A DNA stretch of 64,000 nt from contig NW_027266343.1 of NCBI RefSeq assembly GCF_022045235.1, forward strand, positions 8,122,001-8,186,000. Direction: 5' to 3'. Positions 1 through 64,000 of the stretch are shown piece after piece; position 1 is the stretch's first letter; each line of letters starts with the position of its first letter. Source of the DNA: Haliotis cracherodii (Eukaryota). The notes beneath the pieces are model-generated. The model did not search any database, had not been told where the DNA came from, and saw only the letters and a program-made list of their open reading frames with translations. Position numbers and translations under genes: made by a program.

Positions 1-299
1 CCATATCATGGTCTAAGCATTTTTCGCATGTGCGGAGTTCATAAAAAACCACTTTGGTTTGTTTTGATGAGATTTCGCCATGACACGCTTAAAAGAAAAT
101 GTCCGGTAGTAATCTTGAACCCGGTACCTCGCAGCGTGACGTCGCACGTCAACTCAACGTCCACAGGAACATTATATAGCACTGATGGCGACGTTATTAA
201 CAGAAAAACTCGTGAGAGACCGTCACGGTAGTTGCCGCTAACCCATGAGAACCCCTCGCCATCAAGACATACGGATTTGAACCACGCATCTTCGACACG

Positions 300-855
300 G
301 GATAGCCCATCTTACCGAGGCAAGAGAGTAAACTGACTATAAATGTCCAGTTTCCACCCTTGCCGAACTAGGCTGGTATAATGGAGTTACATTTTGTCTG
401 GACTAACGAGTCTATGCATAGTCCAATCAAAATCGCGCACCAAAATCAATATCCGGTTTGTAAACTGTCGTGCAGATTTCGATCAGGATTTACAAAGCAT
501 GTGCACCGCCAACTCGTTGTCAGCAGATATTTTCCAAATCTTTTCAAGTTTTTAATCAAGGTGTTCACGTGATTTGATGCATTTCGCGATGTAAGACCCG
601 TTTTATCACAATATAGATCTTGATTATCGATCAGATCGTCCTGACTGAGCGCCACCATTTTGTTTGAAGCAAACGCTAGTGATACGAGAGGTGGAATCCG
701 ATTGGTCCATAGGAGAGGCTTAGAAGGGACATAATTGGTAATAGCCACTGGTGGCGCAACGATCGAGCCCAGTAATTTCAGCCTAGTTCGGAAAGAGTGG
801 AAACTGGACTTTTAAAGTCAGTTAGCTCCCTGGCCTCGGGAAGATGGGGATAGTC
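300..855. mobile_element. Non-autonomous inverted-repeat element (MITE-like)
   Basis: Imperfect ~75-bp inverted repeats at ~300-375 (cccatcttaccgaggc...tccagtttccac...ccgaactaggctg) and ~779-855. No coding capacity. Confidence 0.6.
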
Positions 856-1188
856 CGACGACGTCTACGCATCTACAGGCGCCCTTGTGTGCGAGGCGCC
901 TGGTAAGACGGCCAATTTTGTCCACAAAACATCAACGTCGAGGGCTAAAGTGGTGCTAACAACACGTGGACAGCACGTCAATGGAGCAGGACCCTCATCA
1001 CTGGTGAGTCACGCCTCTTACTGCTACTGAGTGTGAACGTGCTCGTGTGACGTGATATTCTGTGAGTATCTCTACTACATTAACTTATTTGTAATCAAAG
1101 AATATTCAGTGTAAGTGAAGGATCGAACGGTATTTTGATACATATTTTGCAATATGTTGCGGCATATGATTTGGGTGTATGGTCATAC

Positions 1189-1746
1189 ATGTAATCGTGG
1201 AACGTTGACACGTCGTGCAACAGCGATTGGTAGACAGTGCATCAACAATCACTAATATTCATCTTAAGCCTCTATAAAGCACAAAGTTTTATTTTGATCC
1301 GGGAAATTCGTCACTGACACTATAACACATTCAACATTTTGCACCTCTTGGTCCACATATTTTGCTTTCATAACCCGAAATATCCGTTTTGCGTTTCCTT
1401 TTTTGAAAAGTATATGTGTAATAATGGAACGTGGACAAGTCGTGCAACAGCGAATGGTAGACAGTGCATCAACACTCACTAATATTCATCTTAAGCCTCT
1501 GTAAAGCACAAAGTTTCATTTTGATCCGGGAAATTCGTCACTGACACTATAACACATTAAAACCTCTTCATTTTGTCACCTGTTGGTCCATATATTTTGC
1601 ATTTATGACCCGAAATATCCGTTTTGCGTTTCCTTTTTTGAAAAGTATATATGTAATAGTGGAACGTGGACAAGTCGTACAACAACGATTGGTAGACAGT
1701 GCATAAACACTCACTATTATTCATCTTAGGCCTCTATAAAGCACAA
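1189..1746. repeat. Tandem repeat, ~230-bp unit x ~2.4
   Basis: tggaacgt(g/t)gacaagtcgtgcaacagcga...ggtagacagtgcat recurs at ~1199, ~1425 and ~1660. Confidence 0.85.
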
Positions 1747-1765
1747 TCCCGATCCTGTGAGAATA

Positions 1766-1936
1766 GGGGCGGTGGGGTAGCCAAGTGGTTAAAGCGTTCG
1801 CTCGTCACGCCGAAGACCCGGGTTCGATTCCCGACATGAGTACAATGCGTGAAGCCCATTTCTGGTGTCCCCCGCCATGATATTGCTGGAATATTGCTAA
1901 AAGCGGCGTAAAACCATACTCACTCACTCACTCACT
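1766..1936 (+). mobile_element. tRNA-derived SINE, family A
   Basis: A box (tagccaagtgg), B box (ggttcgattcc), (ctca)n tail and TSD tgagaata. Confidence 0.9.
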
Positions 1937-2153
1937 GAGAATATTTACACAATTTTGAAGGATGATGATGGAAACGATCAAAAGCATGAAGTAGGAATAT
2001 AGCCTTGTGGTGGATATCTCGACACCAGATCAGAACGTTACTGTTGACGGCGATCAGATAACAGAAACAAAGACACAAATTATTCTGTATTTAATAATTC
2101 ATATTTATTGAAACATGACGGTCATCAATTGGATATTCACCTGGTCCATAACA

Positions 2154-3548
2154 TCATACTGTTATTGTTTGTGAGCCAGAACCGATGTCCACAATCCTTG
2201 CGCGTCTTTCGAGAGATATCCGTTTGCCTCCGGGACGGATGACGTCACAATGGACTGAGTTTTGCAATGTGAGCTTGCCAGTCAAGATGGATACTTCAAT
2301 GTCCGCTTGGCAAGATGCAATTTCAGAAAAGGTCTCGGGGTCATAGGTGATGGTGCAAACTGTTGGAAGATCGAGGAATACTGCCCTGAGAGACCAACTT
2401 CCGTGATAAATTCTCATGATGCTTCCAGGAACATATGCCTCGTCCGTGCATGTGACTTGTACAGATCCAGGGCAACCCTTGACGGCGATAATGGGATCTG
2501 GTTTCAGTATTGGCTCGGCTGATGCATCTGTAAGTAAATCCAAAGGATTATTAACTCAAAGTAAAAACACGTAAATGTTGGACACAAATAAGCATTACCG
2601 TAGTTTCGGTGCATCTTTCTTGCTTGCTTCAATAGCTAATGTCCACATGGATACAATGTGTGAAGCCCACGCCGTGATATTGCTGAAATATTGCTCAAAT
2701 ATTCCCCTGTGTGCCGAGGATGAGAACACTTACTTTTAAGAACGTACACGTTATATCATAGCTAGCTTCAATAGCTAATGTCATCTAAAAGTGACAAGTG
2801 AAGTGGAAATATTCCCCTGCGTGCCGAGGATGGTGAGAACACTTACTTTTAAGAACGTACACGTCGAGGAGGTGGTACTGATCTGTGCTTCCTGTACCAA
2901 TAACATGACAGAGGTAATATCCAGAAAGACCATTTGTGATGTTCTTGACTGTAGCAGTAGCCTCCACAGAACTGTCTTCAGGAATCTGGGGAATCACTGG
3001 ACCTTGTTGTCTCCCAAGCCCTTGTTCTCTTGACCACATGGATTGCTCAAAGCAGGGGTTCGTGAAGAAGTAGCGTCCACAGGACAGGAATGTCCACTTC
3101 ACTCTGTCATACTGCTCGCCCGGATGTAGAGTAACCGGGCACGTGAGTGTGACGTCATCACCGGATGTGAAGGAAAGTCTTGACTGCTCTATTGAGAGTA
3201 AATGATTGAACGAAGAGATAATTAATGGAATTTGGAATCTAAAGCTGGAATGTAAATTTTGACTGGTCAAACTATTCTTGTCCAGATTACCAATATGAAG
3301 CATGAATGAACTTACTGACCTTCACAAAATCAAGCAAAAGACAACACACTTGCCAGCCAGTGACCTCACATGATTAGAATCATTAGCATTTAAGTCTAGC
3401 TCAATGTAATATTTAAGATATTTTTGCTGAGTCCTATGTTAAGAGTATATACTGAATAGTACGCACCGTAAGAGTCTGGCAGGAAACTCAACTGTTCCGT
3501 GACCATGGGCAGACACAGGAGAACGACGGCCAGTCCAGTGAGGGTCAT
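2154..3548 (-). CDS. Secreted two-Ig-domain protein, copy 1 (265 aa); exons 3467-3548, 2847-3188, 2154-2527
   Basis: ATG at 3548 starts a hydrophobic leader, MTLTGLAVVLLCLPMVTEQLSFLPDSY. Splice sites: donor G|GTGCGT at 3466, acceptor tcaatAG at 3189, donor A|GTAAGT at 2846, acceptor ttacAG at 2528. Both introns are phase 1 and the frame is open to TGA at 2154. D1 has an Ig V-like pattern: VTLTC, W at C+15, TVKNITNGLSGYYLC. D2 has VQVTC-66aa-C. AATAAA lies at 2104-2109. Confidence 0.85.
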
Positions 3549-3981
3549 CTTGGATTTGCTGAAGTGTCCCACCGTCTTGTGTTTAAATCCCCTCCTTGTA
3601 TTTACATGACACACTGACCTATCTTCAAAACAAATATATTTGCCCTAATCACCGTCACACCATGGTAAGTAACTATAACACTCCTTGGGTAAATCGTTAA
3701 ACGTTTTAAAGTAGGTGCAATGGGGTTATACCTATTGCTACCTTTGGCATACCAGAAACTTAAGACTGTAAGCACGAAACCCAGATTCGCCTGGATTATG
3801 TTTCTAGGTTTTTCAGCAGCATACCAGTGCTCGTGGGTTTCACCAAACTTTATTTTTAAAAATAAGACCTATATAATGGCTAAGGCTTCTTCATGTGTCA
3901 CTAAACCTTTTTGGTCACACTGTGGTCATCTTCCTCTTTCTATAAAATATAGACGGTTTTTAACGCTGTGATATAACTGAA

Positions 3982-4327
3982 GGTGAGGTGAAATGGGGTT
4001 TAACGTCGCGTCCAAGATTATTGCACTTATATAGCGACGTGCATCTACGTGTGTGTGTTTGTGTGTGTGTGTGTGGCTGCTTGTACTAGTCCGGACATAT
4101 GCCGATTTATAGTGCTGGCTCACTGAGATACCATGCCGCAGTTTAACATGACACAGTACTGACTCCTATCCGACCAGTCCTTGTTTTAGCCCCTTAATGC
4201 CGAGCGCAAGAGAGGGTAACAACAAGTACCATCTTTTAACGTCTTTTGGTATGACGCGGCTGGGGATCGAACCCCGAACCTTCCGCTCTCCGGGCGGACG
4301 CTGTACCATTAGACCACGGAGGCGGTC
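3982..4327 (-). mobile_element. tRNA-derived SINE, family B (also at 13550-13895; internally deleted at 22936-23094)
   Basis: A and B boxes at the right end, internal (ca)n, (cacct)n tail and a perfect 14-bp TSD gtgatataactgaa (3968-3981 / 4328-4341). Confidence 0.9.
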
Positions 4328-4870
4328 GTGATATAACTGAAATAGTGTTCCTAGTGGCAATCAGCCACACTTCTCACGCACTCGTGCACTTCAGACATGA
4401 TCATGTGAAGGGTTCATCTCTTTTGCCACGAGGAATCTATTTGTGCCAAGGTCATTACCGACCATTTGCTGCTTATGAAAACGTCTTTTTATTACGAACG
4501 CCCAAGCGCTTTACTTACTTTTACAAACATTTTTCGCTTACATAATTGTAAGAATGGCGGGTGCTGTCGGCAGGGCAGGACATGCTTACCCTTTTCGCAA
4601 ACACCTAGTCTCATCACTGATTTTCAGTGGTCCATTCATATAATTGCCACAGATATTTGCCCTTTATGCCAAGTGGAATGTGTTCGGCAGTAAATCTAGG
4701 CTGGATATTCTCTTGCATTGACAATTTATATTTACTTGATGCCCCACACTTTGATAATGTCATCTCACTATTCCTGTAGATGGACCATTTTCTGTCAACA
4801 CTGTTGCAACAGTGACCATCTCTCACGACACATGTCCAGTATCATGGTAGTGTATGGTCCATGTGGGCCA

Positions 4871-5135
4871 GACAGCGAAGATCCGGGTAGATAATAGGTC
4901 TTCGCAACCCATGCTAGCTTAAGAGGCGACTATACTTGTCGTAAGAGGCGACTAACGGGATCGGGTGGTCAGGCTGGCTGACTTGGTTGATGCATGTCAT
5001 TGTATCATAATTGCGTAGATCGATCCTCATGATGTCAATGACAGGATTGTCTGGTCCAGATTCGATTATTTACAGACCGCCGCCATATAGCTGGAAAATT
5101 GTTGAGTGTAACGTTCAACAAACAACAAACTAACA
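4871..5135 (+). mobile_element. SINE-like retroposon, family C (non-tRNA head); paralogous copies at 14443-14708 and 23642-23908
   Basis: Matches dispersed copies at ~55156, ~56108, 63095 and ~63385. It has a (caaa)n tail and no recognisable A/B boxes. Confidence 0.8.
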
Positions 5136-5240
5136 ATCTAACGTCCAAGGACAAAGTGAAACCGCATTAACACAACTTGAAGATTTGATTGTAACTGTAT
5201 GGTTCTGGTAGTGGACGCATGGATGAGTTAAACCAAAATA

Positions 5241-7277
5241 TACTCTTAAAAAAGAAGAAGCGCACAGGTAGATTTTAGTAAATTTATTGTACCTAATAAA
5301 GTCGATATATTTAACTTAATATCATAGATACAAATATGAAATTTTGGAGCTCGATAGTCACATGTTTTCGTTGTATATAGATAATTTATGTGCTCTTCTT
5401 TTTGCTGATGATGTTTCTGCTCTCTCAGATAGTTGTGCCCAGTTTCAAAAGAAAATTAATGCTTTGGAAATATTTTGTAATAAAACAGGCATGCAAATTA
5501 ACTTTAAAAAAACAAAAGTAATTGTATTTAGGCAAGGTGGTCATCTTCGCAGTTATGAAAAGTGGTTTTATCATGGTGAACCTATTGAAACTGTTTCAAG
5601 CTATAGATATCTTGGCTTAATGTTTACACCTAAGCTTGTATGGAGTAAGGCACAAACTACTCTAGCATCCCAAGCCACCAAAACAATTTTAGCCATTAAC
5701 TCTTTTCGAAGGAAAATTGGTAATATCACTTGTACAGATCTGTTTAAGGTTTTTGATTCTATGGTCACCCCCATCTTAACCTATGGCTCTGAAATTTGGT
5801 GGACTTGCTATTGTAAAAAAATCGAATCTGTCCAAATCACCTCTTGTAAGCATTATTTAAAAGTAAACAAATCAACCTGCTCAAATATGGTTTTAGGGGA
5901 ATGTGGGAGGTTTCCTTTACAACTCACTTACATGACTAAAGTAATTAAATATTGGTGCAGGCTCTTACATCTTCAACCCCACAGATTACCTTCCCAATGC
6001 TATTTAATGCTTAAATCTTTAGATGATGTTGGGCGGGTAACTTGGGCGACTAAAGTTAGAAATATTTTATTCCAATTTGGGTTTGGATTTTGTATGGCTC
6101 AATCAACAGGTGGGTGACTCTAAAGCTTTTATTCTCCATTTTAAGCAAAGGCTCAAAGATAATTTACAGCAATTCTGGAGTGCTTCTGTAAACTCTTCTC
6201 CAAAATGTGATCTTTATAAGCATTTTAAATCCATGTTAAATGTTGAAAGGTACTTGTCATGTCCACTCCCTACCCATTTAAGTATTGCTGTTACTAAATT
6301 CAGATGTTCAAATTTTAAAATAGCTTTAGAAACTGGCAGATATAGTAAAACAGACCGTTCACTCAGATTCTGTAACTATTGTAGTAGTAAGGGAGTTAAT
6401 GTCATTGAGGATGAATTCCATGTACTCTTTTATTGTAATTTATATTCTGCCCTAAGACAAAAATACCTTGTTAATCTTCCTATGCCTACTCATTACAGTA
6501 ATTCTCATGTGATAAATATTCTTAGTAATTATAATGAGCAAACATTATTTCTAGTTTGTAAATTCTTATATTATGCTCACAAAATAATTAATGATAAATT
6601 CTGTGCCCTGTAAATGTCATGCTCACATGTCTGTATTTTGGGCCATTGGCCTTTTACTGAATAAACATGTCTGTCTGTCTGTCTGTCTGTTTTCGTTGTA
6701 CAAAGGCATTGAAAACTGTTCATTGTCATGTTACGTAAAGCCACAAGGTAGGTGGACCAGTCGAATGTAGCGATCCTGTGCAGGGGTGGTAACTCTTGGT
6801 CGGCCGGTTCTCGGACGGTCTGCAGTGGAATTGAACTGTGTGTATCGGTCACAAAGTCGACAAATAGTGCCATGGTGGACGTTGAAGTGGCGTGCAACAG
6901 AAGACCACTGTTCCCCTCTTTGGATACGTCCTATGACGATGTTCCGATCGGCAGCGCTGTGTCTCGGCATTTTCGAACTTGAAAAATGTTGACAGCTGAC
7001 TGACAAATTATTGGCTTATGCTTTCTTTTTTATCGCCACTACCATGAGTTACGAATGCGATAACTTGCACGTGCATTTTGCTTTACTGTTTTCCTCCATG
7101 ACATTTTTCAACAAGTGTGAAAACAATGCCGTTTAAAACGTTGCAAATCGACACCTTTGTCGAATTTTAGGCAACCAACAATGTTCAATAACATATATCC
7201 AATTTATATACCGGATTTTTTTGTAGCCAGGTTCAATGAACTGCATACTACCTGTGCGTTTCTTTTTTTGAAGAGTG
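5241..7277 (-). mobile_element. Internally deleted Tc1/mariner transposon (also 14813-16835 and 24012-26024)
   Basis: ~30-bp TIRs ((t/c)actctt(a/c)aaaaaag..gcgcacaggtag) flanked by TA. The minus-strand ORF at 6731-6970 encodes a Tc1 N-terminal HTH with a GRPR motif (DRPRTGRPRVTTPAQDRYIRL). Confidence 0.88.
5376..6687 (+). mobile_element. 5'-truncated, frameshifted LINE (reverse transcriptase C-terminal half; RTE-X/CR1-group-like) nested in the Tc1 element
   Basis: LLFADD RT motif, YRYLG, and a C-terminal CxxC...EDEFH...C motif. It ends in AATAAA plus a (gtct)n tail, has a 13-bp TSD tgttttcgttgta (5363-5375 / 6688-6700), and a frameshift near 6085. Clade assignment is from memory. Confidence 0.9.
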
Positions 7278-7289
7278 TATGCTAAAGCA

Positions 7290-7530
7290 TATTGTTGTTT
7301 CCCTGCCTGGCGCATCCGGGTGATAAAACAAGGGGATTTGCTAGGAGTCAGTATATTGTGTCTGAGTGGGGTATTCATGTTAAACTGCAGCTAGGTATCT
7401 CAGTAGGCTAGCACTATAAAACCGGCATTAGTCCGGACTAATACAAACAGCCACATACGTGCATGCATGTCACTAAAAAGTGCAATAATATTGAACGCGA
7501 CGTTAAACCCCATTTCACCCCACCTCGCCC
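7290..7530 (+). mobile_element. Older 5'-truncated family B SINE (also ~16845-17090 and ~26035-26280)
   Basis: Diverged match to the body and tail of family B. Confidence 0.7.
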
Positions 7531-7940
7531 TATAGGGTTAAGTTTAGTCGACTCTACGTTTGTCTCTGCAGTCTGATATATTTCAATGGGTCGAAGTACT
7601 TAGATGTGTCATTGTAGGTAATAAGAACCCGGATTTATTCTTTCTTTCTGATCAAATGATATAAATAAGATCAATTGCTACTTTCAGCAGTAATATTTGA
7701 TTGGACATATCTTTCTTTTGGATTGATGAATAGCAGCACCAACCAATGCTTATGCAGAAAATCAGTTTATATTTTCCTTAAAAAGGATGGACATGAGTGC
7801 AATTTACTCTTGAACAATATACCACATTTTAGTATAACTGTGTCATTATAAAACCATTTTATAACAAAAGTAAGAGCGTTATTTGTATGACTTAAACATT
7901 AAAGCTGATAAAAGGTTTGCGTCAAACGAAGATCAACTGA

Positions 7941-8113
7941 GTGAGTGAGTGAGTCAGTGAGTATGGTTTTAAGCCGCTTTTAGCAATATTCCAGCAATAT
8001 CATGGCGGGGGACACCAGAAATGGGCTTCACACATTGTACCCATGTCGGGAATCGAACCCGGGTCTTCGGCGTGACGAGCGAACGCTTTAACCACTAGGC
8101 TACCTGACCGCCC
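7941..8113 (-). mobile_element. Family A SINE present only in unit 1
   Basis: A/B boxes, (tgag)n tail and TSD aagatca(a/g)ctga. Empty sites are at ~17490 and ~26680. Confidence 0.9.
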
Positions 8114-8719
8114 AAGATCAGCTGAATGAGAACGCATGTTGTAAATTATGCAACGAACGATTCCATGTGCATGTAATGGCACACTTAACTTTGGAGAGAT
8201 CTTGTGTCAACAACGTCTCTGTGATGTCGTTACCAACATGCCAAGACCTTAGAAAGCTCGCAATCACCTCACATATCCAATTAGTCGGGTGAGTGTCATC
8301 TTGGATGTGCCCTGATCCCGAGATGTTTGACCTTTGACTATTTACACAGCTCATGCCCATCTTCAGCATAGCTTAGCTTACCCTCTCGGGTAAGGTATTG
8401 GACGTTAATGAAACTAACCTCAACAAAGTTTTATTCCTTTGAACTCATACGGTCGATATATCAAGATACGTACCAACTCAACTTTCCGATGTGCTTCCTA
8501 TCACTGCCAGAAAATGCTGGGAAATACTCAGCCGAAATTACTATGCCTAAAAAGAAGGGGGTAGTGGGAATCATTGAGACATATCTTCTGATCTATATGG
8601 CATTGGCAAATGGAAATGATATGATCATATGGGCTGGGGAGGAGACAATCACATCTAATGGTTGGTATGATGAGATGGTGGCGCAATGTGTTGTTACAGA
8701 GGTCGTTGGTCAAATTCGA

Positions 8720-9230
8720 AATTTGCATTTTGCAGCCAACGTAACTAATATGTTTTTCAGACATGCGTGAATTCTTTGGAGCATGCCTCTTATGAGTCGA
8801 CCAATGTCAGCTTGAATCATGCTGTTCCACTCATCAGTGAGAACAACACCAAGTTTATTGAGAGTGGTGGATGGATTTTGACGTTGACGTACACGTCTGC
8901 CATTGATGTCCAGACGTGTTCAATGAGGTAAAGGTCAGGACAGAGTACTAGCCATGGCATGACATGGATGTTTTGCTGTTGGAGGTATTGGGTAACAAGC
9001 CTCTTACAGCAGTTGCCTGTTGCAACTGATCCCTTATCTAAATGTCAGTTTGCAATCTGTCCTGGGCTGGAGTTGGTTCCCCTGGGCGTCCAGATCGGCG
9101 TCGATCTGCTGACGACAGAATGAATCACACATGAAGCGATTGGGCAATATATTCTGACGTGTGTCCACCTGCAACATGCCTATTGCACGTAAACGTTCAG
9201 CACTTGCACACGACGCAGGATCAATGCTAT
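8720..9230 (-). mobile_element. Second, decayed Tc1-like transposase relic (also ~18090-18630 and ~27275-27810; partial at ~33912-34135 and ~39165-39390)
   Basis: Fragments RRSGRP..TPAQD..IR, W...PDL..IEH and L.DEWNS..QADI..LI..M..R..AC occur in broken frames. Confidence 0.7.
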
Positions 9231-9438
9231 TTGTTCCATAATAATTAAATGTGTTAAAGTGTCTCCGAGGGTTTGGTTCCAAGAAAACAATATGCGTCTA
9301 CTCATACCCAAATATGAGTGACAACGGTAAATCAGGCCCATGCACGTGCTGTCCGAGGTCACGTTCTTTATGACTGTCACGATGTTGTGTTTGGGGGCTT
9401 GATTTCTTGGAAAATATTCCTGCCACATAAATCACTTA

Positions 9439-9613
9439 CTGTAAACTAACGGTTATAACGAACTCGCTTATAACGAACTGACGGATATAACGAACTTCCT
9501 TTTTGGTCCCGACTACTTGCCGTAGTCATGCTGTATATGTACTTATAACGAACTAGGTAATAACGAACTAAAATTAGTAGTCCCTTTGAGTTCGTTATAA
9601 CCGTACGTTACTG
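9439..9613. mobile_element. 175-bp MITE, pogo/Tigger-like ends (also 18844-19018 and 28025-28199)
   Basis: TIR cagtaaa..acggttataacgaac, TA flanks and internal tataacgaac repeats. Confidence 0.85.
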
Positions 9614-10051
9614 TACTTTCATTGCCAGACATTGGTGTATTTACCTGTAGTTTCACCTCTTAACAAATCAACCCTATGTGGTTGTGCATGGTTTGTGAAA
9701 CTGATGCAAGTCCTACTAACCTGGACAGAGGAAAGACAAAAGATCGGATCCATCATACACGCAAAAGCCATTTCAAAATGAAAGCACGAACTTTATATTG
9801 TCAGAGTGAGCAGGATTCGGCTAATATCTCTGAATGCTTATTTGTATTAAAAATTGATCAAGGTAACTGAAGGGTCAAACAGTATTTTGATCAATATTTT
9901 ACAATATGTCTGGTCATAATGTCATTATAAATAATCCGGGAAAAGTGAACCAGTGATTGCACAACAATTTTAAAAAATGCATAAGAAATAGTCAAATTCA
10001 TTTAGGCCTATGTAAATCTTTTTTTACCTGCAATATTCATAATATGCAGTA

Positions 10052-10460
10052 TTTTGCATCACGGACGTGGTTTGTTTCATGTTTGTTGCATCACGGACGT
10101 GGTTTGTTTCATGTTTGTTTTGCATCACGGACGTGGTTTGTTTCATGTTTGTTTTGCATCACGGACGTGGTTTGTTTCATGTTTGTTGCATCACGGACCT
10201 GGTTTGTTTCATGTTTGTTTTGCATCACGGACGTGGTTTGTTTCATGTTTGTTTTGCATCACCGGACGTGGTTTGTTTCATGTTTGTTTTGCATCACGGA
10301 CGTGGTTTGTTTCATGTTTGTTTTGCATCATGGACGTGGCCTGTTTCGTGTTTGTTTTGCATCACGGACGTGGTCTGTTTCATGTTTGTTTTGCATCACG
10401 GACGTGGTCTGTTTCATGTTTGTTTTGCATCACGGACGTGGTTTATTTCATGTTTTTGTT
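10052..10460. repeat. 34/32-bp minisatellite, ~12 copies (also ~19456-19830 with ~11 copies and ~28638-29045 with ~12 copies)
   Basis: Unit catcacggacgtggtttgtttcatgtttg(tt)ttg. Confidence 0.95.
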
Positions 10461-10799
10461 TGTTCCGTAATCATTGTGTTGTAAGACTTGGTTTTGCATT
10501 TAATTTTCATCATGTCTTATGGTATGATGGTAGGACGCCAAATAACTTCACCATGGCTTCGATTTCAGATCGTGCTTGCCCATTTACACAATTTCGAAGT
10601 TTGATGAAAGACTAATCACTATCATGTAGGTGGTAATTTAGCCACATGGTTGATATCCCTGGACGCCAAATCAGCAATTTGCTGTTGATTGATCAGAAAG
10701 GGGAAACAAAAACACAAATTATTCTGCAATTTTTTTAATGATGCATCTATATATTGAAACATGTCAGATATCAAGCAGATATTCACCTGGTCCATGATA

Positions 10800-13133
10800 T
10801 CATATTGTGATTGTTTGTGAGCCAGAACCGAGGTCCACAATCCTTGCGCGTCTTTCGAGAGATATTCGTTTGCCTCCGGGACGGATGACGTCACAATGGA
10901 CAGAGTTTTGCAATGTGAGCTTGCCAGTCAAGATAGATACTGCAATGTCCGCTTGGCAAGATGCAATTTCAGAAAAGGTCTCGGGGTCATAGGTGATGGT
11001 GCAAACTGTTGGAAGATCGAAGAACACTGCCCTGAGAGCCCAACTTCCGTGATAAATTCTCATGATGCTTCCAGGAACATAGGCCTCGTCCGTGCATGTG
11101 ACTTGTACAGATCCTGTCGCACCCTTGATGACCATTATAGGATCTGGTTTCAGTGTTTGAACAGCCGATGCATCTGTTAGAAAATCCAAAGCGGTTTATT
11201 AGTTTATTAGACGACACATTATCTACACATTAGGAACAATGAAACAATATATAGTGGACGGTGTAATACAGTAGTGTCAGCGCTTTCTCTATAGCGTAAA
11301 CGCCAGAGAATAACCAGTCTCGATTATCTGCCGAATCAGATAACGAGAAGACACCAGGTGCTCAAGAATTTTCTTCCTTTTGACTTGTTATTTATTCCAT
11401 TTACAGCTGAAACATTGTCGAGCCATGTTAAATGTTAACCCACTTACTCAAGAACTAAAGCGATGAAGAAATTATTTTTTACAATTGCCAGGGTCCTGTT
11501 ACAAGAAGCGGTTTTGGCACTACGACTGTCGTAACCATATCCTCATTTAACATAAATTTAGGATAAATATATAAATATATATCATTGCTTTGTGGAAAGA
11601 AAAAATAATACTTACAGCACTGACTTACGACGTCAATACTTTATCAACATGGATATGTTCAGTTTAAAAGTTTCAAGGAACATTTCGTAAAAATATCTAA
11701 CAATAAACAGTGTCTTAGAAGCAGTTGTGAAAAATCATCTTCATTGAGAAACGTTGTCATTATGAGAATAAATGGGATTTTGTTCGCATTGGTGTTATAT
11801 TTTAGCTTGATTGAAAAGTTTAAAAGGGAAGTGTAAATATTACCCTGTGCAATGTAAAAAATGTGCTGAGATCCTAAACACAAACCTAAACACATATCTT
11901 GTCACATACTTTGGACGCGCTGAGTTAGAAGCTGAACATTTGTAAGGTCAAAATATGGGAAAGACCCGTATCTTAATCCCCAATATTATGCACTATATTT
12001 ACACGTGTATAAATACTAAACACATTCAGACACTTAACATGTTTAAATTCTAAACATTTTTAGTAATGAAACATATTTACAAATTGAATCTAAACATGTT
12101 TAGATTATGTTGATGTTGTGCTGAAGTGATGTTCAGGCTGTGAGACGAGATATCATTTCATGTGTTTAGACCCTAAACGTGATTAGATAGGACACACCAA
12201 ATGTGTATACCGTTCAGGACTTAAACACATTCTTAAACATGTTTAGATATAAACATGTACTTTATTTGTTTTCATTCTAAACATCTTTTACAATATTTGT
12301 CAATATGAGAACACTTACGTTTAAGAACGTGCACGTTATATTATAGCTAGCTTCAATAGCTAATGTCATCTAAAAGTGACAAGTGAAGTAGAAATATTCC
12401 CCTGCGTGCCGAGGATGATGAGAACACTTACTTTTAAGAACGTACACGTCGAGGAGGTGGGTCTGATCTGTGCTTCCTGTACCAATAACATGACAGAGGT
12501 AATATCCCGAAAGACCATTTGTGATGTTCTTGACTGTAGCAGTAGCCTCCACAGAACTGTCTTCAGGAATCTGGGGAATCACTGGACCTTGTTGTCTCCC
12601 AAGCCCTTGTTCTCTTGACCACATGGATTGCTCAAAGCAGGGGTTCGTGAAGAAGTAGCGTCCACAGGACAGGAATGTCCACTCCACTCTGTCATACTGC
12701 TCGCCCGGATGTAGAGTAACCGGGCACGTGAGTGTGACGTCATCACCGGATGTGAAGGAAAGTCTTGACTGCTCTATTGGGAGTAAATGATTGAACGAAG
12801 AGATAATTAATGGAATTTGGAATCTAAAGCTGGAATGTAAAGTTTGACTGGTCAAACTTTTCTTGTCCAGATTACCAACATGAAGCATGAATGAACTTAC
12901 TGACCTTCACAAAATCAAGCAAAAGACAACACACTTGCCAGCCAGTGACCACACATGATTAGAATCATTAGCATTTAAGTCTAGCTCAATGTAATTTTTA
13001 AGATATTATTGTTGAGTCCGATGTTAAGAATATATACTGAATAGTACGCACCGTAAGAGTCTGGCAGGAAACTCAACTGTTCCGTGACCATGGGCAGACA
13101 CAGGAGAACGACGGCCAGTCCAGTGAGGGTCAT
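10800..13133 (-). CDS. Secreted two-Ig-domain protein, copy 2 (265 aa); exons 13052-13133, 12432-12773, 10800-11173
   Basis: Same exon sizes (82/342/374 nt), canonical GT/AG sites and an open frame. Intron 1 is 278 nt and intron 2 is 1258 nt. Confidence 0.85.
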
Positions 13134-14948
13134 CTTGGATTTGCTGCAGTGTCCCACCGTCTTGTGTTTAAATCTCCTCCTTGTATTTACATGACACACT
13201 GACCTATCTTCAAAACAAATATATTTGCCCTAATCACCGTCACACCATGGTAAGTAACTATAACACTCCTTGGGTAAATCGTTAAACGTTTTAAAGTAGG
13301 TGCAATGGGGTTATACCTATTGCTACCTTTGGCATACCAGAAGCTTAAGACTGTAAGCACGAAACCCAGATTCGCCTGGATTATGTTTCTAGGTTTTTCA
13401 GCAGCATACCAGTGCTCGTGGGTTTCACCAAACTTTATTTTTAAAAATAAGACCTATATAATGGCTAAGGCTTCTTCATGTGTCACTTAACCTTTTTGGT
13501 CACACTGTGGTCATCTTCCTCTTTCTATAAAATATAGACGGTAACTGAAGGTGAGGTGAAATGGGGTTTAACGTCGCGTCCAAGATTATTGCACTTATTT
13601 GGCGACGTGCATCTACGTGTGTGTGTTTGTGTGTGTGTGTGTGGCTGCTTGTACTAGTCCGGACATATGCCGATTTATAGTGCTGGCTCACTGAGATACC
13701 ATGCCGCAGTTTAACATGACACAGTACTGACTCCTATCCGACCAGTCCTTGTTTCAGCCCCTTAATGCCGAGCGCAAGAGAGGGTAACAACAAGTACCAT
13801 CTTTTAACGTCTTTTGGTATGACGCGGCTGGGGATCGAAACCCGAACCTTCCGCTCTCCGGGCGGACGCTGTACCATTAGACCACGGAGGCGGTCGTGAT
13901 ATAACTGAAATAGTGTTCCTAGTGGCAATCAGCCACACTTCTCACACTCGTACACTTCAGACATGTTCATGTGAAGGGTTCATCTCTTTTGCCACGAGGA
14001 ATCTATTTGTGCCAAGGTCATTTCCGACCATTTGCTGCTTATGAAAACGTCTTTTTATTACGAACGCCCAAGCGCTTTACTTACTTTTACAAACATTTTT
14101 CGCTTACATAATTGTAAGAATGGCGGGTGCTGTCGGCAGGGAAGGACATGCTTACCCTTTTCGCGAACACCTGGTGTCATCACTGATTTTCAGTGGTCCA
14201 TTCATATAATTGGCACAGCTATTTGCCCTTTATGCCAAGTGGAATGTGTTCGGCAGAAAATCTAGGCTGGATATTCTCTTGCATTGACAATTTATATTTA
14301 CTTGATGCCCCACACTTTGATAATGTCATCTCACTATTCCTGTAGATGGACCATTTTCTGTCATCACTGTTGCAACAGTGACCATCTCCCACGACGCATG
14401 TCCAGTATCATGGTAGTGTATGTATGAGGTCCATGAGGGCCAGACTGCGAAGATCCGGGTAGATAATAGGTCTTCGCAACCCATGCTAGCTTAAGAGGCG
14501 ACTATACTTGTCGTAAGAGGCGACTAACGGAATCGGGTGGTCAGGATGGCTGACTTGGTTGATGCATGTCATTGTATCATAATTGCGTAGATCGATGCTC
14601 ATGATGTCAATGACAGGATTGTCTGGTCCAGATTCGATTATTTACAGACCGCCGCCATATAGCTGGAAAATTGTTGAGTGCAACGTTAAACAAAAAACAA
14701 ACAAACAATCTAACGTCCAAGGACAAAGTGAAACCGCATTAACACAACTTGAAGATTTGATTGTAACTGTATGGTTCTGGTAGTGGACGCATGGATGAGT
14801 TAAACCAAAATATACTCTTAAAAAAGAAGAAGCGCACAGGTAGATTTTTAGTAAATTTATTGTACCTAATAAAGTCGATATATTTAATTTAATATCATAG
14901 ATACAAATATGAAATTTTGGAGCTCGATAGTCACATGTTTTCGTTGTA

Positions 14949-16264
14949 TATAGATAATTTATGTGCTCTCCTTTTTGCTGATGATGTTTCTGCTCTCTCA
15001 GATAGTTGTGCCCAGCTTCAAAAGAAAATTAATGCTTTGGAAATATTTTGTAATATAACAGGCATGCAAATTAACTTTAAAAAAACAAAAGTAATTGTAT
15101 TTAGGCAAGGTGGCCATCTTCGCAGGCAGTTATGAAAAGTGGTTTTATCATGGTGAACCTATTGAAACTGTTTCAAGCTATAGATATCTTGGCTTAATGT
15201 TTACACCTAAGCTTGTATGGAGTAAGGCACAAACTACTGTAGCATCCCAAGCCACCAAAACAATTTTAGCCATTAACTCTTTTCGAAGGAAAATTGGTAA
15301 TATCACTTGTACAGATCTGTTTAAGGTTTTTGATTCTATGGTCACCCCCATCTTAACCTATGGCTCTGAAATTTGGTGGACTTGCTATTGTAAAAAAATC
15401 GAATCTGTCCAAGTCACCTCTTGTAAGCATTATTTAAAAGTAAACAAATCAACCTGCTCAAATATGGTTTTATGGGAATGTGGGAGGTTTCCTTTACAAC
15501 TCACTTACATGACTAAAGTAATTAAATATTGGTGCAGGCTCTTACATCTTCAACCCCACAGATTACCCCCCCAATGCTATTTAATGCTTAAATCTTTAGA
15601 TGATGTTGGGCGGGTAACTTGGGCGACTAAAGTTAGAAATATTTTATTCCAATTTGGGTTTGGATTTTGTATGGCTCAATCAACAGTTGGGTGACTCTAA
15701 AGCTTTTATTCTCCATTTTAAGCAAAGGCTCAAAGATAATTTACAGCAATTCTGGAGTGCTTCTGTAAACTCTTCTCCAAAATGTGATCTTTATAAGCAT
15801 TTTAAATCAATGTTAAATGTTGAAAGGTACTTGTCATGTCCACTCCCTACCAATTTAAGAATTGCTTTTACTAAATTCAGATGTTTAAATTTTAAAATAG
15901 CTTTAGAAACTGGCAGATATAGTAAAACAGACCGTTCACTCAGATTCTGTAACTATTGTAGTAGTAAGGGAGTTAATGTCATTGAGGATGAATTCCATGT
16001 ACTCTTTTATTGTAATTTATATTCTGCCCTAAGACAAAAATACCTTGTTAATCTTCCTATGCCTACTCATTACAGTAATTCTCATGTGATAAATATTCTT
16101 AGTAATTATAATGAGCAAACATTATTTCTAGTTTGTAAATTCTTATATTATGCTCACAAAATAATTAATGATAAATTCTGTGCCCTGTAAATGTCATGCT
16201 CACATGTCTGTATTTTGGGCCATTGGCCTTTTACTGAATAAACATGTCTGTCTGTCTGTCTGTC
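14949..16264 (+). mobile_element. Same LINE fragment, unit 2
   Basis: Paralogous copy with an extra 4-nt insertion near 15125. Confidence 0.9.
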
Positions 16265-19200
16265 TGTTTTCGGTGTACAGAGGCATTGAAAACTGTTCAT
16301 TGTCATGTTACGTAAAGCCACAAGGTAGGTGGACCAGTCGAATGTAGCGATCCTGTGCAGGGGTGGTAACTCTTGGTCGGCCGGTTCTCGGACGGTCTGC
16401 AGTGGAATTGAACTGTGTGTATCGGTCACAAAGTCGACAAATAGTGCCATGGTGGACGTTGAAGTGGCGTGCAACAGAAGAACACTATTCCCCTCTTTGG
16501 ATACGTCCTATGACGATGTTCCGATCGGCAGCGCTGTGTCTCGGCATTTTCGAACTTGAAAAATGTTGACAACTGACTGACAAATTATTGGCTTATGCTT
16601 TCTTTTTTATAGCCACTACCACGAGTTACGAATGCGATAACTTGCACGTGCATTTTGCTTTATTGTTTTCTTCCATGACATTTTTCAACAAGTGTGAAAA
16701 CAATGCCGTTTAAAATGTTGCAAATCGACACCTTTGTCGAATTTTAGGCAACCAACAATAACATATATCCAATTTTTTGTGTAGCCAGGTTCAATGAACT
16801 GCATACTACCTGTGCGTTTCTTTTTTTGAAGAGTGTATGCTAAAGCATATTGTTGTTTCCCTGCCTGGCGCATCCGGGTGATAAAACTAGCTAGGGGATT
16901 TGCTGGGAGTCAGTATATTGTGTCTGAGTGGGGTATTCATGTTAAACTGCAGCTAGGTATCTTAGTAGGCTAGCACTATAAAACCGGCATTAGTCCGGAC
17001 TAATAGAAACAGCCACACACGTGCATGCATGTCACTAAAAAGTGCAATAATATTGAACGCGACATTAAACCCCATTTCACCTCACCTCGCCCTATAGGGT
17101 TAAGTTTAGTCGACTCTACGTTTGTCTCTGTAGTCTGATATATTTCAATGGGTCGAAGTACTTTCATGTGTCATTATAGGTAATAAGAACCCGGATTTAG
17201 TCTTTCTTTCTGATCAAATGACATATATAAGATCAATTGCTACTTTCAGCAGCAATATTTGATTGGACATATATTTCTTTGGGATTGATGAATAGCAGCA
17301 CCAACCAATTCTTATGCAGAAAATTAGTTTATATTTTCCTTAAAAAGGATGGACATGAATGCAATTTACTCTTGAACAACATACCACATTTTAGTATAAC
17401 TGTGTCATTATAAAAAAATTATAACAAAAGTAAGAGCGTTATTTATATGATTTTAACATTAAAGCTGATAGAAGGTTTGCCTCAAACAAAGATCAATTGA
17501 ATGAGAACGCATGTTGTAAATTATGCAACGAACGATTCCATGTGCATGTAATGGCACACTTAACTTTGGAGAGATATTGTGTCAACAAAGTCTCCGTGAT
17601 GTCGTTACCAACATGCCAAGACCTTAGAAAGCTCGCAATCCCCTCATATATCCAATTAGTCGGGTGAGTGTCATCTTGGATGTGCCCTGATCCCGAGATG
17701 TTTGACCTTTGATTGTTTACACAGCTCATGCCCATCTTCAGCATAGCTTAGCTTACCCTCTCGGGTAAGGTATTGGACGTTAATGAAACTAACCTCAACA
17801 AAGTTTTATTCCTTTGAACTCATACGGTCGATATATCCAGATACGTACCAACTCAACTTTCCGATGTGCCTCCTATCACTGCCAGGAAATGCTGGGAAAT
17901 GCCGAAATTACTATTCCAAAAAAGAAGGGGGTAGTGGGAATCGTCGAGGCATATCTCCTGATCTATATGGCATTGGCAAATGGAAATGATATGATCATAT
18001 CGGCTGGGGAGGAGACAATCACATCTAATGGTTGGTATGATGAGATGGTGGCGCAATGTGTTGTTACAGAGGTCGTGGGTCAAATTCGAAATTTGCATTT
18101 TGCAGCCAACGTAACTAAAATGTTTTTCAGACATGCGTGAATTCTTTGGAGCATGCCTCTTATGAGTCGACCAATGTCAGCTTGATTCACGCTGTTCCAC
18201 TCATCAGTGAGAACAACACCCAGTTATTGAGAGTGGTGGATGGATTTTGACGTCGACGTACACGTCTGCCATTGACGTCCCAGACCGTGTTCAATGAGGT
18301 AAAGGCCAGGCCAGAGTACTAGCCATGGCATCACATGGATGTTTTGCTGTTGGAGGAATTGGGTAACAAGCCTCTTACAGCAGTTGCCTGTTGCAACTGA
18401 TCCCTTATCTGAATGTCAGTTTGCAACCTATTTCTTAATGAAATCGTTCTGATTAATATGTCCTGGGCTGGAGTTGGTGCCCCTGGGCGTCCAGAGCGGC
18501 GTCGATCTGCTGACGACAGAATGAAACACACATGAAGCGATTGGGCAACACTATTCTGACGTGTGTCCACCTGCAACATGCCTATGGCACGTCAACGTTC
18601 AGCACTTGCACACGACGCAGGATCAATGCTATTTGTTCCTTAATAATTAAATGTCTTAATAAAGTGTCTCCGAGGGTTTGGTTCCAAGAAAACAATATGC
18701 GTCTACTCATAACCAAATATGAGTGACAACGGTAAATCAGGCCCATGCACGTGCTGTCCGAGGTCACGTTCTTCATGACTGTCACGATGTTGTGTTTGGG
18801 GGCTTGATTTCTTGGAAAATATTCCTGCCACATAAATCACTTACAGTAAACTAACGGTTATAACGAACTCGCTTATAACGAACTGACGGATATAACGAAC
18901 TTCCTTTTTGGTCCCGACTACTTGCTGTAGTCATGCTGTATATGTACTTATAACGAACTAGGTAATAACGAACTAAAATTAATAGTCCCTTTGAGTTCGT
19001 TATAACCGTACTTTACTGTACTTTCATTGCCAGACATTGGTGTATTTACCTGTAGTTTCACCTCTTAACAAATCAACCCTATGTGGTTGTGCATGGTTTG
19101 TGAAACTGATGCAAGTCCTACTAACCTGGACAGAGGAAAGACAAAAGATCGGATCCATCATACACGCAAAAGCCACTTCAAAATGAAAGCACGAACTTTA

Positions 19201-20168
19201 TATTGTCAGAGTGAGCAGGATTCGGCGAATATCTCTGAATGCTTATTTGTATTAAAAATTGATCAAGGTAACTGAAGGGTCAAACAGTATTTTGATCAAT
19301 ATTTTACAATATGTCTGGTCATAATGTCATTATATATAATCCGGGAAAAGTGAACCAGTGATTGCACAACAATTTTAAAAAATGCATAAGAAATAGTCAA
19401 ATTCATTTAGGCCTATGTAAATCTTTTTTACCTGCAATATTCATAATATGCAGTATTTTGCATCACGGACGTGGTTTGTTTCATGTTTGTTGCATCACGG
19501 ACGTGGTCTGTTTCATGTTTGTTTTGCATCACGGACGTGGGTTTTTTTCTGTTTGCTTTGCATCACGGACGTGGTTTGTTTCATGTTTGTTTTGCATCAC
19601 GGACGTGGTTTGTTTCATGTTTGTTGCATCACGGACCTGGTTTGTTTCATGTTTGTTTTGCATCACGGACGTGGTTTGTTTCATGTTTGTTTTGCATCAC
19701 GGACGTGGTTTGTTTCATGTTTGTTTTGCATCACGGACGTGGTCTGTTTCATGTTTGCTTTGCATCACGGACGTGGTCTGTTTCATGTTTGTTTTGCATC
19801 ACGGACGTGGTTTATTTCATGTTTTTGTTTGTTCCGCAATCATTGTGTTGTAAGACTTGGTTTTGCATTTAATTTTCATCATGTCTTATGGTATGATGGT
19901 AGGACGCCAAATAACTTCACCATGGCTTCGATTTCAGATCGTGCTTGCCCATTTACACAATTTCGAAGTTTGATGAAAGACGAATCACAATCATGTAGGT
20001 GGTAATTTAGCCACGTGGTTGATATCCCTGGACGCCAAATCAGCAATTTGCTGTTGATTGATCAGAAAGGGGAAACAAAAACACAAATTATTCTGCAATT
20101 TTTTTAATGATGCATCTATATATTGAAACATGTCAGATATCAAGCAGATATTCACCTGGTCCATGATA

Positions 20169-22502
20169 TCATATTGTGATTGTTTGTGAGCCAGAACCGA
20201 GGTCCACAATCCTTGCGCGTCTTTCGAGAGATATTCGTTTGCCTCCGGGACGGATGACGTCACAATGGACAGAGTTTTGCAATGTGAGCTTGCCAGTCAA
20301 GATGGATACTTCAATGTCCGCTTGGCAAGATGCAGTTTCAGAAAAGGTCTCGGGGTCATAGGTGATGGTGCAAACTGTTGGAAGATCGAAGAACACTGCC
20401 CTGAGAGCCCAACTTCCGTGATAAATTCTCATGATGCTTCCAGGAACATAGGCCTCGTCCGTGCATGTGACTTGTACAGATCCTGTCGCACCCTTGATGA
20501 CCATTATAGGATCTGGTTTCAGTGTTTGAACAGCCGATGCATCTGTTAGAAAATCCAAAGCGGTTTATTAGTTTATTAGACGACACATTATCTACACATT
20601 AGGAACAATGAAACAATATATAGTGGACGGTGTAATACAGTAGTGTCAGCGCTTTCTCTATAGCGTAAACGCCAGAGAATAACCAGTCTCGATTATCTGC
20701 CGAATCAGATAACGAGAAGACACCAGGTGCTCAAGAATTTTCTTCCTTTTGACTTGTTATTTATTCCATTTACAGCTGAAACATTGTCGAGCCATGTTAA
20801 ATGTTAACCCACTTACTCAAGAACTAAAGCGATGAAGAAATTATTTTTTACAATTGCCAGGGTCCTGTTACAAGAAGCGGTTTTGGCACTACGACTGTCG
20901 TAACCATATCCTCATTAAACATAAATTTAGGATACATATATAAATATATATCATTGCTTTGTGGAAAGAAAAAATAATACTTACAGCACTGACTTACGAC
21001 GTCAATACTTTATCAACATGGATATGTTCAGTTTAAAAGTTTCAAGGAACATTTCGTAAAAATATCTAACAATAAACAGTGTCTTAGAAGCAGTTGTGAA
21101 AAATCATCTTCATTGAGAAACGTTGTCATTATGAGAATAAATGGGATTTTGTTCGCATTGGTGTTATATTTTAGCTTGATTGAAAAGTTTAAAAGGGAAG
21201 TGTAAATATTACCCTGTGCAATGTAAAAAATGTGCTGAGATCCTAAACACAAACCTAAACACATATCTTGTCACATACTTTGGACGCGCTGAGTTAGAAG
21301 CTGAACATTTGTAAGGTCAAAATATGGGAAAGAACCGTACCTTAATCCCAAATATTATGCACTATATTTACACGTGTATAAATACTAAACACATTCAGAC
21401 ACTTAACATGTTTAAATTCTAAACATTTTTAGTAATGAAACATATTTACAAATTGAATCTAAACATGTTTAGATTATGTTGATGTTGTGCTGAAGTGATG
21501 TTCAGGCTGTGAGACGAGATATCATTTCATGTGTTTAGACCCTAAACGTGATTAGATAGGACACACCAAATGTGTATACCGTTCAGGACTTAAACACATT
21601 CTTAAACATGTTTAGATATAAACATGTACTTTATTTGTTTTCATTCTAAACATCTTTTACAATATTTGTCAATATGAGAACACTTACGTTTAAGAACGTG
21701 CACGTTATATTATAGCTTGCTTCAATAGCCATTGTCATCTAAAAGAGACAAGTGAAGTGGAAATATTCCCCTGCGTGCCGTGGATGATGAGAACACTTAC
21801 TTTTAAGAACGTACACGTCGAGGAGGTGGGTCTGATCTGTGCTTCCTGTACCAATAACATGGCAGAGGTAATATCCAGAAAGACCATTTGTGATGTTCTT
21901 GACTGTAGCAGTAGCCTCCACAGAACTGTCTTCAGGAATCTGGGGAATCACTGGACCTTGTTGTCTCCCAAGCCCTTGTTCTCTTGACCACATGGATTGC
22001 TCAAAGCAGGGGTTCGTGAAGAAGTAGCGTCCACAGGACAGGAATGTCCACTCCACTCTGTCATACTGCTCGCCCGGATGTAGAGTAACCGGGCACGTGA
22101 GTGTGACGTCATCACCGGATGTGAAGGAAAGTCTTGACTGCTCTATTGAGAGTAAATGATTGAACGAAGAGATAATTAATGGAATTTGGAATCTAAAGCT
22201 GGAATGTAAATTTTGACTGGTCAAACTATTCTTGTCCAGATTACCAACATGAAGCATGAATGAACTTACTGACCTTCACAAAATCAAGCAAAAGACAACA
22301 CACTTGCCAGCCAGTGACCACACATGATTAGAATCATTAGCATTTAAGTCTAGCTCAATGTATTTTTTAAGATATTATTGCTGAGTCCGATGTTAAGAAT
22401 ATATACTGAATAGTACGCACCGTAAGAGTCTGGCAGGAAACTCAACTGTTCCGTGACCATGGGCAGACACAGGAGAACGACGGCCAGTCCAGTGAGGGTC
22501 AT
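20169..22502 (-). CDS. Secreted two-Ig-domain protein, copy 3 (265 aa); exons 22421-22502, 21801-22142, 20169-20542
   Basis: Same exon sizes, splice sites and open frame as copy 2. Confidence 0.85.
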
Positions 22503-24137
22503 CTTGCATTTGCTGCAGTGTCCCAACGTCTTGTGTTTAAATCCCCTCCTGGTATTTACATGACACACTGACCTATCTTCAAAACAAATATATTTGTCCT
22601 AATCACAGTCACACCATGGTAAGTAACTATAACACTCCTTGGGTAAATTGTTTAACGTTTTAAAGTAGGTGCAATAGGGTTATACCTATTGCTACCTTTG
22701 GCATACCAGAAACTTAAGACCGTAAGCACGAAACCCAGATTCGCCTGGATTATGTTTCTAGGTTTTTCAGCAGCATACCGGTGCTCGTGGGTTTCACCAA
22801 ACTTTATTTTTAAAAATAAGACCTATATAACGGCTAAGGCTTCTTCATGTGTCACTTAACCTTTTTGGTCACACTGTGGTCATCTTCCTCTTTCTATAAA
22901 AAATAGACGGTTTTTAACGCTGTGATATAACTGAAGGTGAGGTGAAATGGGGTTTAACGTCGTGTCCAAGATTATTGCACTTATATAGCGACGTGCATCT
23001 ACGTGTGTGTGTTTGTGTGTGTGTGGCTGGGGATCGAGCCACGGACCTTCCGCTCTCCGGGCGGACGCTCTACCATTAGACCACGTTGGCGGTCGTGATA
23101 TAACTGAAATAGTGTTCCTAGTAGCAATCAGCCACACTTCTCACACTCGTACACTTCAGACATGTTCATGTGAAGGGTTCATCTCTTCTGCCACGAGGAA
23201 TCCATTTGTGCCAAGGTCATTTCCGACCATTTGCTGCTTATGAAAACGTCTTTTTATTACGAACGCCCAAGCGCTTTACTTACTTTTACAAACTTTTTTG
23301 GCTTACATAATTGTAAGAATGGCGGGTGCTGTCGGCAGGGAAGGACATGCTTACCCTTTTCGCGAACACCTGGTGTCATCACTGATTTTCAGTGGTCCAT
23401 TCATATAATTGGCACAGCTATTTGCCCTTTATGCCAAGTGGAATGTGTTCGGCAGAAAATTTAGGCTGGATATTCTCTTGCATTGACAATTTATATTTAC
23501 TTGATGCCCCAGACTTTGAAAATGTCGTCTCACTATTCCTGTAGATGGACCATTTTCTGTCAACACTGTTGCAACAGTGACCATCTCCCACGACGCATGT
23601 CCAGTATCATGGTAGTGTATGTATGAGGTCCATGAGGGCCAGACTGCGAAGATCCGGGTAGATAATAGGTCTTCGCAACCCATGCTAGCTTAAGAGGCGA
23701 CTATGCTTGTCGTAAAAGGCGACTAACGGGATCAGGTGGTCAGGCTGGCTGACTTGGTTGATGCATGTCATTGTATCATAATTGCGTAGATCGATACTCA
23801 TGATGTCAATGACAGGACTGTCTGGTCCAGATTCGATTATTTACAGACCGCCGCCATATAGCTGGAAAATTGTTGAGTGCAACGTTAAACAAAAAACAAA
23901 CAAACAATCTAACGTCCAAGGACAAAGTGAAACCGCATTAACACAACTTGAAGATTTGATTGTAACTGTATGGTTCTGGTAGTGGACGCATGGATGAGTT
24001 AAACCAAAATATACTCTTAAAAAAGAAGAAGCGCACAGGTAGATTTTAGTAAATTTATTATTATAGATATATTTTATTTAATATCATAGATACAAATATG
24101 AAATTTTGGAGCTCGATAGTCACATGTTTTCGTTGTA

Positions 24138-25453
24138 TATAGATAATTTATGTGCTCTTCTTTTTGCTGATGATGTTTCTGCTCTCTCAGATAGTTGTGC
24201 CCAGCTTCAAAAGAAAATTAATGCTTTGGAAATATTTTGTAATAAAACAGGCATGCAAATTAACTTTAAAAAAACAAAAGTAATTGTATTTAGGCAAGGT
24301 GGCCATCTTCGCAGTTATGAAAAGTGGTTTTATCATGGTGAACCTATTGAAACTGTTTCAAGCTATAGATATCTTGGCTTAATGTTTACACCTAAGCTTG
24401 TATGGAGTAAGGCACAAACTACTGTAGCATCCCAAGCCACCAAAACAATTTTAGCCATTAACTCTTTTCGAAGGAAAATTGGTAATATCACTTGTACAGA
24501 TCTGTTTAAGGTTTTTGATTCTATGGTCACCCCCATCTTAACCTATGGCTCTGAAATTTGGTGGACTTGCTATTGTAAAAAAATCGAATCTGTCCAAATC
24601 ACCTCTTGTAAGCATTATTTAAAAGTAAACAAATCAACCTGCTCAAATATGGTTTTAGGGGAATGTGGGAGGTTTCCTTTACAACTCACTTACATGACTA
24701 AAGTAATTAAATATTGGTGCAGGCTCTTACATCTTCAACCCCACAGATTACCTTCCCAATGCTATTTAATGCTTAAATCTTTAGATGATGTTGGGCGGGT
24801 AACTTGGGCGACTAAAGTTAGAAATATTTTATTCCAGTTTGGGTTTGGATTTTGTATGGCTCAATCAACAGGTGGGTGACTCTAAAGCTTTTATTCTCCA
24901 TTTTAAGCAAAGGCTCAAAGATAATTTACAGCAATTCTGGAGTGCTTCTGTAAACTCTTCTCCAAAATGTGATCTTTATAAGCATTTTAAATCCATGTTA
25001 AATGTTGAAAGGTACTTGTCATGTCCACTCCCTACCCATTTAAGTATTGCTGTTACTAAATTCAGATGTTCAAATTTTAAAATAGCTTTAGAAACTGGCA
25101 GATATAGTAAAACAGACCGTTCACTCAGATTCTGTAACTATTGTAGTAGTAAGGGAGTTAATGTCATTGAGGATGAATTCCATGTACTCTTTTATTGTAA
25201 TTTATATTCTGCCCTAAGACAAAAATACCTTGTTAATCTTCCTATGCCTACTCATTACAGTAATTCTCATGTGATAAATATTCTTAGTAATTATAATGAG
25301 CAAACATTATTTCTAGTTTGTAAATTCTTATATTATGCTCACAAAATAATAAATGATAAATTCTGTGCCCTGTAAATGTCATGCTCACATGTCTGTATTT
25401 TGGGCCATTGGCCTTTTATTGAATAAACATGTCTGTCTGTCTGTCTGTCTGTC
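24138..25453 (+). mobile_element. Same LINE fragment, unit 3
   Basis: Paralogous copy with the same frameshift and TSD. Confidence 0.9.
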
Positions 25454-28400
25454 TGTTTTCGTTGTACAAAGGCATTGAAAACTGTTCATTGTCATGTTAC
25501 GTAAAGCCACAAGGTAGGTGGACCAGTCGAATGTAGCGATCCTGTGCAGGGGTGGTAACTCTTGGTCGGCCGGTTCTCGGACGGTCTGCAGTGGAATTGA
25601 ACTGTGTGCATCGGTCACAAAGTCGACAAATAGTGCCATGGTGGACGTTGAAGTGGCGTGCAACAGAAGACCACTATTCCCCTCTTTGGATACGTCCTAT
25701 GACGATGTTCCGATCGGCAGCGCTGTGTCTCGGCATTTTCGAACTTGAAAAATGTTGACAACTGACTGACAAATTATTGGCTTATGCTTTCTTTTTTATA
25801 GCCACTACCACGAGTTACGAATGCGATAACTTGCACGTGCATTTTGCTTTATTGTTTTCTTCCATGACATTTTTCAACAAGTGTGAAAACAATGCCGTTT
25901 AAAATGTTGCAAATCGACACCTTTGTCGAATTTTAGGCAACCAACAATAACATATATCCAATTTTTTGTGTAGCCAGGTTCAATGAACTGCATACTACCT
26001 GTGCGTTTCTTTTTTTGAAGAGTGTATGCTAAAGCATATTGTTGTTTCCCTGCCTGGCGCATCCGGGTGATAAAACTAGCTAGGGGATTTGCTGGGAGTC
26101 AGTATATTGTGTCTGAGTGGGGTATTCATGTTAAACTGCAGCTAGGTATCTTAGTAGGCTAGCACTATAAAACCGGCATTAGTCCGGACTAATAGAAACA
26201 GCCACACACGTGCATGCATGTCACTAAAAAGTGCAATAATATTGAACGCGACATTAAACCCCATTTCACCTCACCTCGCCCTATAGGGTTAAGTTTAGTC
26301 GACTCTACGTTTGTCTCTGTAGTCTGATATATTTCAATGGGTCGAAGTACTTTCATGTGTCATTATAGGTAATAAGAACCCGGATTTAGTCTTTCTTTCT
26401 GATCAAATGACAAATATAAGATCAATTGCTACTTTCAGCAGCAATATTTGATTGGACATATATTTCTTTGGGATTGATGAATAGCAGCACCAACCAATTC
26501 TTATGCAGAAAATTAGTTTATATTTTCCTTAAAAAGGATGGACATGAATGCAATTTACTCTTGAACAACATACCACATTTTAGTATAACTGTGTCATTAT
26601 AAAAAAATTATAACAAAAGTAAGAGCGTTATTTATATGATTTTAACATTAAAGCTGATAGAAGGTTTGCCTCAAACGAAGATCAATTGAATGAGAACGCA
26701 TGTTGTAAATTATGCAACGAACGATTCCATGTGCATGTAATGGCACACTTAACTTTGGAGAGATATTGTGTCAACAACGTCTCTGTGATGACGTTACCAA
26801 CATGCCAAGACCTTAGAAAGCTCGCAATCACCTCATATATCCAATTAGTCGGGTTAGTGTCATCTTGGATGTGCCCTGATCCCGAGATGTTTGACCTTTG
26901 ACTATTTACACAGCTCATGCCCATCTTCAGCATAGCTTAGTTTACCCTCTCGGGTAAGGTATTGGACGTTAATGAAACTAACCTCAACAAAGTTTTATTC
27001 CTTTGAACTCATACGGTCGATATATCCAGATAGGTACCAACTCAACTTTCCGATGTGCTTCCTATCACTGCCAGAAAATGCTGGGAAATACTCAGCCGAA
27101 ATTACTATGCCTAAAAAGAAGGGGGTAGTGGGAATCATTGAGACATATCTTCTGATCTATATGGCATTGGCAAATGGAAATGATATGATCATATCGGCTG
27201 GGGAGTAGACAATCACATCTAATGGTTGGTATGATGAGATGGTGGCGCAGTGTGTTGTTACAGAGGTCGTGGGTCAAATTCGAAATTTGCATTTTGCAGC
27301 CAACGTAACTAATTTGCTTTTCAGACATGCGTGAATTCTTTGGAGCATGCCTCTTATGAGTTGACCAATGTCAGCTTGATTCATGCTGTTCCACTCATCA
27401 GTGAGAACAACACCAAGTTTATTGAGAGTGGTGGGTGGATTTTGACGTCGACGTACACGTCTGCCATTGACGTCCCAGTCCGTGTTCAATGAGGTAAAGG
27501 TCAGGACAGAGTACTAGCCATGGCATCACATGGCTGTTTTGCTGTAACAAGCCTCTTACAGCAGTTGCCTGTTGCAACTGATCCCTTATCTGAATGTCAG
27601 TTTGCAACCGATTTCTTAATGAAATCGTTCTGATTAATATGTCCTGGGCTGGAGTTGGTGCCCATGGTCGTCCAGAGCGGCGTCGATCTGCTGACGACAG
27701 AATGAAACACACATGAAGCGATTGGGCAACAATATTCTGACGTGTGTCCACCTGCAACATGCCTATGGCACGTCAACGTTCAGCACTTCCACACGACGCA
27801 GGATCAATGCTATTTGTTCCTTAATAATTAAATGTGTTAATAAAGTGTCTCCGTGGGTTTGGTTCCAAGAAAACAATATGCGTCTACTCATAACCAAATA
27901 TGAGTGACAACGGTAAATCAGGCCCATGCACGTGCTGTCCGAGGTCACGTTCTTCATGACTGCCACGATGTTGTGTTTGGGGGCTTGATTTCTTGGAAAA
28001 TATTCCTGCCACATAAATCACTTACAGTAAACTAACGGTTATAACGAACTCGCTTATAACGAACTGACGGATATAACGAACTTCCTTTTTGGTCCCGACT
28101 ACTTGCCGTAGTCATGCTGTATATGTACTTATAACGAACTAGGTAATAACGAACTAAAATTAATAGTCCCTTTGAGTTCGTTATAACCGTACTTTACTGT
28201 ACTTTCATTGCCAGACATTGGTGTATTTACCTGTAGTTTCACCTCTTAACAAATCAACCCTATGTGGTTGTGCATGGTTTGTGAAACTGATGCAAGTCCT
28301 ACTAACCTGGACAGAGGAAAGACAAAAGATCGGATCCATCATACACGCAAAAGCCATTTCAAAATGAAAGCACGAACTTTATATTGTCAGAGTGAGCAGG

Positions 28401-29384
28401 ATTCGGCGAATATTTCTGAATGCTTATTTGTATTAAAAATTGATCAAGGTAACTGAAGGATCAAACAGTATTTTGATCAATATTTTACAATATGTCTGGT
28501 CATAATGTCATTATAAATAATCCGGGAAAAGTGAACCAGTGATTGCACAACGATTTTAAAAAATGCATAAGAATTAGTCAAATTCATTTAGGCCTATGTA
28601 AATCTTTTTTTAACTGCAATATTCATAATATGCAGTATTTTGCATCACGGACGTGGTTTGTTTCATGTTTGTTGCATCACGGACGTGGTTTGTTTCATGT
28701 TTGTTTTGCATCACGGACGTGGTTTGTTTCATGTTTGTTTTGCATCACGAACGTGGTTTGTTTCATGTTTGTTGCATCACGGACCTGGTTTGTTTCATGT
28801 TTGTTTTGCATCACGGACGTGGTTTGTTTCATGTTTGTTTTGCATCACGGACGTGGTTTGTTTCATGTTTGTTTTGCATCACGGACGTGGTCTGTTTCAT
28901 GTTTGTTTTGCATCATGGACGTGGTCTGTTTCGTGTTTGTTTTGCATCACGGACGTGGTCTGTTTCATGTTTGTTTTGCATCACGGACGTGGTCTGTTTC
29001 ATGTTTGTTTTGCATCACGGACGTGGTTTATTTCATGTTTTTGTTTGTTCCGTAATCATTGTGTTGTAAGACTTGGTTTTGCATTTAATTTTCATCATGT
29101 CTTATGGTATGATGGTAGGACGCCAAATAACTTCACCATGGCTTCGATTTCAGATCGTGCTTGCCCATTTACACAATTTCGAAGTTTGATGAAAGACTAA
29201 TCACAATCATGTAGGTGGTAATTTAGCCACATGGTTGATATCCCTGGACGCCAAATCAGCAATTTGCTGTTGATTGATCAGAAAGGGGAAACAAAAACAC
29301 AAATTATTCTGCAATTTTTTTAATGATGCATCTATATATTGAAACATGTCAGATATCAAGCAGATATTCACCTGGTCCATGATA

Positions 29385-31932
29385 TCATATTGTGATTGTT
29401 TGTGAGCCAGAACCGAGGTCCACAATCCTCGCGCGTCTTTCGAGAGATATTCGTTTGCCTCCGGGACGGATGACGTCACAATGGACTGAGTTTTGCAATG
29501 TGAGCTTGCCAGTCAAGATAGATACTGCAATGTCCGCTTGGCAAGATGCAATTTCAGAAAAGGTCTCGGGGTCATAGGTGATGGTGCAAACTGTTGGAAG
29601 ATCGAAGAACACTGCTCTGAGAGACCAACTTCCGTGATAAATTCTCATGATGCTTCCAGGAACATAGGCCTCGTCCGTGCATGTGACTTGTACAGATCCT
29701 GTCGCACCCTTGATGACCATTATAGGATCTGGTTTCAGTGTTTGAACAGCCGATGCATCTGTTCGAAAATCCAAAACGGTTTATTAGTTTATTAGACGAC
29801 ACATTATCTACACATTAGGAACAATGAAACAATATATAGTGGACGGTGTAATACAGTAGTGTCAACGCTTTCTGTATAGCGTAAACGCCAGAGAATAACC
29901 AGTCTCGATTATCTGCCGAATCAGATAACCAGAAGACACCAGGTGTTCAAGAATTTTCTTCCTTTTGACTTGTTATTTATTCCATTTACCGCTGAAACAT
30001 TGTCGAGCCATATTAAATGTTAACCCACTTACTCAAGAGCTAAAGCGATGAAGAAATTATTTTTTACAATTGCCAGGGTCCTGTTACAAGAAGCGGATTT
30101 GGTACTACGACTGTCGTAACCATATCCTCATTAAACATAAATTTAGGATACATATATAAATATATATCATTGTTTTCTGGAAAGAAAAAATAATACTTAC
30201 AGCACTGACTTACGACGTCAATACTTTATCAACATGGATATGTTCAGTTTAAAAGTTTCAAGGAACATTTCGTAAAAATATCTAACAATAAACAGTGTCT
30301 TAGAAGCAGTTGTGAAAAATCATCTTCATTGAGAAACGTTGTCATTATGAGAATAAATGGGATTTTGTTCGCATTGGTGTTATATTTTAGCTTGATTGTT
30401 TAAAAGGGAAGTGTAAATATTACCCTGTGCAATGTAAAAAATGTGCTGAGATCCTAAACACAAACCTAAACACATATCTTGTCACATACTTTGGACGCGC
30501 TGAGTTAGAAGCTGAACATGTGTAAGGTCAAAATATGGGAAAGACCCGTATCTTAATCCCCAATATTATGCACAATATTTACACGTGTATAAATACTAAA
30601 CACATTCAGACACTTAACATGTTTAAATTCTAAACATTTTTAGTAATGAAACATATTTACAAATTGAATCTAAACATGTTTAGATTATGTTGATGTTGTG
30701 CTGAAGTGATGTTCAGGCTGTGAGACGAGATATCATTTCATGTGTTTAGACCCTAAACGTGATTAGATAGCACACACCAAATGTGTATACCGTTCAGGAC
30801 TTAAACACATTCTTAAACATGTTTAGATATAAACATGCACTTTATTTGTTTTCATTCTAAACATCTTTTACAATATTTGTCAATATGAGAACACTTACTT
30901 TTAAGAACGTACAGGTTATATCATAGCTTGCTTAAATAGCTAATGTCATCTAAAAGAGACAAGTGAAGTGGAAATATTCCCCTCTGTGCCGAGGATGATG
31001 AGAACACTTACTTTTAAAAACGTACACGTCGAGGAGGTGGGTCTGATCTGTGCTTCCTGTACCAATAACATGGCAGAGGTAATATCCAGAAAGACCATTT
31101 GTGATGTTCTTGACTGTAGCAGTAGCCTTCAAAGAACTGTCTTCAGGAATCTGAGGAACCACTGGGCCATCTTGTCTCCCAAGCCCTTGTTCTCTTGACC
31201 ACATGGATTGCTCATAGCAGGGTATCGTGAAGAAGTAGCGTCCACAGGACAGGAATGTCCACTCCACTCTGTCATACTGCTCGCCCGGATGTAGAGTAAC
31301 CGGGCACGTGAGTGTGACGTCATCACCGGATGTGAAGGAAAGTCTTGACTGTTCTATTAGTTATAAATGATTGAACTAAGAGATAATTAATAGAATTTGG
31401 AATCTAAAATGAGAATATAAATTTTGTTTTGGTCAAACTATTCTTGTCTAGATTCTACCCCAGGCTTGTATCAGTGTGGAGTGAGGGAGTTGGTCATGTG
31501 GGGTTTAACACAGTGACCCTCTTAAACAATATGACGAGATGAAATCAGGCAACAACTGCCGATTAATTGGAAGTCGAAGGCCTTAAACCTCATCCGGACT
31601 TCATATCAGATCATATCATCAACATCAACATGTAATGCAATCGAATAATCATAGTATTCACTGACCTTTCCAAATAGTGTCCAAAACAACACGCTTGTCA
31701 GCCAGTGACCACATGTCATTATAATCATTAGCATTGAAAAATTTAGTTCTAGTTCAATTTAATTTGTGAGATAATTTGGCTGAATTAATCGTTTTTCTTC
31801 TTTTTTTCGAAAGAGTTCTATGTTAAGAGTATATACTGAATAGTACGCACCGTAAGAGTCTGGCAGGAAACTCAACTGTTCCGTGACCATGGGCAGACAC
31901 AGGAGAACGACGGCCAGTCCAGTGAGGGTCAT
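29385..31932 (-). CDS. Secreted two-Ig-domain protein, copy 4 (265 aa); exons 31851-31932, 31012-31353, 29385-29758
   Basis: Canonical splice sites and an open frame. Intron 1 is the longer type (497 nt). D1 variant is YFFTIPCYEQ...RQDGPVVP. Confidence 0.85.
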
Positions 31933-32235
31933 CTTGGATTTGCTGCAGTGTCCCACCGTCTTGTGTTTAAATCCCCTCCTTGTATTTACATGACACACTG
32001 ACCTATCTGCTAAACAAATACATTTACCCTGATTAGCGCCACGTCAAATTGCAAGTAACTATAACACTCCTTTGGTAAATCTTCAGGCGTGTTAAAGGAA
32101 CAGAAGTAGACCTCAAGTTATCCAGCGCCGTTCATTCCTTCGGGATGCACTGCCATTACTGTTTGAAAAGGTTAATACACCAACCCCACTACACCAGAGG
32201 CTATGCTCTACATGTTCAACCATTGATGACGAAGT

Positions 32236-32514
32236 TAGTGAGTGAGTTGGGTTTAACGCCGCTTTTAACAGTATTACAGTTATATCGCGGCGTGTCAGCT
32301 TAATGTGGGAGGAAAGCCCGAAGTGATGCAGGTCTCAGACGTTTACCACTTCGGTGAAACTCACGAGCACGGGCATGGTGCTTACAAACCTAGAAACATA
32401 ATCGGGGCGAACCGGGATTCGAACCAACAATCATAGGTTTCTGGCATGTCTAAGGGACGCAACTCTGCACAGCGAATCTCGGCGCCTTAGACGACTGGGC
32501 CACCCGTGCCCCCC
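32236..32514 (-). mobile_element. tRNA-derived SINE, family D (also 37488-37767 and 44404-44679)
   Basis: Head ggggcacgggtggcccagtcgtctaaggcg, B box ggttcgaatccc and (actc)n tail. Confidence 0.85.
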
Positions 32515-32961
32515 TTTACATCTGAATCAGGCATGGAATGACGAAATGAAATATTGTTTTCTGAACTATAAAATAATGTTTAGCCAAATAATTAGGCCAT
32601 GTTGCGACATTTGAATTTACCGGCGTCATACCGGGGGCGCCCTGACAGCATTCGACTCAAAGTTCTTCTTTGTACAATAATAAGACTTGTCAGCTGAGCG
32701 GAATAATGCCGATAACGAAAATAGATACAGTTTGTCACGCGAATGTGTTTTGGGAAGGTAAATACTGGTATCCTGTCTCAGGAAAACATTGTATTTAGCG
32801 AACCTTGGCGTGCTCCTCGTGCTCACGCAGTAATACGCACCCTATGAAGTCATCAGAAACGTCCAATCTAACGTACACAAACAGAAACTGATATTGGTAT
32901 AATTCATGAAACATGGCATCATATTGCCTTAGTTGCTTATACTGTCACAATCAAAATCACA

Positions 32962-33500
32962 TGTGACCAACCAAGGGACCTTATGGGTGAAAAATCACAT
33001 TTTGATTTCTTATAATTTTTTTAAACTACAATATCTTAGTAACATAAAAATACACTTCACAACCATCACTTCATATGTATTGCAGATACATGGTATCAAA
33101 CATTTGGACTTATTTTCTGCAAAATCCAATTTTCAGTCTTGAAGTAACAGCTGTTGTAATAATTTAGATATAATAACTGATTAATCGAAAGTAGACATGG
33201 TAGCTCAATTTTTATTAATAATGCTTTTATTACATTGCAAACTAAAAAGAAAGAAGTAAGATATTTTTTCACAGTCCTCAAACATGGCGATATTTAAGAA
33301 GAAAGTTGACAACAGACATTTGGACTCATTTTCTGCAAAGTCCAACTCTCAGGCTGATGACTGTTTATGTAATAATTGCAGTTTTTAGATATAATGGCGA
33401 TTTTTACGGAAGAAAGTTGAGGTCAAACGTCTTTCTTTGTGACGTCACAGCAGAATTGTATCCTAGCACCCATAAGGTCCCTTTCTCCCCGCGGGTCACA
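32962..33500. mobile_element. Non-autonomous TIR element (also 38215-38753 and a longer copy at 45128-45779)
   Basis: Inverted ends tgtgacc...agggaccttatgggtg / cacccataaggtccct...ggtcaca with an AT-rich interior. Confidence 0.65.
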
Positions 33501-34644
33501 TATCTGGTAGTGGTACAATGTGACACTAATCAAACGCAGGCCGTCACTTTGTAGGCACTTGGCTAGGCGCCTTCATTGGCAATGACAAGACAAATTTGTT
33601 CAGTCGAATCCCGATGGTTCTAAGTTTTTCCCAGTTAGTCACGAGTCTGGCCGGCCTGACCCTGTCCTACATTGATAGATGGGCTGAGAGTAAGTAAAAC
33701 TATGTGAGTATAGTTGGTGTTGCGTTTCTTTGTTATGCGAGTATGAATACTGATAGAGACAACTTGGAGTAAGCGTCGTTAGACCAATCACTCCATGACG
33801 GAGCCGAACCGCTGGGGCCAAGGCGAGTGGCAAAGTCATGGCGTAATTGACCATGATGACCAGGAACGGCAATACATTTAGTAACTGTAGTAGGGTCGCA
33901 GTTACGACACTTATCTAAATGTCAGTTTGCAACCGATTTCTTAATGAAATCGTTCTGATTAATCTGTCCCGGGCTGGAGTTGGTGCCCCTGGTCGTCCAG
34001 ATCGGCGTCGATCTGCTGACAACAGAATGAAACACACATGAAGCGATTGGGAAACAATATTCTGACGTGTGTCCACCTGCAACATGCCTATGGCACGAAA
34101 ACGTTCAGCACCTTCCACACGACGCAGGATCAATGCTATTTTTTCCTTAATGATTAAATGTGTTTAAGAAAGTGTCTCCGAGGGTTTGGTTCCAAGAAAA
34201 CAATATGCGTCTACTCATAACCAAATGTGAGCGACAACGGTAAATCAGGCATAACGCCCATTGCACGTGCTGTTCGAGGTCACATGCTTCATGACTGCCA
34301 CAATGTTGTGTTTGGGAGCTTCTTTTCTTGGTAAATATTCTTGCCACAGAAATCACTGTGTTTGTTTTGTTCCGCAATCATTGTTTTGTAAGACTTGGTT
34401 TTGCATTAATTTTAAATTTCATCATGTTATGATGGTAGGACGCCAAATGACTTTACCATGGCTTCGATTTCAGATTGAAGTTTGATGAAAAAGTCATCAC
34501 AATCATGAACGTGGGAATTTGGCCACTTGGTTGATATCCCTGAACGCCAGATCAGCAATTAGCTGTTTATCGATCAGAAAGGAGAAACAAAAACACAAAT
34601 TATTCTGCAATGTTTTTTTAAAAATGCATCTATATTGAAACATG

Positions 34645-37185
34645 TCAGTTATCAAGCAGACCGAGGTCCACAATCCTCGCGCGTTTTAGGAGAGATATCC
34701 GTTTGCCTCCGGGACGGATGACGTCACAATGGACTGAGTTTTGCAATGTGAGCTTGCCAGTCAAGATGGATACTGCAATGTCCGCTTGGCAAGATGCAAT
34801 TTCAGAAAAGGTCTCGGGGTCATAGGTGATGGTGCAAACTGTTGGAAGATCGAAGAATGCTGCTCTGAAAGACCAACTTCCGTGATAAATTCTCATGATG
34901 CTTCCAGGAACATAGGCCTCGTCCGTGCATGTGACTTTTACAGATCCTGTTGCACCCTTGATGACCATTATAGGATCTGGTTTCAATATTTGAACAGCCG
35001 ATGCATCTGTTAGAAAACCCAAAGCAGTTTATTAGTTAATTAGACGACACATTATCTACACATTAGGAACAATGAAACAATATATAGTGGACGGTGTAAT
35101 ACAGTAGTGTCAGCGCTTTCTCTATAGCGTAAACGCCAGAGAATAACCAGTCTCGATTATCTGCCGAATCAGATAACGAGAAGACACCAGGTGCTCAAGA
35201 ATTTTCTTCCTTTTGACTTGTTATTTATTCCATTTACAGCTGAAACATTGTCGAGCCATGTTAAATGTTAACCCACTTACTCAAGAACTCAAGCGATGAA
35301 GAAATTATTTTTTACCATTGCCAAGGTCCTGTTACAAGAAGCGGATTTGGCACTACGACTGTCGTAACCATATCTTCATTAAAAATAAATTTAGGATACA
35401 TATATAAATATATATCATTGCTTTGTGGAAAGAAAAAATAATACTTACAGCACTGATTTACGACGTCAATACTTTATCAACATGGATATGTTCAGTTTAA
35501 AAGTTTCAAGGAACATTTCGTAAAAATATCTAACAATAAACAGTGTCTTAGAAGCAGTTGTGAAAAATCATCTTCATTGAGAAACGTTGTCATTATGAGA
35601 ATAAATGTGATTTTGTTCGCATTGGTGTTATATTTTAGCTTGATTGAAAAGTTTAAAAGGGAAGTGTAAATATTACCCTGTGCAATGTAAAAAATGTGCT
35701 GAGATCCTAAACACAAACCTAAACACATATCTTGTCACATACTTTGGACGCGCTGAGTTAGAAGCTGAACATTTGTAAGGTCAAAATATGGGAAAGACCC
35801 GTATCTTAATCCCCAATATTATGCACTATATTTACACGTGTATAAATACTAAACACATTCAGACACTTAACATGTTTAAATTCTAAACATTTTTAGTAAT
35901 GAAACATATTTACAAATTGAATCTAAACATGTTTAGATTATGTTGATGTTGTGCTGAAGTGATGTTCAGGCTGTGAGACGAGATATCATTTCATGTGTTT
36001 AGACCCTAAACGTGATTAGATAGGACACACCAAATGTATATACCGTTCAGGACTTAAACACATTCTTAAACATGTTTAGATATAAACATGTACTTTATTT
36101 GTTTTCATTCTAAACATCTTTTACAATATTTGTCAATATGAGAACACTTACGTTTAAGAACGTGCACGTTATATTATAGCTTGCTTCAATAGCCAATGTC
36201 ATCTAAAAGAGACACGTGAAGTGGAAATATTCCACCGTGTGCCGTGGATGATGAGAGCACTTACTTTTAAGAACGTACACGTCGAGGAGGTGTGTCTGAT
36301 CTGTGCTTCCTGTACCAATAACTTGACAGAGGTAATATCCAGAAAGACCATTTGTGATGTTCTTGACTGTAGCAGTAGCCTTCAAAGAACTGTCTTCAGG
36401 AATCTGAGGAACCACTGGGCCATCTTGTCTCCCAAGCCCTTGTTCTCTTGACCACATGGATTGCTCATAGCAGGGTATCGTGAAGAAGTAGCGTCCACAG
36501 GACAGGAATGTCCACTCCACTCTGTCATACTGCTCGCCCGGATGTAGAGTAACCGGGCACGTGAGTGTGACGTCATCACCGGATGTGAAGGAAAGTCTTG
36601 ACTGTTCTAATAGTTATAAATGATTGAACTAAGAGATAATTGATAGAATTTGGAATCTAAAATGAGAATATAAATTTTGTTTTGGTCAAACTATTTTTGT
36701 CTAGATTCTACCCCAGGCTTGTATCAGTGTGGCGTGAGGGAATTGGTCATGTGGGGTTTAACACAGTGACCCTCTTAAACAATATGACGAGATGAAATCA
36801 GGCAACAACTGCCGATTAATTGGAAGTCGAAGGCCTTAAACCTCATCCGGGCTTCATATCAGATCATATCATCAACATCAACATGTAATGCAATCGAATA
36901 ATCATAGTATTCACTGATCTTTCCAAATAGTGTCCAAAACAACACACGTGTCAGCCAGTGACCACATGTCATTATAATCGTTAGCATTGGAAAATTTAGT
37001 TCTAGTTCAATTTAATTTGTGAGATATTTTGGCTGAATTAATCGTTTTTCTTCTTTTTTTCGAAAGAGTTCTATGTTAAGAGTATATACTGAATAGTACG
37101 CACCGTAAAAGTCTGGCAGGAAACTCAACTGTTCCGTGACCATGGGCAGACACAGGAGAACGACGGCCAGTCCAGTGAGGGTCAT
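34645..37185 (-). CDS. Secreted two-Ig-domain protein, copy 5 (261 aa); exons 37104-37185, 36265-36606, 34645-35006
   Basis: Canonical splice sites and an open frame. The C-terminus is IVDLGLLDN*, caused by a deletion across the original stop codon. Confidence 0.85.
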
Positions 37186-39897
37186 CTTGGATTTGCTGCA
37201 GTGTCCCACCGTCTTGTGTTTAAATCCCCTCCTGGTATTTACATGGCACACTGACCTATCTGCTAAACAAATACATTTACCCTGATTAGCGCCACGTCAA
37301 ATTGCAAGTAACTATAACACTCCTTTGGTAAATCTTCAGGCGTGTTAAAGGAACAGAAGTAGACCTCAAGTTATCCAGCGCCGTTCATCCCTTCGGGATG
37401 CACTGCCATTACTGTTTGAAAAGGTTAATACACCAACCCCACTACACCAGAGGCTATGCTCTACATGTTCAACCATTGATGACGAAGTGAGTGAGTGAGT
37501 TGGGTTTAACGCCGCTTTTAACAGTATTCCAGTTATATCACGGCGTGTCAGCTTAATGTGGGAGGAAAGCCCGAAGTGATGCAGGTCTCAGACGTTTACC
37601 ACTTCGGTGAAACTCACGAGCACGGGCATGGTGCTTACAAACCTAGAAACATAATCGGGGCGAACCGGGATTCGAACCAACAATCATAGGTTTCTGGCAT
37701 GTCTAAGGGACGCAACTCTGCACAGCGAATCTCGGCGCCTTAGACGACTGGGCCACCCGTGCCCCCCTTTACATCTGAATCAGGCATGGAATGACGAAAT
37801 GAAATATTGTTTTCTGAACTATAAAATAATGTTTAGCCAAATAATTAGGCCATGTTGCGACATTTGAATTTACCGGCGTCATACCGGGGGCGCCCTGACA
37901 GCATTCGACTCAAAGTTCTTCTTTGTACAATAATAAGACTTGTCAGCTGAGTGGAATAATGCCGATAACGAAAATAGATACAGTTTGTCACGCGAATGTG
38001 TTTTGGGAAGGTAAATACTGGTATCCTGTCTCAGGAAAACATTGTATTTAGCGAACCTTGGCGTGCTCCTCGTGCTCACGCAGTAATACGCACCCTATGA
38101 AGTCATCATAAACGTCCAATCTAACGTACACAAACAGAAACTGATATTGGTATAATTCATGAAACATGGCATCATATTGCCTTAGTTGCTTATACTGTCA
38201 CAATCAAAATCACATGTGACCAACCAAGGGACCTTATGGGTGAAAAATCACATTTTGATTTCTTATAATTTTTTTAAACTACAATATCTTAGTAACATAA
38301 AAATACACTTCACAACCATCACTTCATATGTATTGCAGATACATGGTATCAAACATTTGGACTTATTTTCTGCAAAATCCAATTTTCAGTCTTGAAGTAA
38401 CAGCTGTTGTAATAATTTAGATATAATAACTGATTAATCGAAAGTAGACATGGTAGCTCAATTTTTATTAATAATGCTTTTATTACATTGCAAACTAAAA
38501 AGAAAGAAGTAAGATATTTTTTCACAGTCCTCAAACATGGCGATATTTAAGAAGAAAGTTGACAACAGACATTTGGACTCATTTTCTGCAAAGTCCAACT
38601 CTCAGGCTGATGACTGTTTATGTAATAATTGCAGTTTTTAGATATAATGGCGATTTTTACGGAAGAAAGTTGAGGTCAAACGTCTTTCTTTGTGACGTCA
38701 CAGCAGAATTGTATCCTAGCACCCATAAGGTCCCTTTCTCCCCGCGGGTCACATATCTGGTAGTGGTACAATGTGACACTAATCAAACGCAGGCCGTCAC
38801 TTTGTAGGCACTTGGCTAGGCGCCTTCATTGGCAATGACAAGACAAATTTGTTCAGTCGAATCCCGATGGTTCTAAGTTTTTCCCAGTTAGTCACGAGTC
38901 TGGCCGGCCTGACCCTGTCCTACATTGATAGATGGGCTGAGAGTAAGTAAAACTATGTGAGTATAGTTGGTGTTGCGTTTCTTTGTTATGCGAGTATGAA
39001 TACTGATAGAGACAACTTGGAGTAAGCGTCGTTAGACCAATCACTCCATGACGGAGCCGAACCGCTGGGGCCAAGGCGAGTGGCAAAGTCATGGCGTAAT
39101 TGACCATGATGACCAGGAACGGCAATACATTTAGTAACTGTAGTAGGGTCGCAGTTACGACACTTATCTAAATGTCAGTTTGCAACCGATTTCTTAATGA
39201 AATCGTTCTGATTAATCTGTCCCGGGCTGGAGTTGGTGCCCCTGGTCGTCCAGAGCGGCGTCGATCTGCTGACAACAGAATGAAACACACATGAAGCGAT
39301 TGGGAAACAATATTCTGACGTGTGTCCACCTGCAACATGCCTATGGCACGAAAACGTTCAGCACCTTCCACACGACGCAGGATCAATGCTATTTTTTCCT
39401 TAATGATTAAATGTGTTTAAGAAAGTGTCTCCGAGGGTTTGGTTCCAAGAAAACAATATGCGTCTACTCATAACCAAATGTGAGCGACAACGGTAAATCA
39501 GGCATAACGCCCATTGCACGTGCTGTTCGAGGTCACATGCTTCATGACTGCCACAATGTTGTGTTTGGGAGCTTCTTTTCTTGGTAAATATTCTTGCCAC
39601 AGAAATCACTGTGTTTGTTTTGTTCCGCAATCATTGTTTTGTAAGACTTGGTTTTGCATTAATTTTAAATTTCATCATGTTATGATGGTAGGACGCCAAA
39701 TGACTTTACCATGGCTTCGATTTCAGATTGAAGTTTGATGAAAAAGTCATCACAATCATGAACGTGGGAATTTGGCCACTTGGTTGATATCCCTGAACGC
39801 CAGATCAGCAATTAGCTGTTTATCGATCAGAAAGGAGAAACAAAAACACAAATTATTCTGCAATGTTTTTTTAAAAATGCATCTATATTGAAACATG

Positions 39898-42413
39898 TCA
39901 GTTATCAAGCAGACCGAGGTCCACAATCCTCGCGCGTTTTAGGAGAGATATCCGTTTGCCTCCGGGACGGATGACGTCACAATGGACTGAGTTTTGCAAT
40001 GTGAGCTTGCCAGTCAAGATGGATACTGCAATGTCCGCTTGGCAAGATGCAATTTCAGAAAAGGTCTCGGGGTCATAGGTGATGGTGCAAACTGTTGGAA
40101 GATCGAAGAATGCTGCTCTGAAAGACCAACTTCCGTGATAAATTCTCATGATGCTTCCAGGAACATAGGCCTCGTCCGTGCATGTGACTTGTACAGATCC
40201 TGTCGCACCCTTGACGACCAGTATAGGATCTGGTTTCAGTGTTTGAACAGCCGATGCATCTGTTAGAAAACCCAAAGCGGTTTATTAGTTAATTAGACGA
40301 CACATTATCCACACATTAGGAAGACTGAACCAATATATAGTGGACGTTGCATTACAGTAGTTTCAGCGCTTTCTCCATAGCGTAAACGCCAGAGAATAAC
40401 CAGTCTCGATTATCTGCCGAATCAGAAAACCCGAAGACACCAGGTGATCAAGAATGTCCTTCCTTATGATTTATTATTTATTCCATTTACAGCTGAAACT
40501 TCGTCGAGGCATATTAAGTGTTAACCCACTTCCTCAAGAACTCAAGCGATGAAGAAATTATTTTTTTACTATGGCCAGGGTCCTGTTACAAGAAGCGGAT
40601 TTGTCACTACGACTGTCGTAGCCATATTCTTTTTAAACATAAATTTAGGATAAATATATAAATATAAAAATGTTTTGTGGAAAGAAAAAATAATACTTAC
40701 AGTACTGATTTACGACGTCAAAACTTTATCAACATGGATATGTTCAGTTTAAAAGTATCAAGGAACATTTCGTAAAAATATCTAACAATAAACAGTGTCT
40801 TAGAAGCAGTTGTGAAAAATCATCTTCATTGAGAAACGTTGTCATTATGAGAATAAATGTGATTTTGTTCGCATTGGTGTTATATTTTAGCTGGCTTGAA
40901 AAGTTTAAAAAGGTAGTGTAAATATTACCCTGTGCAATGTAAAAAATGTGCTGAGATCCTAAAACACAAACCTAAACACATATCTTGTCACATACTAGTA
41001 CTTTGGACGCGCTGAGTTAGAAGCTGAACATGTGTAAGGTCAAAATATGGGGAAAACACGTATCTTAATCCCCAATATTATGCACTATATTTACACGTGT
41101 ATAAATACTAAACACGTTCAGACAGAACATGTTTAAATTCTAAACATTTTAAGTAATGAAAAATGTTTACAATCTTAACATGTTTAGATTTTTGGGATGT
41201 TGTGCTGAAGTGATGTTCAGGGTGTGAGACGAGATATCATTTCATGTGTTTTGACCCTAAACGTGATTAGATAGCACACACCAAATGTGTATACCGTTCA
41301 GGACTTAAACACATTCTTAAACATGTATTTTATGTGTTTTCATTCTAAACATTTTATTACAATATTTGTCAATATAAAAACACTTACTTTTAAGAACGTG
41401 CACGTTATATCATAGCTTGCTTCAATAGCTAATGTCATCTAAAAGTGACACGTGAAGAGGAAATATTCCCGTCTGTGCCGAGGATGGTAAGAACACTTAC
41501 TTTTAAGAACGTACACGTCGAGGAGGTGGTACTGATCTGTGCTTCCTGTACCAATAACATGACAGAGGTAATATCCAGAAAGACCATTTGTGATGTTCTT
41601 GACTGTAGCAGTAGCCTTCACAGAACTGTTTTCAGGAATCTGGGGAATCACTGGGCCTTCTTGTCTCTCAAGTCCTTGTTCTCTTGACCACACGGATTGT
41701 TCATGGCAGGGGATCTTGAAGTAGTAGCGTCCACAGGACAGGAACGTCCACTCCACTCTGTCATACTGCTCGCCCGGATGTAGAGTAACCGGGCACGTGA
41801 GTGTGACGTCATCACCGGATGTGAAGGAAAGTCTTGACTGTTCTATTGGGAATAAATGATTGAACGAAGAGATAATTAATAGAATTTGGAATCTAAAATG
41901 AGAATGTAAATTTTGTTTTGGTGAAACTATTCTTGTCTAGATCCTATCCCAGGCTTGTATCAGTGTGGAGTGAGGGAGTTAGTCATGTGGGGTTTAACAC
42001 AGTGACTCTCTTGAAAAATATGGCGATTTTGAAATCAGGCAACAACTGCCGATTAATTGGAAGTCGAAGGCCTTAAACCTCATCCGGACTTCATATCAGA
42101 TCATATCATCAACATCAACATGTAATGCAATCGAATAATCATAGTATTCACTGATCTTTCCAAATAGTGTCCAAAACAACATACTTGTCAGCCAGTGACC
42201 ACATGTCATTATAATCATTAGCATTTAGTTCTAGCTCAATTTAATTTGTGAGATATTTTGGCTGAATTAATCGTTTTTCTTCTTTTTCCGAAAGAGTTCT
42301 ATGTTAAGAATATATACTGAATAGTACGAACCGTAAAAGTCTGGCAGGAAACCGTACTGTCCCGTGACCATGGGCAGACACAGGAGAACGACGCCCAGTA
42401 CAGTGAGGGTCAT
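39898..42413 (-). CDS. Secreted two-Ig-domain protein, copy 6 (261 aa); exons 42332-42413, 41501-41842, 39898-40259
   Basis: Leader MTLTVLGVVLLCLPMVTGQYGFLPDFY and donor G|GTTCGT. It has the most divergent D1 (YYFKIPCHEQSVW) and an open frame. Confidence 0.85.
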
Positions 42414-45400
42414 CTTGGATTTGCTGCAGTGTCCCACCGTCTTGTGTTTAAATCCCCTCCTTGTATTTACATTGCGCCCTGACGTATCTGCTAAATAAAT
42501 ACATTTACCCTGATCAGCGTCACGTCAAATTGCAAGTAACTATAACACTCCTTTGGTAAATCTCAGACGTGTTAAAGGAATAGAAGTAGACCTCAAGTTA
42601 TTCAGTGCCGTTCATTCCTTCGGGATGCAATGTCATTACTTTTTGAAAAGGTTAATAATAATTGCAACGAGAACACTCCTTTGGTAAATGTTAGAAGCAG
42701 ACCTCAAGTTATGCAGCGCCGTTCATTCCTGGATAGCGTGGATACAATCTGATTAAGAAAACCTACATTTGTATTTTTTTATGATACATAGTTAAGACAC
42801 ACTGCCATTACTGTTTGAAAAGGTTAATACAGGATAGCGGTGTGTAGAACATCAAGCGTTGTGTGAGGGGTGTGTGGGGGTGTGTGTGGGGTCCTGTACG
42901 TTATGAGATCCGTTTTCGTTCATGTTTTTGGCTGTCTGTTCTCATTTAGGGTCCACGGTGGACCAATCCTTCTCAGGTTCCGAAATCTGCTGTGCCTTGG
43001 TCGTGTCAGGAGCTTATGATCGTGCCTTCTGATCGTGCCTTCGAATCATATTTAGCTGATACCACGGTATTGACTGGGTTTCCGATATCAATATCTGTTT
43101 TTGCAGATATTGACTGTAAGCGCCGTCAGTGCACTATCAAAGATTTACTTGGGAATATATGTACCTAGAGCTTGCTTTCAACAATCTGATATCACATACC
43201 CTACCAGACACCAGACACCAGACACAAGACACCAGACATCAACTGAGTCATCTGTTCAAGACCGTCAATGAGTTGCATGAAGTATTTACACTTCTGCACT
43301 GTCATGTGATAATAAGTGATGTTAAGTCGTTTGTTAATTCAAAGGTTACTGACATAAATCAGTTTAATGTATGCAACTAATGTGACTTTACTGGCAGTCT
43401 AATGTCCCCGTGAATGACGTTAGATGACATCAAGTCATCGTTCTTGAGATATACATTAATTTTACGACAGACAGACAGACAGACAGTAAAGATAAGGCTA
43501 CACCACATGCCAGAGATGTCACTCAGGGATCTGAACACGTGAAGAGATCGATTACATAGGCGTTATTATTAATATAACTGTTCGAGTGCTCTTTTAGTTG
43601 GCGTTCGGATAGCCTTGTGGTTAAAGCCTTCGCTTGTTACGCCGAAGACCGGGTTCGATTCCCATAACGGTGTCCCGCGCCGTGATGGTGTTGGATATTG
43701 CTGGAAGCGGCATAAAACTATACTCAGCTACTTCATCTTTTGGGGGCACGGGTAACCATCGTGTAGCAAATGATACGCACTGTGGGTTTGCCAGAATCAT
43801 ATGATTGTGGGCTCATGTCCCAGACTCGCATTGATAATAAAAAAAATTCAGTGGTTTGTCAGTGCCCACCCAGCCCGGGGATTTCACCAAAATGATAATC
43901 GCCAAAGACCTGCAGGATTCCCCACAGAAAGCTGACACGACTTGATGTAACTAAAAAGTTCTTCAAAGTGGCGTTATCTGATCTTCATGTTATGTGGTAA
44001 ATTTAACTGAGTAGTTGAGTTCGATGGCAGCACATGCGTCAAGAATTCAAGAATATTCGAAACCCACACCCATTCCCTGAACAAGTGTAGGTCGCAGTTG
44101 ACATGATGCCGTTACAGACAGTTACATGACGCTAAATGTATTCGTTCGTGTCATTGGTGTGGTGCGACTGCCTGGAGCTTCACCCACACAGCCTACTGAC
44201 CAACATGTATAAATAATGTATGCATGGAAATGGTTGAAAGGAGGAAAGGCCAATGTAAAGGTATACATGAGTGATGTAAACCACACGATTGACTGTTGAC
44301 TGGAGGACTGCGGGCACTGAATTCCTTTGAGTATAGATTTGTGGGTTAACTTTCAATTTTAATTTAGACGTTGACATGTCAAATTATTAACAAGAATGTA
44401 TGCGTGAGTGAGTTGGGTTTAACGTCGCTTTTAACAGTATTCCAGTTATATCGCTGCCTGTCAGCTTAATGTGGGAGGAAAGCCCGAAGTCATGCAGGTC
44501 TAAAACGTTTAGCACTTCGGTGAAACCCACGAGCACGGGTATGGTGCTTACAAACCTAGAAACATAATCGGGGCGAACCGGGATTCGAACCCACAATCAT
44601 AGGTTTCTAGCATGCCCAAGGGCGCAACTCTGCACAGCAAATCGGGGGCGCCTTAGACGACTGGGCCACCCGTGCCCCCTTTACATCTGAATCAGGCATG
44701 GAATGACGAAATGAAATATTGTTTTCTGAACCATAAAATAATGTTTAGCCAAATAATTAGGCCATGTTGCAACATTTGAATTTACCGGCGTCATACCGGG
44801 GGCGTCCTGACAGCATTCGACTCAAAGTTCTTCTTTGTACAATAATAAGACTTGTCAGCTCCGCGGAATAATGCCGATAACGAAAATAAATACAGTTTGT
44901 CACGCGAATGTGTTTTGGGAAGGTAAATGCTGGTTTCCTGTCTCAGGAAAACATTGTATTTAGCGAACCTTGGCGTGCTCCTCGTACTCACGCAGTAATA
45001 CGCGCCCTATGACGTCATCAGAAACGTCGAATCTGACGGACACAAACAGAAACTGATATTGGTGTAATTCATGAAACATTGGCCTCATCTTGCCTTAGTT
45101 GCTTATACTGTCACAATCAAAATCACATGTGACCCACCAAGGGACCTTATGGGTGAAAAATCACATTTTGATTTCTTATAATTTTTTAAAACTACAGTAT
45201 CTTAGTAACATAAAAATACACTTCACAACCATCACTTCATATGTATTGCAGATACATGGCATCAAACATTTGGACTTATTTTCTGCAAAATCCAGTTTTC
45301 AGTCTTGAAGTAACAGCTGTTGTAATAATTTAGATATAATGACTGATTAATCGAAAGTAGGCATGTTAGCTGAATTTTTTTAAATAATGCTTTTATTACA

Positions 45401-45941
45401 TTGCAAACTAACAAGAAAGAAGTAAGGCATTTTTGCCGTCCTCATTCATGGCGACTTTTACGGAAGGAAGTGGACAACAGACATTTGGACTTATTTTCTG
45501 CAAAGTCCCACTTTCAGGCTGATGACCGTTTATGTAATAATTGCAGTTTTTAGATTATGATTTCTGATTATTTAAAAGTAGACATGGATACTGAAATGCT
45601 TTGAAATAACGTTTTTATTTCATTACGAACTAACGAGAGAAAAATGCGATATTTTTTAACAGTCGGCACACATGGCGATTTTTACGGAAGGAAGTTGACG
45701 TCAAACGTCTTTCACTATGACGACACAGCAGAATTGTTTCCTAGCAGCCATAGGGTACCTTTTCTCCACGCGGGTCACATATGTGGAAGTGGTACAATGT
45801 GACACCAATCAAACGCAGGACGTCAGTTTGTAGGTATGTAGCGAGGCGCCTTCATTGGCAATGACAAGACAAAGTTGTTCAGTGTAGGGATGAGTGTGAG
45901 AATTTGGTTTGGGAGTATTGCAGTTGCTGTAAGGAGAAGAG

Positions 45942-46529
45942 CTTAGAGCTAAAGAGGGCCAAAATGCACTGTGGCCTTTTTTGATAATTATTGCATATAT
46001 GAGTTCTTGTCTAACTGTAGAAAAAATATTGAATATTTTCATTGATGCGTTTTTGAAATATAGCCACTTAAAATTCAAAAAATGGGCCAAAGCAAGTTCC
46101 AAAAGGGCCAAAGTCACTTTGCTCGATTTTGGCTCTTTTAGCTCTCATTTCCGGGTATGGTTGAGACACCTTATTATTATATTTCAAACTATTTCAACAA
46201 AGTTGGCATTAGTTTAAATCATTTAAAAGACTTTCAATAGTATGTGTTTGTACTTTCATGGGTAGTTTATCAATCTCACATGTTAAATCCCTGCAAATGC
46301 CTGAGGGTTAGAAAGGGCCAAAATACAGACATTGGTCCTTTCCACACTTACACAAATTAAAAACGTAAGATTATTTCCTTTTTTGAATGTTTTTTTATAA
46401 CAACATTTATATCTCTGCTGTCAGAATGCTTTAATGTCTTGGAATTTATCGGTAAAAAAAAGTTCATTAACATGCATAATATTTTTCTCAAAACAGACTC
46501 CACATGACATTGGCCCTTATGGCTCTAAG
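45942..46529. mobile_element. Non-autonomous TIR element
   Basis: Inverted ends cttagagc..agggccaa / ttggccct..gctctaag and internal agggccaaa repeats. Confidence 0.55.
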
Positions 46530-47678
46530 ATCACGGTGTGTGGATATACTGTGGGAGAAAAGGTCGTTGATGATGACTATGGCTTGAAAACTAACTCAGA
46601 CGTCTAATGGCCCAGTCGTAGGCATCACTGAGTCGCTTATACCGAGTTCCTGTAAGTTATGGGACGTTATAGGTTGGCTGGTTGGTTGGTTTGTTGTTTA
46701 ACGCCGCGCTCAGCAATATTGCAGCTATATGACGGCGGTCTGTAAATAATCGAGTCTGGACCAGACAATCCAGTGTACCCATGTCGGGAATCGAACCCGG
46801 GTGTTCGGCGTGACGGGACTGCTGAAGACCCATTTTCTCCCTGGACCGCCACGGGTCACGAATATTGGTGACAAAACGTCTTCTTTCACTCAGCCATATC
46901 TGCGCTCATTGTACGACTGTCGTTATAGAACAGCTGAAATTCCTACTTACTTACTTACTTACTTTGGAGATTTAACGTGCGCTTTCCGACTGATGCGTAT
47001 TTCGCACACGGACTGAAATTCCTGGTAGACTGTGTACGGTGTTTACAGTCACGTCTTCCGCTGGTTATTACGATCATTTGCTCACAAAATATTGTCCCAA
47101 TTACGTGGAACGATGATCATGATGTCAATCACCGGATTGTCTGGTCCAGACTCGATAATTTACAGACTCCCGCCATAGAGCTGAAATACTGCTGAGTGCG
47201 GCGTTAAACTACAAACAAACAAAACAAACACAAAATATTGGTCACATAGTCCCCTTAAAGAAAGCAGAAAACGGGTAGGCTACTGACAGACCAAGGATCA
47301 TAATCGGGATTCAGACAACCAAAAGGATCCTGGCATGGTGAAGGGAGGCAACTTTGGACCGGATCGGACCTCTACCGAAATGTGTAATTGTTAACGAAGA
47401 CCAGAAATCAACCAATTCCCCGAGCCTGAACGTAAGATCCATTGTATTCGCCCCTTTCGGGTACAGAAGAGTTCTGTCTTAACGCTGTTCTCGAAGGGGT
47501 GAACGATATTATTAACAAGGAATATGTGTATGAATATAAAGGAATTGTACGTCAACGTTTCTAAACTTGTTCAGTCCTTTATGATCCGTGATAATGTATC
47601 CAGTAGTTTTCTGGAACATATTTAATGTAAAAAAACATTTCGAGTGACGACAAACGTTACCTAAACAGAAAAGTGCGA

Positions 47679-47842
47679 GAGTGAGTGAGTATGGTTTTAC
47701 GCCGCTTTTAGCAATATTCCAGCAATATCACGGCGGGGGACACCAGAAATGGGCTTCACACATTGTACCCATGTCGGGAATCGAGCCCGGGTCTTCGGCG
47801 TCACTTGCGAACGCTTTAACCACTAGGCTACCCGACCGCCCC
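47679..47842 (-). mobile_element. Family A SINE
   Basis: Near-identical to 7941-8113. Confidence 0.9.
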
Positions 47843-48607
47843 CTACACAGACAAGAGACTAGTAGAAGGTGGAGATGGAATCACTCCTGATTAATGCCCC
47901 ATGCACTTAGCCCGAGTCGTCCTGTAATAGCCAAAGAGGATTTGCACTTACATGTTTCGCAACACGAGGCCTAAGATATGGCGGAAGAACGAGCGTGCCA
48001 GTATTTCGCGTACATGTGTGGAGGTGTGGAACACTCACGCAAGAAACGTTGATGCTCAACTGTATAAGAGGAATATCATACAAGGAAAACAAAGTCCTGT
48101 CAGAAATAGACAGCTGCCCGGGCACAAGCCTCAGACGAAATGTCACGTGATATGCTCCTTGTCCTTGACATTCAAGCTGTTAAGCAATGACGTTAATAGG
48201 CGGGCCAGGTATACCGTTGTAGCTAATAATAATCTGCGAACTTCTTGCGTGGCATACAAGAAAGTCATTTTTCTTTTCCCCCATACAACCCAAAGTACGC
48301 AATGTTGATAGTACACAGGTACCAACTAACTATTTCTTAGAATCGGATGGTGTTTCATTGTCAGATCTGGCTGGTTGTCTGTTGTACCCAAAACGTGAAT
48401 GACAGAGCACCTGCCCAGGTTTAATATCTTGAATATTGCGGCATAAAACAAAAGTCACTCAACCACTTACATAAACAAAGACTAAGTTTAGGAGGTAGCT
48501 CCTATTGCAAAACTGGTTGATGCCCCTTTTAATGTATTCCTCACTCACGTAATGCCCTGGAAATCTTAAGCACAAATTCATTTACTTAATCTATTTACAT
48601 GATAAGA

Positions 48608-49062
48608 TGGGGGCACGGGTGGCCCAGTCGTCAAAGGCGCCGCGATTCGCTGTGCAGAGTTGCGTCCTTTGGGAATACCAGAAACCTATGACTGTGGGTT
48701 CGAATCCCGATTCGCTCCGATTATGTTACTAGGTTTGTCAGCACCATACTCGTGCTGATGGGTTTCACCGAAGTGCTAAACGTCTGAGACCTGCATGACT
48801 TCGGGCTTTCCTCCAACATTTAGCTGACACGACGCGATATAACTGGAATGCTGTTAAAAGCGGCGTTAAACCCAGAGTCAGAGGCGACCAACGGGGTCGG
48901 GTGGTCAGGCTCGCTGACTTGGTTGATGCATGTCATCGATCCCAATTGTGTAGATCCATGCTCATGATATCAATCACTGGATTACCTGTTCCAGACTCGA
49001 TTTTATACAGACCGCCGTCATATAGCTGAGTGCGGCGTTAAACAACAAACCAACCAACCAAT
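48608..49062 (+). mobile_element. Family D SINE fused to a 5'-truncated family C element
   Basis: D runs from head to 3' stem (48608-48873), followed by the C body and tail. Flanking direct repeat atgataaga. Confidence 0.8.
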
Positions 49063-49644
49063 ATGATAAGACCAAAATGGAGTGTGCACGAGGAGGTCCA
49101 GTTTAACAAATGGACTTTTCGCAAAACTGCGATAAAGTTAAACGAATCGTTGTCATAAACTGTCCCATTTACAGGAAAAGAAAAAATCATGCATAAAACT
49201 TCTTTGATGAACGACAAGATTATTCAATATGAATTAGGAATGTAGTTGTATCTTTTTCAGTGAAATCCCCGAAACCGCCATACAGTGTCGTCACTTTGAT
49301 GACATTCCGAAGAAATCTTCGATAAAGTCTCAACTGCTTTAATGGATCCCACAATGAAAGACCGAGGCAGCCATGCAAGAAACGATTTAGCGCTCAAGAA
49401 TCCTCAAAGACCAAAGATCAAGAACAACGTGGCAATCATGAACAGTTACAAAGTATTGACATCCATTATGAACTCAACAAGGGATTGTAAAGCAATGGTT
49501 TGCAAACATAACGGATATTTTGGGGATGTAGGGTAACAACAGAACCAACGTGTAACACATGGCCACTGACGTTAGAGGCTAGAACATGTTTCTTACACAT
49601 TACGCCTGACTTCTATCACTGGACTGTAAGAGGCTTTGCAATGA

Positions 49645-49811
49645 GTGAGTGAGTGAGTATGTATTTACGCCGCTTTTAGCAATATTCCAGCAACATCACG
49701 GCGGGGAACACAAGAAATGGGCTTCACATATTGTACCCATGTCGGGAATCGAACCCGGGTCTTCGGCATCACGAGCGAACGCTTTAACCACTAGGCTACC
49801 CGACCACCCCT
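49645..49811 (-). mobile_element. Family A SINE
   Basis: 13-bp TSD ggctttgcaatga. Confidence 0.9.
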
Positions 49812-50526
49812 GGCTTTGCAATGACAATCTGGAACTATATTTCATGTTAAAAGATATTTCACAGCTGGAATATTTCCAGATCCCTTTCTTAATTTATATG
49901 CGTTTCTCATCTTCATGAGCTCTCCCTGTAATCTGTAATAGCGCTCTTTCTGAAAACTGATCCACTCCAAGAAATCGCTCCGCATCATTCGGACACATTA
50001 AAGCCGGCATGTACACTGCGATAATTGGGTTGAAAACTAATTACCCCAAACTGTTGTGAATCAAAGTGCCTCCAACATTCTATAGACACCTCTGTTAACT
50101 CCGCAGCATCCCTAAAAGCTGCAATCATATTATGCTACTATCTTTCCAGTTACGTTAATTCCCTCCTAAAAACCAATACCATGCACCATTCCATAAACAG
50201 CATGACAAAGAATGCGCCCGTCTCAAATCCATCATTATATTTGCAGAACGGGTTTTGCTCCTCAAGGTAGAATGATGTGGTTTGCTGGCAGGAATGTTTT
50301 GAAAGAGCGTTATTTTTCTATTTCAATATTTGATTTTCGCTCTGACGTAGAACTGTGTTTTTATGTCACATGAAACTGGCGAATACAGCGTTCGTTTGTT
50401 ATCTTGAAAACGTGTAACGAAATTATCCGTTGATAATGTAACATGTCACTCATCCCACTGCAAGACACATCTCGGTTCCCTCTTATATCACATCTCCCAC
50501 ATGCCCTACTCCCGACACCACATCGC

Positions 50527-51194
50527 TACTCACCCATTGCCACAAAGACCTCACCCATTGCCACAAAGACCTCATCCACTGCCACAAACTCCACATCCAT
50601 TGCCACAAAGACCTCATCCATTGCCACAAANNNNNNNNNNNNNNNNNNNNNNNNNNNNNNNNNNNNNNNNNNNNNNNNNNNNNNNNNNNNNNNNNNNNNN
50701 NNNNNNNNNNNNNNNNNNNNNNNNNNNNNNNNNNNNNNNNNNNNNNNNNNNNNNNNNNNNNNNNNNNNNNNNNNNNNNNNNNNNNNNNNNNNNNNNNNNN
50801 NNNNNNNNNNNNNNNNNNNNNNNNNNNNNNNNNNNNNNNNNNNNNNNNNNNNNNNNNNNNNNNNNNNNNNNNNNNNNNNNNNNNNNNNNNNNNNCACACA
50901 CACCTCATCCAACTGACACACACACACACACACACCTCATCTCACTGACACTCACACACCTCATCTCACTGACACACACACACACCTCATCTCACTGACA
51001 CACAGAAACACACAGACACACACCTCATCTCACTGAAACACAGAAACACACAGACACAGNNNNNNNNNNNNNNNNNNNNNNNNNNNNNNNNNNNNNNNNN
51101 NNNNNNNNNNNNNNNNNNNNNNNNNNNNNNNNNNNNNNNNNNNNNNNNNNNNNNNNNNNNNNNNNNNNNNNNNNNNNNNNNNNNNNNNNNNNNN
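50527..51194. repeat. 21-bp minisatellite and CA-rich repeats interrupted by two assembly gaps (N runs at ~50631-50894 and ~51060-51194)
   Basis: catccattgccacaaagacct units, cacctcatctcactgacac units and N runs. Confidence 0.9.
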
Positions 51195-51889
51195 ACACAT
51201 CGTCCGCACACATCGATATCTCCAATCCAAGGATCTCTCACATCGGAAATCCTGCAACACACATGAACACTGTACACGGCCAAGGCAGCCGCAATGATGC
51301 CAAGACATGTTAGATCGATCCCATTTCATCACGTTTGGTCGCATGTCTCTGAGTGATCTCGCAAATATAAGGATGATAATGGACATTCATATACTTAGTT
51401 TAAACATTTTTTTTTTATATTTCAACTAAAAACTGGGATCGGTCAACAAGACGTTGTTGAACGTATGCTCCCGACTAGGTTCTGTACACATAGCATACTT
51501 CAGGAAAAACGTTAGCAAGGCTCACTAAATATTTCGTGTCTTGTATTAATGTTCTGACGAGACAAATTTGTTTTCAAAGTGATAATCTCAAATGGACATA
51601 CAGAAACTGAAATCGATTATCTAACAGACCGCCTCCGTGGTCTAGTGGTGGGGATGGGGGGTGGGGGTGGGGTGGGGGTCGGGTGTCACCAGGAATGAGC
51701 TTCACACATTGGACGCATGTGGGAAATCGAACCCGGGTTTTCGGCTTGAGTCCTTGTGACCGCCTGGAGAGACATAAATTCCAACACATCTATCAAAGTT
51801 GGATGTGTTAATATTTCAAAATTCGGATATATGGAAATACAAAAGGGACTGTGCATAACGTGTTTTCATGTATATGTGTTTCCCTAAAA

Positions 51890-51955
51890 AGTGAGTGAGC
51901 GAGTGAGTGAGTGAGTGAGTGGATGGGTGAGTGAGTGAGTGAGTGAGTGAGTGAG
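51890..51955. repeat. (TGAG)n microsatellite
   Basis: Direct reading. Confidence 0.9.
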
Positions 51956-53124
51956 AAATATACGAGGGTTGAAACACCCAGATAAACTTGGAACGATTGC
52001 AACAAATAGTACATACATGTACATGTGGACCCATCCCTAATCAGCATCCACTGTGGCCTCATAAGTCCACTTAAACAGACCTCCTTCATCTCGGAATCTC
52101 AATCAACTATGTAAATAACCTATGATGTATTTTACTGTGTTGAACCTATAATGTTTAGATGTAAACTTCGTTTGCATAATTTGCGTACATGTTGATGCAC
52201 AACTGAAGCAGCAGTCTTTGTAGAAAAAAATGGCATTTCGGCAGTCATATTGACATTTTTCTGACTAAGATTTGGAGCAAGGTCCAAAGGATCAAGTGCA
52301 AAAATGCAGAAATATGACACAACGAGACAGTTAAGTTTAACCTTTACGAACAGTAACCGATAAAGCAAACACGTCATTTAGATATGCACTAGTGTTTGTA
52401 TGGAGTAGATACACTCGTCACGATATACTTGAAAACAACCTGTCGTCTCGTCTCGAGCCTTCAGACATATTTTCCCCACTATAGGTTGGCTTCACACCTC
52501 GCCACGCAGCCAAGCTTTCGTCATTCGGACCACTTCATAGCTCCGGAAATTAAACATCATTGGAAAGACATACGCATGGCTTACTGCGCGGCATAATATG
52601 CTACTTTATCTTGTTTTAATTTAGTCCTCTTAAAACATATTTTAACCTGATGCATAAAACGTCCGAAGCGAACATTCCGGATTCAATTATTGGAATCAAG
52701 CCCCTGTCTTTGGCCGTTGTCCAATTTATCAGACAGCACCCCAGGCTGACAGTATGTGGTTTTGTGGACGAATTGTTGAACGTCTTGTTGAAATTAAATA
52801 AATTGATTTTCTTTCAAGAAATTCCGAACGCATACGGTAGTTCCATGTTTATTCTTTTCTTTGAGTCTTTGAAATATTTTGTTCTTTCTCCGATCCGGAG
52901 ACCAGTTGTATCGACTTTTCTAATTAAATGTTTATATTCTCAGCTTTCTTCAGCCACTTCTGTTTTCCTGACGAGAATATCTTCTACCAAGGGCACAGGC
53001 GTGGATATTAAATTTGGACAAAATTGATTACTTCGTCAGGCTTTGGGCAGTTCTCTTGTTTTGCTTCTTTTAATTTCGAGATGTCCAAGAGGTGTCTGTT
53101 GGGTAGTTTGCCTTACCGAGAAAT

Positions 53125-54037
53125 GAGAGTTATAACTGTACGTACCTTACAGGTGTATGGGGAAAGGAGAGTTATAACTGTACGTACCTTACAGGTGTAC
53201 GGGGAAAGGAGAGTTATAACTGTACGTACCTTACAGGTGTATGGGGAAAGGAGAGTTATAACTGTAGTACCTTACAGGTGTATGGGGAAAGGAGAGTTAT
53301 AACTGTACGTACCTTACAGGTGTATGGGGAAAGGAGAGTTATAACTGTACGTACCTTACAGGTGTACGTGGAAAGGAGAGTTATAACTGTAGTACCTTAC
53401 AGGTGTATGGGGAAAGGAGAGTTATAACTGTAGTACCTTACAGGTGTATGGGGAAAGGAGAGTTATAACTGTACGTACCTTACAGGTGTACGTGGAAAGG
53501 AGAGTTATAACTGTACGTACCTTACAGGTGTACGGGGAAAGGAGAGTTATAACTGTACTTACCTTACAGGTGTATGGGGAAAGGAGAGTTATAACTGTAC
53601 GTACCTTACAGGTGTATGGGGAAAGGAGAGTTATAACTGTACGTACCTTACAGGTGTACGGGGAAAGGAGAGTTATAACTGTACGTACCTTACAGGTGTA
53701 CGGGGAAAGGAGAGTTATAACTGTACGTACCTTAAAGGTGTATGGGGAAAGGAGAGTTATAACTGTACCTACCTTACAGGTGTATGGGTGAATGAGAGTT
53801 ATAACTGTATGTACCTTACAGGTGTATGGGGAAAGGAGAGTTATAACTGTACGTACCTTACAGGTGTATGGGGAAAAGAGAGTTATAACTGTACGTACTT
53901 TACAGGTTTATGGGGAAAGGAGAGTTATAACTGTAGTACCTTACAGGTGTATGGGGAAAGGAGAGTTATAACTGTACGTGCCTTAAAGGTGTATGGGGAA
54001 AGGAGAGTTATAACTGTACACCTTACAGGTGTACGGG
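53125..54037. repeat. 42-bp minisatellite, ~21-22 copies
   Basis: Unit gagagttataactgtacgtaccttacaggtgtatggggaaag. Confidence 0.95.
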
Positions 54038-54523
54038 GCAAGCCCTATTCATCTACATATGAAACGTCAAAACCAGAAAATAATGAGTCTCGAAGATCTG
54101 CCAAACAGATTCTATTGGGCGTTAAAGGTTAACTAGTGATGAAAAAGCATCAAAGCTCTTCTCAACTAACCACTATCTATGTCATATAATTGCTTAGTGC
54201 CAGCGCCATGGCTTCTGAAATCACCTACTTCCTGGTAATCCGTCACGATATTAAACAAGGAGACATATATCTTGCCCTACTTTAAGGAGAAAATATGTGT
54301 TGTTTTATTACAGATTCTACCATGACATTTGATAATAATTCTGTTTGGATGGCCATAGGTTTCAAATCACAATAACTCTTCTCAGGGTGATAGCGCTGAT
54401 TTGACAGCCTCTTTTCCAAGGGATACTGGCCACTCATTTCGGTCAACAGAAGCGTCACAACCACTGAGAATTGTGTTTATCTGTACACAAATACGTAGGA
54501 TCCATCAACCACTGGAATGAAAC

Positions 54524-54776
54524 ACATCTGAACATGTCTGTTTGATTTCAGAAATAAATGAACAAAGACAGTCTCCTGCTCCTAAAATAATAAGATCTGT
54601 ATTTTAGTTTTCCCATTTTCAAAATTTAAAATTATAGTGGCTTAAAATCATCTTTCGCCATACCTCATCTGTGATGATACATCTAAACATGAACTGTTTT
54701 ATTTCAGAAATAAAGAAACAACGACAGTCTCCTGCTCCTAAAATGATAAGATCTCTATTTTAGTTTTGCCATTTTC
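54524..54776. repeat. ~95-bp direct repeat x2
   Basis: acatct.aacatg..ctgttt.atttcagaaataaa...gacagtctcctgctcctaaaat.ataagatct at ~54524 and ~54679. Confidence 0.8.
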
Positions 54777-55155
54777 TGTTCAGCGTTATTTGTAGTGAGT
54801 TGCTGGGCAAAAATTTGTATAGTAATTGACGATTTACCTAAAGGTTTGTAAAGGGGTGATTGTTGGAACAGCTCTGATCAGAAGGATTAGAAGAAGTTAT
54901 TAATAAGTTCATGTAATGAACAATTGAGAAGGAGACCTGGTGTCATCACTGATTCAGTCGTCCATCCACATATTTTTTACACAGCTATTTTGCCCTTTGC
55001 CGAATCTGTTTCGGACCGATAATTGAGACCGGTTTTTGTCATGCATTGACGTTTCATATTTTCTATGTTTGAAATATTTCAACTATTGCACAAGTTTGAT
55101 AAACATATTTGAAGGCCTCAACGTTCTTAGTTACATGTTATGATAGATAACAGTT

Positions 55156-55400
55156 CCATGAAGATTTCAGGTTATAATAGGCCTTTAGCAACCCATGCTT
55201 GTCATAAGAGGCGATTAAAGGGATTGGGTGGTCAGGCTCGGTGACTTGGTTGACGCATGTCATCGTATCGCAATTGCGTGGATCGATGCTCATGATATCA
55301 ATCACTGGATTGTCTGGTCCAGACTCGATTTTTTACAGACCGTCGTCATATAACTGCAATATTGCTGAGTACGGCGTTAAACAACAAACAAACAAACAAT
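55156..55400 (+). mobile_element. Family C element
   Basis: Full match to the family including the (caaa)n tail. Confidence 0.8.
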
Positions 55401-55798
55401 AGATAAATAAACCGCCACCATCACATTAATGATTGCAATGATCTGTTGTTATGCGATACTTATGTTTACTTCAAAAACGGTGTCACCGATCTCTCTGTGT
55501 GTGTTTATGTACATGTTATTGAGGATCAATTCCTAATTACATGAAGGCAAAGAAAATAATGATGTGTATAACACAGGACTCCGCTACCAACACATGGATC
55601 TGATTACTGGAGTAGATGCACGTCGTGTTTACCAATGGCTTCATGTCATAGACACGAGCTCCGCCAACACTACACTGTCTACATTCGAGCGTCAAAGACG
55701 TTCCACATGGTCTTGTCACAACATTGTCTACAACCGGGCGTCGCAGACTTTCTACATAGTCCAGTCCATCAAAATGAGAACTTAATGTGATATAGTGA

Positions 55799-56098
55799 GG
55801 TGAGGTGAAATGGGGTTTAACGTCGCGTCCAAAATTATTGCACTTATATGGCGACCTCCATGCACGTGTATGTATGTGTGTGGCTGCTTGTACTAGTCCG
55901 GACTGATGCCGATTTATAGTGCTAGCTCACTGAGATACCATGCCGCAGTTTAACATGAATACCCCACTCAGACACAGTATACTGACTCCGAGCCGACCAG
56001 TCCTTGTTTTAGCCCCTTAATGCCGAGCGCCAGACAGGGTAACAACAAGTACCATCTTTTAACGTCTTTTGGTATGACGCAGTCGGGCATCGAACCCC
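55799..56098 (-). mobile_element. 5'-truncated family B SINE
   Basis: 12-bp TSD gtgatatagtga. Confidence 0.85.
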
Positions 56099-56107
56099 GT
56101 GATATAG

Positions 56108-56600
56108 TGAAGATCCGGGGTAGAATAGGTCTTCAGCAACCCATGCTTGTCGTAAAAGGTGACTATGCTTGTCGGAAGAGGCGACTAACGGGATCGGGTG
56201 GTTAGGCTCGCTGACTTGGTTGATGCATGTCATCGATCCCATTTGCGCGGATCGATGCTCATGATGTCAATCACTGAATTGCCTGGTCCAGAATATTGCT
56301 GAATGTGGCGTTAAACAACAAACCAAACTAAACCTTCATGAACTCAATATGTCAGTATATAAACTCCCCGTGGGGATTCTAGGTTAGAACAGGTCTTTAG
56401 TCATCAATGCTTGTCAGAGGAGGCGACTTAACGGGTGGTCAGGTTCTTGACCTTGGTTGATGTCGTGTCAACGTAACCCTACCGCGTGGATCGTTACCAT
56501 AATATTAATGGTTTGTTTGTCTGCTCAAGACTTGGTTATTTACAGGCTGCCGCAATACACTAGCAGATGGAGTATTGCTGAGAGCGGCGACAAGGAACAG
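56108..56600 (+). mobile_element. Two family C elements (56108-56332 and a decayed copy at ~56366-56600)
   Basis: Family head and body motifs. Confidence 0.7.
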
Positions 56601-56725
56601 ATCAATAACATAATGGTGAGCTACGCTATCTGTAACTACAACTCTACAGGGTGGATGGAACACCTCAATGACGTTCAGGTCGTTGCAGTTTGAGGTATTC
56701 AAACCAACTTCAAACAAACACATTT

Positions 56726-57560
56726 GGGGGACACGGGTGGCCAAGTCGTCTGAGGCGCCGCGATTCGCTGTGCACAGTTGCGTCCCTTGGGCACGCCAGA
56801 AACCTATGATTGTGGGTTCGAATTCCGGTTCGCCCCGATTATGTTTCTAGGTTTGTCAGCACCATACCCGTGCTCGTGGGTTTCACTGAAGTGGTAAACG
56901 TCTGAGACCTGCATCACTTCGGGCTTTCCTCCCACATTAAGCTGACACGCCGTGATATAACTGGAAAACTGTTAAAAGCGGCGTTAAACCCAACACACTC
57001 ACTCACTCACTGATACATTTGGATGTGTTCAGCATACCAATTCAGGCTACCAATTCATATCAACTACTTATATCACTGAGTAGAGTTGCGTCCATTTGAC
57101 GCGCCAGAAACCTATGATGGTTTCGAGTCCCGGTTAGCCTCTATTGGCTTTCTGGGTTTGTCAGCATCATACCATGGCTCGTGGGTTTCACCAAAATGGT
57201 AAACGTCTGAGACCTGCATCACTATGGGCTTTTGTCTGGGGGCACGGGTGGCCGAGTCTTCTGAGGCACCGCGATTCGCTGTGAACAGTTGCGTCCATGT
57301 GCACGCCAGAAACCTATGATTGTGGGTTCGAATCCCGGTTCGCTCTGATTATGTTTCTAGGTTTTTAAGCACCATACCCATGCTCGTGGGTTTCACCGAA
57401 GTGGTAAACGTCTGAGACCTGCATCACTTCGGGCTTTCCTCCAAAAATAAGCTGACATCCCGCGATATGACTGGAAAACTGTTAAAAGCAGCGTTTAACC
57501 CAACTCACTCACTCTTACATCAAACCGACACGCTGTAATATAACTGGAATACTGTTCAAA
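56726..57560 (+). mobile_element. Cluster of family D SINEs (full copies at 56726-57011 and 57238-57515; fragment at ~57080-57230)
   Basis: Repeated family D head, B box and tail. Confidence 0.85.
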
Positions 57561-57890
57561 GCGAGGTTTTCATTCACTCACTTATATCCCTTATTGAACC
57601 TGCTGTATTTGCTCCCCCTTGTAATAAATGTGTACATAACGAGAACACACGTGAAAGAGACGGAAATGAAGAGGTATAATTAATCTTCTTATGACCGGAA
57701 ATTAGATATGTGGCTTTAAGATCTACCCACACAAGGACCCCTGGTTGTCTTTATCAATGCATCTTAATTATATTAATAACTGTTCGTCTTTGAAGCTTCA
57801 TATGAGAGAAGGTGAATGTATTTGAACACCAAATCAAATGTATTGAGTAAATCTATCATTTTGTTTGCAATAGCTTTCTTAATTCTTATA

Positions 57891-58226
57891 GACCGCCACC
57901 GTGGTCTAGTGGTAGAGCGTCCGCCCGGAGAGCGGAAGGTTCGATCCACGGCCGTGTCATACCAAAAGACGTTAAAAAATGGTACTTGTTGTTACCCTGT
58001 CTGGCGCTCGCCATTAAGGGGCTCAAACAAGGACTGGTCGGCTCGGAGTCAGTATACTGTGTCTGAGTGGGGTAGTCATGTTAAACTGCGGCATGACATC
58101 TCAGTGAGCTTGCACTATAAATCGGCATCAGTCCGGACTAGTACAAGCAGCCACACAAACACACATGCACGTCGCTATATAAGTGCAATAATCTTGGACG
58201 CGACGTTAAACCCTATTTCATCTCAC
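57891..58226 (+). mobile_element. Family B SINE
   Basis: 13-bp TSD cttaattcttata. Confidence 0.9.
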
Positions 58227-58739
58227 CTTAATTCTTATATCTGTTGTATAAATTATGACATGGCTGTATGATGAAATTCACAGAATCACTTCTGTGTAAT
58301 TCTGTAAAACATCAGGATTGACACAGAAAATTCTGCACATGTATATATATTCACCAAAAGATGATTGACCCATGCCACATACCACCATTAGTGAACTATT
58401 CTAAGGTACCTGCATTAGTCAAATCCGGGGAGAGAGATACTTCCGGATTTGGTCTATCTTACGTCGGAAATAAGACGACAAAGACGTCCCCAATTCAGAG
58501 AGCAGACTTCTCTCCAACCCACCCATCTCCTACGTCACCACCCCAGCATGGCACGCCCAGGAGACCGCTGACTGAAAACTGATAGCATTTCTTCCGCCGT
58601 AGCGATCTTTTGTATTAATCGGTAGGAAGTCGACCATCTGATTTCATTGACGGTACAGATGTCAGATACAACCTAGACGGACTCAACCAGACTAGACAAG
58701 AAGGTGAATTGATTGATTTTAGACTCTGATTTGGTATTT

Positions 58740-59424
58740 CAAGTTATATGTATTTAGTTATGAATATCTTACTTTACCGTGATGTAAAAATTCAATTCAA
58801 GATATCTTGAAATAAGTTATACATATCCACAAAAGCATTACAGATATCTTCAATTCCATTCAAGATATCATTAATTCTGACCGTTACTGATATCAAACAT
58901 CCCATTAAAGATATCATTAATACTTTTAATGATATCATTAATACTTTTAATGATATCTTTATATCAATTATTGATATCAGTTATCTAATTTAAGTAACAT
59001 TATTTATGTAACATCATTAATAATAGCAACAACTGAAGATATTAATAATTAATTATTGATATCTGTATTTAGTTTCAAGATATCAGGAATTGAATTAACG
59101 ACATCATAACAAAACATGACATTTTGATATCTTTAAATCATATTTTGATATCAATAATCGAATTTAAGATATCAGCAATTCTTTTCAAGATATCTTCAAT
59201 TCATTTCAAGATATCTTTAAAACAATTGAAGATATCTTAAATTTTATTGCAGGTATCTACAATTATCTGCATTTAAGATATATTCAATTCTATTCAAGAT
59301 ATCTTCAATTCATTTCAAGATATCTTCAATTCATTTCAAGATATCTTCAATTCATTTCAAGACATCTTTAAAACAATTGAAGATATCTGTAATTCCGTAA
59401 TAAATGTGAAAACGGCTTGCCATA
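58740..59424. repeat. AT-rich array of (caa)gatatc-containing ~11/22-bp units, probably the interior of a non-autonomous DNA element
   Basis: Many gatatc palindromes and a caagatatcttcaattcattt tandem run at ~59185-59360. Confidence 0.6.
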
Positions 59425-59967
59425 TCTTCGTGCTACTCGTACGATATCGCTATGCAGAGTTGCGTCCCTTAGGCGTGTCAGAACTTATAATCGTATGTGC
59501 GAATCTAAGATTCGTCCAGATTATGATTAAAGGTTTCGCAGCCCCACGCCGGTACTCGTGGGAGTGACCCTTACACACCGAAATGCAAAGGGGCGTTAAA
59601 TTCAGCTTAGTCTCTCACTATTACAGCTATTTTGAAATGGGTTTTTTTTGTTAAAAAACTACAATCATACATACACAAGTAAAATACTGTTTTATACATT
59701 GTGAACCTCTAGATGATTGTACAATGTACCGTACAAAGGCAATAGACCTGACGTCTCATGTTCAAGACCGGTGTCCTCTGCTATGGTTCAGTCAATAAGA
59801 ATCATACCGGCACACTTGAGTGTCTTCCTGGTGCGCGTTCTCTTGACCGACAAAAGATCACATTCCGCCAAGATCAACTGGAGTCAATCCCACGTGCGTG
59901 CAAATATACCCTCCAGATGAATGTGTTTATACAACGCCAAAAAACCCGGGGGTAGGGATTCAGAAGT

Positions 59968-61606
59968 CTTAACTACGTATTCTCTTCACTACGTACAGTG
60001 TACTAGGATCTTCACTATGTATACTCTTAACTACGCATATTCTTCACTGCGTATTCTCTTCACTACGTACTAGGCTCCCTACTACGGATATTCCTCACTA
60101 GGTATATTCTTCACTACGTACTCTCTTCACTACGTACAGTGTACTAGGCTCTTCACTATGTATACTCTTCACTATGCATGCTCTTCACTACGTATACTCT
60201 TCACTATGTATTCTTTTCACTGTGTATACTCTTCACTACGTAATCTCTTCACTATGTATACTCTTCACTACGTATACTTTTCACTACGAATACTCTTCAC
60301 TATGTATTCTCTCCACTACGCATACTCTTCACTATGTGTTCTCTTCACTACGTATACTCTTCACTACGTATACTCTTCACTACGTATTCTCTTCACTATG
60401 TATACTCTTCACTACGTATTCTCTTCACTATGTAAACTCTTCACTACGTATACTGTTCACTATGTATTCTCTTAACTTAGTATACTCTTAACTACGTATT
60501 CTCTTCACTATGTATACTCTTCACTACATATTCTCTTCACTACGTATATTCTTCACTATGTATTCTCTTCACTACGTATTCTCTTTACCACGTATACTCT
60601 TCACTACGTATTCTCTTAACTAAGTGGACCGCCTCTGTGGTCTTGTGGTAGAGCGTCCGCCCGGAGAGCGGAAGGTCCAGGGTTCGATCCCCAGCCGCGT
60701 CATACAAAAGACGCGGTCGTCTTAAACTATAGACCGCCTCCGTGGTTCAATGGTAGAGCGTCCGCCCAAAAGACGTTGATAGATGGAACTTGTTGTTACC
60801 CTGTCTGGCGCTCGGCATTAAGGAGCTAAACGAAGGACTGGTCGGCTCGGAGTCAGTATACTGTGTCTGAGTGGGGTATTCATGTTAAACTGCGGCATGG
60901 TATCTCAGTGAGCTAGCACTATAAATCGGCATCAGTCCGGACTAGTACAAGCAGCCACACACACACATACACGTGCAAGCACGTCGCTATATAAGTGCAA
61001 TAATCTTGGACGCGACCCAATTTCACCTCACCTCTTAACTAAGCATACTCTTCACTACGTATTCTCTTCACTATGTATACTCTTCACTATGTATACTCTT
61101 CACTACATATACTCTTCACTACGTATACTCTTCATTATGTATACTCTTCACTATGTATTCTTTTCACTACATATACTCTTCACTACGTATTCTCTTCACT
61201 ACGTACAGTGTACTAGGCTCTTCACTACATATACTCTTCACTACGTATTCTCTTCACTATGTATACTCTTCACTATGTATTCTTTTCACTACGTATACTC
61301 TTCACTATGTATTCTTTTCACTATGTATACTCTTCACTACATATACTCTTCACTATGTATACTCTTCACTACGTATACTCTTCACTATGTATACTCTTCA
61401 CTATGTATTCTTTTCACTACATATACTCTTCACTACGTATTCTCTTCACTATGTATACTCTTCACTATGTATTCTTTTCACTATGTATTCTTTTCACTAC
61501 GTATACTCTTCACTATGTATACTCTTCACTATGTATACTCTTCACTATGTATACTCTTCACTACGTATACTCTTCACTATATATACTCTTCACCACGTAT
61601 GTTCTT
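59968..61606. repeat. 16-bp minisatellite interrupted by a SINE
   Basis: Unit ta(t/c)gtat(a/t)ctcttcac. Confidence 0.95.
60626..61031 (+). mobile_element. Family B SINE with duplicated 5' head
   Basis: 12-bp TSD ctcttaactaag. Two gaccgcctc.gtggt heads at ~60627 and ~60732. Confidence 0.85.
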
Positions 61607-63094
61607 CATTATCTATGACATTCACTGCTTACGGCCTTCGTTATGTTCGCTGTTTATTCTTCATTGTCGGGATCTGCCACTCTTCCACCCAGGGTTTCTT
61701 GCGGTCGATTTGGTACGATCACATCTCAGTCAGTCCATTGAGCAAATTACATATGTTTATCATCTAATTAATTTTTGAAAGGTCCAACCATTTAGATATA
61801 CGTATATCATGAAATTATATTTCCATTTGCGTGTTTTCACCTTTGTTTGCGTTGGCAGTGAGGTTCCACGTGCGGCTGTGAGAGCACTACGGATAGATTT
61901 AATCTATATTGATATAATCACAAGTTGTGGTCCTGTAGAGTATCGTTTTATTTATACAAAACAATCTTTAAATCTCACTGACAGACTCTCACTAAGCCGG
62001 GTTGCTATGATTTCAATATGTGTGTGTCTGTTTGCAACCAAGTGAAAAATCCGGCAATGTGATAAAAATATTAGCGTGTGGCAGTCGTACAGGTCATCAC
62101 TGCGCCGGAGTGTAATCGTCAGTACGTTTGCCCTTAAATAATAACATCTATCCTAATAATTAGACTTGCACAAGTCTCAAAGGCAATAATTATTAGTTTA
62201 AATCATAATTTCTAGACTATGTAAATAATAAGAACAAGTTGTCCTTTAAGAGAATGGAGTCCTCACTGTCCACATATGTAGACTTGCAGTTTAGGATAGA
62301 ATAACTACACATCCATGGACTTATCTAGTCTGTCTTACAGACCCTGATACAAATATATATCAAATACAGCCCATGCAAGTCTATAGTGTTTGGCAAGTCT
62401 AGATCACTGCAGTATCTGAAAATGAAGAGAGTCACTGGGCTCCTTTTTATGATATTTTTATTAAGATAACTGAGCAACTGTTTTTAATGTACGATATGTT
62501 CATTTCAGAGACTAGATTTTAGTCTAGGACTTATCTTTCAGTACAGTCTTTGCGTAAGGTTACCTGATTCTATTCCCCCACTATACCGCGGTGTAGTTTA
62601 TGATGGTGTGGCGACATTGCTGACAGACGGCGTCAAAAACCACAGACGGCCTTATATGTGTCATAGCAATACGTCAATGTACGTCATCTCATCACCAAGG
62701 TGATGACACGACCTTGACATATGTGTGACCTTAACGTGGGCCTCTCCAGATGGCAACCAGAGATTTCACACATGGGGGCAATGGTGGTCCAAAACCTATG
62801 GTCGTGGGTTCGAATCCCGGTTCGCCCCGATAGTGATTCTTTGTTCGTCAGCACCAATACCCTAGACTAACACTTAGTCAATGAAAACATGTCTTTAAAA
62901 TAATACAAATATTTTTTCAAAAGAACTTTTCCTCTTCTGCTGTTTTCAAGTAAACTAGACTTGGATAGTTTGATCTAGACTTGCCTGGGCTTTTACTAAA
63001 AAATACCTTTAAAAATATAAATTCCACAGTCAGGGTGCAGGACTACCAATACCCGTCTAAGACATCAATCACTTCGGGTTTTCCTCCTACAAAA

Positions 63095-63575
63095 GACCTG
63101 TGAAGATCCGAGTTAGAATTGGTCTTCAGCAACCAATACTTGTCGTAAGAGGCGAGAAAAGGGATCGGATGGTCTTGTTCGCTGTCTTGGTTGATGCATG
63201 TCATTGTATCCCAATTGCGTAGATGCTCATGATGCCTTTTACTGAATTGTCTGATTCGGATTTACTTATTTACAGAATGGCTTCATATAGCTGGAATATT
63301 GCTGAGTACGGTTTTAAACAATAAATAATCAACGAAAATCCTACAAAGCGTGATACGCCGTGATATAACTGAAATACTGTTCAAAGGCGACTAACGGGAT
63401 CGTGTTGTCAGTCTCTCTGACATGGTTGATACATGTCATCGTATCCCAATTGCGTGGATCGATGCTCATGATGTCAATCACTGGATTGTCTGGTCCAGAC
63501 TCGATTATTTTACATACCGCCATCATATAGCTGGAATATTGCTGAGTGCGGCGTTAAACAACAAACAAACAAACA
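63095..63575 (+). mobile_element. Two family C elements nested in a family D remnant
   Basis: The first copy (63095-63338) has TSD tcctacaaa. The second copy (~63385-63575) splits the D 3' stem. Confidence 0.8.
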
Positions 63576-64000
63576 AGGAGGCGTAAATCCAACTTACACC
63601 CTATATATAAGCCGCTCTGTACATACACATTCATGCCATTTATAACGTGGAGCACTACATTTCTAAACCTACGCTTTAGCCTATTAACCTTCCACTGACA
63701 ATCCGTGCCGTCTCCACATTAGTCTCGCTGTATTACAACATGCATGTGTCAAACTTTCAGAATGATGCACGAGTGACGATACTTTAACACGGCTGGGGCA
63801 ATGTCATATGACACGGAAAACAATTAAAGTTATTGTCGGCGCTGAGGCAGCCCTGAACACTGTTGAACACTGCGTTGCAACACACGTGATGTTTATTCTA
63901 AAGTAGGTTGCCTGTATTGACGAGAACTATAGTTCATGTTTTCTTCATCGGAGATTAATAAAATCCAGAATTGCGATGTAGGTACAGTGATGCTCTCAAG

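Follow-up and report, generated by a model that had tools for sequence, protein, structure and literature searches.

Six intact tandem genes for putative secreted two-domain immunoglobulin proteins in the black abalone Haliotis cracherodii

The gene array and its spacers

The window, i.e., the whole 64,000-nucleotide stretch of Haliotis cracherodii DNA analysed here, carries six genes arranged as direct repeats on the minus strand, at the positions given in the initial annotation (Table 1). Each gene is composed of three exons of 82, 342 and 374 nt, the last one being reduced to 362 nt in copies 5 and 6, and the introns of all six copies are bounded by GT..AG and lie in phase 1. Internal stops and frameshifts are absent from every copy, and the translations of 265 or 261 aa match, letter for letter, six RefSeq H. 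cracherodii entries named "uncharacterized protein". Both the exon-by-exon models and this identity confirm the six intact copies, exon lengths and intron phases reported by the initial annotation. The copies are 90-99% identical to each other. The second intron of copy 1 is only 319 nt long, and the leader of copy 6 is the most divergent of the array (7/82 nt).

A seventh, divergent paralogue is located just beyond the window edge. It shares 35% identity with the array genes, as well as the three-exon, phase-1 structure, and its frame is open. The whole H. cracherodii genome contains only these seven loci of the family.

The three long spacers are mutually 95-97% identical, and a 34-nt tandem repeat is found in the long spacer, immediately 3' of the next gene's stop. 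The neighbouring reverse-transcriptase ORFs match positions 143-204 of the 205 positions of RVT_1 only, split over overlapping frames: they are fragments, as expected from the earlier description of broken transposable-element ORFs beside the genes. Runs of N are present in the window at 50631-50894 and 51060-51194.

Table 1. Genes and other features of the array. In the type code, the first letter stands for the type of leader and domain 1, the second for the type of domain 2.
Feature	Position	Strand	Exons or details	Product	Type	RefSeq protein
Copy 1	2154..3548	-	3548-3467, 3188-2847, 2527-2154	265 aa	X-A	P0009
Copy 2	10800..13133	-	13133-13052, 12773-12432, 11173-10800	265 aa	X-B, chimeric	P0008
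Copy 3	20169..22502	-	22502-22421, 22142-21801, 20542-20169	265 aa	X-B, chimeric	P0007
Copy 4	29385..31932	-	31932-31851, 31353-31012, 29758-29385	265 aa	Y-B	P0004
Copy 5	34645..37185	-	37185-37104, 36606-36265, 35006-34645	261 aa	Y-C, chimeric	P0011
Copy 6	39898..42413	-	42413-42332, 41842-41501, 40259-39898	261 aa	Z-C	P0013
Proximal promoter (predicted), conserved	3549..3600	-	TTTAAA box 39 nt upstream of ATG in 6/6 copies
Long spacer, ~7 kb	3549..10799	.	recurs at 13134-20168 and 22503-29384
LINE reverse-transcriptase fragment, broken	5344-6613	+	inside long spacer; partial RVT_1 match
Short spacer, 2.7 kb	31933..34644	.	repeated at 37186-39897; pair 99.7% identical

Leader, domains and end of the predicted proteins

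The leader starts with 5 residues, which are followed by a hydrophobic core of 11 residues (Kyte-Doolittle 19-residue mean of 1.78) and then by a V-T-G/E, Q site. Past the leader, the highest 19-residue mean is 1.19; hence, there is no later hydrophobic stretch. Two N-glycosylation sites (N-x-S/T) are conserved. In a Pfam scan of the products, V-set was the sole match: neither a fibrinogen, nor a lectin, nor a chitin-binding domain was found.

Domain 1, the product of exon 2, scores 27.5-30.1 bits against V-set (PF07686) in the six copies, above the curated cut-off of 26. The seventh paralogue reaches 35.6 bits, and the full-length proteins of H. asinina and H. rubra only 22.6-22.8 bits. The core formed by Cys44, Trp59 (at +15) and Y-Y-L-Cys121 is invariant in all 12 family members and corresponds to the Cys(B)...Trp(C)...Tyr-x-Cys(F) pattern. 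The motif NITNGLSGYYLC is present as well, and an extra cysteine pair is located at 64/73. A full-length AlphaFold model, built from a 12-sequence alignment, was poor (pLDDT 45), in domain 1 as well, and was set aside.

The canonical cysteines of domain 2 are Cys168 and Cys235, with 66 residues in between, and its extra pair is 199/214. Copy 1 has a fifth cysteine in this domain (Cys160), resulting in an odd number. No Ig-family Pfam profile matches domain 2 of the six copies at E <= 10. The seventh paralogue comes close to C2-set_2 (PF08205), with E = 0.001 and 19.5 bits over profile positions 13-84 of 89, below the cut-off of 21. The AlphaFold model of domain 2 alone has a pLDDT of 70.5. Nearly all of its top Foldseek matches in the PDB belong to the Ig superfamily (CD147 Ig0, PD-1, RAGE), with TM-scores mostly of 0.4-0.56. 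With VIA-align, the top matches are again mostly Ig domains, largely of the C2 or constant type, among them SYG-2, UNC-5 Ig, ICAM-1, ICAM-5, Rst, Neph1, butyrophilin, B7-H6 and Necl-4. The Ig domains score Z 7-8.7 over ~85-95 residues, the best one covering 90 residues at 2.1 Å (Z 8.7). Since a Z below 8 may reflect merely a common arrangement, this support for the Ig fold is only moderate. Solved Ig domains fit the model better than other folds do, and domain 2 is, with moderate confidence, predicted to be an Ig-like beta-sandwich. In the model, the extra cysteines lie in two adjacent middle strands, just before the strand carrying the second canonical cysteine.

At the level of profiles, domain 2 is unrelated to domain 1 (hhalign probability 0.6%). 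Its profile retrieves weak matches among the PDB sequences (E 0.06-0.9), nearly all of them antibody light-chain V domains aligned to the first third of the profile; they are a hint rather than a result. In the ESM Atlas, domain 2 alone matched only unnamed phage clusters with low recognition, which were discarded as noise, and the full-length protein matched generic Ig-superfamily clusters only.

Translations, hydropathy, Pfam and the domain 2 model thus agree with the architecture first proposed (a leader, a V-like and a second Ig-like domain, then a stop, with no transmembrane segment). The proposed check by Pfam/HMMER, AlphaFold and Foldseek confirmed V-set for domain 1 and gave an Ig-type fold, not a non-Ig one, as the prediction for domain 2. 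The residue details listed there (Cys44, Trp59 and Cys121, NITNGLSGYYLC, both extra pairs and the 66-residue spacing) are all found in the translations.

Membrane receptors of the CAR/JAM, nectin or B7 type usually have an ectodomain in which a V-set domain precedes a C2-type domain, and most of the top structural matches of domain 2 are Ig domains at the second or a later place in such multi-domain ectodomains. The annotated product could be an incomplete receptor whose transmembrane exon was missed or belongs to an alternative transcript. Against this, the stop lies inside the domain 2 exon at all seven loci. The six products end at most 10 residues past domain 2, with no transmembrane segment, GPI-like tail or cytoplasmic tail. 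The tail past domain 2 is variable: in copies 5 and 6, as in P0006, the red-abalone counterpart of this pair, a 48-nt deletion at the 3' end has replaced it, and P0006 ends in ...GLLDN like copy 5. A poly(A) signal is located 45-61 nt past the stop in copies 1-4; in copies 5 and 6, the first 300 nt past the stop contain no canonical signal. The next gene's promoter begins 2.7 kb further downstream and no candidate exon precedes it, and the ORF list of the 2.7-kb spacer 3' of copy 5 holds no plausible further exon, so the continuation into a transmembrane or effector exon that had been considered earlier finds no candidate there. Finally, the protein end is the same in four independent RefSeq annotations. 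An incompletely annotated receptor is, therefore, extremely unlikely.

Relatives, mosaic history and constraint

Exons were used separately as queries, and full-length searches were done via the identical RefSeq proteins. Relatives were found in four Haliotis species only (H. cracherodii, H. rufescens, H. rubra and H. asinina), and the three-exon product is likewise annotated in the latter three. When 1.84 billion proteins were scanned with domain 2, nothing credible was returned besides Haliotis; two other hits, a repeat ORF of 1537 aa and a bacterial repeat protein (E = 3e-4), were judged spurious. A word-indexed search with the domain 2 exon did not find short fragments. The protein-collection entries of the relatives all derive from genome annotation, and none from transcript assembly. 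No mention was found in the literature searched by RefSeq locus and protein identifiers, and the literature on abalone Ig proteins yielded no description of this two-Ig family.

The array is a mosaic. In copy 2, the 5' part shares 97% identity with copy 1, and the remainder, which begins shortly before exon 2 and runs to the 3' end, shares 97% with copy 4. Divergence between copies 2 and 3 is 0-2% in all segments. The 5' part of copy 5 is 1.2-2.4% from copy 4, and its exon 3 and downstream flank are 0-1.7% from copy 6. Each of the other copies has a counterpart in the red abalone: domain 2 of copy 1 is nearest to P0010 (6 differences, vs. 10-14 to its own paralogues), both domains of copy 4 are nearest to P0012 (3 differences each), and domain 2 of copy 6 is nearest to copy 5 (4 differences) and P0006 (5 differences). 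The six genes, thus, look like three ancestral genes with red-abalone counterparts, to which copies 2, 3 and 5 were added as chimeras. Three genes, Z-C, Y-B and X-A, were probably present before red and black abalone diverged, a count based on three red-abalone proteins that could be an underestimate. Unequal crossing-over between neighbours, with junctions in late intron 1 (copies 2 and 3) and about intron 2 (copy 5), would give exactly the order observed along the coding strand (Z-C, Y-C, Y-B, X-B, X-B, X-A), with the three chimeras added. As both introns are in phase 1, the chimeras stay in frame. The family had been called recently expanded; this applies to part of the expansion, namely copies 2, 3 and 5, which are young chimeras.

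Exons are conserved well above introns, through purifying selection or exon-limited gene conversion. Exon 1 of copies 1-3 is identical to that of copy 4 at 82 of 82 positions within a block of 81% identity, and exon 2 diverges by 4-5% where intron 1 diverges by ~19%. Because the exons diverge less than the introns at synonymous sites too, exon-limited conversion could mimic part of the selection signal. The genes might, then, be recent duplicates of little or no functional importance, intact through recency and conversion rather than selection; copies 2, 3 and 5 are only 0-3% from their parental halves, and the missing poly(A) signal of copies 5 and 6 would fit as well. However, the three gene types are intact in both red and black abalone, H. 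rubra and H. asinina have intact members at ~80% identity, and the seventh paralogue has kept its structure and frame at much greater distance. Together with the unchanged exon 1, this makes an array held open by recency and conversion very unlikely.

The initial annotation considered this a candidate diversified recognition family, a reading that the substitutions do not support. Only 44 of the 265 positions vary among the six proteins, pairwise dN/dS is 0.2-0.9, and no pair exceeds 1 over a whole domain (leader exon aside). Variable sites show a weak clustering in the C-to-E part of domain 1, around the extra cysteine pair, in residues 62-105 (11 of 44 positions; P = 0.036 for the six copies), and P becomes 0.08 when the other species are added. 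As judged from these comparisons, the family looks conserved, with whole-domain swaps between copies, and not hypervariable.

These data also bear on an immune role, in which the paralogues would present varied pathogen-binding surfaces, like FREPs or VCBPs minus the effector domain. Predicted secreted Ig-only products, tandem multicopy genes, crossovers that make new combinations of domains 1 and 2, the mild enrichment in residues 62-105 and a dN/dS near 0.9 in pairs with copy 6 would all suit such a family. On the contrary, the low variability, the BC and FG loops, almost invariant between species too, the identical V domains of copies 2 and 3 and the seven loci in the genome do not, and no similarity to the Ig domains of FREP, CREP or VCBP was detected at E <= 0.001. 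A diversified immune family is, on balance, unlikely.

Abalone gamete-recognition genes are lineage-restricted. An abalone-specific reproductive (gamete or egg-coat) family, akin to lysin/sp18 and VERL/VEZP, would share with the present one its confinement to Haliotis, tandem duplication and domain-level turnover. Between H. asinina and H. cracherodii, however, the proteins share 78-81% identity and domain 2 contains long invariant blocks, unlike the fast-diverging lysin, and no publication naming these loci was found. A reproductive role of this kind is quite improbable.

Possible function and comparison with known Ig proteins

Taken as a whole, the six intact genes appear to be kept by selection, each encoding what is predicted to be a small secreted glycoprotein with a cleavable leader, a V-set and a C2-type Ig domain, of a family confined to Haliotis; this is the likely explanation of the locus. 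The anatomy and history of the array, as described above, are very probable on their own. It is possible, at somewhat less than an even chance, that the proteins act extracellularly as soluble binders. The V domain would then touch the partner, which could be a receptor on the cell surface, a component of the matrix or the surface of a microbe, and the conserved second domain would serve as a stalk or second contact. A homodimer prediction for the V domain (score 0.01) weighs neither way on binding. Phase-1 introns may, moreover, let crossing-over re-pair V and C2 exon types, such that individuals or species carry different sets for recognising microbes, gametes or self, which is rather improbable.

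In animals without antibodies, lineage-restricted secreted proteins of the Ig superfamily are candidate recognition molecules, and abalones, both farmed and endangered, suffer from serious infectious diseases. The family is a small, tractable case: it has seven loci, its second domain is an orphan, and the history of its duplications is legible from the DNA. It is uncharacterised but already annotated in RefSeq, and the comparisons point to conservation rather than diversification; for these reasons, the value of the description remains descriptive unless expression or binding data assign a role.

The sequence searches gave no clear match to a characterised family, and the statement that the genes fit none of FREP/CREP/GREP, VCBP, hemolin/MDM or Dscam holds, as all sequence relatives are from Haliotis. 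Amphioxus VCBP is composed of two V domains and a chitin-binding domain; insect hemolin, the molluscan defence molecule and Dscam contain four or more Ig domains. These are invertebrate Ig-superfamily proteins proposed for recognition, but the abalone products contain two domains and nothing else. A similar layout is found in ZIG of Caenorhabditis elegans and Beat-Ia and ImpL2 of Drosophila, anchorless proteins with a signal peptide and two Ig domains that act as soluble ligands or modulators of cell-surface Ig-superfamily or hormone signalling. Those domains are mostly I-set and conserved over wide taxa, whereas the abalone family combines V-set and C2-like domains in one genus, and no homology was detected in the sequence searches.

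Gastropods also possess the VIgL multigene families (FREP, CREP, GREP), with a signal peptide, one or two Ig-superfamily domains, an interceding region and a C-terminal fibrinogen, C-type lectin or galectin domain (PMC10075465). The abalone family is likewise from a gastropod, multigene and built of a leader and Ig-superfamily domains. On the contrary, its frame stops right past the second Ig domain with no such exon after it, copy number and diversity are low, and no sequence similarity was detected.

The order of a V-set and then a C2-type domain is shared with receptors such as CAR/JAM/CLMP ("CTX"), nectin/Necl, B7/butyrophilin and SYG/Neph/Rst. The near match of the paralogue to C2-set_2 and the best alignments of the domain 2 model (SYG-2, Rst, Neph1, Necl-4, B7-H6, butyrophilin) point in the same direction. 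Unlike CTX/CAR/JAM, the abalone proteins have neither a transmembrane segment nor a cytoplasmic tail, and no relationship was found at the sequence level. Four cysteines are present in abalone domain 2, as in the C2 domain of CLMP and CAR (PMC10056934). In CLMP, the extra disulfide joins strands A and G (PMC10056934), whereas the pair 199/214 is predicted in adjacent middle strands.

Gene array and its models

Repeat finding in the window revealed one unit present six times, at intervals of ~9.3 kb among the first four copies and 5.25 kb among the last three. Copy 1 reads on the minus strand, and local matching with its three exons recovered exactly six exon sets in the window. These measure 82, 342 and 374 nt in copies 1-4; in copies 5 and 6 the third is 362 nt long. 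In all six copies, the introns are GT..AG and of phase 1, and the frames are open over 265 or 261 codons. The initial annotation had described these exons, phase-1 introns and open frames, correctly and with care; it runs from the stop codon of copy 1 (2154) to the ATG of copy 6 (42413).

The six translations match, residue for residue, the H. cracherodii RefSeq proteins XP_071090950, XP_071090952, XP_071091183, XP_071091125, XP_071090936 and XP_071090828, each named "uncharacterized protein". Hence, all six loci already exist in the annotation, which agrees with the models here in exon structure and in the stop. No mention of these identifiers, or of the orthologous ones, was found in the literature searched. 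For the searches, exons were used singly; at full length, both searching and folding relied on the identical RefSeq proteins, and joined gene models served for translation and substitution counts only.

In copies 5 and 6, exon 3 is shorter owing to a 48-nt deletion that takes out the last codons and the stop, the frame extending into the former 3' UTR to give the tail ...GLLDN. The deletion is old, as the same tail is found in P0006, the red-abalone (H. rufescens) protein nearest copy 6. AATAAA or ATTAAA lies 45-61 nt past the stop in copies 1-4, and no canonical poly(A) signal is present within 300 nt after the stop in copies 5 and 6. The predicted 3' end is based on genomic signals and four concordant RefSeq annotations. 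A TTTAAA box is located 39 nt 5' of the ATG in all six copies.

Features of the array and its surroundings (window coordinates unless stated)
Feature	Position	Strand	Remarks
Copy 1	2154-3548	minus	
Copy 2	10800-13133	minus	
Copy 3	20169-22502	minus	
Copy 4	29385-31932	minus	
Copy 5	34645-37185	minus	
Copy 6	39898-42413	minus	
Domain 2 of copy 1	2527-2154	minus	Contains Cys160
Deletion-altered 3' ends	34645-34700 (copy 5), 39898-39953 (copy 6)	minus	ATTAAA signal of copies 2-4 also lost
Seventh, divergent family member	Contig 8115093-8117933	minus	5 kb past the window's left edge, same strand as the array
Broken LINE reverse-transcriptase fragment	5344-6613, 15095-16190, 24106-25375	plus	One per long spacer; partial RVT_1 match over two overlapping frames
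34-nt tandem repeat	10221-10596, 19590-19965, 28738-29181		~11 units; ~200 nt 3' of the stops of copies 2, 3 and 4
Spacer-like stretch	42414-45883		Upstream of copy 6; no family exon
42-nt tandem array	53016-54061		Upstream of the gene array
16-nt tandem array	60033-61800		Upstream of the gene array
N runs	50631-50894, 51060-51194		

A predicted secreted protein of two domains

The leader is the sole hydrophobic stretch of the protein, which carries two conserved N-x-S/T sites (Asn110 and Asn142) and ends in a short, variable region C-terminal of domain 2. Domain 1, encoded by exon 2, matches the Pfam V-set over nearly the entire profile (27.5-30.1 bits; cut-off 26). Cys44, Trp59 and Y-Y-L-Cys121 are invariant. 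An additional cysteine pair (64 and 73) lies directly past the C-strand Trp, an arrangement that may resemble the C-C' disulfide in V domains of the pIgR, CD300 and NKp44 type.

Pfam gave no match for domain 2, the product of exon 3, in any of the six copies. When 1.84 billion representative proteins were scanned with this domain in HMMER, only a single cluster of true relatives emerged, an H. asinina protein; two other matched proteins are repeat proteins and were judged spurious. Domain 2 of the seventh paralogue matched the CD80-like C2-set family at E = 0.001 (19.5 bits, cut-off 21; profile positions 13-84 of 89). A profile of the seven domain-2 sequences yielded weak matches in the PDB, almost all of which fell in the first third of V domains from antibody light chains. 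The full-length AlphaFold model is poor (pLDDT 45); domain 2 alone was modelled as an all-beta sandwich (pLDDT 70.5). Its top Foldseek matches in the PDB are nearly all members of the Ig superfamily, among them CD147 Ig0, PD-1, RAGE and MyBP-C, with TM-scores mostly of 0.4-0.56. An independent structure scan also ranked Ig domains at the top (SYG-2, UNC-5, ICAM-1, ICAM-5, Rst, butyrophilin, B7-H6, Necl-4 and RAGE C1 among them), with Z of 7-8.7 and, at best, 90 residues aligned at 2.1 Å. Domain 2 is thus predicted to be Ig-like and of C2 type, its sequence having drifted past profile recognition, with confidence only moderate because Z near 8 is common by the tool's own remark.

In copy 1, domain 2 bears a fifth, unpaired cysteine (Cys160, KGCPGS), present also in its nearest red-abalone protein, P0010; a covalent dimer could form through it.

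Range, affinities and selection

Six-frame searches of the 1.18-Gb H. cracherodii assembly with either domain returned the six copies and one further locus. In this seventh member, the leader, V and domain-2 exons measure 76, 345 and 338 nt, the introns are of phase 1, and the frame is intact over 252 codons. Its V domain shares 35% identity with the six copies, it lacks both extra cysteine pairs, and it did not turn up among annotated proteins. Outside this assembly, the only relatives recovered were those of H. rufescens (three loci side by side, LOC124113883 to LOC124113885), H. rubra (two) and H. asinina (one).

Nearest in kind, presumably, are secreted proteins with two Ig domains known from other invertebrates (ZIG, Beat-Ia and ImpL2), to which the searches detected no homology. 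The V-C2 receptors (CAR/JAM/CLMP, nectins, B7/butyrophilins, SYG/Neph) have the same ectodomain architecture, but the abalone proteins have no anchor; in CLMP and CAR, moreover, the extra cysteine pair is placed elsewhere (PMC10056934) than in the model of abalone domain 2. In the 2.7-kb spacer from the copy 5 stop to the copy 4 promoter, no ORF looks like an exon for a transmembrane segment or for a fibrinogen or lectin domain. FREP, CREP and GREP end by definition in a fibrinogen or lectin domain (PMC10075465); lacking such a terminal domain, the abalone family is none of these. Nor is it VCBP, hemolin, MDM or Dscam. Judged from architecture alone, the likeliest mechanism would be that of a soluble extracellular binding protein acting through its V domain. 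The family is new and genus-restricted but of a familiar kind, already in the annotation as uncharacterised proteins.

The proposal of a diversified recognition family was not borne out. Variation among the six proteins is limited to 44 of 265 positions, and pairwise dN/dS is 0.21-0.91 for the whole coding sequence (0.3-0.9 in domain 1, 0.1-0.75 in domain 2). Enrichment of variable sites at residues 62-105 is weak (P = 0.036; 0.08 with other species added). Identity is concentrated in the exons: when copies 1-3 are compared with copy 4, exon 1 matches at 82/82 positions within an 81%-identical block, and exon 2 differs by 4-5% against ~19% for intron 1. Long invariant blocks of domain 2 are kept in all four species. 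This substitution pattern points to conserved genes rather than a diversifying repertoire; exon-limited gene conversion perhaps helped to conserve the exons.

Mosaic array and its spacers

Segment-by-segment comparison of the six copies revealed a mosaic. For the promoter, exon 1 and most of intron 1, copies 1-3 share one type (X) and copies 4 and 5 another (Y), with copy 6 a third (Z); exon 2 groups identically. For exon 3 and the 3' flank, copy 1 stands by itself (type A), copies 2-4 form type B, and copies 5 and 6 form type C. The red-abalone proteins 885, 884 and 883 correspond to the parental combinations X-A, Y-B and Z-C. The black-abalone order on the coding strand is Z-C, Y-C, Y-B, X-B, X-B, X-A, as misalignment of neighbouring genes followed by crossing-over within an intron would produce. 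The junction lies ~100 nt 5' of exon 2 in copies 2 and 3, and around intron 2 in copy 5. Each new copy made by such a crossover would also duplicate the adjoining spacer, a prediction matched by the identity among the spacers (99.7% for the two short, 95-97% for the three long). In a comparison comprising only three red-abalone proteins, the chimeras (copies 2, 3 and 5) probably arose in the black-abalone lineage, since their divergence from the parental halves (0-3%) is smaller than that of orthologues between species.

The LINE fragment was copied along with the gene unit in the long spacers. The 34-nt tandem repeat is not found in the short ones. The spacer-like stretch upstream of copy 6, which shares 89-94% identity with parts of the short spacer, may be a remnant of a further unit. 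Farther upstream, the ORFs across the 42-nt and 16-nt arrays are repeat artefacts.
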